Shown: positions 1 through 64,000 of the stretch, piece by piece
Numbering within the stretch: position 1 is the first letter of the stretch
Layout of the letters: every line of letters starts with the position of its first letter
From: a virus
Lineage: Duplodnaviria; Heunggongvirae; Uroviricota; Caudoviricetes
Virus record (IMG/VR): IMGVR_UViG_3300028833_000055
Span: 32,001-96,000 of that record
Length of the DNA: 64,000 nt
Direction: 5' to 3' (one strand)
The notes under the pieces: generated by a model
Databases searched by the model: none
The model's input: only the letters and a program-made list of their open reading frames with translations
What the model was told of the DNA's origin: nothing
Translations under genes and position numbers: made by a program

Positions 1-350
1 CCCACGGGTATATCGACATTGTATGACTTCCCCATAAGGGAAATTGTCTTCTTGCATCCGTGATACGCCTCCTCTATCGTAATCGACAGCTTCACGTTGA
101 TGTCGGCGGGTCTTCTCATACCTCCGAAGAAACTGAACCTCCTTCCGCCGCCTCTTCTCATATCGTCGTATTCACGCCTCTTGTCGTTGTCACCGAGTAT
201 GGAATACGCCTCGTTTATCTCCTTGAACATAGTGTCGTCACCGTTGTTCTTGTCAGGATGGTATTTGAGACTGAGTTTCCTGAACGCCTTCTTTATTTCT
301 TCGACCGAAGCCTTTTCATCGACCCCGAGTGTGGTATAGTAGTTTTTCAT
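1..350 (-). CDS. dnaJ: DnaJ-domain co-chaperone (partial, runs off window start; not in ORF track)
   Basis: Manual translation from ATG at 350: [35 protein letters not shown]...[13 protein letters not shown]; J-domain with HPD motif, then a G/F-rich linker. Confidence 0.9.
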
Positions 351-356
351 CTTTTA

Positions 357-364
357 CAAAGATA
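357..364 (-). promoter_or_regulatory. Bacteroidota-type -7 promoter element TATCTTTG (host-sigma/early class)
   Basis: Matches TAnnTTTG; 6 nt upstream of the dnaJ ATG; TAGTATCTTTG recurs at 23917 and 48074. Confidence 0.6.
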
Positions 365-367
365 CTA

Positions 368-955
368 TTAACTTTTCAAAAAGTTTAGTATTATTTCCGA
401 AAGTTCCATAGCGTTACCGCTTTTCGAAATGAATACGGTCTCCGGTGTAAGCGCCGGTTCCTCTTCACCGTCATCATACTTTTCCCTTGAAACTCTTTCA
501 AACCACTGGTGGAAACCACCGTCCTCGTCTATGATTTTGGAATTGGTCACACCGAAGTAGTCGAGACAGTCGTTTATACGGTCGTTCCATTCCTTTATAT
601 GTCCGTCCTTTTCAACCGACATCTGTATGTAGTCTCCGTAACCGTATCCTTCACCGATATACAGGAACTCGGGGACATACCCTTCCTTTTTACACACAAG
701 GGTTTCACCGTAGTATAGTTCATATACTCCTTCATCACGCAGTTTGTCGAACATATCGACTTCCTCTCCGTTCCAGTTCATAACTGTTCCGTTCTCCAAG
801 TCTATGTCCCAGACGACCTTTTCGAAATCGGGAGAGTATCCGGTCACCCTTTTCAATGTATCTTCGGTTTCACATCCTTCAATGGTGAACGGATGTTCAT
901 CTTCCGACCAGCAGGGTATATGTACTCTCAATGTCAAAACATTATTTTTCTCCAT
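368..955 (-). CDS. hypothetical protein
   Basis: Long ORF; start moved to MEKNN (955) because a TTTTGTTATTTTTA motif lies just upstream. Confidence 0.7.
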   Translation of the reverse strand: MEKNNVLTLRVHIPCWSEDEHPFTIEGCETEDTLKRVTGYSPDFEKVVWDIDLENGTVMNWNGEEVDMFDKLRDEGVYELYYGETLVCKKEGYVPEFLYIGEGYGYGDYIQMSVEKDGHIKEWNDRINDCLDYFGVTNSKIIDEDGGFHQWFERVSREKYDDGEEEPALTPETVFISKSGNAMELSEIILNFLKS

Positions 956-977
956 AACTTTAAATTTCTTTATAACA

Positions 978-991
978 TAAAAATAACAAAA
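978..991 (-). promoter_or_regulatory. TTTTGTTAT[A/T]TTTA motif (putative middle promoter)
   Basis: Recurs upstream of replication and methylation genes. Confidence 0.55.
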
Positions 992-994
992 AAT

Positions 995-1002
995 CATAAA
1001 TA
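995..1002 (+). promoter_or_regulatory. CATAAATA late promoter
   Basis: Variant of T4 late TATAAATA; heads the 1007-3318 structural/lysis operon. Confidence 0.65.
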
Positions 1003-1006
1003 TAGT

Positions 1007-1213
1007 ATGAAAACGGAACAAGAGGATTTTATATTGAAAAAAATCAGACACTTCCAAGGTACGGTGGAGGATTTCTCGACCTTCTGGAAAAAGAAGTGTG
1101 AGGAAGGCAAGTCTGAAGAAAGCGAGGGGACGAAGGCTCTCAGGAAGAGAAACGACGACCTCAACAAGGCATATACCATAATTCCTGTCAAAAGGGATGA
1201 GGATGAAGAATAA
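1007..1213 (+). CDS. small hypothetical protein
   Basis: ATG (MKTEQ) just after the late promoter; tight spacing to next gene. Confidence 0.55.
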   Translation: MKTEQEDFILKKIRHFQGTVEDFSTFWKKKCEEGKSEESEGTKALRKRNDDLNKAYTIIPVKRDEDEE

Positions 1214-1224
1214 AACCGTAAGAG

Positions 1225-2262
1225 ATGGCGAACACAGAGATTACATTCAAGAAATATAACACCCGTGACGAAATGATTAGCAGTCCGGAGGTGAATGAGG
1301 CTACATTTTCCGTCATAAGAACCACAGGTTGCAATGAAAACGAGAACAACAACAATTCGGGAAACATAAAGGACTTGTATCTTGGTGACACGAAGATGAC
1401 GGATGTGTACAATTCAAGGAAGGAAGGCGAAGATGTAAGGACAACGGTGGAAGTCGGCGGCATACCCGCAGGAACGAAACTTTCGGACTTGACGAATATG
1501 TCTCTCGGAGAAGTGCTTGACAAGATGCTGTTCAAGACATTCTATCCGTCATACACGACACCAACCCTTACGATAACCGGACCGTCCGGCGACTATCTTG
1601 TCGGTTCGTCGTATCCCGAGATAAGCGGATACACTCCGAACAAGGGAAAATATACAAGCTACAACAACGACCTGAACTACGCCGGAGAACCGGTTGAAGG
1701 AAGTTTCGAAGGGATAAACACGACCGGTGGAACGGTCGGTACCGGAACCATAACGATAAAGGGTTCGATAACTTTCTCCGCCGGCCCGACACCGAAGGAC
1801 AGCGATGGAAACAACTATACGAATGAAGGAAGCAACATCCCTTATACCGGAGGAACCGTCAATTCAAACGAGTTGAAGATTTATCCGTACTACGAATGGT
1901 TTGCAACCGGTGAAAGTGTATCGTCGGAAACCGCTCCGACAATAGACTACACATCGTATATTCCATTGAAAGGGTTGGGTGTCGTAAGAAGTATGGGTAT
2001 CACCAAGAAGACGGTTATGTTAGACATAAGTGGTGGTGACATCGCACACAAACAGACGATAAAGGTTCCGGGTGTAATTGAAAACGTGAAGGTTCTGGTT
2101 CAAGGAAACTGGCAGAACTACAACTTTTCGGACTTGTATGATGACAGTGGAACCGAAACGATAAACAATAAAACTTATCACATATACACTATGAGGGATA
2201 TCGCTTATCCGGATGGTGGAAGTTTTGGTGGAAGCCGTTTGAAATTCGATGTAATACCGTAA
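1225..2262 (+). CDS. putative virion structural (tail/fibre-associated) protein
   Basis: T/G/S-rich beta-type composition; VGGIPAGT...L..ML motif; late operon. Confidence 0.55.
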   Translation: MANTEITFKKYNTRDEMISSPEVNEATFSVIRTTGCNENENNNNSGNIKDLYLGDTKMTDVYNSRKEGEDVRTTVEVGGIPAGTKLSDLTNMSLGEVLDKMLFKTFYPSYTTPTLTITGPSGDYLVGSSYPEISGYTPNKGKYTSYNNDLNYAGEPVEGSFEGINTTGGTVGTGTITIKGSITFSAGPTPKDSDGNNYTNEGSNIPYTGGTVNSNELKIYPYYEWFATGESVSSETAPTIDYTSYIPLKGLGVVRSMGITKKTVMLDISGGDIAHKQTIKVPGVIENVKVLVQGNWQNYNFSDLYDDSGTETINNKTYHIYTMRDIAYPDGGSFGGSRLKFDVIP

Positions 2263-2277
2263 TTAAAAACAAGATAT

Positions 2278-2610
2278 ATGAGCAAGATAAAAGGTGTATA
2301 TAAAAGTGCAGACATCATAGAGGTGATAACATCCCACCCGTTAGACCCGAGAGTAAAATGGGACAGCTGGGATTCTCTCACAACACCGGTCGACTGGCCA
2401 CAAAACAGTGAGGGGAAACCGTATCTTTACGCTGGTTTGATTGTGTCGGTAAACGAAGGAAACTCTTCGTCTCCGGACTGGGAGATGTATATTTTGAACG
2501 ACAGTTCCAAATGGGACATACCTTTCGGAGAAGAAGGAAGCGGATGGAAAAAGATTGTCACCGGAGACAACAGTCTGTTCTGGGAGGATGAAACTTCCGA
2601 TTCGGACTAA
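2278..2610 (+). CDS. putative tail-associated structural protein
   Basis: PLDPR...YxGLIVSV pattern typical of phage tail-associated domains; late operon. Confidence 0.45.
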   Translation: MSKIKGVYKSADIIEVITSHPLDPRVKWDSWDSLTTPVDWPQNSEGKPYLYAGLIVSVNEGNSSSPDWEMYILNDSSKWDIPFGEEGSGWKKIVTGDNSLFWEDETSDSD

Positions 2611-2622
2611 ATATAATATAAA

Positions 2623-3318
2623 ATGAGTATTATGAAATTTGTGGTTTTACTTGATAACGGACACGGTTCGGACACACCTGGCAAAAGAAGTCTCGTACTT
2701 CCGGACGGAAGGCAACTTTTCGAATACAAATGGTGCCGTGATACCGTAGCCGTACTCGCAAAGAAACTTGAAAATCTTGGAATAGAGTATAAGATAATAA
2801 CACCCGAACTTACCGACACACCCCTTTCAACCCGTGTCAAGAGGGCAAACGACTTTGACACACAGGCGAAGAAGGAAGGAAAGACCACAGTATTCATCTC
2901 CATTCACGTAAACGCACTCGGAATGGGAGACAAGTGGATGAATGCACAAGGATGGTCAACCTGGACAACGAAGGGGCAGACAAAGGCGGACCCCTTTGCA
3001 CAGTGCATCTGTGATGAGGCGAAACCATATCTCGAATCTCACGGTTTGAAGATGCGTGCAGACAAGTCGGACGGTGACAGTGACTATGAAGCAAACTACT
3101 ATGTGTTGAAAAACACCAATATGCCCGCCACATTGAGCGAGAACTTCTTTATGGACAACGAGAAGGACTGCGAGTTCCTCCTTATGCCGGAAAGTAATGA
3201 AATCTGTGCCGAAATCCACGCCCGTGGTATAGTCAGATATATGAAGTCTCTCGGTCTTTGGGAAGAGGTGGCGGACAAAACCGCTGGAGGAGACTTCCAC
3301 AAATGCAGTCTAGTCTAA
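2623..3318 (+). CDS. N-acetylmuramoyl-L-alanine amidase (Amidase_3; endolysin candidate)
   Basis: LDNGHG, downstream E, FISIHVNA, TLSENFFMDN zinc/catalytic motifs. Confidence 0.9.
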   Translation: MSIMKFVVLLDNGHGSDTPGKRSLVLPDGRQLFEYKWCRDTVAVLAKKLENLGIEYKIITPELTDTPLSTRVKRANDFDTQAKKEGKTTVFISIHVNALGMGDKWMNAQGWSTWTTKGQTKADPFAQCICDEAKPYLESHGLKMRADKSDGDSDYEANYYVLKNTNMPATLSENFFMDNEKDCEFLLMPESNEICAEIHARGIVRYMKSLGLWEEVADKTAGGDFHKCSLV

Positions 3319-3322
3319 AAAC

Positions 3323-3350
3323 AAAAGGTTGGGAAAACTCTCAACCTTTT
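3323..3350. terminator. bidirectional intrinsic terminator
   Basis: AAAAGGTTG-loop-CAACCTTTT between convergent genes. Confidence 0.7.
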
Positions 3351-3394
3351 CATCTTTATATGGTCGGAAAAATTTCAAATTATTCCGACTTTTT

Positions 3395-4852
3395 TTATTT
3401 TTCTATGTCATTGGCCGACATCTGCTGTATTGAAACGCCTATGTTCGTACATTCCGTAAGAACCGATATGTCGTACTGATGGTTGTCTATAATCGTAGGA
3501 GTACTTCCGGCACCCGGTTTCACCACAACGATTGAATTTCCACCACCGAGTCCGTTCATAGAAGATTCGTCCAAATCCTCGTCGGTCCTTCTCCTGTTGA
3601 ACACATTCACCTGAACCGGAGGATTGTCCGTAAAGATACTACCGAGTCTCTTTCCGTACTTGTGGACATACTCCTCGCCGAAAGTCCTGCTGCTCTTCTT
3701 GACGGTAGTCGTGTTATCCTCCGTGTTGATTATCCTCAATGTATCGACTATGGTGAAACTTACATCTAGATTGGCGTACATACAGACCGGTCTGTAAACT
3801 ATACTCTCGTCTATCTCGTTGTCATCCTCGTTGTACGAAAGGTTAACAAGATGGTATTCGGAGTGTGTCTTCAGTATTCTGGGTTCTGTTTCGTTTGAGA
3901 ACACACAGTTCTCGTACAGTTCTATCTCGTGCATTATGATGAAGTTCGTCGGATTGGCGTCCATACTGTAGATGAAATCGGAGAACGATATTGACTTTGC
4001 ACCGCCGGCGTTGACGGAAGCGGATATGATAAAGTAGTCGTTGTTCATCTCCGCTGGTTCTATATTGATTGAAACCTTCTTGTATGTGTCATAGTACGGA
4101 ACGGTTATGGTGTTCAACTGGATTGTGTTGAGGGTGAGGAAACCTCCGTTTATAAGGGATGATTTCACACCCAGTATGTCGAATGTCAACGGAGTGTCCT
4201 TTTCAAGTTTGCCGAATCTAGATATTTTCTTCAGGAATGTCTTTCCGTTCTGGTTGATTATGAAATTCGTACTCGGTATCTTGAACGACATATGTGTCGT
4301 ATACAGCCTCTGGTTTATCAACATAGGCTTGTCGTTGAGGACAACATCGTCCGTTCTCTTGAAAATGATGTCGGCGAGATTGATTTTATATCCGTCCAAA
4401 TCCTTTATTGAAACTTGAAACACAAGTGATTCGTAGTCTCCGAAATAATCGACCCCCGTGAAATGTATTATGCAAGTGTCGAAATAGACATCACCTGTAT
4501 TGCTCCCCTCGAATTCAACCTCCGTTGTCTTGAACTGTTCGCTGTAAAGTGAATTGTACATCAAGTCCGGTGTGGTTTCATTCTGTATCTTGATGAGTTT
4601 CGTGTCATTCTTGTTCAAGCCAGCAACTGCATTGCTGTAGTTCACACCGGTCTTGTTGTCGTTTCTGCCGTCCCTGAACAGAAGATATTTCTGTCCGTTA
4701 TAGTCGTCTTCCATAACGAACATCTTGTTTTTTCTCTGCAAATCAATGATTCTGTCGGTTGCATCACCGGTCGTGTCACTTTCCATATCCACATACACAT
4801 ACTCCAGAAGTATGTCGGGAGTAAGCTGGTAATATCTCGTCGAATTGGCCAT
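3395..4852 (-). CDS. putative virion structural protein
   Basis: 485-aa ORF; CATAAATA (4881-4888, -) upstream; baseplate neighbourhood. Confidence 0.6.
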   Translation of the reverse strand: MANSTRYYQLTPDILLEYVYVDMESDTTGDATDRIIDLQRKNKMFVMEDDYNGQKYLLFRDGRNDNKTGVNYSNAVAGLNKNDTKLIKIQNETTPDLMYNSLYSEQFKTTEVEFEGSNTGDVYFDTCIIHFTGVDYFGDYESLVFQVSIKDLDGYKINLADIIFKRTDDVVLNDKPMLINQRLYTTHMSFKIPSTNFIINQNGKTFLKKISRFGKLEKDTPLTFDILGVKSSLINGGFLTLNTIQLNTITVPYYDTYKKVSINIEPAEMNNDYFIISASVNAGGAKSISFSDFIYSMDANPTNFIIMHEIELYENCVFSNETEPRILKTHSEYHLVNLSYNEDDNEIDESIVYRPVCMYANLDVSFTIVDTLRIINTEDNTTTVKKSSRTFGEEYVHKYGKRLGSIFTDNPPVQVNVFNRRRTDEDLDESSMNGLGGGNSIVVVKPGAGSTPTIIDNHQYDISVLTECTNIGVSIQQMSANDIEK

Positions 4853-4880
4853 TTGATTTAATTTTATAAAGATTATATAT

Positions 4881-4906
4881 TATTTATGAATGACAAAACA
4901 TAAATA
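4881..4906. promoter_or_regulatory. divergent pair of CATAAATA late promoters
   Basis: TATTTATG at 4881-4888 and CATAAATA at 4899-4906 between divergent genes. Confidence 0.65.
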
Positions 4907-4928
4907 ACTTATAAATCAACAATGAGTA

Positions 4929-6728
4929 ATGGCCAACACTTTTTATTACAACGCTTGTGAAATGGATGCAAAGATGTCTCCGGTTTCATATGTGGAACAA
5001 ATCAATAAATCCGTCATAGACGAAGGTACCGACGGAAACGGATTGAGGTTCTACGGGAGTGCATCCGACAGAAAACTTTACGCCCCTTCGGCCATTATGA
5101 ACGAAAATGTCGCCATAAACTACAGAAGCATATACAACTCGTATCCGTCCTATGCAAAGAACGTGGCGTTTACCGACTACGACGACTATCTGAAGTGCAT
5201 ACAGAAGGATGAAATGAACCTCAAATGGTTGAAGGCGAAGCAGAACCCGACATATAAGAATATCATATTGTGGTACGGAGACCCTCTGTTCGACCCTTAT
5301 GGTCTGGCCGCATACAAGATGCAGGACTTCATCTACCTGAAATATTACAACCAGATACCGAACAACTATATGGTCACACTCCGCCGATACACGAGACCTT
5401 GTGTTGACAATATGTTCGGTCTCGACTACGATGCGGCCGTGTCAAACGCTATGAACGGAAACCCCGAAAGTTATTTCGCCCTCGCCACGGCTGTGACTTA
5501 TATGGGTGACAAAGCCGGAAACAAACTCTCCGAAATATTGAAGTTCGACTACGGTATGAACTGGGAGGACAAAGAGGCGAAGGTGGAGACACTCAAAAAT
5601 TCGGACGGTGGTCTTGCTCAACAGTTGCAACAGAACGGTGTACGACAAAGACCGAAGGCTACCGAAAGTATGATGTCCGCCACAACCGACAGAATGGGTA
5701 TGAGAAGAAACGCCACCGACTCGATAAGGCAGGCTCTTGTATTCTCGGCGGCGGTACAAGGTAAGGGAAAAAGTGTGAATGATGCAAATGCAAGTATGCA
5801 CGCATATGAAGGCGACGAGTTCGCCGCAAGATACGGTGAGGAGTTCTACGGCGATGTCAATGTCGTAAACAAGGTGAAGATGAGAAGCAGGGGTCTGACA
5901 TTCACAAATTCATTCTCACTTAATTTCGAATATTCACTCAAATCGTTGAAATGTGTGAACCCGAGGGTCGCTATGCTTGACATTCTCGGAAACTTTATGA
6001 TACTCACCGGTAACTACGGTAACTTCTGGGGTGGTGCAACATTGTTCTACGGACAGCACAGCATAGCACCACAGTACGGAGACCCCGAACTGTTAAGAAA
6101 AGGACAATACGGAAAATATCTGCATTCATTGTGGGATGACGTGAAAACCGGTTATGAAAGACTTGCTACAAAGGAAAACGGTGAAAAGGGAGGTTTTCTC
6201 ACGGCATTGGGAAATATAGCGAAGGGAGGTTTTCAGGACTTAATCGGAAACCTGCTCGGCGGTAATGTCGGTGTCGCCGGTACAGCCCAAGCGCCACCGG
6301 CACTTTTGAGTGGTAATCCGTCAGGATACTGGCATGTCACTGTCGGAAACCCTCTCGACCCGATTGCAATGATGGGAAATATGTGTGTGACAAAGACTTC
6401 GGTACAGTTCAATGACATTTTAGGATATGACGATTTCCCGACGGAAATCAAGTTCACAGTCGAACTCGAACACGGAAGAGCGAGAGACAACGCCTTCATA
6501 CAAAGTATGTTCAACGCCGGTAAAGGTAGAATCTACTCCTTCAACAACAAGGGTCTCGAAGACGCTATGCACAATGTGGATGTTCTGAATAACTTCCAGG
6601 TTAACGCCGACCAGAACAAACAGGAAATGAGTGTAACATACGATAAGAACGGAATACCTCAGAATGTAGGTGGAAGAATGGTCGGTCTCGACCAGATGAA
6701 AGTTATGGGTGGCAATTTATATAACTAA
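4929..6728 (+). CDS. putative baseplate/tail-tube initiator protein (gp48/gp54-like fold)
   Basis: C-terminal MCVTKTSVQFN..GYDDFPTEIKFTVELE resembles tube-fold proteins; precedes gp53- and gp5-like genes. Confidence 0.5.
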   Translation: MANTFYYNACEMDAKMSPVSYVEQINKSVIDEGTDGNGLRFYGSASDRKLYAPSAIMNENVAINYRSIYNSYPSYAKNVAFTDYDDYLKCIQKDEMNLKWLKAKQNPTYKNIILWYGDPLFDPYGLAAYKMQDFIYLKYYNQIPNNYMVTLRRYTRPCVDNMFGLDYDAAVSNAMNGNPESYFALATAVTYMGDKAGNKLSEILKFDYGMNWEDKEAKVETLKNSDGGLAQQLQQNGVRQRPKATESMMSATTDRMGMRRNATDSIRQALVFSAAVQGKGKSVNDANASMHAYEGDEFAARYGEEFYGDVNVVNKVKMRSRGLTFTNSFSLNFEYSLKSLKCVNPRVAMLDILGNFMILTGNYGNFWGGATLFYGQHSIAPQYGDPELLRKGQYGKYLHSLWDDVKTGYERLATKENGEKGGFLTALGNIAKGGFQDLIGNLLGGNVGVAGTAQAPPALLSGNPSGYWHVTVGNPLDPIAMMGNMCVTKTSVQFNDILGYDDFPTEIKFTVELEHGRARDNAFIQSMFNAGKGRIYSFNNKGLEDAMHNVDVLNNFQVNADQNKQEMSVTYDKNGIPQNVGGRMVGLDQMKVMGGNLYN

Positions 6729-6734
6729 TGTAAT

Positions 6735-7142
6735 ATGGACAAGATATTGGATAAAAAGAGAAGAACCACATCCGATGACGGGGATGAAATGTTGGAACTC
6801 GGAATACCTTGTGTGAATATAAACAAGATAACCGCCAACGGTGTAATCCGTGTATCACAGGACCAGAAGGGAAGAATAGACAGGTTCTCGCAGTTGAACG
6901 TGGGTGAGGACAGAATGTCCATAGACCTCGTTATGTACTACAACCATATATTCAATCCGTTTTCAATAGACGAGGGTGACATTATCTTCACGCCTCTGTA
7001 CAGTGAAAATTGCTTGAAATCCACGGGTGAACCGGTACTTCCCGATGGAAGCAAACCGTCAACCAAGGCAAGTGGTGAGAAGGAACTGACATATGCAGAA
7101 AAGGTAGAAAGGGCGGCAAGAACCGGATTGGGAGTTAGATAA
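6735..7142 (+). CDS. baseplate wedge protein (gp53/LysM-like)
   Basis: GRIDRFS...LVMYYNHIFNPFSIDEGDIIFTP pattern; upstream of gp5-like gene. Confidence 0.65.
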   Translation: MDKILDKKRRTTSDDGDEMLELGIPCVNINKITANGVIRVSQDQKGRIDRFSQLNVGEDRMSIDLVMYYNHIFNPFSIDEGDIIFTPLYSENCLKSTGEPVLPDGSKPSTKASGEKELTYAEKVERAARTGLGVR

Positions 7143-7144
7143 TT

Positions 7145-7819
7145 ATGGAATCAGGAATAGTTATTGACAATTTCGACCCGATATTCAAGGGGAGATGTAA
7201 GATAAGGGTGTATGGAAGACACACCGAAACTGTCGGTGGTGAATATGTGATACTTGATGATGACCTTCCGTGGGCAAAACCTGCCATCGCCGGTGGTTCA
7301 TTCAAAGTACCCAAGATTGGACAAAGGGTTTCCGTCCAAGTGGTAGACCCCTATACCATCCTTTATTATGGACCGGTTACGACCGACTGTGGTGTACAAG
7401 ACATTCTGTATGAAAACGCAGATGACTGTGAAAACGCACAGATACTTCTTGTGGATGGTGAAATCGGAGGGGACTATGTGAAGATATACTATATTCCGGA
7501 AGAAGGTCTCGACATAGAGTGTCACGGACACAAGATATGCCTTACCAAATACGACGGACTGAAGATAGAGGCGAAGAACGGGGCGAAGATAACAATAGAC
7601 GAGAGTAGCAAGGATATAAACATAGACACTACAGGAAACATAAATCTGAACTGTGCCAATATAAACCTTTCAAACGAGGCTACAGAGAAACTGATACTCG
7701 GAAGCAGACTTATGGAGGTTTTCAACAACCATACACATTTCTGTCCCGGAGGAACCACCAACACACCTACGGAAAAACTTACCCCGAAGGATTTTTCGAA
7801 AAAGATAAAGATAGGATAA
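7145..7819 (+). CDS. baseplate hub/spike protein (gp5/GpV N-terminal OB fold)
   Basis: DP..KGRCKIRVYG...LPWA...VPKIGQRV, beta-helix repeats, C-terminal NNHTH tip motif. Confidence 0.8.
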   Translation: MESGIVIDNFDPIFKGRCKIRVYGRHTETVGGEYVILDDDLPWAKPAIAGGSFKVPKIGQRVSVQVVDPYTILYYGPVTTDCGVQDILYENADDCENAQILLVDGEIGGDYVKIYYIPEEGLDIECHGHKICLTKYDGLKIEAKNGAKITIDESSKDINIDTTGNINLNCANINLSNEATEKLILGSRLMEVFNNHTHFCPGGTTNTPTEKLTPKDFSKKIKIG

Positions 7820-7820
7820 A

Positions 7821-7828
7821 CATAAATA
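7821..7828 (+). promoter_or_regulatory. CATAAATA late promoter
   Basis: Exact motif 24 nt upstream of ATG 7853. Confidence 0.6.
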
Positions 7829-7852
7829 CAATACATACAAAAAGAAAAGATT

Positions 7853-8461
7853 ATGATTAAAAAATTTGAAGAATTTACATCACATCCAAGAAAATATGGA
7901 AAAAGGGTAGTATCCGAATCGAGAACGAGATTATCTATTGGTGATGCTTTTGACAAGATGGAAGTTGCTACAAAATGTTTGAGCACTCTCTATAATCTTT
8001 ATCGGGAGGCCGAAAATTTTAGAATACAAGAAAAAATAGAGGACACTTTTGAGGATTTGGATGAAAACTGGTGTTGTTCAAACGGTGATATCTTATTATA
8101 TTTGGCCGCCTGCTGGGCTGAATATGAACCAGATACAGAATGCACAATCCAAAACATAGACGAGGTTTCACAAAACGAGGAAATAAAGGAAGACTGTTTT
8201 GCTGGCAGTTGGTTTGAAACACTGTCAGACGAGGCGTATTATTTTATTTGGAATGAGATAAAAAATGACAATCATATTTTTGAAATTATGTCTCAACTTG
8301 TGGATATCTTGAAAAATGAAGAATTTTCCCACGATGGTCGTACAACAATTGCATGGACATTGCACCAGATTGACGAAAATGGGATGAAGGAAAATTTTAT
8401 TGGCGAATTTGTGAAAGCGTTCTTAACAAATGACTGGGTAACATTTTCAGACAACATATAA
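7853..8461 (+). CDS. putative internal head protein (capsid-targeting-like leader MIKKFEEF)
   Basis: N-terminal KKFEEF tag, own late promoter, AT-rich. Confidence 0.55.
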   Translation: MIKKFEEFTSHPRKYGKRVVSESRTRLSIGDAFDKMEVATKCLSTLYNLYREAENFRIQEKIEDTFEDLDENWCCSNGDILLYLAACWAEYEPDTECTIQNIDEVSQNEEIKEDCFAGSWFETLSDEAYYFIWNEIKNDNHIFEIMSQLVDILKNEEFSHDGRTTIAWTLHQIDENGMKENFIGEFVKAFLTNDWVTFSDNI

Positions 8462-8462
8462 C

Positions 8463-8493
8463 AAAAAGGAGATGTTGAACATCTCCTTTTTTT
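8463..8493. terminator. bidirectional intrinsic terminator
   Basis: AAAAAGGAGATG-TTGAA-CATCTCCTTTTTTT. Confidence 0.8.
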
Positions 8494-10462
8494 ATGAATA
8501 CAATGTGTTTTTATTCCTGTAAAGACTTGCAAAAATATCCGTGTCCGAAGGACCGTACAGCGACCGCTGTTTATTATCATTCATATAATCATTGTTATCG
8601 TATACATTCGAGAACTTTTCATCGAGTTTCATCTCAAACAGCTTTGCGATTTCCTCGTTTCCTTCCTCGTACATAACCTCCTCCATCATAACATCCAGAT
8701 AAGGATGGTCGTATATGGAAGTCAAGTTGACAGTAGACATCGCCAAATCATCGTTGTCCCTTGTCGCCTTCCAGGAGTTTCCGACCCTCGAGAACACTTC
8801 AAACTCACCGACAGTATCATCATCCGTCACTATAATTCCATCCGAAGCGACAAGTCCCTTGAGTTTTATACACATAATCGGCTTGTTGTCAACCCTTATC
8901 TTCAAACCGTATTTTCTTGTTGTGGCGTCATCCGAATGCTTGAACTTCAAGACGGTGGAAATATCAAATTCATTCTTGTCACCGAAGACATTCTGCAACC
9001 TCATTATGAACTCACCTCCGAAAGCGTTGTATTCACATATAATCCTTATCTTATCAGGATTTATGACTTTTGGTGTCAATATGTTGACCAGTTTGGCGAG
9101 TTTGGTTATGTCTATCGTATTGGACTTGAACCTTCCGACTTGTACAAACTGGAAGAAATCCGACTTTACATAGTCTTCCGACTTTACATCTATATGTGCT
9201 ATAAGTTCCTTCGGTTTGGTCTGAAGTCTGAATATGTTCAGTATTGAACTGTCTCCACCACCACCTTCGGCAAGGTCTATCGACATAACCCAGCAGTATT
9301 TGGGGTTTTTAAGGTCTGATACGTCGAAGTCCGGATGCCATTTCAAGTTCGACCATTCCTCGTCCCAGTTCATTTCAAGTTCCGGTATGGTCCTGTATAT
9401 GTATTTTACACGGTTTTTCTGCAATTTGGCAAGAGAATCCGGTGACAGAAGGGTATTACCGGTCGAGAGGAACGAGTTTCCATATTGTCTCATAAACTCG
9501 TCCTCGCCACCACAGTCGAATATCATCTTCTCCTTCCACTTTTCGTCACGACCCGGTACCTGCCACCAGTCCACCCTTATGGGGTGATATGAGTTCTTGC
9601 CGTCAACAGCACCCTGGTACAAGTCGAAGAACTTGTTGTATCCGTTTGGTGTGGAAGTCACTATTATCTTGGAGTCTTCCATTGAAGATACGGTAGGCAT
9701 AATATTCTCATAGAACTCATCGAGTATGTGTGGTTCGACATGAGCGAACTCGTCAAGGTACAAAAGATGTATCGTATAACCGATAAACGAGCGTTTTGTC
9801 GTGGATTGTGCCTCTATACGGCAACCGTTTGCAAATGACATCTTACTGATGTTGTTGACTTTCACGCCGGGTTTCATAAAGAAAGGAAGATAATTCATCA
9901 TTTCCTTTATCTTGTCCATAATTTCCGTAGCGGTTGCGTATTTGTTGGCGGCGATGGCCACGTGCCTGTCAAAGTTGAAAATAATGTAATGGAGTATGAA
10001 TATGGCGGCAATAACCGTATTATGACTTAAAATATTGTTTCCGAAATACGAATGTTCTTCGGAATCTACAGTCACATCATACATCGAAACTTTAAATTTT
10101 GATTTTTCAACACTTTTTACCTTTGATAGACCATTTTTTGTTATTACAAAATCATCTTTTGTCAAATCCTTCACAAATTTCTGCACAAACCCTTCACAGA
10201 ATACTATATGGTTGTCAGCACATTCAAGTTTGTCACCGGATTCAAGTGTTAATGTGTAAATACGATAAGGTTGTGTCTTGTGTATATGTGTTATCGGGTG
10301 ATAACCATCGTGTGACAGAACTTTCAGATTATCATTTGATATATCTATGGTGTCAATGATTTTCTTGGAGATGTCATCCTCATCGAGAGACATATTCCTA
10401 TACTCGTATTTTTCAATCAATTCTATTAAAAATAGAATTATATTCTTAATAATTTTTCTCAT
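8492..10462 (-). CDS. terL: terminase large subunit, C-terminal part fused to C-intein
   Basis: Walker B LLYLDEFAH, VTSTPNG, RNase H-like SIDLAEG..GDSS and DDLAMS; begins with an intein fragment ending ILSHN|T; start taken at MRKII (10462), 2 nt after the upstream stop. Confidence 0.9.
   Translation of the reverse strand: MRKIIKNIILFLIELIEKYEYRNMSLDEDDISKKIIDTIDISNDNLKVLSHDGYHPITHIHKTQPYRIYTLTLESGDKLECADNHIVFCEGFVQKFVKDLTKDDFVITKNGLSKVKSVEKSKFKVSMYDVTVDSEEHSYFGNNILSHNTVIAAIFILHYIIFNFDRHVAIAANKYATATEIMDKIKEMMNYLPFFMKPGVKVNNISKMSFANGCRIEAQSTTKRSFIGYTIHLLYLDEFAHVEPHILDEFYENIMPTVSSMEDSKIIVTSTPNGYNKFFDLYQGAVDGKNSYHPIRVDWWQVPGRDEKWKEKMIFDCGGEDEFMRQYGNSFLSTGNTLLSPDSLAKLQKNRVKYIYRTIPELEMNWDEEWSNLKWHPDFDVSDLKNPKYCWVMSIDLAEGGGGDSSILNIFRLQTKPKELIAHIDVKSEDYVKSDFFQFVQVGRFKSNTIDITKLAKLVNILTPKVINPDKIRIICEYNAFGGEFIMRLQNVFGDKNEFDISTVLKFKHSDDATTRKYGLKIRVDNKPIMCIKLKGLVASDGIIVTDDDTVGEFEVFSRVGNSWKATRDNDDLAMSTVNLTSIYDHPYLDVMMEEVMYEEGNEEIAKLFEMKLDEKFSNVYDNNDYMNDNKQRSLYGPSDTDIFASLYRNKNTLYS
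10019..10462 (-). mobile_element. split intein C-fragment (148 aa)
   Basis: Block B-like LECADNHIV, block F MYDVTV, block G SHN followed by Thr+1. Confidence 0.85.
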
Positions 10463-10464
10463 AA

Positions 10465-11595
10465 TCAATCGTTTGTTAAGAAATCTATACATTTCTGTAT
10501 CGTTCCTTCCTTGTCTTTATTGTATTCGGATTCCCATACAACCAATACGGAATATCCATATTTTTTGGCACATTGGATTTTAATTGCATCATATTCCCAA
10601 ATTTCCAATGCTGTCATATTTTTTACTTTATTGTATGACTTTTCATTATATATATCCGGGTTCATATGCCAATAGTCACCATTAAACTCTATAATTTTAT
10701 TACCTATTGTTAAATCATATGAATAATGATTATTGTTTTTATCCGATATATATTTTTGTTTTTCCGGAATATCTATTTTTAAATATTTACATATTCTTTC
10801 TTTACATTGTTTTTCAAAATTACTTATAGGTGTTCTAGAATCACCATCGTGTTCAAATGAGTTAAACAAAGATTTTTTCCATTTCTCTTGTCTTTCCTTC
10901 CATCTTTTATAACCGTCTTCCAATCCGTACTTTTCAATACATTTCTCCAATGTGAATGTCCTTTGTCTTTCAGAAACTTTCTCTTTTGCTTCCTCTTCCG
11001 AATATCCCTTTTTTATCCAATATTCAATCTGATTTGTTGATTTATCAGTTCTATCACATTGGAGGTGTTTCCTTATATTTTTCTCCTTTTCATTGTCCGA
11101 CATTCCTTCATATCCTTTGAATGATTTTGAAAACGGAGAAATGGATTTCCTATGTTCTTCCGTAGTGTTGCATTTTGCGTTTGGATTCTTATCACCAGAC
11201 ATTTTTTCAGAGTACATTTTTTTCACTTCCGGTCTATTCATAAACTTCTTTGACTTTTCAGAAAGTGTTTTTGATGTCTTTTCACAAACAAGTTTTGCAT
11301 CCGGAAACTCTTCCATATACTCCTCTATGGTTTTGTCCGGATGCCTTTCGTTAAACCATCTTCCAGTTATACGGGGTGTTGCAAGACCATTCCATCTGTC
11401 AATCACATAATCAACATTTTCAATTCCTTCAAGAAGTTTCTTCTGTTTAACTATGAAAGCGGAAGCCTTATTCCTTTTTAATTTTTCTTTCTTTACTATT
11501 TCGGAACATTCATTGCAGAAATGAACATAACCCGATTCGGCTTCAAATTCTTTACCACACCTTTCACAAACTTTTATACATTTCTTTTTACTCAT
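10465..11595 (-). CDS. free-standing homing endonuclease, Vsr-like PD-(D/E)xK family
   Basis: C-terminal YDLTIGNKIIEFNGDYWH...VLVVWESE; N-terminal CxxC...CxxC; AT-rich; lies between the intein halves. Confidence 0.8.
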   Translation of the reverse strand: MSKKKCIKVCERCGKEFEAESGYVHFCNECSEIVKKEKLKRNKASAFIVKQKKLLEGIENVDYVIDRWNGLATPRITGRWFNERHPDKTIEEYMEEFPDAKLVCEKTSKTLSEKSKKFMNRPEVKKMYSEKMSGDKNPNAKCNTTEEHRKSISPFSKSFKGYEGMSDNEKEKNIRKHLQCDRTDKSTNQIEYWIKKGYSEEEAKEKVSERQRTFTLEKCIEKYGLEDGYKRWKERQEKWKKSLFNSFEHDGDSRTPISNFEKQCKERICKYLKIDIPEKQKYISDKNNNHYSYDLTIGNKIIEFNGDYWHMNPDIYNEKSYNKVKNMTALEIWEYDAIKIQCAKKYGYSVLVVWESEYNKDKEGTIQKCIDFLTND

Positions 11596-11598
11596 ATA

Positions 11599-12132
11599 TT
11601 ATAATTTTCGATAAATTTTCATTAAAAAATGTTTTATACGAGATAAAATTCCATCTTTTTTCTCATAATAAACATCCTCAATGTATTTATGAAAGTTATT
11701 TTCATTTTGTTGTAATTCTAACTCGTTGAAAATGTGGCATTTACCCGTTTGTCTCGATGTTAAAGAAATTGAAAATCTGTTATTTACATAAGATTCCAAC
11801 ATCTCCTCCTGATAATCTCTCAGTTTCAAGGGCTGATAACCCTTTGTTCCCTGCAAGCAATATCCGTAGTTGTTGGCGAAATAGAAAATGTCGTTTGCAC
11901 ATTTCGTCAACTCCTGTATTTCCTCCGGTGTATATTCGAAAATTATATTCGGGTCTCTGATACCTATCATACCGTCCAGCCAGGGACTATCCTTGTGTGC
12001 TATACCTTCTGCATAGTCTCTCATCCAGTCGTCAACCTTTTTGGTCGACCAGACGGTTTTCTTTTTCTGTGTCTTATTTGTCTTGACCACCTTCGGTGAG
12101 GTGGCGGTGTTATCATCTACTATTCTTCCCAT
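11599..12132 (-). CDS. terL: terminase large subunit, N-terminal part fused to N-intein
   Basis: EYTPEEIQELTKC..DIFYFANNY, LRDYQ (Q motif), SRQTGK then Cys. Confidence 0.88.
   Translation of the reverse strand: MGRIVDDNTATSPKVVKTNKTQKKKTVWSTKKVDDWMRDYAEGIAHKDSPWLDGMIGIRDPNIIFEYTPEEIQELTKCANDIFYFANNYGYCLQGTKGYQPLKLRDYQEEMLESYVNNRFSISLTSRQTGKCHIFNELELQQNENNFHKYIEDVYYEKKDGILSRIKHFLMKIYRKL
11602..11739 (-). mobile_element. split intein N-fragment (46 aa)
   Basis: Cys1 directly after Walker A Lys (RQTGK|CHIFNE...); ORF stops 46 codons later. Confidence 0.75.
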
Positions 12133-12154
12133 AAAATTGTTTTATTATATAGAA

Positions 12155-12877
12155 TTAAACCCCCTTTGGTAGAAACTCCGGTTTCATTTTGGGGCATTTT
12201 GTAAACATAAGACTTGATGTAACGAATTTGTCAGAAAATTTCCAGTTACTCAAATCCTTGCATAAACTATCACAACCGTAGAACATTTCGGCGGTATGAA
12301 CCACATTGGACACATCCCATTTACTTATGTCCCTGTCAAAATCCTTACAATTCTGAAACATTCCGGTCATATATACTTCATTCTCCGTATTGAATTTCCA
12401 GTTGTCTACATTACCGTTAAATTTATGGCAGTCTTTGAACATCTCCGTAAAGATGATGACATTGGATACATCCCATTTGTCTAGATTGCAATTAAATTTA
12501 TTACAGTTGTAGAACATTCTATATGTATTCTTGCAATTCGATGTGTTCCAACCGGACACATCCCCGCAAAAATCGGTAAATTGAAATATACCCCTCATAT
12601 TCTCAACATTGGAAACATCGACATCGTTCAAATTACAATCATCACCCCTGAGGTCTACCAAATTTCCAATTAATCTGTTTAATATGGAATTAACCGAATC
12701 TTCATCATCATCTTCCTTTATAATGATATAATATCCGTTCTTATGTCTTTTTCCATTCATATCGGTGAAATCGTGTATTCCCACTCCTTCCGGAAGTTTG
12801 TCCAACATCGGAAGTTTATTCTCTGTTCTTTCAATTTCACCGAAATATTCTTCCGTTAAATTCTTTAAAATTCCCAT
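12155..12877 (-). CDS. DUF285/BspA-type LRR protein with MGILKNLT leader
   Basis: WDVSNV..M..MF repeats (~5); shared N-terminal tag. Confidence 0.85.
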   Translation of the reverse strand: MGILKNLTEEYFGEIERTENKLPMLDKLPEGVGIHDFTDMNGKRHKNGYYIIIKEDDDEDSVNSILNRLIGNLVDLRGDDCNLNDVDVSNVENMRGIFQFTDFCGDVSGWNTSNCKNTYRMFYNCNKFNCNLDKWDVSNVIIFTEMFKDCHKFNGNVDNWKFNTENEVYMTGMFQNCKDFDRDISKWDVSNVVHTAEMFYGCDSLCKDLSNWKFSDKFVTSSLMFTKCPKMKPEFLPKGV

Positions 12878-12907
12878 AAATATACTATATATTCTTAATT
12901 ATTTATG
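12875..12907. promoter_or_regulatory. overlapping divergent CATAAATA late promoters
   Basis: CATAAATA 12875-12882 (+) overlaps the ATG of the - gene; TATTTATG 12900-12907 (-). Confidence 0.6.
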
Positions 12908-12909
12908 TT

Positions 12910-13488
12910 ATGAAATTTGGATTTGACAAGAATACAGGTATTTACGGTCCGAAAAAGGATGAAAACATATATTTCGGAGGCAGTCAAGGCGGTGGTATTA
13001 TCGTCGATGACAAAAAGAATAAAGTAAGATACATCATAGAAAAGGATGGAACTATAACTTGGTTGCTTTCAACGAGAAAAGACCTTCATCTGTACGATAT
13101 GAGAGACGGAAGAATGATTGCCGACAGAGTTATGAGAAAATTCGGAAACGGACACAAATACTCCGATTTCAGATATTTCGTAAGGAATATGAGGGGGGCG
13201 GACGAAAGTTTTCTACCGACATTCGATGAGTTCATAAATGAAAACAAAATGCATTTTGAATGTACTTGTGCAGATGTGACACCCGAAGAATGGGATGAAC
13301 GTATGAAAGGACGGAAAAAAATGGACTACAAAACACTTGTTGAAAAAATAAGAAAGGATTGTCCGGACATTTATAGAAAACTTCGTTTGGAACTTCATAA
13401 TCCATACAAGGATGAATGTTATGAAACAGACACACACTATATTCTGACACATTCAGCAACAAATTATTTTTTTAAAAAAAGCAAGTAA
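12910..13488 (+). CDS. hypothetical late protein with internal capsid-targeting-like motif
   Basis: Internal LPTFDEFINE separates two apparent domains. Confidence 0.65.
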   Translation: MKFGFDKNTGIYGPKKDENIYFGGSQGGGIIVDDKKNKVRYIIEKDGTITWLLSTRKDLHLYDMRDGRMIADRVMRKFGNGHKYSDFRYFVRNMRGADESFLPTFDEFINENKMHFECTCADVTPEEWDERMKGRKKMDYKTLVEKIRKDCPDIYRKLRLELHNPYKDECYETDTHYILTHSATNYFFKKSK

Positions 13489-13489
13489 A

Positions 13490-14095
13490 ATGGGAATACT
13501 GAAAAATTTGACGAAAGAATACTTTGGAAAAATTGAAAGAACCGAAGACAAAATCGATTTACCGGAAGAAATAGCGGATGATGTAAAAAGAAAGAATTTC
13601 ACCGATAAAAACGGTAATAAACACTATGGATTCTATGTTGTCGACGGGAGTTTGGGAGTTCTTAACGCCCTCGTCAATAAATTAATCGAAATAAGAGGAG
13701 ACAACTGTGACCTGAACGACATATATACGGCGAACATAAAGGATATGGCGTTTCTTTTCAGACAGAACGACTGGATGGATAACTATAGTATAGACAACTC
13801 CTCCTTTAACGGGGACATATCCGGATGGGATGTTTCCCAAGTTGAAAGTATGGAAGGTATGTTCATTGATTCCCAGTTTAACGGAGATATTTCCAAATGG
13901 GATGTAGGACAAGTTACAAGTATGTATCAGATGTTTATGGGTTCGGATTTCAATAGGGATTTAAGCGCTTGGGAGGACAAGGTTTCGGAACTGAAGGAAG
14001 TCGGTGATATGTTCTGTGACTGTCCGGTTGAAAGTAATGACAAAATACCAAGCTGGTGGTATGAAGTATCGTCACGGGAGATTGATGGAGAATAA
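13490..14095 (+). CDS. DUF285/BspA-type LRR protein with MGILKNLT leader
   Basis: FNGDISGWDVSQVESMEGMF repeats. Confidence 0.85.
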   Translation: MGILKNLTKEYFGKIERTEDKIDLPEEIADDVKRKNFTDKNGNKHYGFYVVDGSLGVLNALVNKLIEIRGDNCDLNDIYTANIKDMAFLFRQNDWMDNYSIDNSSFNGDISGWDVSQVESMEGMFIDSQFNGDISKWDVGQVTSMYQMFMGSDFNRDLSAWEDKVSELKEVGDMFCDCPVESNDKIPSWWYEVSSREIDGE

Positions 14096-14102
14096 ATAAA
14101 TT

Positions 14103-15038
14103 ATGGGAATATTATTGAATTTGACAAAAGAGTATTTCGGAGACATCGAAAGAGAAGAGGATATAATTATATCACCTGATGATTTGCCTTACGGTGTGGG
14201 CATTCACGAGTTTATCGACAACAACGGCAAGAAACATAAGACCGGATATTATTCCATAGACGGTTCAATAATAAGTTTAAAAACAATCGTCTATAAGATA
14301 ATGTCCCTTAAAGGAAGGAAATGTGACTTGAATATGGTCGATGTTTCAAACATACAGGATATGACGGATTTATTTAGGGATTTGGAGGACTTTGACTGTG
14401 ATGTTTCCGGATGGGATGTCTCCAATGTGAAATCTATGGAAGGAATGTTTTTTCGTTGTAAAGATTTTAAAGGAGACCTTTCCAGATGGAATACGAGAAA
14501 TGTGACCGATATGGAAGGAATGTTTTACGGATGTTCAGACTTCAATAGTGCAATAGGGGGATGGAATGTGTCCAAATGTCTTTGTTTCAACTATATGTTT
14601 AGTGATTGCAAAAAATTCAATCAAGATATAAGCAACTGGCAACTAAATACGGACGAAAAGAAAAAGATAGAAATGAAAGCTATGTTTTATGGTGCAACCA
14701 TTTTTGACCAGCCGATTGGAAAGTGGAATGTTTCAAGGGTAAAAAGAATGGAAAGCATGTTCAGAGACTGTGTAAATTTCAATCAGCCGCTCGGGGACTG
14801 GGACGTATCCAATGTCGGTGATATGTTTGCGATGTTCTCCGGATGTACAAATTTCAACCAGCCGATTGGAAAGTGGAATATGAAGAAAGTGGAAGATGTA
14901 TCCGAAATGTTCAAGGACTGTATAAATTTCGAACAAGACATAAGTGAATGGAAAATCAGTCCAAAAATAAGAAAGCAAGCGGTTTTCGTCAACTGTCCTA
15001 TATTAAAGAGAAATGTACCGGAAAATTTAAGGAAATAA
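14103..15038 (+). CDS. DUF285/BspA-type LRR protein with MGILLNLT leader
   Basis: About 9 FNQPIGKWNVS..M..MF repeats. Confidence 0.9.
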   Translation: MGILLNLTKEYFGDIEREEDIIISPDDLPYGVGIHEFIDNNGKKHKTGYYSIDGSIISLKTIVYKIMSLKGRKCDLNMVDVSNIQDMTDLFRDLEDFDCDVSGWDVSNVKSMEGMFFRCKDFKGDLSRWNTRNVTDMEGMFYGCSDFNSAIGGWNVSKCLCFNYMFSDCKKFNQDISNWQLNTDEKKKIEMKAMFYGATIFDQPIGKWNVSRVKRMESMFRDCVNFNQPLGDWDVSNVGDMFAMFSGCTNFNQPIGKWNMKKVEDVSEMFKDCINFEQDISEWKISPKIRKQAVFVNCPILKRNVPENLRK

Positions 15039-15041
15039 GCA

Positions 15042-15734
15042 ATGGGAATATTATTGAATTTAACAAAGGAATATTTCGGTGAAATTGAAAGAACAGAGGA
15101 TGAACTTCCGATGTTGGAAAGAACACCGGATGGTGTTCAAATACATAAGTTCAGGGATGCAAACGGAAAAATACACAAGAACGGGTATTATATTCCAACT
15201 GGAAGAAAAGATGTTTTTTACCATTTAGTATCGGAACTTATACGCTTGAGAGGTGTGGGGGCAAACCTCAATGACATAGATGTTTCAAATATCAGAGATT
15301 TAAACAGTGTATTCGGATATGAAGACTTCCGTGGTGATGTGTCGGGTTGGGATACATCAAATGTCATAAGTATGTATCGTCTATTCAAGAGATGCAATAA
15401 ATTCAACTGTGACTTAAACAACTGGGATGTTTCAAATGTGGAAAATTTTGAGGAGATGTTCGATGGTTGTGAAACGTTCAATGGAAACATAAGTAACTGG
15501 AAACTAAGTACCGAAAAGGATATACAAGCCGAATATATGTTTAGGAACTGTTATAAGTTTAATTGTGATATCAGCAAATGGAATGTTTCAAAAATAACCA
15601 ATCCATATGGGATGTTCTGGGGTTGTCATGCCTTCAATAGAGATTTGAGCAATTGGGAAATGACCGATGGTAATGCGTTTATAAATTCCAAGGTGGATAT
15701 GAAGAACCTGCCAAAAAAAATTAAAGTAAAATAA
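15042..15734 (+). CDS. DUF285/BspA-type LRR protein with MGILLNLT leader
   Basis: FNCDLNNWDVSNV repeats. Confidence 0.88.
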   Translation: MGILLNLTKEYFGEIERTEDELPMLERTPDGVQIHKFRDANGKIHKNGYYIPTGRKDVFYHLVSELIRLRGVGANLNDIDVSNIRDLNSVFGYEDFRGDVSGWDTSNVISMYRLFKRCNKFNCDLNNWDVSNVENFEEMFDGCETFNGNISNWKLSTEKDIQAEYMFRNCYKFNCDISKWNVSKITNPYGMFWGCHAFNRDLSNWEMTDGNAFINSKVDMKNLPKKIKVK

Positions 15735-15744
15735 TAAATATCTT

Positions 15745-16470
15745 ATGGGAATATTATTGAATCTGACAAAGGAATATTTCGGTGAAACGGAGAGGGAAGA
15801 GGACAAACTCCCTATGTTGGATGAACTGCCAGGTGGAGTGGAAATACACGATTTCACCGATATGAACGGGAAAAGACACAAGGAAGGATATTATATTCCC
15901 AGTGGGAAAAAAGTACATCTGGCCCGTCTGATTGGTTCTCTAATAGATTTGAGAGGTTTTGACTGCAACTTGAACGATATTGATGTATCAAATATCAAAG
16001 ATATGTCCGGATTATTTTCTCCATATGAAGACTTTCAAGGCGATGTGTCCGGTTGGAATACATCGAGTTGTACAAATATGAAAAGTTTGTTTAGTGGTTG
16101 TGTTCACTTTAACTGCAACTTGAACAAATGGAATGTATCAAAAGTAAAAAATTTCGAAAAAATGTTTTATCATTGCTACAATTTTAACGGAGATATAAGT
16201 GATTGGAAACTAAACACCAAAAAAGTACCCAAAGGTTCACCTTCATATAAACAATCAACCATAGTAACCGATAATATGTTTGAAGACTGTCATAGATTTA
16301 ATTGTGATATCAGTAAATGGGATGTTTCAAATATCATATCGGCATATCATATGATTGCTTGGTGTATTGATTTTCACCAAGATTTAAGTGGTTGGAATTT
16401 AGCTTATAAAAATGAAGAGATAGTCTACGCTTGTGTCAAAATGACGGATGACTTGATGCCCAAACATTAG
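15745..16470 (+). CDS. DUF285/BspA-type LRR protein with MGILLNLT leader
   Basis: FNCNLNKWNVSKV repeats. Confidence 0.88.
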   Translation: MGILLNLTKEYFGETEREEDKLPMLDELPGGVEIHDFTDMNGKRHKEGYYIPSGKKVHLARLIGSLIDLRGFDCNLNDIDVSNIKDMSGLFSPYEDFQGDVSGWNTSSCTNMKSLFSGCVHFNCNLNKWNVSKVKNFEKMFYHCYNFNGDISDWKLNTKKVPKGSPSYKQSTIVTDNMFEDCHRFNCDISKWDVSNIISAYHMIAWCIDFHQDLSGWNLAYKNEEIVYACVKMTDDLMPKH

Positions 16471-17090
16471 AATAGTCTCTTCTTTTCACACGGTTCAAGT
16501 GTTTCAAGAAAATCCACTATCGAATCAAACCTTTCAATCTTAACTTTCTTATCCTTCGTATAGACATATTCACCCGTATCCACACAAGGATACTGCTTCG
16601 TGTCCTTGTTGTATGAACGGTTTATCAGCACACATCTGTCTGCATTTATTTCCTGAAAATACTGTGGGTTGTCGTCCACCATCACATCGACATCGGGAAG
16701 ATTTTTCGCCCTTTTGGTGCAGAATGTAACCGAATCATAAGGTATTCTTGCATCTTCAAGCCACATAAGGGTATGCAGTTTGTTCTTATATGAAGGCTGG
16801 TATGTGATGATGTGTATGGAGTGTCCGTTCTCCATTGCCTTGGTAATCGCCCCTATCACATCCGGAAAAGTGTCCGAGAACCTGTTCACGGTCTCACCGT
16901 TCTGATGTGAAAAGAAGAACTCGTGGGCGGCCATTTTAAGTCTTTTCTCCACAAGTGGAAACGCTTCATTCACAGCATAGAATTTAACATCTTCGGTCTT
17001 CATATTTTCACCGAAACTCGTATTGTATATATTTACCATAGTGTTCACACTGTCTCGAAGAACACCGTCAATATCAACTGCTATTCTCAT
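16467..17090 (-). CDS. HAD-family 5'(3')-deoxyribonucleotidase-like protein
   Basis: IAVDIDGVL, IIT, VMVDDNP motifs. Confidence 0.8.
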   Translation of the reverse strand: MRIAVDIDGVLRDSVNTMVNIYNTSFGENMKTEDVKFYAVNEAFPLVEKRLKMAAHEFFFSHQNGETVNRFSDTFPDVIGAITKAMENGHSIHIITYQPSYKNKLHTLMWLEDARIPYDSVTFCTKRAKNLPDVDVMVDDNPQYFQEINADRCVLINRSYNKDTKQYPCVDTGEYVYTKDKKVKIERFDSIVDFLETLEPCEKKRLF

Positions 17091-17091
17091 T

Positions 17092-17604
17092 TTACCAAGT
17101 TATTATAGGAATATTCAAATTCTTGTTCTCATTCTTAAAATCATACCATAGGAATGCTCCTATCTTGCCCGTTGCCGCAACAACACCACGCAAATACCTC
17201 AAACTCAATTGTTCGGTTTCATACTGCAAAGTGTACTTTATTATTGCAAAATTGTCATAACCATCCACTGGAACATCTTTGAAGTTTCTTTCGGTTTCCT
17301 TCAGTCTCTCTTCACGTTTTTTGTTCAGTTCGTGCGGCGTAAGGTCACAACCACCGACTTGTTCATATATATATCTCTTGTATGCAGCTCTATTGACAAG
17401 TATGTCGTAAGTAAGTACTCCCAATGGAGCATCCATAGTATCCATTATTTCGGCCAATTTCCTTCGTGTCTGCCTTAAAAAATAACAATAGTGTTTTTCA
17501 TTGACTTCGGAAATCATATATGCAGAATTGAATTGAAGCATCTGCTTCGCCATATCAAGAATCTCACATACAGTAAGATTGTCATACATATTATAATTAC
17601 TCAT
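17092..17604 (-). CDS. hypothetical protein
   Basis: 170-aa ORF tightly coupled within operon. Confidence 0.7.
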   Translation of the reverse strand: MSNYNMYDNLTVCEILDMAKQMLQFNSAYMISEVNEKHYCYFLRQTRRKLAEIMDTMDAPLGVLTYDILVNRAAYKRYIYEQVGGCDLTPHELNKKREERLKETERNFKDVPVDGYDNFAIIKYTLQYETEQLSLRYLRGVVAATGKIGAFLWYDFKNENKNLNIPIITW

Positions 17605-18187
17605 TCTTATCCTCCATTTCCTTTGTCATTTCAATAATATCCTTAATCATCTCATCCGTAACATAGATGTCGTTGACACCAACAATTTTATATTCCACAC
17701 CCGCTTCACTCGGAATCCACAAGCAAGATATGTCGTCAAAAATATCACTCCATACCTTTTCTCTAAAATACCAGTCACGATTTGATATACCCTCCGGTTT
17801 GTCGGTCTGGTCCTGATAGTGATAGTCAACCGCTATACCACGGTCGAACAACATCTCATAGTTATCACGACTCTGGTCGTAATATATTCCATAAAGTTTG
17901 TTCTTCCTTTCGAATATTGACACTCCAAATTCAAAATAGAAATCGTTGTATGGTCTTCTCAATTCATTACGAAGCAGCCTTTCAAAATCCCAACAGGAGA
18001 TTTTCTCATTTTCATTCTTCGCCTTGTTGTAGAGAAACGACATATGGATGAAATTCAAGGATTCCTTGTCTTGAAAGGTTTTCATCACATTTTTCTTAGC
18101 CTCTTCCTTCAAACCGTGAAGCTGTCTTATTACTTCACTGAGTTTATTCGACTTGAATTTAATTCCATTGTAAAGTTTCGTACTCAT
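17597..18187 (-). CDS. hypothetical protein
   Basis: 196-aa ORF; TTTTGTTATATTTA upstream. Confidence 0.75.
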   Translation of the reverse strand: MSTKLYNGIKFKSNKLSEVIRQLHGLKEEAKKNVMKTFQDKESLNFIHMSFLYNKAKNENEKISCWDFERLLRNELRRPYNDFYFEFGVSIFERKNKLYGIYYDQSRDNYEMLFDRGIAVDYHYQDQTDKPEGISNRDWYFREKVWSDIFDDISCLWIPSEAGVEYKIVGVNDIYVTDEMIKDIIEMTKEMEDKNE

Positions 18188-18208
18188 AAATTTACATTTT
18201 ATTCAAAT

Positions 18209-18222
18209 TAAATATAACAAAA
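18209..18222 (-). promoter_or_regulatory. TTTTGTTATATTTA motif (putative middle promoter)
   Basis: Exact recurrent 14-mer. Confidence 0.6.
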
Positions 18223-18226
18223 AATA

Positions 18227-18234
18227 CATAAATA
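18227..18234 (+). promoter_or_regulatory. CATAAATA late promoter
   Basis: Upstream of the neck gene. Confidence 0.65.
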
Positions 18235-18257
18235 AAATATATAATCCAATATTTTCT

Positions 18258-19115
18258 ATGAGTAAAGTAAGTACACTCGTTGATTGCAGTGAAGCGGAAG
18301 AAGTTGAATGCTTAAATGACTTTATCGAAAGTATTCAAGCCGAAATGTCTGTAAACTGTTCTCTTCCGTTCAGTATTCCGGCGGAATCAATAGCACAGTT
18401 GGCAAAAAACGCAAAGCAGTTATTCTACAAGATGTATGAGGATGCACACGAAGAAATGTTCATAGCAATCCCACACAAGGAGATTATGAAGAAACAGTTC
18501 GGTCACGGTGTTGCCCATATGGAAGGTGAAAGTGACAAGAAGGTTTTGAAAGACAGAAGAGGTACATATATGTTACCCGAAGGAGTGATTTCCGTCGTAG
18601 GAGTATACGAAATAGGCGGATGGTCCGGTGAAGCGGGCTGGAACTCGGGTCTTCTCGGTAAGACTTCCGGTGATATTTCCCTTCACAGGATGGTGTATCA
18701 GTCGGTATACGACAGGACGATGGCGATTTCTGCCGACAACACTATGTATTACATCTGTACGGAGGCTTTTCTCGATATGTCAAGACAGATATTCCAGAAT
18801 ATGATTTCGTTCAGATACAACCGTCTGACAAACAATTTGAGGTTTTTGGGTGAACTTCCGAAGGACGATGTTGTCATCGATGTTCTTGTCAGAGTTCCGG
18901 ATTGTGACCTGTATAACGATGAAATGTACCGTAGATATGTCATAGCGAGCTGCAAACAGCAACTCGGTAGAATACTCAACTCGTTCACATACAATCTTCC
19001 TGGTAATGTTTCCATAAACTCGGAAGCGATAGCGGACGAAGGAAAACAGGAGATGGAGAACATAATGCAGGAGTTGAGAGATATGTCTGGTGCTTGGTAT
19101 ATAATGACTACATAA
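18258..19115 (+). CDS. neck / head-tail adaptor protein (T4 gp13-like)
   Basis: C-terminal Y..A.CKQQLG..L..F...LPGNVSIN...I..EG..E pattern. Confidence 0.75.
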   Translation: MSKVSTLVDCSEAEEVECLNDFIESIQAEMSVNCSLPFSIPAESIAQLAKNAKQLFYKMYEDAHEEMFIAIPHKEIMKKQFGHGVAHMEGESDKKVLKDRRGTYMLPEGVISVVGVYEIGGWSGEAGWNSGLLGKTSGDISLHRMVYQSVYDRTMAISADNTMYYICTEAFLDMSRQIFQNMISFRYNRLTNNLRFLGELPKDDVVIDVLVRVPDCDLYNDEMYRRYVIASCKQQLGRILNSFTYNLPGNVSINSEAIADEGKQEMENIMQELRDMSGAWYIMTT

Positions 19116-19131
19116 TAGTTGTTATCATAAC

Positions 19132-19159
19132 AAAAAAGAGAGTCGATTGACTCTCTTTT
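19132..19159. terminator. bidirectional intrinsic terminator
   Basis: AAAAAAGAGAGTC-GATT-GACTCTCTTTT. Confidence 0.8.
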
Positions 19160-20072
19160 ATATTAAAGGATAATTTGTTTCCTCCTTTGGTTTGTTTTTC
19201 TTATTCTTGTAGTAGTGTTTTTCTTTTTTCATCTCTTTTCTTTTGAATTTCATTTCTTCAAAAGAAAAATCTTGTTCCTTCATATCGTCACCAAAAAGAT
19301 TTTCACCATATGTTTTTAATGACTCATTCTTTATTCTTCTTTCTGCAATCTTTTTATATTTTTCGGACAATTCAAATCCAATCCAATTACAACCGTATTT
19401 TTCAGCGGATATAGCAGTTGTACCACTACCTATGAACGGGTCTAATACAATTATATTTCCAAGTTCCTTTATCATTTCTTCTGTACCAAGAATACTTGGA
19501 ATAATCCTATCGACAAGTTCTATCGGAAAAGATGCCGGATGTTCATTTTTTATATCAATATTAACAGGCCATATTTCATTAAGTACACTAATTTTACCAC
19601 CGTTATTATATCTTTGACGACTAAATCTAACATTTTTGTTCCCCTTTGTCATCCAATAAATTAGTTCGGTATTTGGGAGATAGTGTGATAGATTTACATT
19701 AATAGAACGTTTTCTATCCCAAATTATAAGTTGTCTAAATACCAATTTACTTTTTAATAACCAAACAGAAGGAAGAATACCAATATTATTCCTTGAACGA
19801 ACTTTATGATTATAAAACAAACTACCACCCTCTTTTAATACACGATGAATTTCATTAAGTATCTCTATCTGCCACTGCTGATATTCACTTTCTTCTTTAT
19901 TGTCCGAATATGTATCATAATCAACTTTTGATGACCACATAGCAGTTTTACCCGATATTTTGTCTCCCATATTATATGGAGGCGAAGTGATAACCAAATC
20001 AATACTATTGTCATCAAGTTCTCTTAATCCATCAAGACAATCGCATAAGTGTATTTTATTTAGCTCCAACAT
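19158..20072 (-). CDS. beta-class N4-cytosine/N6-adenine DNA methyltransferase
   Basis: ITSPPYN (motif IV) before HPASFP and LDPFIGSGTT (motif I). Confidence 0.92.
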   Translation of the reverse strand: MLELNKIHLCDCLDGLRELDDNSIDLVITSPPYNMGDKISGKTAMWSSKVDYDTYSDNKEESEYQQWQIEILNEIHRVLKEGGSLFYNHKVRSRNNIGILPSVWLLKSKLVFRQLIIWDRKRSINVNLSHYLPNTELIYWMTKGNKNVRFSRQRYNNGGKISVLNEIWPVNIDIKNEHPASFPIELVDRIIPSILGTEEMIKELGNIIVLDPFIGSGTTAISAEKYGCNWIGFELSEKYKKIAERRIKNESLKTYGENLFGDDMKEQDFSFEEMKFKRKEMKKEKHYYKNKKNKPKEETNYPLI

Positions 20073-20100
20073 ATCTTATTTAATTTATAACATACTGTAT

Positions 20101-20114
20101 TAAATATAACAAAA
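20101..20114 (-). promoter_or_regulatory. TTTTGTTATATTTA motif (putative middle promoter)
   Basis: Exact 14-mer upstream of the methyltransferase. Confidence 0.6.
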
Positions 20115-20141
20115 AAGGCGAACCATTGATTCGCCTTTTTT
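20111..20141. terminator. intrinsic terminator
   Basis: AAAAAAGGCGAA-loop-TTCGCCTTTTTT after the VWA gene. Confidence 0.75.
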
Positions 20142-20158
20142 GAAAATTAACCATCTCA

Positions 20159-21961
20159 TTATTCTTTCAATGCAGAAACTTTTGTAATTATAACATCTTT
20201 TATTCCCACAACTTCTTTCAAAAGTGAAATTTCCTTTGGAAGGTCACCCGTCCTAACATCCTCATCCTTTTCATAAAAAATAAAAGCACAAATATCTTTA
20301 ATATGACGTGGACAAATTTCAACAAGTCTAGTTGGCGGGTTTGAGTTACCATAAAATGTCCAATATCCGTCACCAAATATGAATATTACTGCATCTTTAT
20401 CTTTTGATTTTATTCTATTTATTTCATTACCAACATCACTGAAATTCTCGATGCCACCACCAATATAACCTCTTTGACTATTAAAATATTCCAATGTATT
20501 TGCCAACACTTTTTCATAACCGTCTTCTTCTAACATCTTATGATTAATAATTCTCGGTAACGATAAATTATCACCAAATACATAGGTGCAGATGTCGGTA
20601 TATTCAAGTCTAAAACACAAATGTAATATTCTACCTAAAAATGCAACGATAAGACCAGGTTGTGAAGCGACAGAACCGGAATAGTCAACAAAGCAATAAA
20701 TTGATTGTGTTTCAGCACCGCCCTTTTCATATTTTTTAAAATATCTCACATCTCTTCTCCACAAATGATTCTTATCACCCAATCTTACTTTTTTTACCTT
20801 CTCGTCTTCAATCTCACCCTTGTGTATAGATTTATCTTTAAGTATTTTTTCCACAAGTTTTTCCCAATCATCATCTTCTATTTTAGCGGCTTTCAAAGAA
20901 TGATATAATATAGATGTTTTTAGTGATGAGTATCCTTTACATTTTTTATCCAGTTCAACCATCGCCTCCCTTCTTATGGAATCCAATTCTGAATCTGACG
21001 GTGGTTCTGCGGAAAGAGCACCTTCCACGGTTGATTCTTTCATTCTTTTTATTTCTTCAGGAGAAAGTTTTGCCGCTTCTATTTCTTTTTCAATTTCTTC
21101 TTTCGATGGTGCAGTTTCAAGTCTTCCAGCCAACGATTTTAATTTGTCAAATTTTTCCTTTTTTCTTGATTTATCACCGATAATTTCTTCTTCTTTCCTT
21201 TCTATATCATCAACAGTACTATTATCGTCTTTAAGTGCTTCAATAAGGTCTTTTAAATCTTCTTTTTCTATATCCGTTCTTTCTTTCAATTTTTCCAAAG
21301 CATCTCCGATGGAACGTTCAAGTTCACTTTTCTTTTTCTCACTATCGACATCATCTTCTCCACTACCCCATTCAGTTTCAGTATCTTCTTTTTTCATTTT
21401 TTTTCTTGATGATTTTTTTGATTCATCATCATCTGTTGAATCATCATCAATATCACTAGATTCGTCGTCTCCATCACCGTCACCAGAACCTTCTCCACCT
21501 TCCGAAGCACTACTAACACTTTTTTTTGATTTGTCTAAAAAGTCATCATAGTCATCACCGGTTTTATAGTCGGAATCACCATCATCTTCAATCTCATCTA
21601 GTGCTTCCGCCTCCAATTCGAGTCTTTTAATAAATTCATCCTCACCCCATTCAATTTCTTCACTTTCCCAATCTTTTTTTGCGTCTTTACTATCATCAAA
21701 AATTGGCAAACGTCTTCTTATGATAGGAGGAAGTGGTGGCTCTGGTGGTAAAATTCTTGGGTCTTCCGAATCTTCATCGGAATCATCATCACTCCCACCA
21801 TTATCCAAAAGTTGTGACTTAACATAATTCCTAACATAAATTATCGCTTGTTCTGCGGTTTCCATATCTTTGGAAATAGGAACATCAGAATAAGAGACTT
21901 CGGTCTCTTTTGATTCCTGTATAGAATTTAACAATACATCTAATTCTTCAAATATATTCAT
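20159..21961 (-). CDS. VWA-like (MIDAS) domain protein with long acidic N-terminal region
   Basis: IYCFVDYSGS (DxSxS), IFIFGDGY; D/E/S-rich linker. Confidence 0.75.
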   Translation of the reverse strand: MNIFEELDVLLNSIQESKETEVSYSDVPISKDMETAEQAIIYVRNYVKSQLLDNGGSDDDSDEDSEDPRILPPEPPLPPIIRRRLPIFDDSKDAKKDWESEEIEWGEDEFIKRLELEAEALDEIEDDGDSDYKTGDDYDDFLDKSKKSVSSASEGGEGSGDGDGDDESSDIDDDSTDDDESKKSSRKKMKKEDTETEWGSGEDDVDSEKKKSELERSIGDALEKLKERTDIEKEDLKDLIEALKDDNSTVDDIERKEEEIIGDKSRKKEKFDKLKSLAGRLETAPSKEEIEKEIEAAKLSPEEIKRMKESTVEGALSAEPPSDSELDSIRREAMVELDKKCKGYSSLKTSILYHSLKAAKIEDDDWEKLVEKILKDKSIHKGEIEDEKVKKVRLGDKNHLWRRDVRYFKKYEKGGAETQSIYCFVDYSGSVASQPGLIVAFLGRILHLCFRLEYTDICTYVFGDNLSLPRIINHKMLEEDGYEKVLANTLEYFNSQRGYIGGGIENFSDVGNEINRIKSKDKDAVIFIFGDGYWTFYGNSNPPTRLVEICPRHIKDICAFIFYEKDEDVRTGDLPKEISLLKEVVGIKDVIITKVSALKE

Positions 21962-21988
21962 ATTAAAATATTTTTTATTTAATTATGT

Positions 21989-23860
21989 TTAATCTTCTGT
22001 CGGTAATTTGAATTCTCGTCTAAGACCTTTTTCACCTAATTCTTCATATATTTTGTATAATCTTTTATACTCTTCATAATATGCTTTTTTATACTCCTCT
22101 GAAGGTCTTACTTTCGCTTGTCTATGAAATTCTGTTCCGATTCTTCTTAAAGAAGAAAGTGCAATTTTAACAACACTTACATATTCTGTTTCCGTGTGTT
22201 CTTCTTTTAAAAAGTCAAACATATGTGTCGTATCCTCATAGAACGCATCAACCAAACCTGTAAAAAAACGGTCATCTCTGTCAATAAGTATCTTCTCTTC
22301 TCTCAATCTTTTCAAATTTTCAAAGAACGATTCTTTTAATTTTCCTATCACCACATAAATTTCAGTCAAATCACTTTCATTAATATCGTGTATTTCTTTT
22401 TCCAATAGAGGTTTTACCAAATCTGCATATTCATTACACAACTCAAATGACTTTTCATCCAACCTTTCGTGATAATAAATGGCCGCCATATCTTTTATTC
22501 TTAAATAGTAATTGTGAAGAATATGTTTTTTTCTTTTTTCTTCTCTAAGTTTTTCCGCTCTTTTTTTACGCCTCTCTTTCAATTCCTTCATCTTTCTCTC
22601 AAACTCTTCCTTTAACTTATCCTTTTTCAGATTATCGGCAATAAGTTTACTGATAGAATATATGATTTTTTCGGATATTTCATCCCTTTCGTCATAAGTT
22701 AATTTGGTTTCTCTATTCAAACGAACAACACCATCAACCAAAGTAGTCCAACATTCTTCATTGTCCTTTAAAAAGACATCTTCATCCAAAGTAAATTTCT
22801 CACTGATTTTTGTAACACATCTCTCCATTTCTTTTTTTAATGTGTCAACATCATCAATAAAACCATTAAGGTCACTACTTGTCATATTAACGGGACTTAC
22901 ATCAAGGTCATCTATAACTTTTTTCAAATACGGTCCAATTTCACCAATTTCTTTTATTCGTGTTTTTTGGAGCATTTTAAGTCTCTTTCTTATTGTCATT
23001 TTTGTTTTACTTTCACCAAAAAGTTTTTCAATAATGTCTCTAAGTTTTGTGGAGGCAATATCTTTATCTCTTTCTGTGGAATTTGGGTCACGAAGTACTT
23101 TTAATGCTTCAAAAATTGCCTTCAGCGCCTCTAAATATTCCGGTGGTAAAACTGTACCACCGTTAGATAAATATCTTTTTAATAGTTCATCACCATTTTC
23201 TCTATATATGTCCTCATACATTTTTCCAAAGTAATCTTTATCGAATACGCCTTTCATTTCTTTCCAGAAATCTGCTGTTACAACACCATCGGCAACCATA
23301 TTGCAGTTTACTTCCATATCTGCACATATATTTTGTTTGGTTATTTCCAACTCATATAATTCTTCACTTGTCATTTTCAATTTTCGTCTATCTTCCATAG
23401 GTAAAATTTTTAGACCTATTGATAAATGATTCAGAAAATTATGCATCAACTCGTGGAATAAAATACCAAAGATTTTTTTTACATCACAATCCAAATTATT
23501 GTATATAAAATGTACATTTAACCACAAATTACCAAGATTATCCACAGACATTGTTTTATGAAAACAATTTTTATCTTCGGGATTCGCTAAAACATACATT
23601 GGTCTACAATGTTGAATATATGAATACATAAAACTATACTTACTTCCAATTAGTCCAAGCGCTTTATCCACAGACTGTATTATCGTTTTTAATTCAACAT
23701 CAACAATTTTATCCAAAGACTCTACATACATTGGAATTTTACCAACCCTTAAAGTTGCCAATTTGTTTCCTGCCGATTTATCTGTTACCGATTCAATCAG
23801 TCTATATCCTTGCTTGTTTCTGATATTGTATCTATCATATATCAAATCATTATATACCAT
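21989..23860 (-). CDS. HExxH putative metallopeptidase (DUF2201 N-terminal-like) with coiled-coil tail
   Basis: TMSVD...LWLN..F...GILFHELMH...NICADMEVN. Confidence 0.75.
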   Translation of the reverse strand: MVYNDLIYDRYNIRNKQGYRLIESVTDKSAGNKLATLRVGKIPMYVESLDKIVDVELKTIIQSVDKALGLIGSKYSFMYSYIQHCRPMYVLANPEDKNCFHKTMSVDNLGNLWLNVHFIYNNLDCDVKKIFGILFHELMHNFLNHLSIGLKILPMEDRRKLKMTSEELYELEITKQNICADMEVNCNMVADGVVTADFWKEMKGVFDKDYFGKMYEDIYRENGDELLKRYLSNGGTVLPPEYLEALKAIFEALKVLRDPNSTERDKDIASTKLRDIIEKLFGESKTKMTIRKRLKMLQKTRIKEIGEIGPYLKKVIDDLDVSPVNMTSSDLNGFIDDVDTLKKEMERCVTKISEKFTLDEDVFLKDNEECWTTLVDGVVRLNRETKLTYDERDEISEKIIYSISKLIADNLKKDKLKEEFERKMKELKERRKKRAEKLREEKRKKHILHNYYLRIKDMAAIYYHERLDEKSFELCNEYADLVKPLLEKEIHDINESDLTEIYVVIGKLKESFFENLKRLREEKILIDRDDRFFTGLVDAFYEDTTHMFDFLKEEHTETEYVSVVKIALSSLRRIGTEFHRQAKVRPSEEYKKAYYEEYKRLYKIYEELGEKGLRREFKLPTED

Positions 23861-23916
23861 AAGATATTATTTTATATATATTTATTTGGGATTATCTACT
23901 TTTTGTTATTATACTG

Positions 23917-23948
23917 CAAAGATACTATTTTTTTGGAATTTTTGCAAG
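23917..23948 (-). promoter_or_regulatory. Bacteroidota-type sigma promoter (CTTG-N20-TATCTTTG)
   Basis: Matches -33 TTG and -7 TAnnTTTG with 20-nt spacing. Confidence 0.7.
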
Positions 23949-23970
23949 TTTAAGTAGATAATTCCATATT

Positions 23971-23978
23971 TATTTATG
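23971..23978 (-). promoter_or_regulatory. CATAAATA late promoter
   Basis: Directly after the terminator, upstream of the HExxH gene. Confidence 0.55.
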
Positions 23979-24014
23979 AAAAAAAAAAGTGTCAGATTAC
24001 TGACACTTTTTTTT
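23979..24014. terminator. intrinsic terminator
   Basis: A-run-GTGTCAG-ATTA-CTGACAC-T-run. Confidence 0.8.
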
Positions 24015-24020
24015 CATTTT

Positions 24021-26987
24021 TTAATTCATATCTGCATAATCAATATCATAAGTTTCACCAACAAAATTGATATAATCAGCCAAATTCTGTCTTATCGGTT
24101 CATCTTCGGGATATTCTTCACTTCTTATTTTAAGAATATTGGACACAATATCAGTATGAAGTTTTATCAAATGGTCCGAACTCAGTTCACCATATGCTTT
24201 GTCAAGGTTTTTCGCCATTTGTAAAAACATTTCACCTATTTCCGGTGTTCCTTTTGCAACAGTACTTCTTTTGTATTTTGACATAATGTAGTTTTCAACA
24301 GACTTCACTGCTTCCGTAACGTGATATACGGTCGTGTCTATATCTACCGGACCTTCAAATAAAGATTTTGTCGAAGGTCTAGATGAACCAAGTTTCCTGA
24401 TTCTATCCATATAAGTACAATATTCATCGGCTATCGGTAATCCAATTGTTGCAATGGCTTGTTTTTTCAATAAACCTGGGTCAATTTCAAGAATACTATC
24501 CAAATCAAATTTGACAAGCATATCGTGAACCCAAGACATTAAATTTGACCAAGAACGTGGTGATGCAAAAATCATTTTATTTTCCGAACCAAGTTCGTGG
24601 AACTTTTCTGGGTCTAAATCGTGCCACCTTCTATATACTCTTGTTTTACTTAATCTACCTTTTTTACCGATTGTTTCTACATCTTCAAAATTGTCTGGTG
24701 AATCGAATGAAATAAATTGCAATGTATCTTCATCAAAATAACCACTTTCTCTTGCCCATTTAGACCAAACTGCAAAATCTGGAACAAAATTAAATGCACC
24801 ACCAGATATTCTGTTACCAAACGCTGGAGCAAGTTTTGCAAAACGCTTTTTAACTTCATCGTCATCACAAGGTCTATTTGAACAAGCTATAATAGACCAC
24901 TTTGAACCAATTCTATATCCACCAGAAGTTTGTCTTTTTGTTATTAACTGCATAATTGTTTTGAACAATTCGTCATCAGCACGTAAAAATTCATCAAACA
25001 TTATTATACCGCCTTCATAAGTTGCTTCATCAACCGGTTCAAATTCTTCAAATGCATCATTCCAAACCATATCCTCAACATAATATGTATTGGCATATAA
25101 GTTTTTTGCTCTATTGACTTTTATATCGGTACTTGGTTTATAAACAGGAAGCCAAGTTTTTGGAGATTCTTCTGTTTGTAGAATACGAACTTTTTCCAAA
25201 TTTGCAATGTCTGTACTATCAAAACCTAATTCCACCAATTTTTTAGCAAGACCACTTTTCTCTCCTATAACTTTATCCATAGTTGTATCATCTGGCATAG
25301 GAAGATAAAGACCACCTAATTCCAAATCACCACATTCAATAACAATAACCGATTTCTTTTTATTTGGATTCGACTTATTGTATTCTTTAATGATTTCTTG
25401 AGGTATTGTTGTCTTACCAATACCCGGTGCTCCAAAAATAAATGTTGCTCTTGAAGATTTTCTACCTGTTGTGGAAGGATTATCTTCCATAATGGATTTC
25501 ACCATTGTTTCAAAATCTTCACTTGAAATATCTGGAATATTATCAAGAAAACTTCCCTTTGCCGAAAGAGGAACTCTTGCTTCTTCTACCGCACTAAGTT
25601 TATATCCATCATCAAACGCCAAATCTGGATTTGCCATCATATCAATCCATTTCAAAAAGTTTTTATATTCTTGTGATTTTTTGTCGATAAAATCATAAAA
25701 ACCTTTTTTCTTATCGAGATATGCGGTTGATTCAACATTTTTATTAAGTAATGGTGAATCAATCTTTGTGAATGCACTAACACCTTTCACATTACCTCCG
25801 GCAAGATAATTAAGTGTCGTATAGACATTGGTCTCATCTTTCATTTCACCATCTTTTGTGAAAGTTGCAACATAGAAGTTATTGAGTTTTATCATAAAAG
25901 AATTTATCTTCTGTTTAATTTTCTTAACACCTCTCTTCACACCGCTTTTAATGGTGTCATATAGACCTTCGTTTACAAATTCGTCTATTGTTAAAACGTG
26001 TTTATTTTCTTTCATAGTTTTTGTTTTTGTTTTTTTATCCAATTCATCGAGTTCTTTTAATTTTTTTAAAATTCTTTCATTTTTTGTTGCGTTTATATCA
26101 ACAAGACGAGCACCTATTTTTGGTAACTCTGCACTTTCCCATCTTTTGACAACTCTATGTCTTCCGGTCTCAACACCAGTTTTAGGGTCAATCTCGGGTT
26201 CTATTTTTGCATGTCCACGTTCGTCAAATACTGTTACGAGAACTTTACCGGGATTCCATCCGGAAATATCGTGTGAAAACCTAGATTCGGTAAACATATT
26301 TTTAAAATTTATACACGAACTAACATCCCAATTTTCTATTGATGGATTGTCGAATGTTGATTTATAAAACATACCTTCCATATTCTTGACATTAGAAACA
26401 TCCCAACTAGATAAATCCAAATTAGGAATGTTTGCAAATGCAAACAATGCCGCCATATTCTCAACATTGGATGTATCAAGAAGACAAATCATAGGATTTG
26501 TTTGTTCGTTTTCTTTATTGTCTTCAGAAATACATCTATTATACCAGGCATTTACAACAACGAATATATTATGTTCATAATCCTTACCATTATTTACATA
26601 ATATCTTCCCCTTATCTTGGAGACTATTTCCTTTTCTTCACTAGATGGAACAAGAGTAACTGGTTCTGGTTCAATTTCCAAATCGTCGTCTACTTCAAAC
26701 CCTTCTCCCTCATCATCGTCATCGTCGATTTCATCACCGGTTTTATCGTCAATTTCATCTTTTACTTTTTCGATTCCTGGTTCTTTTTTAACGACTTTCA
26801 TCCCCTCATCCAATTTACAATATTCACTTAAATCTATAGACTCATTTAATTCTATAAGATTTTCGTTTTTTTCGAACCATTCATCAAACATCAGAAGAAA
26901 CTCTTTATTACTAAGGTTAGGATATTTTTTATTTGTTTCGTTAACCCAATTCCTAACATCTTTACTGAAAAATTGTTCTTTTGTCAT
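24021..26987 (-). CDS. DUF285 LRR - MoxR-like AAA+ ATPase fusion protein
   Basis: LSSWDVSNVKNMEGMF repeats in the N-third; GAPGIGKT, IIMFDEFLRA, IIACSNRP, APAFGNR, SPRSW in the C-part. Confidence 0.85.
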   Translation of the reverse strand: MTKEQFFSKDVRNWVNETNKKYPNLSNKEFLLMFDEWFEKNENLIELNESIDLSEYCKLDEGMKVVKKEPGIEKVKDEIDDKTGDEIDDDDDEGEGFEVDDDLEIEPEPVTLVPSSEEKEIVSKIRGRYYVNNGKDYEHNIFVVVNAWYNRCISEDNKENEQTNPMICLLDTSNVENMAALFAFANIPNLDLSSWDVSNVKNMEGMFYKSTFDNPSIENWDVSSCINFKNMFTESRFSHDISGWNPGKVLVTVFDERGHAKIEPEIDPKTGVETGRHRVVKRWESAELPKIGARLVDINATKNERILKKLKELDELDKKTKTKTMKENKHVLTIDEFVNEGLYDTIKSGVKRGVKKIKQKINSFMIKLNNFYVATFTKDGEMKDETNVYTTLNYLAGGNVKGVSAFTKIDSPLLNKNVESTAYLDKKKGFYDFIDKKSQEYKNFLKWIDMMANPDLAFDDGYKLSAVEEARVPLSAKGSFLDNIPDISSEDFETMVKSIMEDNPSTTGRKSSRATFIFGAPGIGKTTIPQEIIKEYNKSNPNKKKSVIVIECGDLELGGLYLPMPDDTTMDKVIGEKSGLAKKLVELGFDSTDIANLEKVRILQTEESPKTWLPVYKPSTDIKVNRAKNLYANTYYVEDMVWNDAFEEFEPVDEATYEGGIIMFDEFLRADDELFKTIMQLITKRQTSGGYRIGSKWSIIACSNRPCDDDEVKKRFAKLAPAFGNRISGGAFNFVPDFAVWSKWARESGYFDEDTLQFISFDSPDNFEDVETIGKKGRLSKTRVYRRWHDLDPEKFHELGSENKMIFASPRSWSNLMSWVHDMLVKFDLDSILEIDPGLLKKQAIATIGLPIADEYCTYMDRIRKLGSSRPSTKSLFEGPVDIDTTVYHVTEAVKSVENYIMSKYKRSTVAKGTPEIGEMFLQMAKNLDKAYGELSSDHLIKLHTDIVSNILKIRSEEYPEDEPIRQNLADYINFVGETYDIDYADMN

Positions 26988-27000
26988 ATATTAAAATTTT

Positions 27001-29037
27001 TTATTTATCTCTTGTTGCATCAATCTTCATATTTCCGAGAATTTTTTCTCTCCATCTTTTTTGTCCAAAGAACAAATATTCCCTGATATTTTTAATGATA
27101 CCCCAATTCATCAATCCATATATCTCGTATTCGGTATTATAGTTACCCTCTATAACATCATCAATCATATTCAAAACTTCTTCTAGATTATAATCTGGAA
27201 TTGAAGATTCTGTTGGTAAAAGTTTTAAATCATTTGGTATACTTTCATCGTTCATATCACTAACGATTTTTCTTCTTAACCAATACCAGACAACTTTTCT
27301 TGTAGGACTGATGTCTATTGGTTCCATTCTCCTTTGTAAAGCACCCCAGTGGTCTTTTGCAGTTTTTATAAATGTTGTTAATGTCTGATTAGATATATAT
27401 ACGATAATACCATTAAAATAGAATCCGTCCGGTATCAAGACTTTTGCATTTTCTTCTTCAAATTTTTCAAAGTCTCTTAATGCAGTTTCTTTGACACTCT
27501 CGTCACTTATCATCGCTTCCCATTCTGGAGATGTTCTTGAAAGTTTTTCTTTTTTTCTATAATAATCACGAATTTCACTCTCTTTCTTTTTTAACCATCT
27601 TTCCTTTTCATATGGTGTAAATTTACCAACTTCTCTGAAATATGATTCTTGTCTTGTTACATCGGCCTTCTGTGCGGCATAATATATATCACTTTTTCCT
27701 CTAACTTCACCATCGGGTGATACAATCCAGCGTTTCTTTTCTTCTGCCTCCATTGCACCTTTCCACAAAGAAATTTTCGATTCTGTATTGAACATTTCTG
27801 GTGTATCATCATAAATCAGCAACATATTATTATTTTCGTACAATTCTTTATAGACCTCTCTTGCACTTGTAGTTGCATTACCCATCCTCTTATAATGAAC
27901 ACCGTTAATAAGACCCGTATCTACTATTGCCTTATCCAATGAATAAGATTTACCTATACCAGCGACACCTGTGATAAGTAAACCCCTATGTGTACCAATT
28001 TCTCTTCTAATCGAAATATCCCTACCACCACTCTTAATATATTTACAAATCGCTTCCGATGCATCATAAACAGAGTCCATTTTTTCTTGTAATTCATCAA
28101 CTCTTTTTTCCACAATGCCTTTGGCTTCTTTGACGACGTGTCCTCGTCCAGCTATAACTTCAACCGCTATTTCACCAGATGCACCAGCACCCCAGAACCA
28201 AAGGTTAGGTAATTTTGATGCGATTGCCGCTGGCGCATCACCAACATTACCACATATAACAAAATGTATAAAGACAACAAATCTCATTGCCGATACATAG
28301 TCGATTGTTCCATCGTGTTTTTTACCAATAACCGCTCTTACCGTTTCAAGATATTCATCATCCTCTTCCAAATCTTGAATCTTTAAAACGATTTCATTAT
28401 CCGTTTTATCATTATAATTTTTAATAAATTCTTCCATAAGGTCTTGGTTGAACTTATCGACAGAAGCAGAATCATCATAAAGATTTTTATAAATCTTTTG
28501 CCAAGCTATTGCTTTATATGGTACGGGTGCCGTAACCTCTTCATTTAAACCAGCATTCGTATTATCAAGAGTTAAAATGGAAATCAATGTACTCACAGCT
28601 TTTGTTATTCCGAACTTACTTGTTGAAACGGAAAATTCAGACTTTAAGTCTGGAAAATCTGCTGGATTTTTTGTAAAAAATGTAATAACTTTATTGATAC
28701 CTTCTTTATATATAGCAAAATATTTAGTACCGCTTTCAGAAGAAATCAACGAACAGTCTTTACCGTCAATTTTGAAAACAAAAGGAGAAACCAAAAAATT
28801 ATCATTTATATTTTTTCTTAAATTATTAAGTACAAGAAGTGTCATTTTTGAAAGAATTTTGTTATCATAAACCATTTCCAAATCTGGTTCACCATAAGTT
28901 TCCAATTCTTTCTGTTCCACTGAATCAAGAACAACATCGTTTCCAAAACTTTCGTTGCTCTCCATAATTCTGGAAGTTCCTCTATTCAAAAAACTGTTAA
29001 AACTTTCAATCATATTTTTATGTTTTATTTTATACAT
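27001..29037 (-). CDS. P-loop/AAA ATPase domain protein (likely start MIESF at 29013)
   Basis: LLITGVAGIGKS, LLIYDD, IVYISN, ALQRR. Confidence 0.75.
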   Translation of the reverse strand: MYKIKHKNMIESFNSFLNRGTSRIMESNESFGNDVVLDSVEQKELETYGEPDLEMVYDNKILSKMTLLVLNNLRKNINDNFLVSPFVFKIDGKDCSLISSESGTKYFAIYKEGINKVITFFTKNPADFPDLKSEFSVSTSKFGITKAVSTLISILTLDNTNAGLNEEVTAPVPYKAIAWQKIYKNLYDDSASVDKFNQDLMEEFIKNYNDKTDNEIVLKIQDLEEDDEYLETVRAVIGKKHDGTIDYVSAMRFVVFIHFVICGNVGDAPAAIASKLPNLWFWGAGASGEIAVEVIAGRGHVVKEAKGIVEKRVDELQEKMDSVYDASEAICKYIKSGGRDISIRREIGTHRGLLITGVAGIGKSYSLDKAIVDTGLINGVHYKRMGNATTSAREVYKELYENNNMLLIYDDTPEMFNTESKISLWKGAMEAEEKKRWIVSPDGEVRGKSDIYYAAQKADVTRQESYFREVGKFTPYEKERWLKKKESEIRDYYRKKEKLSRTSPEWEAMISDESVKETALRDFEKFEEENAKVLIPDGFYFNGIIVYISNQTLTTFIKTAKDHWGALQRRMEPIDISPTRKVVWYWLRRKIVSDMNDESIPNDLKLLPTESSIPDYNLEEVLNMIDDVIEGNYNTEYEIYGLMNWGIIKNIREYLFFGQKRWREKILGNMKIDATRDK

Positions 29038-29040
29038 AAT

Positions 29041-29048
29041 TATTTATG
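29041..29048 (-). promoter_or_regulatory. CATAAATA late promoter
   Basis: Heads the ATPase cassette. Confidence 0.6.
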
Positions 29049-29057
29049 AAAACACTT

Positions 29058-30704
29058 TCAGCATTTATTCAAATGACTGAAAGTGTCTTTCTTCGTGGTT
29101 TCAAAAACATTGTCAAACATAATATTCTCCAATCTAGCGTGATGTATGAGGAATATGTTGAGTTTTAACTCTTCGCCCAGTTCCTTCAACAGTTGGAGCA
29201 TATCCGACACACCGTCTATGTCTATGTTACTGAAAAGTTCGTCTATGAAAAGCAGGTTTAATTCACCATATTGTAATTTCAATAGTTTCACAAAACTTAT
29301 TATGGTGGCGAAATCGACCCTTTTCTTCTCACCCATACTCAAAGTGTTGTATCCGACCTTCATACCGTTCTGCATAATCGTAGTGTTGAAACTATTGTCG
29401 AACACAACGGAATATGGGAGATTCATAAATTCTATCGTTGATGCTATTATACTATTAAGGTCTTTTATATAGGATTTTGCTATCCTCTGTTTTATTCCGT
29501 TTTCGTCACCGAGAAGTTTAAGGAGTATGGCGTATTCCGTCCTTTTCTCTGTAAGGGTGTTCTGTTCATCCGTAAGCTTTATTATGTCCTTTTCAATTTG
29601 TTCCTTTGTTCTCAAAAGGGGGTCTATCTTCTCCCCGTTTATCATCATCTTACTTTTGAGGTCGGACTTCAGTTCCAGTATTTCAGACCTTTTACTATTG
29701 TTCTTAAACTTCAATATATTGCTGTCAAGGAGTTTTATCTTCTTAACGGTATCCTCTATTATAGTGTTCACCTTCCAGATTGTGTCTTCACATTCACCCC
29801 TCTCTTCAACGAGGTTCTGTCTTTCCTTTACAAATTCCTCCGTTTCAAGGGAACTTCCACAAGTGGGACATCTTCCGGAATCAATAAGGGCTATCTTTTC
29901 GTCTATCTCTGAAATCCGTTTTCTGGCACTTTTTATGTCACCGTTGTTCTCGATGGCGTTTTTCTTCATCTCATCGAGTTTGGTCTGGAGTTTCTCGATA
30001 TTTTTATCGTTAATCCTCTCACTCTCCTCGTTCTCGTTTATCTTTCTTGAAAGTTCATCAAGTTCATCCTGTGTCACGGAGTTGTTCTTCAACTCTTCAA
30101 TCTGTTGTAGAATCCTCTCCTTTGAACTACTGTTTGTCTTCAACGAACCTGATTTCTCGGAAATCTCACCGTCGAGGTATTTGACATCCTCCTTCACCAT
30201 CTTCAACATATCGTTGAAAATGGTGAACCCGAAAATACGGTCTATAATGTTCCTCTTGTCCGCTGCACTCAGATTGACAAGAGACTTGAAATCGTTTATC
30301 GAAAGGACGATTATGTTCTTGAATACGGAATAGGGGATACGGAAATAGTTCTCCTCCAACATAGACTGGACATTGTTCTTTCCGGCTGTGTCTATTTCAT
30401 TTCCGTCTATCGTAACCTTGAACATCGACGGTGCAAGACCACGCTCTATTATTACTTCGTGTCCGTCACAGTCAAGTTCAAGTTTACCATAGAAGTTCTT
30501 GTTTGTCCTGTTGGGGATTTCAGATGAAGTGAACCCTTCAATCTTACCGTACATCAGATATGTTATACATTCTGAAATACTGGTCTTTCCGGTTCCGTTT
30601 GAACCCACTATCAAGTTCAGGCACGCTTCATCTGAAAAGTCAAGTTCTGTCATCGCATTGGAATACGACTTGAAATTTTTCCAGCACAGTTTCTTTAATT
30701 TCAT
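29058..30704 (-). CDS. recombination nuclease ATPase subunit (T4 gp46/SbcC/Rad50-like)
   Basis: KNFKSY, GSNGTGKT, CPTCG zinc hook, LSMGEKKR signature, LLFIDELFSNID. Confidence 0.92.
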   Translation of the reverse strand: MKLKKLCWKNFKSYSNAMTELDFSDEACLNLIVGSNGTGKTSISECITYLMYGKIEGFTSSEIPNRTNKNFYGKLELDCDGHEVIIERGLAPSMFKVTIDGNEIDTAGKNNVQSMLEENYFRIPYSVFKNIIVLSINDFKSLVNLSAADKRNIIDRIFGFTIFNDMLKMVKEDVKYLDGEISEKSGSLKTNSSSKERILQQIEELKNNSVTQDELDELSRKINENEESERINDKNIEKLQTKLDEMKKNAIENNGDIKSARKRISEIDEKIALIDSGRCPTCGSSLETEEFVKERQNLVEERGECEDTIWKVNTIIEDTVKKIKLLDSNILKFKNNSKRSEILELKSDLKSKMMINGEKIDPLLRTKEQIEKDIIKLTDEQNTLTEKRTEYAILLKLLGDENGIKQRIAKSYIKDLNSIIASTIEFMNLPYSVVFDNSFNTTIMQNGMKVGYNTLSMGEKKRVDFATIISFVKLLKLQYGELNLLFIDELFSNIDIDGVSDMLQLLKELGEELKLNIFLIHHARLENIMFDNVFETTKKDTFSHLNKC

Positions 30705-31087
30705 AACACAATTCCCTCTTCTGATGTAATGAATGAAATCTTATCACCCATTATACTAGAATAATATTCATAAGTTTTAAGTTCCTCCTCATTCATACCA
30801 GGTGTAACAATAAACACCCTGTCTATATTGACGAGTGAAGTTATGACAATCTGCTCGTATACATCAAGAAGATTTTCGTCAATATCACCCGTAAGGAACT
30901 GAAGGACACATCCGTCATACACAACATTGTTCCTCTTGTTCTGTCCATATGTCTCCTTCGCCATATCGACTATGCCGTGTACTTCACCTATTTTCGGTTT
31001 CACCGCTTCCGTTTTAAGAAACCTGTTCAACCTCCTGATGACTCTTTCAACCACCTCTCTGTCCTTGCCAAATACTGCTACCTTCAT
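30701..31087 (-). CDS. hypothetical protein
   Basis: 128-aa ORF overlapping the gp46 start. Confidence 0.65.
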   Translation of the reverse strand: MKVAVFGKDREVVERVIRRLNRFLKTEAVKPKIGEVHGIVDMAKETYGQNKRNNVVYDGCVLQFLTGDIDENLLDVYEQIVITSLVNIDRVFIVTPGMNEEELKTYEYYSSIMGDKISFITSEEGIVL

Positions 31088-31103
31088 AATCTTATTCCTT
31101 AAA

Positions 31104-33056
31104 TTACCTTAATGTTATTTTATCGTTTTCAATTACCGCTTCAAGGATATCCTCCTTCTTTCCAAGTATCTTGGATTCATTGACCACAAGGTTGGCGACC
31201 TCTTCCTCTATCTCCTGTTCAAGAAGTCTTATAATCGGTCTTGCACCATTGTGTTCCTCCTCCACCTTGTTTAATATCCAGTTTTCCACTTCGTCACTCA
31301 ATACAATATCCTTGTGGATTATATTTCTGATATTGACGTTCATTTCCTTCATTTCCTTCTGTAAGATTTTCTTCAAAACATCACGACCTAGATTATTGAA
31401 ATAACATACGGAGTCAAGTCTGTTCAAAAATTCCGGAGAGAACCTCTTGGCGAGAGCCTTCCTCATAATACTCTCCTCCTTCTTGTTCTTCAATTCCTCG
31501 TAATTTTCGGTGAAACCCATAGGATTGGAGAGTTCCTTCGCCGACTTTACTCCGATATTCGATGTAAAGATTATGAGAGCCTTGCTTCCATCCACCTTCA
31601 CGCCATCGGAACCGGTTATACTACCTTCATCGAGAAGCTGTAACAAGACATCGTAAATCTTCGGATGTGCCTTTTCAATCTCATCGAAAAGACATACACA
31701 TTCGGGTTTTTTGGACAGACCCTTGACAAGAAGACCACTCTCCTTGTATCCGACATAACCGGGGGCGGAGCCGAGAAGTTTAGAAACATCGACTTCCGAC
31801 TGAAATTCGGACATATCGAACCTTATTATATTCTCTTCACTGCCAAAAAGGTTCTTGGCGAGAGACTTTGCAAAGGCCGTCTTTCCGACACCGGTAGAGC
31901 CTATGAACATATAGTTGCCGGCCGAATGTGCCTTCTTTCTCAATCCGAGACGGTTTCTCCTTATGTTCTTCACAATCTTGTCGATAGTTTCATCCTGTCC
32001 TATGATATCCTTCCTTATTTCATCCGGAAGGTTTCTCAAAAATTCGGTCTTGTCTTTCGAAAGTTTTGTCATAGGAACATTTACTATGAATCCTATCGCT
32101 TCAAGAACATCATTTTCCGTAACCTTGACTTTCCTTTTGTTCCTGTTCAACTGCTTTATTTTATCTTCTATAACTTCCGATTGATTATTAAGTTCCTTAA
32201 ACTTGTGATAATCACCTTTTTGAGCATAAACACTCATTTCATTCCTCAATTTGGAGTTTTCCATTGCCAGTTCTTCCGCCTTTCTGCTCCCCGCTCTTTT
32301 GTTACGGTACAGATATGAACAAACCTCTTCGAGAAGGTCTTCCCCTTTCTTCGGGAACGGGAATCTCTTTATGTACTTGTCTGCGTTTTCACACACCATT
32401 TCACAGACTCCTTCCGGAAATATTATCTTGTACTCGTCTTCGAAATACGGGATTAAATCCGTGAGGATTTCACAAGTCTGCTCTTTATTGAGTTCAACTG
32501 GTCTTATTATGGTGAAATAGTCGAGAACTTTCTTGAAATGCTTGTCAAGTTCGTTGTACTCGTCGTTAGTGGCCGTTGAAATAACCCTCAAACCTTCATA
32601 TTCTATGTGTTTCAAGAACTCGTTCAAGAAAATATACCCTCCGTTTTCAAAACAGTTGGTGTTTATCACGTGTCCGAGATTTTCCACGAATATTATATTG
32701 TCCCATCTCTCGTCCGTCTGAACATACCTGAACACTTCCTTCAAACCCTCAACATAGTCCTTCTTGCTGTTGACATAGTTCATAATGGTCGTGAAGTCAA
32801 AATGTATCACCCTGAAAGACGGATTTTTCTCAACGAAAGCCTCGATTATGCTTCTTTTTCCACAACCGTAGTCACCCACGAGAAGCACGGACTTGTTGTT
32901 GCACTTGTCCATTATGTTACGGATTCTCTCTATTTCATTGTCCCTGAATTTCACTTCAAAATCCGACCTCTGGACAATATCACCTATATAAAGTTCAATC
33001 TTTTGATTTTCACCTTCTTTTGAATTCGGTTTTATTTCCCTATAAATTTCACCCAT
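31104..33056 (-). CDS. Clp/Hsp100 ATPase (ClpC-like) lacking the N-domain
   Basis: IIGQDE, GSTGVGKT, RFDMSEF, GSAPGYVGY, LFDEIEKAH, PEFLNRLD, GARP; degenerate first NBD. Confidence 0.9.
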   Translation of the reverse strand: MGEIYREIKPNSKEGENQKIELYIGDIVQRSDFEVKFRDNEIERIRNIMDKCNNKSVLLVGDYGCGKRSIIEAFVEKNPSFRVIHFDFTTIMNYVNSKKDYVEGLKEVFRYVQTDERWDNIIFVENLGHVINTNCFENGGYIFLNEFLKHIEYEGLRVISTATNDEYNELDKHFKKVLDYFTIIRPVELNKEQTCEILTDLIPYFEDEYKIIFPEGVCEMVCENADKYIKRFPFPKKGEDLLEEVCSYLYRNKRAGSRKAEELAMENSKLRNEMSVYAQKGDYHKFKELNNQSEVIEDKIKQLNRNKRKVKVTENDVLEAIGFIVNVPMTKLSKDKTEFLRNLPDEIRKDIIGQDETIDKIVKNIRRNRLGLRKKAHSAGNYMFIGSTGVGKTAFAKSLAKNLFGSEENIIRFDMSEFQSEVDVSKLLGSAPGYVGYKESGLLVKGLSKKPECVCLFDEIEKAHPKIYDVLLQLLDEGSITGSDGVKVDGSKALIIFTSNIGVKSAKELSNPMGFTENYEELKNKKEESIMRKALAKRFSPEFLNRLDSVCYFNNLGRDVLKKILQKEMKEMNVNIRNIIHKDIVLSDEVENWILNKVEEEHNGARPIIRLLEQEIEEEVANLVVNESKILGKKEDILEAVIENDKITLR

Positions 33057-33078
33057 CTTGAATATTTAAGATTAAAAA

Positions 33079-34044
33079 TTACTTCTGAATTTCCTGCTGA
33101 AGTTCGTATATGTTGGCGAGAAGCACAATGACCGGGTCTATGCACTGCTTCAAGTTCATCTGATACTTTGCGTTAAGTATGGCGATGACAGGTATCCTTC
33201 CGACCACATTCGGTCTGTTTTTCAAGATATACTGTACAAACGGATTACCAAGAGCCGATATGGCGTCATCCACACAGTTGGAATAGTTCTTCATAACGAA
33301 CTTGTAGTTTTCAACGGGGTTGTCCTTTGTAAGTACCATATCGTAGAGTTCTGCATATTCACTTACATTATCCTTTACATCATCAACGTCAATGGTCTCC
33401 TTACCTTCCAGCTTGTATCTCTGCAAATGGTTGACTATCGAGCGGAAATCCGGAAAATATGTCTGAACCATCTTCAATGCGGCCTCCTTTGTGATTTTGA
33501 GACCTTCCTTCGAGCATATTTCACACACTCTCTTGAACTGTCCGATTTTTATCTCCTTCATCTCCTCGTTGGTGAAATTGAAGTCGATAACTTGGAAACG
33601 AGACTGTATGGGGTCCGGAATCTTTTCGAGATAGTTACAAGTACCGATAAAACGAGTGTTCTTCGCACATTTCTCCATAGTGGCACGGAGGGCGTTGTAC
33701 GCCTGCTGGCTCATACCGTCCATCTCATCCATAATGACAACCTTTATGGGATTGTCGTAATGGATTACTGAAGTGTTCATAGCGAAGTCCATAATCGTAT
33801 CCCTGATGGTATCGACACCGGTTGTCTCCGACATATTAAGATAAAGGGTGTTGTGTTTGAACTCCTTTGTAATCGCCTTTGCCGCCGATGTTTTTCCGAT
33901 ACCCGCCGTACCGTGAAGAAGGATTGACTGAACCACTCCGTTTTTCAACATTTCACTCACCCGCTTCGGAACAATGAGTTCCTTTATGCAAGTTGGTCTG
34001 TACTTCTCTGTCCAGAGAATCGTATCAATATTGTTTACTGACAT
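33079..34044 (-). CDS. clamp loader ATPase subunit (T4 gp44/RFC small)
   Basis: LWTEKYRP, GTAGIGKT, IMDEMD, IQSRF. Confidence 0.93.
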   Translation of the reverse strand: MSVNNIDTILWTEKYRPTCIKELIVPKRVSEMLKNGVVQSILLHGTAGIGKTSAAKAITKEFKHNTLYLNMSETTGVDTIRDTIMDFAMNTSVIHYDNPIKVVIMDEMDGMSQQAYNALRATMEKCAKNTRFIGTCNYLEKIPDPIQSRFQVIDFNFTNEEMKEIKIGQFKRVCEICSKEGLKITKEAALKMVQTYFPDFRSIVNHLQRYKLEGKETIDVDDVKDNVSEYAELYDMVLTKDNPVENYKFVMKNYSNCVDDAISALGNPFVQYILKNRPNVVGRIPVIAILNAKYQMNLKQCIDPVIVLLANIYELQQEIQK

Positions 34045-34071
34045 ATATTATAATTTTTAAATCTTATAATC

Positions 34072-34085
34072 TAAATATAACAAAA
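34072..34085 (-). promoter_or_regulatory. TTTTGTTATATTTA motif (putative middle promoter)
   Basis: Exact 14-mer upstream of the clamp loader. Confidence 0.6.
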
Positions 34086-34129
34086 CAAAATCCCCATAAA
34101 TACAATATGATAAAAAAGATTATGATTTT

Positions 34130-34160
34130 AAAAAGGGTGTCCGTCAAGACACCCTTTTTT
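34130..34160. terminator. intrinsic terminator
   Basis: AAAAAGGGTGTC-loop-GACACCCTTTTTT. Confidence 0.75.
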
Positions 34161-34617
34161 AACATTTTATCATTTCCTTGAAAAAACTGCTCATAACATC
34201 CACGACAATCGAATTTCCAGCGAGTTTCAACATCTGTGCATCCGACAGACCCGTTTCCTTTATCCGGTCGGCTTCATCCCTTTCAAGCCCCATAAGGAGA
34301 AGACCTTCATAACCACTTAACTCCCTGACCTTGTATTCACCCTCGTCCGTTATCAGAATTTTAGGTGCCATACATAATGTGAGTGTAGTACAACACCCCT
34401 TGGCAGAATACACCCTTCCGTCCTGAGGATTTCGAAAATTCTTCCTGTTGATTCTCAAATTTCCGAGTTGAATAAGATGTGGGGTTTTGTCGATTTCAAC
34501 ATCATCAGTCTTTTCACCAAAAAGATTTTCATCCGCCATTATTTCCTCGTCTAACTGTTTGACGAGAGTGTTGACGTGTTTACTTTGTTTTCCCTTCTTT
34601 ATTTTACTTACATCCAT
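34159..34617 (-). CDS. C5-cytosine methyltransferase, C-terminal subunit (TRD, motifs IX-X)
   Basis: TTLT, VRELSGYEGLLLMG (IX), KLAGNSIVV (X). Confidence 0.8.
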   Translation of the reverse strand: MDVSKIKKGKQSKHVNTLVKQLDEEIMADENLFGEKTDDVEIDKTPHLIQLGNLRINRKNFRNPQDGRVYSAKGCCTTLTLCMAPKILITDEGEYKVRELSGYEGLLLMGLERDEADRIKETGLSDAQMLKLAGNSIVVDVMSSFFKEMIKC

Positions 34618-34626
34618 ATCAAATTT

Positions 34627-34821
34627 TTAATTTCCGTTATGAAAATAGACACTCATTCTCCAACGCAAGAAACCGAATATGATTTCAGAACCGAAACCCC
34701 GTTCAAGATTCTTTTTACGGAAAGATATACACGGAAGAATAAGATAGTCTGCGTTTTTGAAAAAAATCAAATGAAAAGGCATCCGTTTCGGACAACCTTT
34801 TGTTAAAAATACTTCCTTCAT
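34627..34821 (-). CDS. small hypothetical protein between the methyltransferase halves
   Basis: 64-aa ORF with 9-nt gaps either side. Confidence 0.45.
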   Translation of the reverse strand: MKEVFLTKGCPKRMPFHLIFFKNADYLILPCISFRKKNLERGFGSEIIFGFLRWRMSVYFHNGN

Positions 34822-34830
34822 AATAATCTG

Positions 34831-35550
34831 TTATTTTTGTTCCACTGCGAATTTAAGAAAATGTTTGTTGTAATGAATATAATTGTCAACGATTTCCTTA
34901 TTGACACACAATTTATTGTACAAGTCTTCACCAAGTTCCTCCTTTGTAAGCATATAGTCCTCCATCGAAGTCTTTACGCCGGTCGGTTTCGGGAACTCGA
35001 ACTCGTTCTCCGGATTCATAATGGAAACCATATAAACCCTCCTTCTGTCTTGTGGAATACCATATTCAAGACCACATAGAACTTTCCAGTAAGATGTATA
35101 TCCTATCGAATCAAGGAAATTTACCCACTTCATAAAAGTTGGTATAAAGTTCCTTGAAACCAACATCTTCACATTCTCCAACATCAGATATTTCGGTTTC
35201 TTGATTTCAATCGCTTTCTTGCATTCCCACAAGAGAGAGGATTGTGTTCCCGAACCTTCCTCACCGCCCAACATCCTGCCGGCAATACTGAACGAAGTGC
35301 AAGGCGAACTGTAAGTAAAGAAATCAAAATCAGGTACTTGTGTCCAGTCAATCTTGCAGATGTCTCCGTAGTTTCTGTCCTTGTATTCGGGAAACAAGGC
35401 ATCGTGTGCTATAATGGCTCTCTTTTCTATCTCACTCCATCCGACCAAATCAAATGGTATCCCCGCCTTCCGTAAAGCGAGACACTGACTGTCGTAACCG
35501 GAAAATGTAGTAAACACCCTCAAAGGGTTTTCTTCAGTGTATTTCATCAT
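34831..35550 (-). CDS. C5-cytosine methyltransferase, N-terminal subunit (motifs I-VIII)
   Basis: FSGYDS, SSPCTSFS, MLENV, PQDRRRVY; lacks motifs IX-X. Confidence 0.88.
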   Translation of the reverse strand: MMKYTEENPLRVFTTFSGYDSQCLALRKAGIPFDLVGWSEIEKRAIIAHDALFPEYKDRNYGDICKIDWTQVPDFDFFTYSSPCTSFSIAGRMLGGEEGSGTQSSLLWECKKAIEIKKPKYLMLENVKMLVSRNFIPTFMKWVNFLDSIGYTSYWKVLCGLEYGIPQDRRRVYMVSIMNPENEFEFPKPTGVKTSMEDYMLTKEELGEDLYNKLCVNKEIVDNYIHYNKHFLKFAVEQK

Positions 35551-35570
35551 ATAATTACAATCTTATACAC

Positions 35571-35584
35571 TAAATATAACAAAA
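35571..35584 (-). promoter_or_regulatory. TTTTGTTATATTTA motif (putative middle promoter)
   Basis: Exact 14-mer. Confidence 0.6.
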
Positions 35585-35593
35585 TAAGAAGTT

Positions 35594-35863
35594 CTACTCC
35601 TCTATTTTTTCACCGAATTTAATTATGTATGCATCCATATTGTAATTCACAAGTCTCCCTTTTTTTATCCACTCGAACTTATATCTCACCGGTTTTATAT
35701 TACTCTTGAATCTGTGGTAAAATTCAACTATGTCATATTCCTTGTCTTCAAGGCGTTTTGTCCAATATGGTTTTATTTCACGATAATCGTGTGTAAGTTG
35801 TCCGGAAACAATCAGATTGTACCAGTATTCGTTCACCGGAAGTCTCAAAATTCTCATATTCAA
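35594..35863 (-). CDS. ASCH/PUA-like domain protein
   Basis: L.V...WY..I.SG....YREIKPYWTKRL pattern. Confidence 0.7.
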   Translation of the reverse strand: MNMRILRLPVNEYWYNLIVSGQLTHDYREIKPYWTKRLEDKEYDIVEFYHRFKSNIKPVRYKFEWIKKGRLVNYNMDAYIIKFGEKIEE

Positions 35864-35877
35864 TTTGTATTATATGA

Positions 35878-35894
35878 TATTTATGACATAAATA
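35878..35894. promoter_or_regulatory. palindromic back-to-back late promoters TATTTATG-A-CATAAATA
   Basis: Perfect 8-bp inverted repeat with a 1-nt spacer between divergent genes. Confidence 0.65.
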
Positions 35895-35913
35895 AGATAT
35901 AGTAATACACTTT

Positions 35914-36624
35914 ATGGGAATATTAAAGAATTTAACGGACGAGTATTTCAAGAACACCGCCAGGGTCGAAGACGGAAGATACATAGACTTCTACGGTATT
36001 AGGATACTAGTACCGGCGGATTATGATACCTATGATTTTTTGAAAAAGGTCGAGAGCATATATACCGAGTCATTCAAGCACGGTATGGTGAGTTTGCCAG
36101 ATGATGACACCGACCAGACAAAATTTAAAATCAAACTCAAATCAAAAAACAAGTATATGCTCATACCGGTTTTCGAAAAATTCAAGGAAATTTCCCAAGA
36201 AAATGAAGATGTCGACCAGAAACTGTATGATACATATGTTCTGGTTATGAGACATTTCCTCAAAGATGTGGAATTGATGAAAAATACGAACTGGCCGTGC
36301 ATAGTGCTTCAAAACATAGACTTCATATACGACGAACTGTCAGACAACGGAGAGATAGACAACGGTTATGAATTAGAAGATATTATGCAAAAAACAATAA
36401 ATGAATTTTTCAATGAGTTCAAGAAGAAAGCGGACATAATAAAGGATGAATTTCATATCACAATAACACACAGTTATAAATGTATCACCTTTATGGACCT
36501 GACCAACGAGTCAAGTTATTTTGAGTTCAAGACACTTATATATGCAAATGAGATGGTTGAGTGGTGGAAAAACAAGACCGATGAAATAAGAAAGAAAGGT
36601 GTTCTTAACTATTTTGGATTATAA
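35914..36624 (+). CDS. hypothetical protein with MGILKNLT leader (paralog of 37363)
   Basis: Shared leader; KLYD..., YA.EM.EWW...GV..YFG shared with 37363. Confidence 0.8.
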   Translation: MGILKNLTDEYFKNTARVEDGRYIDFYGIRILVPADYDTYDFLKKVESIYTESFKHGMVSLPDDDTDQTKFKIKLKSKNKYMLIPVFEKFKEISQENEDVDQKLYDTYVLVMRHFLKDVELMKNTNWPCIVLQNIDFIYDELSDNGEIDNGYELEDIMQKTINEFFNEFKKKADIIKDEFHITITHSYKCITFMDLTNESSYFEFKTLIYANEMVEWWKNKTDEIRKKGVLNYFGL

Positions 36625-36638
36625 TTAAATGATGAATT

Positions 36639-37352
36639 ATGGGAGTTTTAAAGAATTTGACAGACGAGTATTTCGGAAACGGGATAAGAACCGAAGACAA
36701 TATGATATCTAATCTCATCAGAAGATGTGTGGATGAAAACAGAAGAGACATATTCGTAAGACTCAACAAAGAATGGGGTGAAGATGGCAAGGAGATTCTG
36801 GTTTATCACAAAGACGCCACAATAAGTGAAGCGAAACTTATGAGTGTCGATGAGGCATTGGGGTTCTTCAAGCACGATAACAATATATTTAGGACTGACT
36901 ACCGGTGTCTTCACATAGAGAACTTTATGGCCACACCGGACACATACAAGGTAAGTACCTTCCATATGCTTCCGGAAAACATACAAGAATCTTTGACCGA
37001 AATGTTCGAGTTATACTGCAAATATCCCGAAACTATCAGTTTCTTTACACATATTATCTATAACCACAAGGAAGGCATAATAAACAATATTTTTCCTGGA
37101 GAACTCTGTAATTATAAAGGAGATGAATATTTTGAAGGTTTTGATGAATATGAGAATGGTGATGATGTTGTTGAATTTATAACGACTGACGGAGATTTCT
37201 TCTGTTATGATGACGAGAAGTATTCGTCCGAATGGGGAAATATCTTTAACAAGATATGCGAGGCGTTTGAGAACGAAGGATTCAAAGAGGCTTTGGATAT
37301 GTGTGACATAACTTCAAGCGAAAAAAGATTTTTCTTCGGAAAGATAAAATAA
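36639..37352 (+). CDS. hypothetical protein with MGVLKNLT leader
   Basis: Shared leader, unrelated body. Confidence 0.8.
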   Translation: MGVLKNLTDEYFGNGIRTEDNMISNLIRRCVDENRRDIFVRLNKEWGEDGKEILVYHKDATISEAKLMSVDEALGFFKHDNNIFRTDYRCLHIENFMATPDTYKVSTFHMLPENIQESLTEMFELYCKYPETISFFTHIIYNHKEGIINNIFPGELCNYKGDEYFEGFDEYENGDDVVEFITTDGDFFCYDDEKYSSEWGNIFNKICEAFENEGFKEALDMCDITSSEKRFFFGKIK

Positions 37353-37362
37353 AATACTGAAA

Positions 37363-38115
37363 ATGGGAATATTAAAGAACTTGACAGACGAGTATTTCGG
37401 AGAAATCGCAAGAACCGAAGATGGAAAATACATCACTGTACATGGATGTAAGGTATTGGTTCCAGTGGACTATGATGAGGAAAAGTTTCTTTCATATGTG
37501 GATGAACTGCTTGACACTGAATATTATGACAGTTATCCGGCGGCATTGATTGTACCATCGAGTTATATAAGAGAGTATGATGATAAAACAATAGTGAATT
37601 GTGACGGAGCATATCTTGTACTGTATAATTTTTCCGACATCGACAGTGAATATATACCGGAAGGTACGGATGAAAAACTATATGACTCGTTTATAAAATT
37701 CATGAAACATATCGCCGATGGTGTTAGTCTTATGATATACAGTTCCACCGGTCACATCTGTCTTGTGGATGAAAGTACTATGTATAATGACTTTGATATG
37801 CTGTTTTATGAAGCAGGTGTCGATGGGGATGAAAGTTATTGGTGTTTCAATGACCTTGTGGATATGTTCATTGAAGAATTTGGCGGCAAGGTTGACATAG
37901 ACAAGGACGACCTTGTGTTTATGTCATATAACAACTATGCATCAAATATTCTTTTACCGGTAGAAAGTTCGGATGATATCATCAATTTGAAAAGACTTAT
38001 GTACGCAAAGGAAATGACGGAATGGTGGGAAAGAGAATTTAAAGCCATAAAGGACGAAGGTGTATCGGATTATTTCGGTATCGACCCGCCTGAAGACGAA
38101 CCAGAAGACGAATAA
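37363..38115 (+). CDS. hypothetical protein with MGILKNLT leader (paralog of 35914)
   Basis: Shared leader and conserved blocks with 35914. Confidence 0.8.
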   Translation: MGILKNLTDEYFGEIARTEDGKYITVHGCKVLVPVDYDEEKFLSYVDELLDTEYYDSYPAALIVPSSYIREYDDKTIVNCDGAYLVLYNFSDIDSEYIPEGTDEKLYDSFIKFMKHIADGVSLMIYSSTGHICLVDESTMYNDFDMLFYEAGVDGDESYWCFNDLVDMFIEEFGGKVDIDKDDLVFMSYNNYASNILLPVESSDDIINLKRLMYAKEMTEWWEREFKAIKDEGVSDYFGIDPPEDEPEDE

Positions 38116-38118
38116 TCA

Positions 38119-38126
38119 CATAAATA
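38119..38126 (+). promoter_or_regulatory. CATAAATA late promoter
   Basis: Upstream of the fibre gene. Confidence 0.65.
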
Positions 38127-38150
38127 AATGTAGATAAAATATTTTGTTAT

Positions 38151-39968
38151 ATGGCAGCTGATAATATTAGAGAGATATTCAGAACCGACACTGTTGGTGA
38201 ATTTATGGATAAGTGCAACTGGAACTTCGGTATCATTTCAAGACTCGGCGGACCGAGAGGTCTTCAGGGTGAACAAGGTGAGACCGGAGCGAGGGGAAGA
38301 CGAGGAGCTATGATGCACGTCATAGACGGAGAGTCTATGTCCGGTATGGACTTTGACACGGATTCGGCCAATGAAATCCTTGAAAATCTCGACGAGGATT
38401 TGAGAAACGAGATTGAAGACGGTGATGTCGCCGTTTTCAGTAACGGATGGGTATGTGGTGTCAATGTCGAAAACGACTCCATAACCGTAAACGAACCCTT
38501 GTTCTCGATAGTGGGTCCACAAGGTGAAAGGGGAGCCACGGGTGCAAGTGGTGATACCTTGTTTACAGACACCGAAGATATGGCATCATTGAATGGCCGA
38601 AGACAACTGTTGATTGATAACACCATTTATTTACCATCAAATAATTCCAATAGTGGTGGTATTGTATTTTCCGAACTTGAAGAAGAAGGCGGTGTTTATA
38701 ATGGAATGACTAATACAAAGGCACATATCAACTTTAAAAACGATGGGTTGAGTATAAATTCAAATAATAACATCAGAATAGGTACAAGTAGTTCAATCAA
38801 TGAAATCAACTTTAATATTGGGAATGGTAATGATATAATGAAAGTTAACAATAACGGAGTTAATCTTTATAAGAGTTTGAATTTTAGTGCATCTACGGGT
38901 AAAATAACTAAAAGTGGTAATATAATAACTTTATACCAAGATAAGACACAATTTAACAAACCTATATGGTCTGATTCCATAATATCACAATATAATCAAT
39001 TCAGACTTAATAATTCTGTGGTGGGTACTATTGGTGCATATAGTAATAACGGTTTACTTATTTATAATCAAGAAAATGCATTTGTTATAGGTCCGCAGGC
39101 TAATGCACCTTATAGTTCAATCGTTTTTTCAGAACGAAATGATAATACGATGAATGGTTTAATTTTTACTAGTAAAGATTTTTCGGAATTTATTTATGAT
39201 TGGAGTCTCAATAATAGTAATTCTACAATAATATTTCAAGATAAAAATCTAAATAACCTTAACATAATAAAACATAATAGTAATAATCCCACCAATATCA
39301 TAACCATACAAAATAATTTAACAAATTTCTCAACACCTGTCAAGGGTATAGTCAACGGTGAATCTGTTTTTCTCGGAGTACCGACATACACTATGATGAC
39401 ATATCCGGATACACTTCCTGCACCGCAGGGATGGGCAAGATTTGAAGATAACTTGATTCTGTTTACCGATGGTACAAGTTATAATACAACAAGTTTTGAT
39501 ATTAATGCATATAATGACAGTGACTCGAATTTTTACATATATTATAACGATGGTGAAACTACTGGTTATCAAAGAATAATAGCGGTAAATACATTACCTT
39601 CCGACTTTGATGTCCAACCATCAAATAGTCAAAAAATAAGTTATAATTCCACACCAAAAAATACTGCCAGTTCAAAGGAATCTATGAGTGAAGTTCTTAA
39701 TATGTCAAGTAAATTAAATATCACCGAAAATAGTTTCGAAGCCATTCTTGCTTTTGCAAACACCAACGATAAAGGAACACCTGGTAGTGGAAATACTCCC
39801 TCGACAATTCCCGTATATGAAAATTTACTCAGAAAGATATTCAGAGACAGACATACTAATACTTACGAATTTGGTATGGGAAAAATAGTTTCCGACAATC
39901 AATTTGCATTCTATTTCCCAATGCCCGTTGCCCCGACCGGATTTACATATATCTTCAAGACGGCATAA
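38151..39968 (+). CDS. tail fibre / receptor-binding protein with collagen-like repeats
   Basis: GPRGLQGEQGETGARGRRG and GPQGERGATGASG; N/S/I-rich beta region. Confidence 0.7.
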   Translation: MAADNIREIFRTDTVGEFMDKCNWNFGIISRLGGPRGLQGEQGETGARGRRGAMMHVIDGESMSGMDFDTDSANEILENLDEDLRNEIEDGDVAVFSNGWVCGVNVENDSITVNEPLFSIVGPQGERGATGASGDTLFTDTEDMASLNGRRQLLIDNTIYLPSNNSNSGGIVFSELEEEGGVYNGMTNTKAHINFKNDGLSINSNNNIRIGTSSSINEINFNIGNGNDIMKVNNNGVNLYKSLNFSASTGKITKSGNIITLYQDKTQFNKPIWSDSIISQYNQFRLNNSVVGTIGAYSNNGLLIYNQENAFVIGPQANAPYSSIVFSERNDNTMNGLIFTSKDFSEFIYDWSLNNSNSTIIFQDKNLNNLNIIKHNSNNPTNIITIQNNLTNFSTPVKGIVNGESVFLGVPTYTMMTYPDTLPAPQGWARFEDNLILFTDGTSYNTTSFDINAYNDSDSNFYIYYNDGETTGYQRIIAVNTLPSDFDVQPSNSQKISYNSTPKNTASSKESMSEVLNMSSKLNITENSFEAILAFANTNDKGTPGSGNTPSTIPVYENLLRKIFRDRHTNTYEFGMGKIVSDNQFAFYFPMPVAPTGFTYIFKTA

Positions 39969-39998
39969 AAAAAGAGGTGAAATTCACCTCTTTTTTTT
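39967..39998. terminator. bidirectional intrinsic terminator
   Basis: AAAAAAAGAGGTGAA/TTCACCTCTTTTTTTT inverted repeat between convergent genes. Confidence 0.8.
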
Positions 39999-42900
39999 CT
40001 AAATCTTCTTTATCGTGAAACTGAAACCGAAGTCCTCCTTACATCCTTTCTTCAGATTATATGTTATACATCTGTCGAACTGGTTCTCCGTCATCTTCTT
40101 TATCGAGAAAGTATTGACTTTCTTCATATCCTTCGTGACCTTCACACTGTTATCTATAAGTATGAATTTCTTGTAGTTGTTCTCTATACGACTGTCGTGG
40201 ATACCGACCTTCTTCTCCTTCACCCACATTTCTATCTTGTCGAGGTAATAGAGTTTCATTATGTTCTTTTCTATGTATGAGGTTATGTCATCCGATATAG
40301 TGGTCTTGTCACCGTATGAATATTCCGGATTAACATATTCCTCGAAGACATACTTCAGACCACTCTCCCTTGCAAAATACCTCACTATTCTGTTATAGAG
40401 GAAAAGATAGAAACTTACAGATGTACCGTTGACCTCCTTACACATAATGTCGGACAACGATATTTTCGAACTCGTTATGAAGTCATCGTTCCAGTCTATG
40501 CATCTGTTGAATGTTTCTATGGTTATCTCCTCCGGTACATTCAGGTATTTGCTTCCGAACATAGACATCTTGTTGAGGGAACCGGATGTTCCAGCACACC
40601 TTTCCGTAGTCTTCTTGTCAACCTGTGTGGTGAAGTACTTGTCGTCCCAGTTGCTTTCAAAAATATTATAGTCCCTGTAGTCGAGTGCAAACTCACCTAT
40701 CGCCGGATAGAGCGGGTTCATAAGTTTTATTATCTTGTCCGGATAATATTCGTTCACCTTATGGAACCAGAGGTTCTTAATGAGTGCAAACTGTCCGTAG
40801 AAATCCTTGTATCCCAAATCGAAGGATGTGTTTGAATATTTGTATGTCGGAAAATCGTTATCTTCGAAGACCTCTTTTTCCACGAGTTTATAATATTTTC
40901 TGATACAAAAATATGAACTACTATATTGATTCACTTCCGATGGTAGAAATGGTCCATATGCGGTATTCCCATAGTCAAAATCATCCTCATTTGTCAATTC
41001 ATAACTATAACTTGTATATGTATCTGATTGAAGTTGATAATATTGCTCATTGAGATATATGTAGTCCTCATCTTCTGCGGTTACATTTTGAATATCCGCT
41101 CTATATGATGGAGAATATCCTTGCGGTATTTCTCCAAGTCCAATGGATTCATATGAATATTGAAGTCCATAAACACCCGTGACATAATAATATACAACCC
41201 CATCGGTGTAGTAATCGGAATCCGAATCACTTTCCGAACTCGGTCTTTCATATACCCTGACCAATTCCTGTCCATCAAGTTCATCTTCGTTTATTAGTAT
41301 AAAACCATAATTTGTCTCATAGACAAGTTTATATAACTTATCTATATAAAGTAAATATTCATTTTCATATGAACTATGTGTAAAATAACCATTATGGTCG
41401 TTGTCTTCGGTGAGTGGTGTATATATCACAGATGCATTGTTGGGAAAATCATCGTTTATTTTTTGATATCTATATACCGCTCGATAAAATTGATTAACAA
41501 TATATACAAACTCATCTGAATCTGAATTGGCGTCATAATAATCATCCGAATCACTCGAATCAATTAATGAATCCACTCTTACCGCTTCTGATGTGAACCC
41601 ACACTGTTCATAATAATATGATATATGTCTTTTGTAAAATTTAGAACTGTTAATACAAATATATTCGGGAGGAGGAGGGGTAGTAGTTATACTAGTCCAA
41701 CTATAATATGAAAGTAAATTATTATCATTCACTCCCAATTCAGCATATATACCACTATTCTCACTACTTGAAACTATTGTATATTCTTCACCTTCAATTT
41801 CTCCCTTTTCTATTTCAACATACCAATATTTAAGTTTACGTTCATAATAACTAGCATATGCTACATATTCATCAGAATTATCTTTTGGATTAGGTTTTTT
41901 ATCTAAAAATGTAGGTTCTTCACTCGAATCAATATCACTTTCATCTATCTCTTCATAATCAACCACCACACGCTTATAATATACTCTTTCACAGTATATA
42001 TAGTCCGGGTCTTCGGGTGTCGGGTCATTTGGAACATTCTCCATATATACATAATTGTCATTTTCTTCATTCGTTGGTACATAGTGATATGCCATATCAC
42101 CACTTTCTTTACACAAATAAAGTTCTCTGGTATATACATATTCAGCGGGGTCTTCCGAAGATGATGTGGGGTCATCGGGCACAGTTACAACCGGTTCCAT
42201 TACTTCTGCAATTTCAGTAGTTTCTTCCACCGTTTCATATGAAGATATTTTCTTATAAAAATCACTGATAATCGTCACATGGTCGGGACTACCCTCTGCC
42301 GCTACAGGCAATGTATAGTACTTATCACTGGTGTGACCTTCCGTATCAATTTCATCATACCAATAACTGGTCGTTGATGATTCCACAAGTTTATACAGTT
42401 CATCGGTATATATAAACGGACTGTCGTCAATAGAAGGTGATTCCGGTACAGAATCCCTTTTATCACAAAGCGATTCATTTACATCACTTTTGTCAACCGG
42501 AACATATTTATACTCCTTCCTGCTCATATATTCGGAATCGCTGTCAGAATCTTCTCCCGAGTCATCTTTCATACGATAGTCGTTATACATAAGTACCGGA
42601 TTGAAAATAGGATTGTAGTACCCCGAGTATCTGTTTATTGTCTTCAACACTATGTCGTTGGTATTGTTCTTCAAAGTTATTTTCGAACTTGCCGGTACAT
42701 TCTCGTTACTCTCCTGTACGATATACGGATTACCCATAAAAATATCATAGGTGTTGAATGAAATCGGGTCTTCTATCTCAATCTTGTATTTTCCATCGGT
42801 TGTGGAATAATAGTGTGTCATAGTCTCGTCTTCGAGTCTCTCCTTTATGGCACAAGTTGACAACGATTCATATATGCTGTAAAAATCCTTGAATACAAGT

Positions 42901-45900
42901 GAATCACCGGTTTCATCGGGTTTATCCTTGAATGTCAAGTCCACAACCAGTTTGGACAAATCCTCCGTCCTCATTGACTGGTTGTTCTCTGAATCGAATC
43001 CAATGGTATTATTTTCGACTTTTATACCGGTATATTCACGACCATATTCATAATCACTATTACGTATGACCATACTTGATATGCAATACTCATCGTCAAG
43101 ATTGTCTATTATTCTTATAATGGACTGGTTTACAATAACAAGACCATTAATTTTAAACCAATTATATTCATCTCTTTCAATTTCTTCAAACAAGGATTCA
43201 ATAGGAATATTCCTTAAAGTGATAAAATGATTATCACTTTCACTTTCACTGTCACTTTCACCTTCATCGAAATCGGGCAAAGTCAATAGTCCGTAACATC
43301 CCCCGTATATATACGCCTTACCGAAGTTATCTATGTTATATTTTGAACTGACATTGGAAGTATCCTTATCGAACATATTGACCAGTATGAAACCGACTAT
43401 GAACTTGAATGTATCGTTCTTTACGAAGTAAATGTCATCACTGTTGAATATCGAATTGAGTGCCACGGGTATGTATATGAAGGAGAACTTATAGTCGTTG
43501 TAATCCGTTCCTTCCATTTCCATATCATCGTCATTGACCTTCTTTATGTTGAATTTGACACCTCTGAACAAAGTGGTGGCGAAATGGTTCTCGTCACCGA
43601 ACTTCATCCTTGAATACTTCTTGTTGAACCTCTTGTCGTTGTCGGTCTTGTATGAGAAAAGTCTGTCGAAATTATCAACTTCGGTATCTTCAAAAAGTTC
43701 TATACATTTTTTCACACATTCATTATATACACCCCTTGAATCGTGTGTATAATTAATCATATCCAATATACCAATAGTGTCATTCACATACTGGTAGTCC
43801 ATATTTTCCTCCGTACTTTCATCCTCCGATGTCTTTTTCTTCACAAGATAATAGGGCATAGAATGGGTGTGTTCATTGATTGAATACTGATTGGAGAAAG
43901 TGTTTGAGGACAGATTGCTCGTTCCGAAAATCTTACTCATATTCAAACGGTACGGATTCTCACAACTGTCCTTCTCGTCGTCATAATAACCCCATTTGGT
44001 TATATAAGGAACACATTTGCTTACCGTTGAGAGTTCGGGTATGAAATTCTCCATAAAGTATTCGTATTCCGTGTCTATCGGCCTTCCACCATAGTCTTTC
44101 ATATAACCTTGTGCAAGTGTGGTGATTTTACCTCTGTTGTATTCACTACCACCATCATCGTTTTCCAACGAGTGTTCTTCAAGTTTCGCACATTCATTAT
44201 AAAACGCTTGGTAGATACCGTATGAAGAGAATACGGTGTCGAAGTCGAAATCCATAACCGGGAAGAAACTCAACACACCGAACTTCGGATAGAACCTGTC
44301 TATGATTTCAACCATATTGGTGTTAGACACATTCACATTCACACCCTTTTTATCCGTTGTCAATTCAAAGTAGTCAGACTCGACCTCACCGTTTTCGTTC
44401 ACATACGGAACACAGGAGAGTATCCTTGAATTTATCTTGTTCTCACCAATGGTCTTCAAATATCTGGTATCAAGGAATATGTCCTTGTCCTCCTTCTTGA
44501 CCTTGAACACACAGTCTTTCTTCTGGAAATCCTCATCCACATTGATGTCACTCTCATATACAGTGACTCTTCCGTTGTTTACCAACGACTCGTCCAACTC
44601 GATAACAAGGTCGGTGTGGTTGTATCCGACATAACTTATACACCTTATCACGACCATATTCTTGTCATACAAGGCCTGATACAACGCAAAACCGTCTTCA
44701 TATGATGTGTTTATACATTCACAGAGGGCTCTCACCATATCCTCGACCGAACCTTCGGCGGAAAACTTGGTACCCTCAAACTGTCCGACTGGCAGCGGAT
44801 TCTCATCATCGTCAGTAACCGCCGTGAACTCCTTGTATATTCCGTCTCCGAACCACAGTCTTATCTGCTCGCCCTGCTTGAAATTCTTGTTGACTTCAAA
44901 CGAGAACTTGCCGGACCTGTTAAAATTGTCAACCCTTTCACAGTATGAAGACACTCCGGTTTTTTCGAAACCACATACCGTTGACAAGTCAAAAATCTTG
45001 TCCACTATCTCTATGTCCAAAGTGTCGGTTTCACTGTCGCTTTCACCGACATAGTTCTTTATACTTGAAATCTGGTGCAAATCGTTGTTCTTGTCCTTTA
45101 TGTAGAAGAAAGTCTTTTCCTTTTCATTACCTTCGATATCAAGTCCACACAGTTCCTCGTCATAGTCCACGGTAAGTTCCACGGGATTTCCGACCAGCAG
45201 AGGACTGACTATATTCTCGGGTTTGTCCACCAGGTCGTGACGGACTTCAAATTCATAGAGGTCTATGTCATTGCAGTACATACCGAAATATCTTGAAAAC
45301 TCATAGTTTTCAGTATCATCGTCGTCAAACAGGAACTCCATATTGAAGATATACGGATATATAAGACCATTTCTCTTGTAACCGCTTGTAATCCACTCGT
45401 CGGAGTGCATTATCGTATTGTCGTTTTCAAGGAGTTCCCTCTTGAAATTCTCCTTCTTGGTGGTGAGTACGCCGTATATCTTGTCTATACCGTAGTACAC
45501 TATCTCATTCGTGGTGAAATTCACATACACCGACTTGTCGTATTCGAAATTTGACTGCTCGACATATTTCTTGATATAGCTTCCTATCGGAGTACCCTCC
45601 CTCAAGTCGAAGGACTTTATAATCTTGGCGTTCTTGAAAACATCTTCATAGAGCTTGAACTCAAAGTCCTTGAACTCTTCCGAATTCTCCTTACGGGTAA
45701 GATTGTAGTTACTCGGTCCGTCAACCTTGAATATGACGAAATAGTTGGGAAGTTTCTTCCTTATATACAACGGAGCTATGAAACCGAGCTCCTGCGGGTA
45801 CTGCTTCGAGTTTATACTCTCCACCCCGCACCAGTACATAGTCTCGAACTGCTTGTCGTAACTATCACAGATTGACATATCAGATTCCTTCTCAAACACA

Positions 45901-46151
45901 TCGTATGCAGAATCACCGCTGTCCGTCAAGAAATTACGGATATCCATATTGAACGGAGATGTTCTCTTCACCCTGAAATTCTTATATCTCTGTGTGGTCA
46001 GAAGTGGATTTGCATCGTATGATTCAAGATACAAATTCTTGCCGTCATACATCAGTTTTGTATTCGTGGTTAAAATAGGATTTGTTCTGACAAGCTGGAT
46101 ACTGACATCATCGTCAAGTCTCGTATAGTTTCCGTTGAATATCTTACTCAT
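39999..46151 (-). CDS. very large virion structural protein (2050 aa) with internal repeat array
   Basis: Late promoter at 46175-46182; acidic, Tyr-rich; no enzymatic motifs recognised. Confidence 0.75.
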   Translation of the reverse strand: MSKIFNGNYTRLDDDVSIQLVRTNPILTTNTKLMYDGKNLYLESYDANPLLTTQRYKNFRVKRTSPFNMDIRNFLTDSGDSAYDVFEKESDMSICDSYDKQFETMYWCGVESINSKQYPQELGFIAPLYIRKKLPNYFVIFKVDGPSNYNLTRKENSEEFKDFEFKLYEDVFKNAKIIKSFDLREGTPIGSYIKKYVEQSNFEYDKSVYVNFTTNEIVYYGIDKIYGVLTTKKENFKRELLENDNTIMHSDEWITSGYKRNGLIYPYIFNMEFLFDDDDTENYEFSRYFGMYCNDIDLYEFEVRHDLVDKPENIVSPLLVGNPVELTVDYDEELCGLDIEGNEKEKTFFYIKDKNNDLHQISSIKNYVGESDSETDTLDIEIVDKIFDLSTVCGFEKTGVSSYCERVDNFNRSGKFSFEVNKNFKQGEQIRLWFGDGIYKEFTAVTDDDENPLPVGQFEGTKFSAEGSVEDMVRALCECINTSYEDGFALYQALYDKNMVVIRCISYVGYNHTDLVIELDESLVNNGRVTVYESDINVDEDFQKKDCVFKVKKEDKDIFLDTRYLKTIGENKINSRILSCVPYVNENGEVESDYFELTTDKKGVNVNVSNTNMVEIIDRFYPKFGVLSFFPVMDFDFDTVFSSYGIYQAFYNECAKLEEHSLENDDGGSEYNRGKITTLAQGYMKDYGGRPIDTEYEYFMENFIPELSTVSKCVPYITKWGYYDDEKDSCENPYRLNMSKIFGTSNLSSNTFSNQYSINEHTHSMPYYLVKKKTSEDESTEENMDYQYVNDTIGILDMINYTHDSRGVYNECVKKCIELFEDTEVDNFDRLFSYKTDNDKRFNKKYSRMKFGDENHFATTLFRGVKFNIKKVNDDDMEMEGTDYNDYKFSFIYIPVALNSIFNSDDIYFVKNDTFKFIVGFILVNMFDKDTSNVSSKYNIDNFGKAYIYGGCYGLLTLPDFDEGESDSESESDNHFITLRNIPIESLFEEIERDEYNWFKINGLVIVNQSIIRIIDNLDDEYCISSMVIRNSDYEYGREYTGIKVENNTIGFDSENNQSMRTEDLSKLVVDLTFKDKPDETGDSLVFKDFYSIYESLSTCAIKERLEDETMTHYYSTTDGKYKIEIEDPISFNTYDIFMGNPYIVQESNENVPASSKITLKNNTNDIVLKTINRYSGYYNPIFNPVLMYNDYRMKDDSGEDSDSDSEYMSRKEYKYVPVDKSDVNESLCDKRDSVPESPSIDDSPFIYTDELYKLVESSTTSYWYDEIDTEGHTSDKYYTLPVAAEGSPDHVTIISDFYKKISSYETVEETTEIAEVMEPVVTVPDDPTSSSEDPAEYVYTRELYLCKESGDMAYHYVPTNEENDNYVYMENVPNDPTPEDPDYIYCERVYYKRVVVDYEEIDESDIDSSEEPTFLDKKPNPKDNSDEYVAYASYYERKLKYWYVEIEKGEIEGEEYTIVSSSENSGIYAELGVNDNNLLSYYSWTSITTTPPPPEYICINSSKFYKRHISYYYEQCGFTSEAVRVDSLIDSSDSDDYYDANSDSDEFVYIVNQFYRAVYRYQKINDDFPNNASVIYTPLTEDNDHNGYFTHSSYENEYLLYIDKLYKLVYETNYGFILINEDELDGQELVRVYERPSSESDSDSDYYTDGVVYYYVTGVYGLQYSYESIGLGEIPQGYSPSYRADIQNVTAEDEDYIYLNEQYYQLQSDTYTSYSYELTNEDDFDYGNTAYGPFLPSEVNQYSSSYFCIRKYYKLVEKEVFEDNDFPTYKYSNTSFDLGYKDFYGQFALIKNLWFHKVNEYYPDKIIKLMNPLYPAIGEFALDYRDYNIFESNWDDKYFTTQVDKKTTERCAGTSGSLNKMSMFGSKYLNVPEEITIETFNRCIDWNDDFITSSKISLSDIMCKEVNGTSVSFYLFLYNRIVRYFARESGLKYVFEEYVNPEYSYGDKTTISDDITSYIEKNIMKLYYLDKIEMWVKEKKVGIHDSRIENNYKKFILIDNSVKVTKDMKKVNTFSIKKMTENQFDRCITYNLKKGCKEDFGFSFTIKKI
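40872..42512 (-). repeat. array of ~12 degenerate ~40-50-aa Tyr-rich protein repeats
   Basis: Recurring YxY[EV]x[IV]...P..P...[DE]Y[IV]Y...[LFY]Y[KR] units. Confidence 0.6.
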
Positions 46152-46191
46152 AAAATTGTGTGTTTATGTATAGTTATTTATGGTATTAAAT

Positions 46192-46224
46192 AAAAAACGG
46201 GGTTTGCAAACGCAAACCCCGTTT
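46192..46224. terminator. intrinsic terminator
   Basis: AAAAAACGGGGTTTGC-AAAC-GCAAACCCCGTTT. Confidence 0.75.
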
Positions 46225-46244
46225 CGGTTTTTCAATTTGATAAG

Positions 46245-47087
46245 TTACTTTTTCAGTTTGTCGATAATTCTTTCTATGAAACTCTTTTCGTTCTCAAGTT
46301 TTTCCTTGTACTTGTTCAGAAAATCGGACAACATCACACCATACCTTCTGTCAATTTCATCGAAAGTATTCGTAAGGTTCGATGTTATAAGTTCCTTTTT
46401 CTTATACTCCTTGAACCTCAATATAAGACACTGCATAATAAGTATGAATTGAGTGTAGTCCATCATTCCGTTCATACCTCTGTAACGACATTCATACGAC
46501 TTCAATGTCTTCAAGAAGGAATCTTCCGATATATAAGGTTCGTCGTCCAAGTTACACTCGACTTTCAGTTCGGACGTTTCCGGCAGATTTATGGTGTAAC
46601 CGACGACAACATCCATTTTTCTATCGTTGATGATAAGTTTACCGATTCTTTTCAGATATTCACTTACTTCATACATATCACGTGAATAATCCGTTTTCCA
46701 GTCATCGGAAACTTTCTTTCCTTTGAAGATTTTCAGAAACTCACCTTCAAACGGAAAAGTCAATGTAAAGTCTTTTGGTGGTTCTTCACGAAAATACCTT
46801 CTTATACGAATGGTAATAGTAGATGAAGATTTTCCATTCAAATGTATCGACTTTATCCTTTCAAACTCCTTGTTATGCTCTTCTGTGGAATCAAATTCAA
46901 CACGCTTATACTTTGCATACTTGTTCCATCCACCACCATCGGGGTTGCCGATATATGTACCACTATCCGCTTCCACGAAATTACCGTACTCGTCATAGAT
47001 GTTGTGTGTGTCACAACTGTCATTTATCAGGTCGAACATTATCCGACCGTCAGTCTTTCTTCTTATTTTTTCAAAACTCCAACTCAT
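46245..47087 (-). CDS. hypothetical protein
   Basis: 280-aa ORF in - strand operon. Confidence 0.7.
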   Translation of the reverse strand: MSWSFEKIRRKTDGRIMFDLINDSCDTHNIYDEYGNFVEADSGTYIGNPDGGGWNKYAKYKRVEFDSTEEHNKEFERIKSIHLNGKSSSTITIRIRRYFREEPPKDFTLTFPFEGEFLKIFKGKKVSDDWKTDYSRDMYEVSEYLKRIGKLIINDRKMDVVVGYTINLPETSELKVECNLDDEPYISEDSFLKTLKSYECRYRGMNGMMDYTQFILIMQCLILRFKEYKKKELITSNLTNTFDEIDRRYGVMLSDFLNKYKEKLENEKSFIERIIDKLKK

Positions 47088-47099
47088 ATACTGTTATTT

Positions 47100-47321
47100 T
47101 TATTCCGTTTCGTTCTGCACAGCGGTCAAATCAGATATAACGCTGTTTATTTCACTCCTCTGTTTCCTATATGCTTCTTCAAGTTCATCTTTTGTGAAAT
47201 CGTCCTTGTTCCATACTTCACGAATAGTCCAGCACCAACCAATTCCAAGAATCCATTCGACTTTTTCAACATAATCTTCTATGAACTTCAGTCCGTTACT
47301 CGATATTTCATTTCTTGTCAT
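47100..47321 (-). CDS. small hypothetical protein
   Basis: Start moved to MTRNE (47321), overlapping the upstream stop. Confidence 0.5.
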   Translation of the reverse strand: MTRNEISSNGLKFIEDYVEKVEWILGIGWCWTIREVWNKDDFTKDELEEAYRKQRSEINSVISDLTAVQNETE

Positions 47322-47583
47322 AAGTCGTATTTTTGAATTTATTACGCCAGAACTTATATACAAGACGATGATACGAAACCCAAGTGGTGTAGTCACAACA
47401 TTTGCAGGTCCATCCTTCACCACCCTGTGAATCGGTGTCAAACTGCTTCATTTCCTTTCCACACACCGGACATATTCCGTTGTTCCACCTCTTGTATTCA
47501 TAATAGGAAGCGATATATGAGATTGCTATCATAATCACAAGTACGATGAGTACCATCGCTAAAAAAATCAAAAATTTAACCAT
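47308..47583 (-). CDS. membrane-anchored zinc-ribbon protein
   Basis: N-terminal hydrophobic helix; CPVC...CKCC. Confidence 0.65.
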   Translation of the reverse strand: MVKFLIFLAMVLIVLVIMIAISYIASYYEYKRWNNGICPVCGKEMKQFDTDSQGGEGWTCKCCDYTTWVSYHRLVYKFWRNKFKNTTYDKK

Positions 47584-47609
47584 ATTAACTATACTTTTCC
47601 AATGTTAAA

Positions 47610-48056
47610 CTATAACAAAACCGTATATCCCATACTTGTAAGAAATTCAATGGATTCTTCTATCTTATCCATTTCTTTCTTTTCTCCCATTCTTTTCTCT
47701 CTTTCTATTTTTGAATCTATCTTTTTCTTCTCCGATTCTATTCTCCTTTCATGTTCTTCGTCGGATTCCATTTCATCCCACACCACATTGATGTCCATAC
47801 ATCCCGGTGTATTCTGCTCCGGATAGTCATCGTTATAGTACGGTTCACAAGAATCAAATTCTATGGCGAAATTCTTGCAGGAATCCTCCCTCCTGTAAAG
47901 TTTTTCCTGAAATTCCTTTTCATACACCTTTACTCTCTCACGAAGTTCATCCAAAAAGGATGTGGACATATATGTCGGGTTGTTTTCAAGATGAAAAAGA
48001 TTTCTTCTTATGTTGTTAAATACAACATCCGGTATTACATTGCCTTTATACTCCAT
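47610..48056 (-). CDS. hypothetical protein
   Basis: Start at MEYKG downstream of a TATCTTTG promoter. Confidence 0.65.
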   Translation of the reverse strand: MEYKGNVIPDVVFNNIRRNLFHLENNPTYMSTSFLDELRERVKVYEKEFQEKLYRREDSCKNFAIEFDSCEPYYNDDYPEQNTPGCMDINVVWDEMESDEEHERRIESEKKKIDSKIEREKRMGEKKEMDKIEESIEFLTSMGYTVLL

Positions 48057-48073
48057 TGCTATCTTGTTTTTTA

Positions 48074-48081
48074 CAAAGATA
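48074..48081 (-). promoter_or_regulatory. Bacteroidota-type -7 element TATCTTTG
   Basis: AAAAAAATAGTATCTTTG identical to the copy at ~23.92 kb. Confidence 0.6.
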
Positions 48082-48390
48082 CTATTTTTTTTCCAAAACA
48101 TCTATATCAGTATAAAGAGGCATCTTTTTCATTTCATATTTTTCAATCACATCAGAATCCACAAACTCTATTTCATTCGTGGTAATCCTATCTACACTCA
48201 TATTCGTCGGTCCCTTGTCAATAAGTCTTCCGAAATACAATGAATTTTCACAATCTGCATCAAAGCGGTTTCCCACTTTGACCTCTACCGTTCCGGAAAA
48301 TTTCACATACCTCTGCAAGTCGATTGAAAAGTATGCCTTTTCCGGATTTAAGGAGTAACATTCTCCCGTCTTTATTTCTTTCCTGTCCAT
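48082..48390 (-). CDS. hypothetical protein
   Basis: 102-aa ORF coupled to the upstream gene. Confidence 0.65.
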   Translation of the reverse strand: MDRKEIKTGECYSLNPEKAYFSIDLQRYVKFSGTVEVKVGNRFDADCENSLYFGRLIDKGPTNMSVDRITTNEIEFVDSDVIEKYEMKKMPLYTDIDVLEKK

Positions 48391-48746
48391 TATAAATTAA
48401 GTTTAGTTTCAAGTTCATCATACAAGGCGTTCTCCATCATCTTGAACATTTTCGTCCTTGAATCCAGAATACGTCTGTCCACAACCATATTGTTATTGTT
48501 ATAAAGTTCCTTGCAGTCGTCACAGACGAAATTCTCAACATCGTTCCGTCTCTTGTCCGTAAATATCTTCTTACCGCAGATGGCACACTCCCATTCTATT
48601 ATGCCTTTGTTCCTCTCATATGTAACACGGTCACATATACAGTTGAACAGAGGGTCAAGAACCAAGTCAAGTTCTTGGTTCTCAATCCTCTGTATTATAG
48701 TTTTCTTGAACTTGTTCAGTTCGAGGTCATCTATTATACCAGACAT
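48390..48746 (-). CDS. zinc-finger protein
   Basis: CAIC...CDDC. Confidence 0.65.
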   Translation of the reverse strand: MSGIIDDLELNKFKKTIIQRIENQELDLVLDPLFNCICDRVTYERNKGIIEWECAICGKKIFTDKRRNDVENFVCDDCKELYNNNNMVVDRRILDSRTKMFKMMENALYDELETKLNL

Positions 48747-49171
48747 TTCAGAATTAAAGTTATAATTCCACCTATCAGTCCGAGTGTCAGGAACGACAAT
48801 ACCAATACACTCTTCACAGTTAGATACTGCTTGTCAAGTCTATACGCCGGTGTGAATACTATAAGATAACCGTGTTCGTAGGTTTCACCGTCATCTTCTT
48901 CAAGGGGCTTGAGTTCATAGGCGAGCAGGTCGATTATATTGTGCTTGACCAGCAACTCCTGTATTTCGTCAAGTTCCTTCCTCAACATAATCTCATCCTC
49001 AACAGTTCCGAGTTCTATATTCACATCCCTGTTTATCACCTTGTACATACGGCCAATCCAGTCCATCTTCAACCCAACCTTCTTGAAATCATCGGCGGTA
49101 TTCTTATAGACCTTCTTTATCTCGTGCCATACTCTACACTCCCTTATAAAATTCACTATCCACATATTCAA
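48734..49171 (-). CDS. hypothetical protein with C-terminal transmembrane helix
   Basis: VLVLSFLTLGLIGGIITLIL tail. Confidence 0.65.
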   Translation of the reverse strand: MNMWIVNFIRECRVWHEIKKVYKNTADDFKKVGLKMDWIGRMYKVINRDVNIELGTVEDEIMLRKELDEIQELLVKHNIIDLLAYELKPLEEDDGETYEHGYLIVFTPAYRLDKQYLTVKSVLVLSFLTLGLIGGIITLILKCLV

Positions 49172-49185
49172 GTCTTTTTTATTAT

Positions 49186-49806
49186 TTATCCCAAGTCATC
49201 GAAGATTATTGGAATACGCCTCTTGAACTCACTTAAAAGGGGAACCGCTATTTCTCTCATCTGAGGATGGGCGGCCTGTGATGTCCTCATAGTGAAGAAA
49301 TGTCTCCACTCTCTCAAGTTCATAGTTATAACGATTTCGGTCTTCAACGAATTTGGAAGCACGCTTCTCGCCTCCTGAGGCGTAGCACCGAGTTCAATCA
49401 GTCTGTTATAGCAGATTTCACTGTGCTTCATAGCACTTCTCCATACTTTGTACTTCTCATCATCCTTGTCCCAGAAGACTGGTTCTATCACTGTGATTTC
49501 ATTTCCGAACTTACCTTTGGAGTAGTTACAGTATCTTGTCGATTCCTGTGTGTAGGCAGCGAGGCGGTGTCTAACTATCTCGTGCGATACACCCCTGTCA
49601 CATATGATACGGACAGTCACCGACTGGTGTTCTATCACCGAAAGGTGTCCTCTTTTGAGTATCATACCAACAAAGTCCTTGCTCGAATCCTCCGTTATCT
49701 TGTCTTCACTCTTGTATGCCGTCCTTCCGGCAAGTTCAATCTGTTTCAGAATATAGTCCTCGTCTATATTCGACTCAATCACGAAATAAGGTTTTATTAT
49801 ATTCAT
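49186..49806 (-). CDS. thyX: flavin-dependent thymidylate synthase
   Basis: GHLSVIEH, RGVSHEIVRHR...QESTRY, NLREWRHF..R....AHPQMR. Confidence 0.95.
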   Translation of the reverse strand: MNIIKPYFVIESNIDEDYILKQIELAGRTAYKSEDKITEDSSKDFVGMILKRGHLSVIEHQSVTVRIICDRGVSHEIVRHRLAAYTQESTRYCNYSKGKFGNEITVIEPVFWDKDDEKYKVWRSAMKHSEICYNRLIELGATPQEARSVLPNSLKTEIVITMNLREWRHFFTMRTSQAAHPQMREIAVPLLSEFKRRIPIIFDDLG

Positions 49807-49821
49807 ATCTAAAAAATTAAA

Positions 49822-50913
49822 TTACTTCTTTATCTTACTCAACCATTGTTCCCATATATTACTTGCGATATGTGCCATCATAACCGGAGGAACTGACATC
49901 CCGCAAACATAACATACACTTTGTCCAAGGAAGTTATAGTCAGAAGGGAATGTGGAAATCTTCTTCAGTTCACTGTCACTGTATAAACGAGGCTGCTCGT
50001 AATGCACATTGGTGTGAATCGCCGAAGTTATGGTCTTTGACACATTCTCCTTATGGTTCAACCTTTCCGAAAAATGTGCCCACTTTCCATTGAGACGGTG
50101 GTTTATTTCACCGAGACTGTTGTCACCGGCAGTCCTTTTCTCCCACAGTTCATATCTTGAAGTACCCTTTTTCAGTTCCTTCCCCGTATAGTCGGAAACT
50201 TCACCGAGTGTTATCGGCTTCTCCTTGAAATCCATATTCAGAATCGGTTCCTTTCCGAACATCATATCAATGTTCGAGACTTGTTCCACGAGGTCTTTCC
50301 TCAGACAAATGAAAAAGACACGCTTTCTTTTCTGGGGGACACCCATATTCTCACCGTTCAAAAGAAACTCCGAAACGGTATATCCGGCGTCATCGAATGA
50401 ATTGTAAATCCGGTTGACATACTTGCTGGCCGAACCTATCAGAATACCTTCGACATTTTCGGCCACAACGACCTTCGGCTGAAGTCTCTTCGCTAGTGAT
50501 ATGAAGTCGAAGAACAAAGTGTCGAGGACTTGTTCCTTCTGTCCTTCCCTGAACTTCTTGCTCTTCCCCCAGTCCTTCTCCCTGTTTCCGAATATGGAAA
50601 ACGAACTGCAAGGCGGACTTCCATCGAGAATATCCAATGAATACAAGTCTTCTGGAAGAGTGTCCATATTCACCATTTCACGGATATCACACATATAGTT
50701 GTATGCGGGATGATTGTTTTCGACATAGAGCCTGTTCATCCTCTCGTCTATCTCGTTACATCCTATCACATCGAATCCGGCGAGCTTGTAACCCATAGTG
50801 GAACCACCTCCACAGGCGAAACAGGAGAACACCTTTCCCTTGTCCTTTGTGAAGGAAGTACCGGAAAAACTCCAGTCGTAAGGAAATTTGTGAATGTCTT
50901 TTTTATTCTCCAT
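49822..50913 (-). CDS. C5-cytosine DNA methyltransferase (complete)
   Basis: FACGGGS, GSPPCSSFS, AENV, PQKRKRVF, GMSVPP. Confidence 0.92.
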   Translation of the reverse strand: MENKKDIHKFPYDWSFSGTSFTKDKGKVFSCFACGGGSTMGYKLAGFDVIGCNEIDERMNRLYVENNHPAYNYMCDIREMVNMDTLPEDLYSLDILDGSPPCSSFSIFGNREKDWGKSKKFREGQKEQVLDTLFFDFISLAKRLQPKVVVAENVEGILIGSASKYVNRIYNSFDDAGYTVSEFLLNGENMGVPQKRKRVFFICLRKDLVEQVSNIDMMFGKEPILNMDFKEKPITLGEVSDYTGKELKKGTSRYELWEKRTAGDNSLGEINHRLNGKWAHFSERLNHKENVSKTITSAIHTNVHYEQPRLYSDSELKKISTFPSDYNFLGQSVCYVCGMSVPPVMMAHIASNIWEQWLSKIKK

Positions 50914-50917
50914 ATTC

Positions 50918-50942
50918 TAAATATAACAAAATATCATAAATA
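50918..50942. promoter_or_regulatory. divergent middle (TTTTGTTATATTTA, -) and late (CATAAATA, +) promoters
   Basis: Motifs at 50918-50931 and 50935-50942. Confidence 0.6.
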
Positions 50943-50960
50943 AGTTATAGTATTTTTCAT

Positions 50961-51527
50961 ATGATACAGAAATTCGACGAATATATCAAATCAAAGACTT
51001 GGAGGGATTTTGAAAAGGAACTTGTTTCAATATCCGTAAACTATATAGACTTTGACGGTAACGAGAAGACTGGTGAAATCATCTGCCACAAATCCATCAA
51101 GAACGATTTGACGGAGATTTTCGACAGACTTTATCGTGAAAAATACCAGATATTCAACATTTCTCCGATTTCAGAGTATGGCAACGACGATAAACTTTCA
51201 ATGGCATCAAACAACACATACTGCTACTGCAAGAGGATAGTCGCAAACTCAAACAGACTTTCAAAGCACTCGATGGGTCTCGCCATCGACATAAACCCCG
51301 TCAACAACCCATGTCTCTATATAGGTGAGGATGGTAACATAGACCGTATTTGTCCGAACACAAGTGACGCCAAGAAAAACATAGAAAGGAAACAGAGTTC
51401 CGAACATCAGATAAACAAATCCAGCATAATATACAAACTCTTCATAGAACACGGATTCAGATGGGGAGGTGAGTTCAAGAACAAAAAGGACTACCATCAT
51501 TTTGAAAAGATAACAGAAAACGAATAG
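50961..51527 (+). CDS. M15-family peptidoglycan peptidase with capsid-targeting-like leader
   Basis: SKHSMGLAIDINP, GFRWGGEF...DYHHFE; N-terminal MIQKFDEYIK. Confidence 0.85.
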   Translation: MIQKFDEYIKSKTWRDFEKELVSISVNYIDFDGNEKTGEIICHKSIKNDLTEIFDRLYREKYQIFNISPISEYGNDDKLSMASNNTYCYCKRIVANSNRLSKHSMGLAIDINPVNNPCLYIGEDGNIDRICPNTSDAKKNIERKQSSEHQINKSSIIYKLFIEHGFRWGGEFKNKKDYHHFEKITENE

Positions 51528-51529
51528 AA

Positions 51530-52129
51530 ATGAAAAACATATTAGATTTTGACGATTATACGAAATCAAATAATTGTGATTGCTGCAACTCCGGCGAAGA
51601 CAAAATGTGTGACATAAACGAACTTGCCGACGGGATATACAAGGCGAGGTTCTACGACTGGATTTTCGAATTAGAGGACGGAAGAAAATACAAGACACAC
51701 TATGGTGTGAGATGTAGTCGGAAATGTTCAAAACTCACTCGTTATGAAGTAAAGAACGGTGAATTTACGGAAATGGACGATGAGTTGAGTGAAGGCAAGG
51801 TGACAAACGGAAACGGAAGGAAAATGATATACAGATTCTGGAAACATTTCCAGAAAAAATGGGACGAATCAAAGTGTGAACTCATATCATATACGGACAA
51901 AACGGCGAGGGTAAGACTTCTTGGATTCGGACCACACAACGAGAAACCCGGAACAATATTGCAGAAAGTATCTCTAAATTCACTTAGACCCGTGGATTCG
52001 GAGGATAAAGAGGAGGCACAGAACACTCCTCCACAAGAGGAGACCGGTTACGGTCCAGCAAGGGATTTGACACCCGAAGAACTAGATGATTTATATAAAA
52101 AAGACGAGGATGACCACTGGTGGATATAA
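51530..52129 (+). CDS. putative internal head protein (leader MKNILDFDDY)
   Basis: Leader nearly identical to that of 61328; late operon. Confidence 0.6.
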   Translation: MKNILDFDDYTKSNNCDCCNSGEDKMCDINELADGIYKARFYDWIFELEDGRKYKTHYGVRCSRKCSKLTRYEVKNGEFTEMDDELSEGKVTNGNGRKMIYRFWKHFQKKWDESKCELISYTDKTARVRLLGFGPHNEKPGTILQKVSLNSLRPVDSEDKEEAQNTPPQEETGYGPARDLTPEELDDLYKKDEDDHWWI

Positions 52130-52130
52130 T

Positions 52131-52164
52131 AAAAAAGGAGAGTTTCAAACTCTCCTTTCTTTTT
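52131..52164. terminator. bidirectional intrinsic terminator
   Basis: AAAAAAGGAGAGTTT/AAACTCTCCTTT inverted repeat between convergent genes. Confidence 0.75.
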
Positions 52165-52513
52165 ATTCTATGAAATATTCTGAAAATTCATCCCAGTCCA
52201 TCTTGATGTTTTTGTACTCCTTCATATCTTCATCGTAATATATGATAGTAAAACCCAAATCTTCATCCGTCTCACCGTTTATATTACTATATGAAAACAC
52301 TCCGACAAATTGGGCTCTCTTTTCGGACAGTTTATCCTTTATGAGTTTTTTCACATCATACTGATGACCATCCTCCTTTTGCAGAGTGAAAACACCTTCG
52401 TCATCTGTATAACCTTCCTTTTCAATCGTAAGTGTTTTGAGATATTTGGACAAATTTTCCTTATAGTTGCTGTAATTCTCCCTTACAAATTCATTGAATT
52501 TCTTAACGCACAT
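52163..52513 (-). CDS. putative internal head protein (leader MCVKKFNEFVRE)
   Basis: CTS-like leader; CATAAATA at 52536-52543. Confidence 0.6.
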   Translation of the reverse strand: MCVKKFNEFVRENYSNYKENLSKYLKTLTIEKEGYTDDEGVFTLQKEDGHQYDVKKLIKDKLSEKRAQFVGVFSYSNINGETDEDLGFTIIYYDEDMKEYKNIKMDWDEFSEYFIE

Positions 52514-52538
52514 AGTTAAATATTTTTATATGATATAT

Positions 52539-53891
52539 TTATGATTTTATTTTCCTTTTCAGTTCATAGAGGTCTTCTAGATACATTTCCTTCGTATCTT
52601 TCCTTGAATACTCGTCTATCTGCTCCTTTTTCACCTTCGTCTTGTTCAGCAGTTCATCATACTTCTCCTTTGTAAGAGAATGAATGGGCATATTCAGAAG
52701 ATAACTGTAACTTCCATCCATCCTGTCGAACTTGTTTTCGTCCAGCCAAGATACGATTTCATCCTTCGGTACATTGTTCACCACAAGTTTCCTGCTTATT
52801 ATCGCCTTTATGAACTTCGCCCTCATAATCATCTCGTTGAGTTCTTCCGTCCATTTTCCAATCAGATAATCCTTCCTCTTCTGGTAGTATCCCATCCTGA
52901 AATCCACGAAATAGACAAGCATATCCTCCACACAGTCGAACACTTTCAGTTTCTCGTTCTCGTCTATCGTGGTGAGGTTTTCCGTAACGGAATCGTTTAT
53001 CTTCAAAAGTTTTTCAAGTTTCTCCTTGTCTGAAATGATTTTATCGAACTCATCCTTCTTGAACTTCAACAGATAGTCGATATTTGACGATGAATTGTTG
53101 TCATAGTCACGGAGTATCTTTCCATCCACAAGAGAGTCAAGATACGCCTCATATTTTTCAAAAGTCATATCCGGCGGAAGTTCCGTGATGTGGATTTCCG
53201 GTTTTGTATTCGAAATCTCATATTTTCCGTGAATATACCATTTCTTCTTGTTGTCTGCATCACGAACCCATTCACCGGAAAATTCCGACAACCAAGGTTT
53301 CAATTCCTTCACCTTCTTTCCCTCGATGTGGTTGATACAGTTGTCGATGACATCCTTCGGATTACGGTTGAGAATATTTGAAGCGAAACCGACAGCGATA
53401 CCGGAAGAACCGTTCAGTATGATTGTCGGTACTATCGGAAGAAAATACTTCGGTTCAATCTCGACACCTTCGTCAATCTGATTCTCGAGTAATTCGAAAT
53501 CCTTGTAAAGGTTTCTGAAATTCTGTGATAATTTTGTTGATATGTAACGGGGAGCACCGGCTTCCGGTGAACGAAGTGTTCCGTATTGTCCGATACCGTC
53601 GAGAAGTGGAAGGGAATTCTTGAAAGTTTGTCCCATACCAGTCACAACTTGGTTGGCGGAAGCGTCACCGTGATGATAGTAAGCGTCGGCAGCCATCTTA
53701 CCGACAAACTGGAACACCTTCATCGGTTTCTCGCTTCCTGTCTTCCATATCTTATCGGCAATGTATACGACCTTTCTTGCAGTAGGTTTCAGACCGTCTA
53801 TCACAGAAGGGATTGCACGGTTCTCAACCACATCCATTGCATATTCCTTTACCTCTGTATTGAGGAAATCTGTTATGTTTTTAGTTCTCAT
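52539..53891 (-). CDS. DNA topoisomerase II breakage-reunion subunit (T4 gp52/GyrA-like)
   Basis: RAIPSVIDGLKP..RK, YHHGDAS, AGAPRYI (catalytic Tyr), NGSSGIAVGF. Confidence 0.95.
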   Translation of the reverse strand: MRTKNITDFLNTEVKEYAMDVVENRAIPSVIDGLKPTARKVVYIADKIWKTGSEKPMKVFQFVGKMAADAYYHHGDASANQVVTGMGQTFKNSLPLLDGIGQYGTLRSPEAGAPRYISTKLSQNFRNLYKDFELLENQIDEGVEIEPKYFLPIVPTIILNGSSGIAVGFASNILNRNPKDVIDNCINHIEGKKVKELKPWLSEFSGEWVRDADNKKKWYIHGKYEISNTKPEIHITELPPDMTFEKYEAYLDSLVDGKILRDYDNNSSSNIDYLLKFKKDEFDKIISDKEKLEKLLKINDSVTENLTTIDENEKLKVFDCVEDMLVYFVDFRMGYYQKRKDYLIGKWTEELNEMIMRAKFIKAIISRKLVVNNVPKDEIVSWLDENKFDRMDGSYSYLLNMPIHSLTKEKYDELLNKTKVKKEQIDEYSRKDTKEMYLEDLYELKRKIKS

Positions 53892-55008
53892 TTAATTTAC
53901 ATTTTAGAGCACTTATACAATCTTCTAATTTTATTGAATAAATCTGTAAGTAATTTAAGTTGTTTTCTTTTGCAGTTTTAATTTTTCTAACATCCAAATT
54001 CGTCCAAACATCTATCGCTTTATCATAATACTTACCATTTTTTGATTTCCATACATTCAATTTCTCAATATCTTCTTTTGAATTTTTATCAAATGGATGT
54101 TTACCGTGTGTCCAAGAACCATTTATTTCAATATATAAATCATATTTTGGTAAATAAAAATCACAAGAAAATGGATAAACATCAGATTTATATTGTCTTA
54201 TATAATCAATATTATTTTTGGTAAGATATTCGGAAAACAACTCTTCTATTTTTGATGTTGAGAATGTTTTTTTATCAACCAATGTATTCAACCTTTTATT
54301 GAATATTTCGTTATTTTGAAGAGCGTTTTCACACCCATATTTTTCTTCCATTATTTGCTTAAATTTATCGGAATGTAAAAATGATTTATTACCATATTTT
54401 TTCAAACAAGTTTCCATTTGTTTTTTCTTAGAAATATCTGATTGTGCATTACTCTCACACCCAAATCTTCTTAAACATGTATCTTTTCTTTTTTGTGTCT
54501 GTTCTTTTGTTTCATACAACCCACCATTGTTTCTTCTTCTTGTTTCTGTCATTTTATCCCTAACTTCTTTTCTCTGTGATGAATTTCTTACACCATATAA
54601 TTTCATATTCGTTTCAAAATTTTTCTGTGGGTTGTTGTAATTTTTATCACCATACCTTTGTTCTTTTGTAATTGTTGATTTTATGTATATATTTTTTCTA
54701 TCTTTCAAATCACATTCCTTTGAACAATATGTAGAATATCCTGTTGAAAAAGAATCAAATTTACATCTATTTCCACAAATGGGACATTTACCAAAAAGTA
54801 AATTCTCATCGTTTTGTAAAAAATGCCACAATAATTGTCTAAATGGTAATTCTTCTTTAAAAGAAACTAATTTAAAATCCAAATATAAAACATGGAATAT
54901 TTTTGAAAATTTAGACTCTCTTACGATAGGATTTTGCTTTGTTGAATATCTCTTCAAATATTCAAAAACTTCTTTTTTAGAAGTAATGTTGATTTCATCA
55001 ATTTCCAT
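53881..55008 (-). CDS. free-standing homing endonuclease, Vsr-like PD-(D/E)xK family
   Basis: CDFYLPKYDLYIEINGSWTHG; CPICG...YCSKEC zinc motif; repeated (K/R)YG..N units; very AT-rich. Confidence 0.8.
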   Translation of the reverse strand: MEIDEINITSKKEVFEYLKRYSTKQNPIVRESKFSKIFHVLYLDFKLVSFKEELPFRQLLWHFLQNDENLLFGKCPICGNRCKFDSFSTGYSTYCSKECDLKDRKNIYIKSTITKEQRYGDKNYNNPQKNFETNMKLYGVRNSSQRKEVRDKMTETRRRNNGGLYETKEQTQKRKDTCLRRFGCESNAQSDISKKKQMETCLKKYGNKSFLHSDKFKQIMEEKYGCENALQNNEIFNKRLNTLVDKKTFSTSKIEELFSEYLTKNNIDYIRQYKSDVYPFSCDFYLPKYDLYIEINGSWTHGKHPFDKNSKEDIEKLNVWKSKNGKYYDKAIDVWTNLDVRKIKTAKENNLNYLQIYSIKLEDCISALKCKLNEN

Positions 55009-55064
55009 AAACACAATTTATTATATATAATTGAATAAAATTTCAATACATCGTTTATTCAATA

Positions 55065-55072
55065 TATTTATG
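55065..55072 (-). promoter_or_regulatory. CATAAATA late promoter of the endonuclease
   Basis: Exact motif in the gap after the topoisomerase ATPase subunit. Confidence 0.55.
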
Positions 55073-55110
55073 AAAAATTCTTGAAGGTCTTTCTGTGGTA
55101 TTGGATAATA

Positions 55111-56988
55111 TTATTTTAATAATTTTTCTTTTCTTTTTTCACTATCTTTACCAAACCACACTTCTAGTTCATCTATTGCAGCATCATCAAGTTCATAATA
55201 GTAAATATTAGGATTTTGTATAAGTTCTTTATAATCAAAATCTTCTAAACTACTCAAACCCTTGTAATATTCAATATCCCACTTCGACGGGTCGTTTTTC
55301 TCACACCATTCGTCAAAGTCACTCTTACAGTAGAACTTCTCCGATTTTCTTCCCTGTCTTGCTATCAAGACGGGTGTCTCGATTCTTGCAATCCTGTGTT
55401 CCTTGATGAGTTCCGGCCAGTAGTAGGCGAAGATGTTCAAGAGAAGCCCGGCGATATCCGCCCCGTCCGTATCGGCATCGGTCAATATATGCACCTCGTT
55501 TATACGGAGACTGTCATTGAACACTTTGGTACCACGATATATAAACGGACTTCTACCGAACTGCAAACCCATAGCCGCCATAATCCCCTTCAATTCCTCG
55601 TTTGCACGAACTTTATCCTTGGATGATACTCTGACGTTCAATATCTTTCCCCTGATAGGGAACAATGCCTGTGTGTTCGGGTCTCTAAACTTACGGAAAC
55701 CTGCGGCGGCGGAATCACCCTCCGTGATGGAAAGTGATGTCTTGCTCTTCTTCAGGGTACCCGCCCATCTGCAATCAACAAGTTTCTCAACTTTCACTTT
55801 GGTAATCGCCTTGTTGGCTTCCCTCTCCGCCTTGCTTTCATCGGCGACTTTCTTTTTGTCGAGCCAGTCGGTGATTGAGTTGGTTATCTCGCTCTTGTAA
55901 ATCTGTGAAAGGAACTTTTCCGGAAGTTCAATGTTCGTACCGAAGTTCTTGACATCGGAAATCAGTTTCTCCTTTGTCTGTGATGAAAAACTCGGCCTGA
56001 TAATCGTAGAGTTCACGAAAAGGAAAATATGGTTTCTTATCTGACCAGATAGAATATCCGTCTTGTATTTCTTCGATATTTTCTCCCTCATATAAGGGAC
56101 AATCTGGTCCATTATATACCAGATATGTGTGCCACCGTCATATGTATAGACGGAATTGACATAACTAACAAACTGGAAGTTGCCCGTGGAACTCAACGCA
56201 ACACCGACCTGCCAGTTTTCATTCTCCGTATACATCAACGGGTTGTTCTCGTCAAGGTACATATTGCAATAGTCCTTGAACGAGTTTATCATAACTCTTT
56301 TTCCTTGAAAGTATATTGTAAGTTTCGGATTGCATCCAGCGATTTCATAAACCCTCTTCTCCATAATCCTTATGTCATCGTCCGAAATCTCCTTCATACC
56401 GAAGCGTGACAGTTCGGGTTTATATGTTATCCTTGTGAAGTGTTTTGAAGTGGATGTGATTTTCTCCTTTGAGTGTTTCTTCATATTATTTGTCCACTCC
56501 ATTTCGAATTTCTTCTTCCCATCGGCGGTCTCGACAAGAAAGGATGTGGAGAAAATATTCGAGATTTTACTTCCGAGACCATTCACACCAACCCAACTTC
56601 TGTCTTCCTCATCATTATAGTTGGATGAGCTTCTCAAATTTCCAAAAATCATCTGTGGAACATACATCTTCGTATCCTTGTGCATCTCAACGGGAATACC
56701 TCCGTTGTCGAATACGGATATGGTACCTTTTGATTTGTCTATCTCGACCTTTATGGTGTTGAGGGTTGTATTCGGTCTTTTGCTTTCATCCACCGAATTG
56801 GATATGATTTCGTCGAAGAGCTTGTGGAAACCGGGATTATACAATACCTCTTTCAACACAAACTTACCGTCTTCGAGTATATACTGGTTTGACTTTTCCG
56901 AAACTACACTTCCAAGAAACGAAGCGGGTCTCAGAAGGGTATGGTCTATGTCGGAAAGTGTTTTATAAATTTCATTGACATCTTTCAT
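55111..56988 (-). CDS. DNA topoisomerase II ATPase/TOPRIM subunit (T4 gp39+60/GyrB-like)
   Basis: DEIISNSVDE, DNGGIPV, GVNGLGSK, ITEGDSA, PIRGKILNV, TDADTDG, YYKGL. Confidence 0.95.
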   Translation of the reverse strand: MKDVNEIYKTLSDIDHTLLRPASFLGSVVSEKSNQYILEDGKFVLKEVLYNPGFHKLFDEIISNSVDESKRPNTTLNTIKVEIDKSKGTISVFDNGGIPVEMHKDTKMYVPQMIFGNLRSSSNYNDEEDRSWVGVNGLGSKISNIFSTSFLVETADGKKKFEMEWTNNMKKHSKEKITSTSKHFTRITYKPELSRFGMKEISDDDIRIMEKRVYEIAGCNPKLTIYFQGKRVMINSFKDYCNMYLDENNPLMYTENENWQVGVALSSTGNFQFVSYVNSVYTYDGGTHIWYIMDQIVPYMREKISKKYKTDILSGQIRNHIFLFVNSTIIRPSFSSQTKEKLISDVKNFGTNIELPEKFLSQIYKSEITNSITDWLDKKKVADESKAEREANKAITKVKVEKLVDCRWAGTLKKSKTSLSITEGDSAAAGFRKFRDPNTQALFPIRGKILNVRVSSKDKVRANEELKGIMAAMGLQFGRSPFIYRGTKVFNDSLRINEVHILTDADTDGADIAGLLLNIFAYYWPELIKEHRIARIETPVLIARQGRKSEKFYCKSDFDEWCEKNDPSKWDIEYYKGLSSLEDFDYKELIQNPNIYYYELDDAAIDELEVWFGKDSEKRKEKLLK

Positions 56989-56992
56989 AACC

Positions 56993-57006
56993 TAAATATA
57001 ACAAAA
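56993..57006 (-). promoter_or_regulatory. TTTTGTTATATTTA motif (putative middle promoter)
   Basis: 4 nt upstream of the topoisomerase ATG. Confidence 0.6.
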
Positions 57007-57110
57007 AAAAGTTCATTTTTATGGCTCATTTGTAATATCAAAATATAATGTTTAGAAAAAAAAGATGATTTCTTTTTTTGTTATTTTTATACTATAAAAT
57101 ATCTTTAATT

Positions 57111-57818
57111 ATGGAAGTTATACTTGATGAACTTACTCCTAAAGAGTTCTTTTCCAATGGAGGAGTAGTAAAAATCAAACTCGTATCAGAGTTGTTGAAG
57201 AAAAGGTTTAAAGGCAGAAACAAGTTCCTTTTCTATGAATACAAGATGTATTTGCGTTTCCTAAGGGAACTGTATCTTAAATACATAGACATTTATCCGG
57301 ATTTGAAACCGGATGAAGTTTACAAGGAGATTCTAGAATCACTGGAAATATCCTGTTCAATCGGAACGAAGGAATATACAATAGACCCGAATTTCGACAA
57401 GGTTCATTCACTTGAATTTTGCAATTTCTATTACTGTTACGATAATCTTCCGTCAAGAAAAAACGAAGAGAAGATTGACATATACGGAATGGAGAATGTC
57501 AATTTCTCTCTGGTGAACATAGACGATAGCAGATGGGAGAAGTTCAAGGAACAAAGGATGAGCAGGGGTTTTGACGATTCGGAACTCTGGAATCTGTTTG
57601 AAACATTTGCTATGTTCATCCTTCCCAGACTCAAGGTGTTCAGGGATAAACATTTCAGTACCCCCGCCAATATGAGCAAGGAGGAGTGGAACGGGATACT
57701 CGACGGTATGATTACCGCCTTTGAACTCATAACAAGTGAATATTCCGATAATGAAGACGAAAGGATAGATTTGGGGTTGAAACTTTTTTCGAAATATTTT
57801 TTAAACTTATGGGACTAA
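57111..57818 (+). CDS. hypothetical phage protein
   Basis: Start at MEVIL after TTTTGTTATTTTTA (57076-57089). Confidence 0.7.
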   Translation: MEVILDELTPKEFFSNGGVVKIKLVSELLKKRFKGRNKFLFYEYKMYLRFLRELYLKYIDIYPDLKPDEVYKEILESLEISCSIGTKEYTIDPNFDKVHSLEFCNFYYCYDNLPSRKNEEKIDIYGMENVNFSLVNIDDSRWEKFKEQRMSRGFDDSELWNLFETFAMFILPRLKVFRDKHFSTPANMSKEEWNGILDGMITAFELITSEYSDNEDERIDLGLKLFSKYFLNLWD

Positions 57819-57819
57819 T

Positions 57820-58497
57820 ATGAACAAGATAACATTTATATCGGATACACATACAAGAAACGGCTGTTTGAAGGATTTACCCGGAGGTGATATCATCATC
57901 TTTTCCGGTGACTGTATGAGTTCGGGGTACAAGGTGAAGGAACTGTCGGAATTTTCAAAATGGTTCTCCAAACAGAACTACACATACAAGGTCTGTATCG
58001 CCGGAAACCACGACAGATACTGTGAAAATACCTCGAAGGATTTCGTCAAGGAGATGTTCTTCGACGAGAATGGTATAATCTACCTCCAAGACGAACTCGT
58101 TGAAATCAACGGACTGAAGATATACGGTACGCCATACCAGCCATATTTCTGCAACTGGGCGTTCAATGTCAATGACAGCGACAAGCTCAAAAGCATATAC
58201 AAGATGATACCGGACGGTGTGGACATACTCGTCACACATTGTCCACCATACGGAATACTCGACAAAAGTCATATTCCGAGACCTTGGTCTGGACGGACCG
58301 GTGAGGAACCACTTGGAAGCAAGGAACTCCTCGAAACCATAAATGAAATGGAAAACAAACCGAAGGTATGTGTATTCGGACATATACACGGGGACGGAGG
58401 CAAAATGATAGAAATTGATGGTGTCAAATATATAAACGCATCCGTCTGTGACGAGGACTATGAACCGGTCAACGGTATAATTTCAATAGAGATATAA
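57820..58497 (+). CDS. calcineurin-like metallophosphoesterase
   Basis: SDTH, GD, AGNHD, THCPP, FGHIH. Confidence 0.9.
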   Translation: MNKITFISDTHTRNGCLKDLPGGDIIIFSGDCMSSGYKVKELSEFSKWFSKQNYTYKVCIAGNHDRYCENTSKDFVKEMFFDENGIIYLQDELVEINGLKIYGTPYQPYFCNWAFNVNDSDKLKSIYKMIPDGVDILVTHCPPYGILDKSHIPRPWSGRTGEEPLGSKELLETINEMENKPKVCVFGHIHGDGGKMIEIDGVKYINASVCDEDYEPVNGIISIEI

Positions 58498-58500
58498 AAG

Positions 58501-58528
58501 AAAAGGTGAGGATTTCCTCACCTTTTTT
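58501..58528. terminator. bidirectional intrinsic terminator
   Basis: AAAAGGTGAGGA-TT-TCCTCACCTTTTTT. Confidence 0.8.
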
Positions 58529-59549
58529 ATTCCGTTATCATCTCCTTGACTTTCTTATAGCTGAATTTTACTTTTGCACCATTTTCTGCATAAATCTTGA
58601 ACATATTTGTTAGAATCTCTTCAAACTTCTCTTTTCCGAACAGTTTTTCGAAACCTTCAATATTTTTTCTCAACTTCTTTATATTTTCAGAATCTAACAC
58701 TTGCGGGTCGTCGTCTCCGAACAATAATGCCGGTTGATATCGCTGACCTATATGACCGAGTGATATGACACAGTTTCCATTCTCGAAATGAAGATTCGTT
58801 TCCAGCATATAGAGATTGTCTTCATCGTTCCAGAAGGTTGACCTCATAATCGGACGGCTCACATCGTTGAATCTGTCGTTACCGTTGAATGTATCACCGA
58901 CTTTGAGTACAAATTCCGTTAATATTACGAGATTTTTCTCCTCCTTTCCATATTTATCCATTTCCTTATAAATGGACTTCATATCCACTCCACTTCTTAT
59001 AATTGCATCTATGGTATTTTTTCTGGATTTCTCGGAATCTTTATCTGTTTTCCTAATAACTCTTTCCACTTTCAATACATATTCGGCAAACGAGGCGAAA
59101 TCAACTTTATCCTTGTTCTTCGTCTTCTTATAGTGGTCGAGAATTTCTTCGATGGCGGTTATTGCTTTTTTTTCACTTTCACTCTCTTCCTCATATACCT
59201 CACGGTCGTAACCGTATTTTTTTACTTTATTACCGTTATATTTCAGCATCTCCTTGTAAGTCTCTATCGCCTTATCCATATCCAGCTCGCCGAGTAATTC
59301 CTTGTCTGTAAGTATGTCGTCACGCTGTGCGTAGCTTGTACCACGTTTTTGTTTACTTTTTCTTGACAGATTGTCTATCGTTGACTCGCTTGCGTTGGCA
59401 TAGAGGATGTACAGCAGTGCAAATTCCAGATGACTGTACTGACCCAACCCTTTTGTAATTTTTTTAAGCGACTGGTTTACGTCTTCAAGTTTCCTGGATG
59501 AAGTCTCCAGAATAAATTGTTCAAAAAGTTTAATCTTTTCCATATTCAT
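58527..59549 (-). CDS. putative internal head protein (leader IKLFEQFILE)
   Basis: CTS-like leader; late promoter. Confidence 0.65.
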   Translation of the reverse strand: MNMEKIKLFEQFILETSSRKLEDVNQSLKKITKGLGQYSHLEFALLYILYANASESTIDNLSRKSKQKRGTSYAQRDDILTDKELLGELDMDKAIETYKEMLKYNGNKVKKYGYDREVYEEESESEKKAITAIEEILDHYKKTKNKDKVDFASFAEYVLKVERVIRKTDKDSEKSRKNTIDAIIRSGVDMKSIYKEMDKYGKEEKNLVILTEFVLKVGDTFNGNDRFNDVSRPIMRSTFWNDEDNLYMLETNLHFENGNCVISLGHIGQRYQPALLFGDDDPQVLDSENIKKLRKNIEGFEKLFGKEKFEEILTNMFKIYAENGAKVKFSYKKVKEMITE

Positions 59550-59564
59550 TTTTTTATCATATTA

Positions 59565-59581
59565 TATTTATGTCATAAATA
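59565..59581. promoter_or_regulatory. palindromic back-to-back late promoters TATTTATG-T-CATAAATA
   Basis: Perfect 8-bp inverted repeat with a 1-nt spacer. Confidence 0.65.
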
Positions 59582-59605
59582 ATATATAAATACAACTAAA
59601 GAAGA

Positions 59606-61315
59606 ATGGCCATTTATAATTTCGGCTCCGGTGGTTTTAACGGTATGTATCCGTATAATACGGGTGTGTACAATTATAACAATGGAACATATTCATATTC
59701 CAACGGTGCTTTGTCATCAAGCACAACGTTTGTGAATGGTATTCCATATACACAGAATATAATGATGCTCAACGGCACCGGAGCCGGTTGCGGTGACTCA
59801 CCGTGCCCGCAGGGATACTCATTGTACTTCCCTTGTCTGAAAAACATAACGAGGGGCGAAGATGTCTGCTTCGAGTTCTATGTCGTGAACAACGAGACGA
59901 GGGATGTGGTGGATTTGAGAACCGTGGAAGCCCTCACGATAACTTTGACTGGAAATTTCGGCTGTGTTCTCGGAACATATATGTATCCAAGTGATGACGG
60001 ATATATAAGACCGCTTCAATCACAGGAATACAAGCACCTTATAGATGAGAATTTTACAGAAAGACCTTTCCGTTATCTTTCCGTGACACTTGTTGACGAA
60101 AATCTAGACGAGATTTCCGAGAAGGGTGTGGACGGAAAGATTGGAAAATACTTTGACGGCGATACTGTGGAACTCAACGCCTATGACACTTCATCGTATA
60201 TTTTCGTAGGATGGATTGACATAGATGCAGACTATGACGAGGAGTGTGACGACTTTTATCTGTCAACCGACCGTAGATTTACTTTCGAAATAAAACGGGA
60301 TATAAACATAGCCGCAGTTTACAGGAAAAGAAAGAAATTCAAGATTTCCCTATATCAGGGAAACTCCACATTCAGTTATTTAAAGAACGGCGAGGAGAAA
60401 CCTCTGTATGACGGATATAATGTGGAGGAAGGAAAACATATCATAGTAAGGGCGATACCGTACAATGAGATGTTCTTGAACTGGGATGCAAGTGATTTTG
60501 GAGAATCCACACATTCGGAAACTGAAAACATAATATTGAAAATAGAAATGTTGTCCGATGTATTCTTGAAGATAAACGGAATTCCTTTGAATGATATTGG
60601 TGAAAGTGATGAACCGGACCTTTATGATTTGAACTTCATTGAATTTTCGTTCAAGGAACTTATGCGTAACTTGAATATAGAGGAGGATGATGATGTCTTT
60701 GAAGACCACGAACTTGTCGAAAACGACCCGAACTACGAGATAACCTTCTTTGAGAACACGGACATTTCAAGTGTGTTCGATGAATGTAAACCTACGGACT
60801 ACGACAAGTTGTACTGTTATTATTCCGGCGGTAACTGCATATTGAGGTTCGGTGACAACGAAGACAACGGATTTGTTGAATTTTCAAATCCTGGCATAGA
60901 GACCGAAACAATATTGGAAGTATATTGTATGAAATATGGAGATGACAACAGTTCAATTTCCGTATCACTGGACGGTCTGGAATCACAGGTGCAGGAAATA
61001 GAGACGGAAGGTTTCAACAAACTTATCTTTGATTTCGAAAAAATTGACTTCAACAAGATAAAAATATCGTCATTGGGGGATATCTTTCCGGAGGAAAAAC
61101 CAGGTCAATGTTTCGTAGACAGATTTACCTTGTCCGATATGATTTTCATCGACAAGGGTAAGGCGGCGTTATGTCTGCCGGGTTCGGAGACGGCCAAATT
61201 CTACAGAGGTAAGATTACGGCGACCGGAGCGATAAGGATAAACGGTGCAAATCACGGACTTCCATGTGCGATGGTTGGAAATGTTATAAATATTCCGATA
61301 ATAAATATAATATAA
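59606..61315 (+). CDS. virion structural protein with InlB B-repeat-like domain(s)
   Basis: GKYFDGDTVELNAY....YIFVGW...FTFEI...INIAAVY; G/Y/N-rich N-terminus. Confidence 0.6.
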   Translation: MAIYNFGSGGFNGMYPYNTGVYNYNNGTYSYSNGALSSSTTFVNGIPYTQNIMMLNGTGAGCGDSPCPQGYSLYFPCLKNITRGEDVCFEFYVVNNETRDVVDLRTVEALTITLTGNFGCVLGTYMYPSDDGYIRPLQSQEYKHLIDENFTERPFRYLSVTLVDENLDEISEKGVDGKIGKYFDGDTVELNAYDTSSYIFVGWIDIDADYDEECDDFYLSTDRRFTFEIKRDINIAAVYRKRKKFKISLYQGNSTFSYLKNGEEKPLYDGYNVEEGKHIIVRAIPYNEMFLNWDASDFGESTHSETENIILKIEMLSDVFLKINGIPLNDIGESDEPDLYDLNFIEFSFKELMRNLNIEEDDDVFEDHELVENDPNYEITFFENTDISSVFDECKPTDYDKLYCYYSGGNCILRFGDNEDNGFVEFSNPGIETETILEVYCMKYGDDNSSISVSLDGLESQVQEIETEGFNKLIFDFEKIDFNKIKISSLGDIFPEEKPGQCFVDRFTLSDMIFIDKGKAALCLPGSETAKFYRGKITATGAIRINGANHGLPCAMVGNVINIPIINII

Positions 61316-61327
61316 TAAAGATAAATT

Positions 61328-62806
61328 ATGAAAAATATATTAAGTTTTGACGATTTTATTTTGAAAGAATCGGTTCAACTGAATGAAGGACTTCTGCAAA
61401 ATCTTTTCGGAGCTTTACTCGGACGTGATATGTGGAGTATTATAAAAGGTGAAAAAGTCATAAAGGATGAGTTCAAGAAGATTGACGATAAATTGAGCGG
61501 ATTTTATCTGACAAAGATAAAGAATCCGAATGCTTCACAAGATGTACGCCAGACTCTTGTCGACTGGGCTGATGAGATATATAAGGCCAAGAAAAAATTA
61601 AAGGAAGAAACGGATAAAGCTAAGGAAGGTGACGATAAAGAAAAGGACAATAAAGAAGATGGAAACAATATTCTTCCGGTATTGATTGGTTCGTTTAAAT
61701 TTGAAGGCAAGACAGAAGAGGAAATAAAAAAAGAAATAGAAAATAACGAAGAACTTAAAAAATTGTCGGAGGATACCAAAGGGAAAATTCTATATGCTTG
61801 GAAAAAGGTTCAAGACGACAAGGAACTTTCAAAGAAATTCGATGAACTCAAGTCCGAAGTTAAAAAAATAGATGAGAAATATCAGAAAACCCTCGATGAT
61901 GTAACTGGCAGTTCCGCCGACTTAAAGAGATGGGCGAATATTTTGAAGGACAGAATGAATGACATTATCGACAAGATTCTTTGCGGTAAATACGGTGAAG
62001 ACAGTGAACTCGCAAAAGACCTTGAAAAGATACAAGATAAGAAGGATAAAAATTTGGAAAAAAAGAACAAAGATGAGTTAAAAGACGAAAACGACCAGTT
62101 GAAGAAAATCAACGACGAAAGAAACTCCGTTTTGAAAAAATGTGGTGTCGATATAGTCGCTGACAATGTAAATGCAGAGGATGTCCTTAAATCTGTGATG
62201 GACGAGATAACAAAAAACAAAATAATCGAAGAAAGTATTCTTCTTGAAAAGAAAATTTCCATAGAAGACTATTCAAAGACAAAACTTCCAAAACTCATAG
62301 GACTTAATGTCGAAAATGACAAAAACGGTGAGAGTAAAAACTACGATTCTCTCAACAAAACTTTGAAGACTTTGAGTAATGTTGTTCTGAAAACCGTTAA
62401 AGAAAAATTCAAGACGTTTGATTCATTGAGTGGTGTGAATTTTCAAGCGATGCTCACCGCTTATGCAAATCTTCTTTATGCTTGTTATTCAGAAAAAACG
62501 GATATGATTACTGATGATATGGTCACTTTGATGGCGAGATGTGCCATATACAACAACACCGTGATTGGTTTCGGTCTTCCTTGTCCGGATGAGGATTTGA
62601 AAAAGAAAGACGATGAAAAGGTTTCTATGTTCGGATTCTACACGAACCAACTTCTTGAATATATAAAGAAACAGAAAAAAGGAGGACAACCGATTTTCAA
62701 GAAAATCTACGATGATGTCATGAAGAAAGCGAAATCACTCATAGATGAAAACAACAAAGAGGATGAACAGAAACTGAAAGAAGAAGAAAAGGAAAACAAA
62801 AAATAA
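61328..62806 (+). CDS. putative internal head protein (leader MKNILSFDDFILKESVQLNEG)
   Basis: CTS-like leader with LNE/ILKE cleavage-like sites; K/E-rich helical. Confidence 0.65.
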   Translation: MKNILSFDDFILKESVQLNEGLLQNLFGALLGRDMWSIIKGEKVIKDEFKKIDDKLSGFYLTKIKNPNASQDVRQTLVDWADEIYKAKKKLKEETDKAKEGDDKEKDNKEDGNNILPVLIGSFKFEGKTEEEIKKEIENNEELKKLSEDTKGKILYAWKKVQDDKELSKKFDELKSEVKKIDEKYQKTLDDVTGSSADLKRWANILKDRMNDIIDKILCGKYGEDSELAKDLEKIQDKKDKNLEKKNKDELKDENDQLKKINDERNSVLKKCGVDIVADNVNAEDVLKSVMDEITKNKIIEESILLEKKISIEDYSKTKLPKLIGLNVENDKNGESKNYDSLNKTLKTLSNVVLKTVKEKFKTFDSLSGVNFQAMLTAYANLLYACYSEKTDMITDDMVTLMARCAIYNNTVIGFGLPCPDEDLKKKDDEKVSMFGFYTNQLLEYIKKQKKGGQPIFKKIYDDVMKKAKSLIDENNKEDEQKLKEEEKENKK

Positions 62807-62821
62807 CTCTCATTTGATGTC

Positions 62822-62858
62822 AAAAAAAAAAGGTTCCGAAATTCGGAACCTTTTTTTT
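62822..62858. terminator. bidirectional intrinsic terminator
   Basis: A-run-GGTTCCGAA/TTCGGAACC-T-run between convergent genes. Confidence 0.8.
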
Positions 62859-62869
62859 GATTGAGTCTC

Positions 62870-63472
62870 TTACATCGGAATTGCCGGACCCATCTGTGGT
62901 GCCGGAAGACCGATTGTCTCTTCTGCCCAGTAGTCACAGTTGAATGTGATTTGAAGTTCGTTTGCTTCATTGACGGAATCATAGTTCCTGTCACCCATAC
63001 CGGTTATCTGACCCGTCGGGAAGATGTCATAGCAGGTAATTTTTCTCCAAACGGAACCGTCACGGTTGTATTCAACTATAATCATAGTTCCACAGTAGAT
63101 TACCTTCAAACCCTGTGAACCCGTTGCCGGATTGTAAATCAAGTTTGTCCAGTTACGGAGAGCTGTGTAGATGTAGTTCTCGTTGGCGTTGTTCAAGTTC
63201 AATGAGAATGTTATACCGAGTTCCAAGTGTGTCTGGTCTGGACCACCGGCATAACTTCTTTCAGCAAATTTGAACTTTTGTCTTGCAACACCTACCGCCG
63301 GATTCAGACCGTCAAGACCCGAAATGCTACGGACATGCTCAAGAAGAAGAGCCGAATTGGCTGTCACTTGCTGCTCCAAAGGAGATAAAATCGTAACCTC
63401 GAACAACGAGGGGTTTACAACTTCCCATTTATTCGTGGCAGCATGTGAGTTTCTATAATGCGATAAAGACAT
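62870..63472 (-). CDS. tail tube protein (T4 gp19-like)
   Basis: P.LFEV, W..LIYNPATG, YNRDG, IFPT, ITFNCDYW; adjacent to the sheath gene. Confidence 0.8.
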   Translation of the reverse strand: MSLSHYRNSHAATNKWEVVNPSLFEVTILSPLEQQVTANSALLLEHVRSISGLDGLNPAVGVARQKFKFAERSYAGGPDQTHLELGITFSLNLNNANENYIYTALRNWTNLIYNPATGSQGLKVIYCGTMIIVEYNRDGSVWRKITCYDIFPTGQITGMGDRNYDSVNEANELQITFNCDYWAEETIGLPAPQMGPAIPM

Positions 63473-63521
63473 ATTATATAAAGTTATTTTATATGTTGTG
63501 AGGAGAAACTATCCCTCACTT

Positions 63522-63589
63522 TATTTATGTTTATCCTTTTGTGGTTTGTTTCGGACCACAAAAACTCCAAAACATTTTTTTCATAAATA
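63522..63589. promoter_or_regulatory. divergent CATAAATA late promoters for tube and sheath
   Basis: TATTTATG at 63522-63529 and CATAAATA at 63582-63589. Confidence 0.6.
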
Positions 63590-63617
63590 ATATATATAAA
63601 AATAAAATGCAATAATT

Positions 63618-64000
63618 ATGGCTTTAGATGCAGAATTAAGTAATTTGAAATCAGCCGGTACCTATCGTTTTGAAAGAGACCTTAGTACCATTTCAAATGA
63701 CACAACATCTTTCTCCAATTTGAGACTTGTTGTCGGCTTCTCGAAGACAGGTCCGTTCAACACGCCTATGCTTGTTACAAATTCGGCACAGTTTATCAAA
63801 TTGTACGGTCCAATCGACCGTTCTCTTGAGAAAAGAGGTTCATACTTCCACAGAAGTTGTCTCGTGGCGTTAAGTGCGGGTCCGATTCTCTGTTTAAATC
63901 TTTTAAACCTTGACCCGGACATCGACCAGGTGACACAGAAATCATTTTCCGTCAATACAAAGTATTTTAACAAACCACTGATTACATTACCATTAATATC
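63618..64000 (+). CDS. tail sheath protein, N-terminal part (runs off window; not in ORF track)
   Basis: MALDAELSNLKSAGTYRFERDLS...VVGFSKTGPFNTPMLV...F..LYG sheath N-terminal pattern. Confidence 0.8.
   Translation, partial: MALDAELSNLKSAGTYRFERDLSTISNDTTSFSNLRLVVGFSKTGPFNTPMLVTNSAQFIKLYGPIDRSLEKRGSYFHRSCLVALSAGPILCLNLLNLDPDIDQVTQKSFSVNTKYFNKPLITLPLI

Follow-up and report, generated by a model that had tools for sequence, protein, structure and literature searches.

A portable N-terminal leader on unrelated late proteins of a rumen jumbo phage, a candidate derivative of the T4 CTS

In encapsulin systems, a short conserved terminal peptide sends unrelated cargo inside an HK97-fold shell; most of these cargo-loading peptides lie at the C-terminus, and they dock straight onto the shell protein and remain uncut. 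Picornaviruses and retroviruses produce polyproteins that are cut by a virus-encoded protease. The closest phage system is the T4 capsid targeting sequence (CTS). The CTS of the T4 internal proteins IPI-III and Alt is removed by the gp21 prohead protease (PMC9026906, PMC3012670, citing Mullaney and Black 1996). In IPIII, residues 4 and 7 of the CTS serve targeting and residues 8 and 10 serve processing (PMC9026906). The giant phages phiKZ, 201phi2-1, and SPN3US have head and ejection proteins with propeptides that are processed at multiple sites; a gp21-related protease recognizes short motifs and cleaves behind their Glu, with Ser favored at P1' in SPN3US (PMC10052503, PMC7411985, PMC9026906). 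The literature searched describes no junction module for giant phages that recurs in near-identical form between unrelated units.

Here, we analyze a window of 64,000 nucleotides (positions 32,001 to 96,000 of IMG/VR record IMGVR_UViG_3300028833_000055) from a 363-kb T4-type jumbo phage of rumen Bacteroidales. A search of the phage GenBank collection returned no DNA match and no protein match. Like T4, the phage encodes a gp21-type protease and a gp23-type capsid protein and has late, hypervariable cargo genes. The Peptidase_S77 (gp21) match lies within a 672-aa ORF (PF03420, E = 1.6e-11) and the capsid protein matches PF07068 (E = 8.4e-30), both above the curated cut-off. The motif Y-[IL]-x-E is repeated in the scaffold-like tail of the protease ORF, and the capsid propeptide keeps its L-N-E|S and I-T-E|S sites across all relatives.

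Tagged genes and their leader

All eight genes initially annotated in the window as opening with a common 20-residue tag are present and do so; as a total, the number falls short, since the whole genome holds 16. Five of the eight form a first cluster. One of these is encoded on the minus strand (12155..12877, 240 aa; the tag occupies codons 1-20, 12818-12877) and four on the plus strand, at 13490..14095 (201 aa), 14103..15038 (311 aa), 15042..15734 (230 aa), and 15745..16470 (241 aa). The DUF285 LRR bodies ascribed to this cluster were recovered in all five genes (Pfam E-values from 1e-20 to 2e-98), with 74-325 bits against PF03382, for which the gathering cut-off is 25. The plus-strand operon begins with an untagged gene (12910..13488, 192 aa), the product of which contains an internal CTS-like F-D-E-F-I-N-E near residue 100. 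In the sister-phage orthologue, this position is occupied by an S-V-W module followed by a type E cargo unit.

The second cluster is encoded on the plus strand. The genes at 35914..36624 (236 aa) and 37363..38115 (250 aa) are paralogues, as had been proposed, and share body type B. The gene at 36639..37352 (237 aa) does carry a third body type (C), with zero hits in Pfam and in PHROGs. Both types are acidic orphans: nothing was found for either in Pfam, PHROGs, Foldseek against PDB or BFVD, or the ESM Atlas, and the best VIA-align Z score, 5.5, is at noise level.

The late-promoter motif CATAAATA heads each cluster. The initial annotation had placed all tagged genes downstream of such promoters, which applies to the clusters but not to each gene, the rest being operon-internal. 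At the first cluster, the motifs form a divergent pair (12875..12907), with the copy at 12875-12882 (+) driving 12910-16470 and that at 12900-12907 (-) driving 12877-12155. At the second, the motif (35887..35894, +) lies 19 nt upstream of the first gene. The same motif, CATAAATA, is common to the genes with ordinary CTS-like tags, the portal gene, and the protease gene.

The tag follows the consensus MG[IV]L[KL]xLTxEYF-x4-R-x-E-[DE], with M1, G2, L4, N6, L7, T8, E10, Y11, F12, R17, and E19 invariant among the eight window copies. A 30-position leader profile, searched against 1.84 billion proteins, matched 135 cluster representatives (E ≤ 0.001) with at least 10 unrelated body types, and nearly all 135 matches start at residue 1. 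Likewise, a pattern search of another database placed the tag at residue 1 in 116 of 117 fitting proteins. Among the aligned tags of this wider family, L4 is found in 133/133, position 7 is L, I, M, or V in 133/133, and T8 and E10 are invariant; Gly2 is also invariant, and Y11, F12, R17, and E19 are near-invariant across the family. Position 6 is N in 65/133 and otherwise T, K, E, D, R, or S. Because N6 varies in this way, the apparent N-L-T is no feature of the tag, and an N-glycosylation sequon (N-x-S/T) was rejected.

Selection acts on the peptide and not on the DNA, since the first and second codon positions of the leader are conserved (80% identical between copies) while the third is free (51%). 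Each invariant residue with more than one possible codon uses several codons among the copies. An RNA- or DNA-level element and recent gene conversion were rejected on the same third-position identity and on the unrelated upstream DNA. Tagged proteins fall into ten body classes without detectable similarity to one another. Between members of one class, tag identity is 62-71% and body identity 24-35%; between classes, the values are 64% and 17%. A BLAST comparison of residues 21 to the end found nothing significant between body types, in agreement with the claim that similarity between cargo types stops after the tag.

These data bear on the reading that the tag is functionless, either a relic of paralogy or a convenient translation start copied by recombination between neighbors. 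Tandem tagged genes are often separated by gaps of 3-14 nt and DUF285 proteins make up most database members of the tag family, as this reading would have it. However, ten body classes retain the tag while their bodies have diverged down to 24-35% identity, synonymous sites vary freely, and the upstream DNA is not conserved. The reading is already largely refuted, and we regard it as scarcely credible.

The body sequences are unrelated, and the two bodies modeled with AF2 differ in fold, with the tag detached from both. For the 15042 product (mean pLDDT 92.6), the body is a confident solenoid with pLDDT above 90, whereas tag residues 1-20 score 64-68, with a helix at residues 2-11. The 37363 product has a mean pLDDT of 84.6, with tag residues 1-13 below 50, and its model had no match in a structural search of PDB and BFVD. 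The tag is thus modeled as a low-confidence helix beside two unrelated, well-folded bodies with different predicted folds. The proposed lack of signal peptides and TM helices was confirmed in all 16 tagged proteins: the top 19-residue Kyte-Doolittle mean is at most 1.5, a hydropathy on which a Sec, Tat, or lipoprotein signal peptide and a TM anchor were rejected, and the tag itself is amphipathic and charged. The initial reading of the tag as a portable address label at the N-terminus is supported; selection on the peptide is strong, and the late proteins that bear it are unrelated and evolve fast.

Relation to the T4 CTS and to the module of sister phages

The tag is probably not an entirely new kind of address. 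It had been described as distinct from the T4-like tag of the same window, a distinction that does not survive: its first ten residues fit the CTS pattern, and a sister module lies behind a canonical CTS. Like the T4 CTS, the tag sits at the extreme N-terminus, is portable between unrelated cargos, and is hydrophobic at positions 4 and 7, with Glu at 10. Of the four functional positions of the T4 CTS, residues 1-10 match 4, 7, and Glu10, and carry a beta-branched residue at 8; the new element is residues 11-20. The tag departs from the T4 CTS in length, being twice as long with its near-invariant second half (Y11 F12 ... R17 x E19 D20), in having Thr rather than Ile at position 8, and in its invariant Gly2. 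T4 has a handful of cargos, in contrast to 16 putative cargos per genome and 10 body classes here.

In T4-type processing, the cut follows a Glu that has a hydrophobic residue two positions ahead of it. A putative cut after Glu10 would have Thr at P3, not Ile or Leu, and Tyr at P1'. About 15 ordinary CTS-like tags occur elsewhere in the genome, interleaved with the tagged genes; in these, P3 is I or V and P1' is small or polar. Within the window, the gene at 61328..62806 (+) opens with M-K-N-I-L-S-F-D-D-F-I-L-K-E, and other genes of this kind start at 7853 (+), 50961 (+), 52513 (-), and 59549 (-).

The tag is confined to records with a capsid protein at least 84% identical to that of the source phage. 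A sister clade, with capsid proteins 75-77% identical, lacks it; the sister module, S-[VIA]-W-x-D-[IM]-x-[KR]-R-x-x-G...[KR]-x-E-D, is present in 27-39 copies per genome, and no record has both. This module is always preceded by [ILVT]-x-E or a start Met, and in sister phages it is found directly behind the canonical CTS M-I-P-D-F-K-T-Y-I-x-E. In the genome G003, 23 of 27 copies follow Glu and four follow a start Met, and the third residue before the module Ser (P3 of the putative cut) is I, L, V, T, or M in 25 of 27. Thr is found at the equivalent of position 8 in four sister-clade sites. The module often stands at junctions inside long multi-unit proteins, with 11 of the 27 copies in G003 located inside ORFs of 317-918 aa.

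Tag residues 11-20 and the sister module are probably homologous. Homologous bodies are found with either tag (E = 9e-21 for a type E match and 4e-36 for a lectin-like body), and the DUF285 proteins of a distant relative bear CTS-like tags. A pre-sequence variant in G006 has ten residues and ends in L-T-E|S, in register with L-T-x-E10; when the tag is aligned without gaps to the nine-residue sister pre-sequence, the putatively cleaved Glu lands on the variable position 9. Comparison of the two tag profiles with hhalign gave the expected gapless alignment at a weak level (P 0.005, probability 7.5%), so the homology is argued mainly from context.

Other described systems resemble this one in part. 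As in phiKZ, 201phi2-1, and SPN3US, there may be several sites per precursor and many different head-packed proteins, but the propeptides of those phages are no single shared portable peptide. The tag resembles encapsulin cargo-loading peptides in being a short conserved terminal peptide on unrelated cargo, putatively a head address; unlike them it is N-terminal, and no sequence likeness was found. The sister clade alone recalls viral polyproteins, with one ORF of up to 5-7 units and a repeated motif that contains the site of the protease. Its units, however, are putative accessory cargo and not replication or capsid proteins, cutting would take place within the prohead, and every junction combines a 20-residue conserved module with the cut site.

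Predicted function of the two halves

We marginally favor reading the tag as a two-part leader for prohead loading and processing, derived from the T4 CTS in a lineage-specific way. Part 1 (residues 1-10, M-G-[IV]-L-[KL]-x-[LI]-T-x-E) would be an amphipathic propeptide that brings a protein made late into the core scaffold of the head during assembly, where the gp21-type protease would cut after Glu10. Part 2 (residues 11-20, Y-F-[GK]-x3-R-x-E-[DE]), a second conserved module, would remain as the new N-terminus of the cargo and serve as a handle that keeps the cargo in the head or lets it leave with the DNA; in an alternative version, a further cut behind Glu19 would take it away. In sister lineages, the longer module would be placed after a canonical CTS, a start Met, or at polyprotein-internal junctions, from which the head protease would free many cargo units from one chain. 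The tagged proteins are fairly likely to be loaded into the head, the cut after Glu10 falls just short of an even chance, and retention of part 2 on the cargo is more doubtful.

We infer that tagged proteins would be packaged, cleaved, retained, and delivered; by analogy with T4, delivery might amount to the effector injection into the next host that was initially suggested. The same annotation named a phage receptor as the target of the tag. Prohead loading is the best-supported form of this proposal, but the supposed independence from the T4-like tag found no support. It is possible, if unlikely, that residues 11-20 and the sister module form a new second-stage address on the cut cargo, with a lineage-co-evolving receptor and, in sister phages, cargo polyproteins of up to seven unrelated units. 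The inner capsid face, core, portal, and DNA are candidate receptors, and the address would retain units inside the head or set the order in which they pass into the host. An N-degron exposed by a cut before Tyr11 was dropped, because in the sister module the exposed residue would be Ser, which does not destabilize.

If the two-part leader functions as proposed, each of these rumen jumbo phages would use a modular tag to load its head with between 16 and about 40 different proteins. This cargo, comprising LRR and lectin-like binders and very acidic orphans, would be far more numerous and varied than that of T4 and a likely reservoir of anti-defense or host-takeover proteins delivered with the DNA. 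A signal that outlasts cleavage and a polyprotein-style cargo supply would be added to the T4 scheme, the latter not so far described for phages. The tag also offers an easy way to pick out, by sequence, candidate packaged proteins of uncultured phages, and possibly a short peptide with which foreign proteins could be loaded into phage capsids.

The bodies themselves suggest another use. Surface binding is typical of DUF285 LRR and lectin-like bodies, which would suit display outside the virion, such that the tag and sister module could be an uncut docking peptide fixing binder domains to the capsid, neck, or a fiber, for example the downstream collagen-like protein, in a mixed adhesin coat. 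Several bodies belong to usual cell-surface families (DUF285/BspA-type LRR, and a weak Lcl_C-like lectin signature), none has an export signal, as expected for parts assembled in the cytoplasm, and the near-invariant residues suggest a single specific binding pocket. In two phages, a collagen-like fiber gene directly follows the second cluster, but no fiber gene is found near other tagged loci. Many bodies are strongly acidic orphans without binder features, and in a distant relative the same binder bodies are found with ordinary CTS-like tags. Furthermore, the sister module always follows a T4-type protease motif or start Met and recurs within long ORFs, which points to processing inside the prohead. 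We therefore consider external docking improbable.

The ten near-invariant residues beyond what T4-style targeting needs mean that the leader may serve another partner. As a recognition tag, it could allow a different phage or host machine to time, remodel, or degrade tagged proteins in the infected cell; candidates are the AAA+/LRR-MoxR/metallopeptidase/VWA module, the phage Lon-like protease, or an enzyme modifying T8, Y11, or R17. The strictness of T8, E10, Y11, F12, R17, and E19, greater than in the degenerate CTS-like tags of this genome, is expected of an enzyme site; one DUF285 domain is fused to a MoxR ATPase, and the window encodes a Lon-like protease. However, the LRR-MoxR gene is present in G002, G003, G004, and G006, all without the tag and without free DUF285 genes. 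Since AAA+/LRR-MoxR/VWA genes occur in such relatives, they are not the dedicated partner of the tag, and no support was found for the AAA+/VWA machinery initially proposed as its reader. The tagged genes are spread over seven loci with unrelated neighbors. A comparison of G000 with the tag-less G003 turned up no gene that specifically accompanies the tag, but was too coarse to name a partner because the two share only 190/444 genes. Recognition by another machine is decidedly improbable.

Between the protease and capsid genes lies a 234-aa gene with a product of membrane-anchored appearance; in G003, its place is taken by an unrelated gene.

A common leader on unrelated bodies

All eight genes for which the initial annotation had claimed a common N-terminal tag of about 20 residues (MG[IV]L[KL]xLTxEYF-x4-R-x-E-[DE]) are confirmed by the ORF listing, at the coordinates originally given, to open with it. 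The five at window positions 12155-16470 have DUF285 bodies, the genes at 35914 and 37363 form a paralogous pair (type B), and the gene at 36639 is of a third type; neither type B nor this third type matches a Pfam or PHROG family. Scanning all six frames of the 363,334-bp genome, of which the window covers bases 32001-96000, gave 16 tagged genes at seven loci: ten with DUF285 bodies, three of type B, and a single gene each for types C, D, and E, the type E protein being 410 aa long and very acidic. No known relatives of the type B and C bodies were found in Pfam, PHROGs, the PDB and BFVD (searched with Foldseek), or the ESM Atlas.

The alternative that all tagged proteins share a longer N-terminal domain, raised at the outset, is refuted. 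BLAST with the tag removed (from residue 21 onward) found no significant similarity between body types. In addition, the AF2 models of a type B and a DUF285 protein (mean pLDDT 84.6 and 92.6, respectively) differ in fold, and in both the tag is a low-confidence helix detached from the body (pLDDT <50 and 64-68, respectively).

Selection is on the peptide rather than on the DNA. Identity between leader copies is 80% over codon positions 1 and 2 and 51% at position 3, and two to four codons are used at each of Gly2, Leu4, Leu7, Thr8, Glu10, Arg17, and Glu19. The DNA upstream of the tagged genes is unrelated between copies.

Searched against 1.84 billion proteins, a 30-position profile (E<=0.001) matched 135 cluster representatives (clustering at 50% identity), with the match beginning at residue 1 in nearly all of them. 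Classification of the bodies of the 108 representatives of at least 100 residues resulted in ten classes: DUF285 (27), type B (25), lectin-like (16), type E (13), type C (8), class F (8), a further class (7), type D (2), and two singletons. Tag identity is 62-71% within body classes and 64% between them; the corresponding values for the bodies are 24-35% and 17%. M1, L4, T8, E10, Y11, F12, and R17 are invariant in the family and G2 and E19 nearly so, while N6 shows no conservation in the wider family. The tag is a real feature under strong selection. It comes from metagenomes only, and a rumen habitat and Bacteroidales host are suggested because three contigs with the tag have been assigned to rumen Bacteroidales MAGs. 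Contigs L020-L022 (81-167 kb; tag on body class F), binned as such MAGs, are probably phage contigs binned together with their host.

Resemblance to the T4 capsid targeting sequence

The first half of the tag (residues 1-10) looks like a T4 capsid targeting sequence (CTS). The T4 internal head protein IPIII needs only its first ten residues for head loading, with residues 4 and 7 serving targeting and residues 8 and 10 processing; Asp at position 10 blocks cutting (PMC9026906, PMC3012670). L4, [LI]7, T8, and E10 of the tag occupy the same positions, although its Thr at 8 matches the T4 Ile imperfectly. The tag is best regarded as a variant of the head-loading signal of T4 rather than as the separate address system originally proposed.

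A Peptidase_S77 domain (T4 head protease gp21) opens a 672-aa ORF (genome 108469-110487), spanning about residues 1-220, and the long tail of this ORF has repeated Y-[IL]-x-E. Also present are genes for a gp23-type capsid protein and a portal, along with T4-like clamp loader and topoisomerase genes. About 15 other genes open with ordinary CTS-like tags, [FY]-[ED]-[ED]-[FY]-[IV]-x-E, several of them adjoining tagged genes. The sequence CATAAATA, one base different from the T4 late promoter TATAAATA, occurs 81 times in the genome against about 32 expected. It lies at most 80 nt upstream of 64 genes (15-29 nt in 51 of those), including portal, protease, and most tagged clusters. In the window, it precedes each tagged cluster and not individual genes.

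A counterpart module in sister phages

IMG/VR contains relatives whose capsid proteins are 46-99% identical to that of this phage. The tag is confined to records with capsid identity of at least 84% (G001, G011, G013, G016, and this genome), and is absent from G003 and G006 (each 94%-complete, capsid 75%) and G009 (complete, 48%). G003 has a shared peptide of its own, S-[VI]-W-x-D-I-R-[KR]-R-G-x-G followed by three residues and K-x-E-D, in 27 copies. A variant of this module is present in 39 copies in G006, and further variants occur in G002, G004, and G007. None of these five records has the window tag and no tag-bearing record has the module.

In G003, 23 of the 27 copies follow Glu and the other four the start Met; P3 of the putative cut, three residues before the module Ser, is I/L/V/T/M in 25. 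Four kinds of sequence precede the module: M-K-K-L-S-N-I-T-E, a canonical CTS (M-I-P-D-F-K-T-Y-I-x-E), a bare Met, or the tail end of the unit before it. Of the 27 copies, 11 are internal to ORFs of 317-918 aa; the largest number in a single ORF is five in G003 and seven in G006. Multi-unit ORFs of 442-982 aa comprise three to seven mostly unrelated units, with [ILVT]-x-E and the 20-residue module (across these genomes S-[VIA]-W...[KR]-x-E-D) ahead of each. Those of G003 (L083:12013-14769, L089:18527-L090:1225), G006 (L115:7800-10801), and G002 (L119:1-2200) are candidate cargo polyproteins.

The capsid propeptide of all relatives conserves [IL]-x-E|S at two sites. A related protease, of SPN3US, favours cutting ahead of Ser, and a Met that precedes Ser is taken off by Met aminopeptidase (PMC10052503). 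Putative cleavage and Met removal would accordingly both leave S-[VI]-W as the mature N-terminus. Of the indirect arguments for processing, this is the strongest.

Tag and module align without gaps over positions 3-19, with L4, N6, [IL]7, T8, aromatic 12, acidic 14, I15, and basic 17 in common, and both end [KR]-x-E-D once an eight-residue deletion is allowed. The same alignment is recovered weakly by hhalign (P 0.005, probability 7.5%). A ten-residue pre-sequence variant in G006 ends L-T-E|S, corresponding to L-T-x-E10 of the tag. Context links the two more strongly than sequence alignment. Tag and module are mutually exclusive between sister clades, and homologous bodies bear one or the other (type E, E 9e-21; lectin-like class, E 4e-36 and 3e-14). 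The window gene at 12910-13488 has an internal F-D-E-F-I-N-E; there, its G003 orthologue has the module and then a type E unit. Free DUF285 proteins of G009 have a CTS-like start followed by lineage-specific K-L-N-I-[QK]-P-[VI]-[ST]-K, a third lineage-specific two-part leader, present on DUF285 and other proteins (L068, L074, L075).

We propose that the tag is a two-part leader, in which the first half would act as a CTS-like propeptide and the second (residues 11-20), conserved and lineage-specific, would stay on the mature cargo. Alternatively, the protein would be cut again after Glu19, which is nearly invariant, and so lose the second half. We favour retention, since the sister-clade module sits on units already preceded by a CTS and also on internal units, which do not themselves require targeting. 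Within the tag-bearing clade, every second half is accompanied by a first half, and none is internal. The atypical Thr8 and Tyr11 count against the proposed reading, as does the surface-binder nature of some bodies. In the literature searched, neither a conserved second module behind a CTS-like half nor its use as a polyprotein junction, as in the sister phages, is described.

Neighbouring genes

The nearby AAA+/VWA machinery had been suggested as a reader of the tag; this is not borne out, as relatives that lack both the tag and free DUF285 genes still carry its LRR-MoxR gene. Neither type B nor the collagen-like fibre gene that follows the second cluster occurs in the tag-less relatives, where over half of all genes are missing too. 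The fibre protein (window 38151-39968, plus strand; L001:3681-5675) is conserved at its N- and C-terminal ends and variable in between. Its gene has its own CATAAATA at 38119 and is always directly downstream of the second tagged cluster.

Just outside the window, a 104-aa protein (genome 122815-123129) is encoded upstream of the tagged gene at 123132. It has in common with the mature capsid N-terminal arm a Gly/Pro-rich stretch, N-V-G-G-M-G-D and then P-G, and may be a capsid-arm mimic. A homologous piece forms the last unit of the 918-aa multi-unit protein of G003 (ORF 72013).

Two ORFs, both with PHROG terminase matches, make up the large terminase (8492-12132, minus strand), with a 376-aa endonuclease-like ORF between them. 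Within 52539-56988, two topoisomerase II ORFs, one for the large subunit (55111-56988) and another at 52539-53891, flank a homing-endonuclease-like ORF (53881-55008), all on the minus strand. A Lon-like ATP-dependent protease (31104-33056, minus strand; phrog_4871, E 1e-130) is encoded between clamp-loader and SbcC-like genes.

Follow-up and report, generated by a model that had tools for sequence, protein, structure and literature searches.

A four-gene phage cassette predicted to be a split, enlarged form of the MoxR-like ATPase and DUF2201 metallopeptidase-VWA module

MoxR ATPases and their VWA partners act as remodelling chaperones (PMC7159879, PMC4124505), and such an ATPase is commonly paired with a metallopeptidase-VWA protein in phages and mobile elements. 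In phage N4, gp24 is an AAA ATPase and gp25 a vWFA protein, and homologues of gp24 and gp25 in N4-like roseophages are listed beside DNA-metabolism genes (PMC2784036). The four-gene cassette analysed here (g1 to g4) resembles the N4 pair on the strength of that published description (PMC2784036) and of matches to the N4-like roseophages, and it shares with PHROG 1297 and 1314 and with PQE65_gp149/gp144 of phage PA5oct a homologous ATPase, a DUF2201_N zincin, a VWA fold and adjacent, co-oriented genes. The differences lie in size and organization: in the compact pairs the peptidase and VWA form one chain of ~390 aa and the ATPase measures ~370-400 aa, whereas here g3 (623 aa) and g4 (600 aa) are separate and carry long helical and acidic extensions, g2 reaches 988 aa with a PARCEL head, g1 is added, and the genes are arranged in two promoter/terminator units.

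A further relative was found in the Lak megaphage Lak-A1 (MK250016.1, ~75.4-80.9 kb), in which a 931-aa ATPase (with TAG taken as Gln) is a homologue of the g2 ATPase half and stands immediately before an 859-aa DUF2201_N-VWA ORF; this ORF was found with the Pfam DUF2201_N model and a profile of the fused form. In contrast to our cassette, the peptidase and VWA are still fused in Lak-A1, and the g2-family profile matches the ATPase part alone; profiles of g1, g3 and g4 gave nothing within 12 kb of the Lak-A1 ATPase. The Acidianus two-tailed virus offers a likeness by description, since its virion MoxR ATPase p618 has both the VWA protein p892 and tail proteins as binding partners (PMC4124505); the VWA partner stimulates the ATPase, which is thought to remodel viral proteins. 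This archaeal virus, however, is without the metallopeptidase, and p618 is virion-associated. The MoxR-vWA 'ternary' conflict systems of multicellular bacteria likewise combine MoxR with vWA and sometimes with peptidase effectors (Kaur et al. 2020, PMC7159879). The cassette differs from these in being phage-encoded and in having DUF285, AAA_5 and DUF2201_N as its only Pfam families; moreover, PADLOC returned no match for the four proteins at E <= 0.01, on which ground a known defence system was rejected.

Gene content and conservation

Within the window, by which we mean the whole 64,000-nt stretch of DNA that was analysed, the four large genes lie co-oriented on the minus strand (Table 1), as the preliminary description had reported. 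The source of the cassette is a giant rumen phage.

Table 1 Features of the cassette and its borders, in the direction of transcription.
Feature	Position	Strand	Basis or remark
Hairpin + T-run at the end of the SbcC operon, immediately preceding the promoter of g1	29052..29086	-	Read from sequence
CATAAATA promoter-like element P1 for g1-g2	29041..29048	-	Kept upstream of g1 in L002-L008
g1, AAA+/STAND-like P-loop NTPase	27001..29013	-	670 aa from Met9; core like T4 NrdC.10; phrog_1250 match
g2, PARCEL/DUF285 head + AAA_5/MoxR-like ATPase	24021..26987	-	Pfam, phrog, PARCEL repeats, PA5oct homology
Intrinsic terminator after g2	23981..24014	-	Hairpin; conserved in relatives
CATAAATA promoter-like element P2 for g3-g4	23971..23978	-	~110 nt before g3 ATG
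g3, DUF2201_N zincin	21989..23860	-	~Residues 30-250; HELMHxxxxH + DxEVN; phrog_1314; 623 aa
g4, acidic linker + C-terminal VWA	20159..21961	-	Motifs DxSGS, ...ENF, FGD; 600 aa
Intrinsic terminator after g4	20110..20142	-	Hairpin; hairpins after g4 in all relatives
N6/N4 DNA methyltransferase	19158..20072	-	Pfam N6_N4_Mtase 8.8e-39; GC3 0.23

The g1 ORF can be read from an upstream ATG at 29037 (27001-29037, 678 aa), but its start is probably Met9, with the ATG at 29013, because the homologues begin there and the spacing to the promoter becomes 27 nt. The protein carries Walker A (GxxGIGKS) and Walker B (hhhhDD) motifs, and the core that spans them shares 37% identity with T4 NrdC.10 over 84 residues (hhalign probability 95.8); this NrdC.10-type core gave tblastn matches in 956 phage records, mostly T4-like. 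NrdC.10 is a protein of 326 aa that stands alone, whereas g1 is enlarged by an N-terminal beta-rich domain and long linkers and is co-transcribed with g2. The structure model of g1 was poor (pLDDT 56), and the gene is missing from one related locus (L001). That g1 and g2 are paralogues was considered and rejected, the P-loop alone being common to both.

In g2, an acidic tract is followed by the PARCEL/DUF285 head (~residues 116-250), then by a linker in which the motif [FI]DxFVNEG is conserved, and finally by the ATPase (~residues 510-930). The Pfam search returned DUF285 at 7.6e-18 and AAA_5 at 21.5 bits, just below the cut-off of 22, with no match to AAA_3; the PA5oct homologue scored 24 bits for AAA_5 and 21 bits for AAA_3. 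A match to phrog_1297 was obtained at 6.4e-22, and across the g2 family GAPGIGK, DEF and CSNRP, corresponding to Walker A, Walker B and sensor residues, were invariant. Alignment of the g2 ATPase half to the partner ATPase of PA5oct (hhalign probability 97.5) supported the MoxR-type pairing put forward in the preliminary description. The g2-family profile found no sequence match in the PDB, and PDB sequence searches with the four proteins individually and with every family profile yielded no meaningful match.

C-terminal to its zincin domain, g3 continues into a helical extension of ~370 aa with a Lys-rich stretch. Homologues of g3 numbered 63, and H136, E137, H140, H145, D181 and E183 were invariant in 20/20 homologues, in agreement with the earlier reading of this gene product as an HExxH protein. 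One homologue, P0002, is 78% identical to g3. PF13203 matched 19 of 20 g3 family members (best E-value 1.2e-6), the window's own g3 being without a Pfam match. As single queries, g3 and g4 gave no tblastn match in GenBank phages, and scanning viral contigs with the single sequences of g3 and P0099 found nothing.

The g4 protein opens with a conserved N-terminus of ~50 aa, followed by a strongly acidic low-complexity tract with a Pro-rich run near residue 72. Its AlphaFold model (pLDDT 69) returned exclusively VWA/integrin I domains as top Foldseek PDB matches (E ~1e-5, probability 1.0), which, together with the profile alignment to P0099 given below, upholds the VWA assignment made from the sequence at the outset; among its neighbours in BFVD, the top phage entries were VWA or metallopeptidase-VWA proteins. 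Residues D426, S428, S430 and D531 are invariant in relatives. Motif alignment indicated that the metal-site Thr (GGGT in fused forms) reads Glu in g4 (GGGxENF), so that its metal-dependent ligand binding may differ from that of a usual VWA.

The gene order g1-g2-g3-g4 was kept in 8/9 huge-phage IMG/VR contigs, at 24-44% identity, and HExxH, DxSxS and the Walker motifs were invariant across relatives at ~30% identity. A failure of the four genes to co-occur in relatives had been set beforehand as a test against the cassette; since they do co-occur, this objection falls away. In this phage, as in each of the 9 related loci, the peptidase and VWA are encoded by separate ORFs, while fused relatives exist in the form of P0099, other DUF2201_N + VWA proteins and the Lak-A1 ORF; the cassette is thus a split variant. 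Profile alignment of the fused P0099 to g3 (hhalign probability 100) and of its C-terminus to g4 (99.4) confirmed the early suggestion that a normally single-chain DUF2201 protein had been divided. With g3 and g4 fused in single-chain relatives and compact pairs in PA5oct and N4, the cassette is, as judged from these comparisons, a predicted variant, split and enlarged, of the phage module that pairs a MoxR-like ATPase with a DUF2201 zinc metallopeptidase-VWA protein. That no function had been described holds for the four-gene form, but its core pair is a known and common phage module. The clade also offers a natural dissection of this module, with protease and adaptor as separate proteins under a promoter of their own, a conserved recognition head on the motor, and fused and split forms open to comparison, so that subunit contacts and client recognition become testable by co-expression.

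Promoter-like elements, terminators and base composition

The outer bounds first drawn for the cassette, a motif at 29041 and a terminator at 20111, coincide with P1 and with the hairpin after g4, and the internal terminator and phage promoter proposed between g2 and g3 were both confirmed. This terminator and CATAAATA junction is present in 7/8 related loci compared (L001-L004 and L006-L008, not L005), and in L001 a hairpin and T-run followed by the promoter precede g2. Genome-wide, CATAAATA occurs in 81 copies, and for 64/81 an ATG-initiated ORF lies <=40 nt downstream, usually at 20-28 nt. The motif stands before the tail-sheath homologue and the ORF of a gp21-type prohead protease; it also heads a run of methylase, clamp-loader, ClpB-like and SbcC genes. 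Because it serves this DNA-metabolism run as well as structural genes, the 'late' class originally assigned to it is not proven. A scan of the genome with PF04984 did not find the sheath gene, whereas a relative's sheath protein used as query did. The 'host-type promoter' of the preliminary description corresponds to a single TATCTTTG at 23917-23924; with TANNTTTG found 58 times in the window against 66 expected, there is no enrichment, the match is at chance level, and it was rejected as evidence.

The cassette stands out clearly in base composition, as had been noticed from the sequence. Its GC content is 32.1%, compared with 40.1% for the 363-kb genome (rank 2/709 among 8.9-kb windows), and GC3 is 0.21-0.24 against 0.48-0.56 in flanking genes, forming a sharp island that extends over the adjacent methyltransferase. 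AT-richness as an inherent trait of the cassette was rejected, because the cassettes of relatives are no more AT-rich than their own flanks. The GC3 island, with the methyltransferase included, points to en-bloc import, the block moving between huge phages as one unit; the block and the DNA methyltransferase were probably acquired together from a lower-GC relative. Near-identical DNA was not found in GenBank phages.

Possible function of the cassette

Taken as a whole, the observations are best explained, and we consider this fairly probable, by a split MoxR-DUF2201 module that would carry out VWA-assisted, ATP-driven remodelling or cleavage of a client, encoded on an imported block. The most likely activity would be head-targeted and directed at one protein client. 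In such a machine, g3 and g4 would associate, perhaps by binding of the Lys-rich tail of g3 to the N-terminus or acidic tract of g4, which is a guess from charge patterns. The VWA of g4 would dock on the AAA+ ring of g2, grip an acidic residue of the client via its metal site, or both, while the PARCEL-repeat head of g2 would select the client; ATP hydrolysis would remodel that client, and the intact zincin of g3 would cut it. The g1 protein may be an accessory, NrdC.10-like switch-type NTPase co-transcribed with g2, so that g1-g2 and g3-g4 would form two units, each with its own phage CATAAATA promoter and terminator. Candidate roles would be host takeover, phage protein maturation and the removal of DNA-bound proteins.

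That the cassette serves as a chaperone in the assembly of virion components, in the manner suggested for p618/p892 of the Acidianus two-tailed virus, is an unlikely alternative to this remodelling module. Such a chaperone would act in the cell on the phage's own PARCEL/DUF285 proteins, with the g2 head copying the fold of its clients, and paralogues of that head do occur at about seven other places in the genome, including genes whose products begin with the MGILKNLT tag or an FNEYIRE-type sequence. The binding of p618 to p892 and to tail proteins (PMC4124505), the position of a tail sheath gene ~1.5 kb from the cassette in L002-type phages and the promoter class held in common with structural genes are consistent with such a function. 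A pure chaperone, however, would not need an intact, invariant zincin, and that the PARCEL paralogues are virion proteins is an assumption. Furthermore, the compact pairs of PA5oct and N4-type phages (371-398 and 388-394 aa) are too short for a g2-type head, and a head-specific role therefore cannot account for the whole family.

The genomic setting would fit a DNA-linked role, which we regard as rather improbable, in removing or cleaving proteins trapped on the DNA of phage or host (for example nucleoid or restriction proteins, or protein-DNA adducts) during replication and repair. Here the cassette has the DNA methyltransferase on one flank and SbcC, clamp-loader and ClpB-like genes on the other; in L002-type phages it sits between PhoH and the genes for a DnaB-like helicase and a Dam methylase. 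The gp24/gp25 homologues placed beside DNA-metabolism genes in the roseophage ORF table agree with this pattern, and the conserved poly-acidic tracts of g2 and g4 could mimic DNA. Gene neighbourhood in mosaic phage genomes is nevertheless weak evidence. The methyltransferase adjoins the cassette in two clades and is missing at the position beside it in L001. Moreover, domain searches found no DNA-binding domain in the four proteins.

It is quite improbable that N-terminal tags direct the four proteins into the capsid and that, after trimming by the prohead protease, they enter the host on ejection to remodel or degrade targets there. The phage does encode a T4 gp21-type prohead protease, and the motif [FY]xx[FY][IVL]x[ED], which we take to resemble the T4 capsid targeting sequence, was counted at residues 5-9 in 13 ORFs where 3.6 were expected, although AT-rich codons near gene starts could inflate this number. 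In the T4 sequence, targeting depends on residues 4 and 7 and processing on residues 8 and 10 (PMC9026906). The preliminary description placed CTS-like and IMES motifs on both ATPases. What survives of this is the conserved N-terminus MIKKFxxF of the g1 family, in which F5 and F8 are kept (numbered from Met9); the cleavage part is absent, with no conserved [IVL]xE directly after F5/F8 and no acidic residue at the cleavage position. An N-terminus of this kind is missing from g2, g3 and g4, and homologues do not conserve the IMES site. The PA5oct partner ATPase record bears an 'ESI-MS/MS' note and the PA5oct paper reports 93 particle-linked products, but that MS list includes 7 virion-unrelated enzymes and the PA5oct DUF2201 protein carries no MS note. 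The promoter motif of both units also precedes the tail sheath gene; the same CATAAATA, however, heads the clamp-loader/SbcC operon, and the neighbours of the cassette are DNA-metabolism genes. Virion packaging and protease maturation, as originally envisaged, were not supported by direct evidence. A modular, head-directed destruction machine, with an exchangeable PARCEL head on a MoxR motor that would pass one selected host or phage protein to the separate VWA adaptor and zincin, capsid-loaded via the CTS-like N-terminus of g1 and acting at the first moment of infection, is very unlikely.

The CobS/CobT and BchI/BchD chelatases were rejected as an identity for the cassette, as searches of the four proteins and of g4-family members gave no CobT, CobS or Mg-chelatase Pfam matches. 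As a side observation, the acidic linker and VWA of g4 resemble a chelatase in general layout alone, and a Gordonia phage 'CobT-like' protein appeared as a weak match at rank 48 among its fold neighbours.

Genes and domains of the cassette

The window spans bases 32001-96000 of a single virus record of 363,334 bases that is ~96% complete (CheckV). The four large ORFs and their domain matches were recovered, and the anatomy proposed for the cassette in the preliminary description proved right. The cassette is a genuine and conserved variant, both split and enlarged, of a known phage module whose function is uncharacterised.

Features of the cassette and its borders, in window coordinates
Feature	Position	Strand	Remark
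g1 (NTPase)	27001-29037	minus	large ORF, 678 aa
g2 (ATPase)	24021-26987	minus	large ORF, 988 aa
g3 (zincin)	21989-23860	minus	large ORF, 623 aa
g4 (VWA protein)	20159-21961	minus	large ORF, 600 aa
N6/N4 DNA methyltransferase	19158-20072		adjoins cassette
CATAAATA copy	29041-29048		directly after SbcC terminator hairpin
CATAAATA copy	23971-23978		directly after 15-pair terminator following g2
Third terminator			after g4

The g1 product is a P-loop NTPase whose Walker B reads hhhhDD; its weak model (pLDDT 56) finds only AAA+ proteins, its relatives match AAA_22, AAA_16 and nSTAND models, and its core is homologous to T4-type NrdC.10. A paralogous relationship between g1 and g2 was rejected. The most likely start codon of g1 is the ATG at 29013 (Met9); every homologue begins at the equivalent residue, the protein atlas holds the sequence from Met9 onward, and the spacing from the promoter-like octamer CATAAATA is 27 nt with this start, compared to 3 nt from the upstream ATG.

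In g2, a DUF285/PARCEL repeat head (Pfam 7.6e-18, residues 161-249), which is among the best conserved parts of the protein, is joined to an ATPase half that matches phrog_1297 (6.4e-22) and, just below threshold, AAA_5; nine homologues all keep the Walker A, Walker B and sensor motifs unchanged. Some seven further sites in the genome (window 12155-12877 and 13490-16470; genome 24.1-25.2, 123.3-124.3, 222.7-224.2 and 240.4-240.9 kb) hold paralogues of this head, some of them carrying the MGILKNLT tag or an FNEYIRE-type N-terminus, and the related IMG/VR locus L001 has five such genes in tandem.

A Pfam search with g3 itself returned no match; of 20 aligned homologues, 19 match PF13203 (DUF2201_N), and H136, E137, H140, H145, D181 and E183 are invariant in the alignment. 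The g3 peptidase is therefore probably active. The g4 protein has a conserved N-terminus of ~50 residues, a strongly acidic tract whose net charge per 50 residues is -18 to -25 in every homologue, and a C-terminal domain with invariant DxSGS and FGD motifs. The only PDB matches of the model of residues 331-600 (pLDDT 69) are VWA/integrin I domains (E ~1e-5, probability 1.0); among viral models it matches phage VWA and metallopeptidase-VWA proteins of ~370-410 aa.

Split, fused and compact forms of the module

Homologues of g3 number 63 in a set of 5.8 billion proteins, the longest of their contigs reaching 420 kb. A profile search of IMG/VR returned nine loci, eight of which keep the g1-g2-g3-g4 order at 24-44% identity; the ninth, L001, reads SbcC-g2-g3-g4, and g1 was not found elsewhere on its 64-kb fragment. 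The flanks in phages of the L002 type encode a DnaB-like helicase, an AAA protein, a Dam methylase, PhoH and a tail sheath. Two genes upstream of our cassette lies the gene (31104-33056, minus) for a ClpB/ClpA-like protein of 650 aa that has two AAA modules (AAA_2 8e-49, ClpB_D2-small) and is also present in L001. Two ORFs (34159-34617 and 34831-35550, minus; gap ~210 nt) share a split C5 cytosine DNA methylase, one covering the N-terminal and the other the C-terminal portion of the Pfam model, and the T4-type large terminase gene (8492-10492, minus) encodes an intein splicing domain near the N-terminus.

The g4 VWA profile picked up no more than 79 representative sequences out of 1.84 billion proteins, and its distant matches include single chains with an N-terminal DUF2201_N and a C-terminal VWA domain. 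One such chain, P0099 (819 aa), aligns to both the g3 peptidase domain (39% identity, probability 100) and the g4 VWA domain (30% identity, probability 99.4), which bears out the earlier proposal that the cassette splits a normally joined HExxH-VWA chain. Such a fusion argues strongly that g3 and g4 function as a single unit.

Unlike the cassette, phage Lak-A1 (MK250016.1) retains the fused peptidase-VWA form, an 859-aa ORF directly following a 931-aa ATPase that is homologous to the ATPase half of g2. The Lak-A1 ATPase ORF (positions 11260-14052 of locus L010) reaches 931 aa only with TAG as sense, read as Gln, and yields a 430-aa piece under table 11. The cultured jumbo phage PA5oct (NC_071039.1) encodes the same ATPase and peptidase-VWA pair in compact form: a 371-aa AAA_5/AAA_3 ATPase, to which the g2 ATPase half aligns with probability 97.5, and a 394-aa DUF2201_N+DUF2201 protein. 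The latter gene (238080-239264) is named 'HNH endonuclease' in its record, as is PHROG 1314; both are in fact DUF2201_N+DUF2201 metallopeptidase-VWA proteins (Pfam 6.3e-43 and 3.8e-19 for PA5oct). The function of N4 gp24 (AAA) and gp25 (vWFA) is listed as unknown in a paper on roseophages (PMC2784036), and in Delftia phage RG-2014 the genes for dUTPase and thymidylate synthase lie near two ORFs, one AAA and the other VWA+DUF2201_N (PMC5735904).

Transcription signals and base composition

Of 81 CATAAATA copies in the genome, 64 are followed within 40 nt, mostly after 20-28 nt, by an ATG-initiated ORF of 50 aa or more, and related octamers perform far worse. Copies precede a tail-sheath homologue (genome 95618-98782) and an ORF with a T4 gp21-type prohead protease domain; another, at 35885 (minus), heads a run of genes lacking a convincing terminator (cytosine methylase pieces, clamp loader, ClpB-like ATPase and SbcC). 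By these counts, CATAAATA is a real phage promoter-like element, the timing of which is not readable from sequence. The terminators and phage motif described previously were likewise recovered, with hairpins after g2 and g4. Relatives sharing only ~30% protein identity keep this layout: in L002-L008, CATAAATA lies upstream of g1, and in L001-L004 and L006-L008 both a terminator hairpin and CATAAATA stand between g2 and g3. Thus, transcription of the cassette falls into two conserved units, g1-g2 and g3-g4. The host-type promoter claimed in the preliminary description carries no weight, since it depends on one TATCTTTG, and TANNTTTG occurs 58 times in the window versus 66 expected.

Compared to relatives, ~85 extra bases separate the g3 promoter element from the g3 ATG (23861-23970), including a 5-codon mini-ORF directly after CATAAATA. 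Divergent gene pairs at 4881-4906, 12868-12914, 35878-35894 and 59565-59581 share back-to-back, partly palindromic elements (TATTTATG...CATAAATA).

The cassette is AT-rich relative to its surroundings, as first described, with 32.1% GC against 40.1% genome-wide, the second lowest value among 709 windows of 8.9 kb. The contrast is sharper per gene: GC3 is 0.21-0.24 in g1-g4 and the adjoining methyltransferase, versus 0.48-0.56 in SbcC, the ClpB-like protein and the clamp loader on one flank and 0.48 in a 285-aa gene on the other. Cassettes of related phages are no more AT-rich than their own flanks, and the bias therefore marks the history of this genome, not the genes. L001 is collinear with the window, its flanking genes being 52-90% and g2-g4 43-56% identical; it has neither g1 nor the methyltransferase and is ~32% GC overall. 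We infer that the cassette is an imported compositional island, the block 19158-29048 having arrived as a unit from a lower-GC relative. Two lone genes of ~375 aa (10465-11595 and 53881-55008; GC3 0.28 and 0.18, neighbours ~0.5) may be recently inserted mobile genes.

Candidate functions

The sequences establish that the parts of the cassette are present, conserved and linked, and that relatives fuse g3 with g4. MoxR-type AAA+ rings pair with VWA partners as remodelling chaperones (PMC7159879; PMC4124505). In the cassette, the g2 head would select a client, the g4 VWA domain would bridge the g2 ring and that client, and g3, held to g4, would cleave it; at a guess, contacts or DNA mimicry might come from the Lys-rich helix in g3 together with the acidic tracts in both g2 and g4.

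A role as an assembly chaperone has some support from the g2-head paralogues, several of which begin with MGILKNLT or FxEYIxE. Packaging of the cassette proteins in the virion is improbable, although the phage encodes a gp21-type protease and 13 ORFs, against 3.6 expected, carry a [FY]xx[FY][IVL]x[ED] motif at residues 5-9, a count that AT-rich start regions may raise. The motif probably resembles the T4 capsid targeting sequence. In that sequence, according to a review, targeting depends on residues 4 and 7 and processing on residues 8 and 10 (PMC9026906). The g1 family keeps both aromatics of this targeting-type motif in its MIKKFxxF start, and an internal FDxFVNEG in relatives of g2 includes invariant residues; however, g1 lacks the cleavage part, g2-g4 lack such an N-terminus, and the IMES-type site reported earlier is not conserved in homologues. 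The PA5oct ATPase is marked as detected by mass spectrometry, but the particle list takes in unrelated enzymes, and the neighbours of our cassette are DNA metabolism genes.

Examples of the motif include MIKNFEEFINE and MKRIKTYEEFIND, with a looser form in ~22 ORFs genome-wide; instances in the window include 7853-8461, the 18961 region, the 20163 region and 58527-59549. Most of these ORFs are downstream of CATAAATA, and the motif may represent a further type of tag in addition to MGILKNLT.
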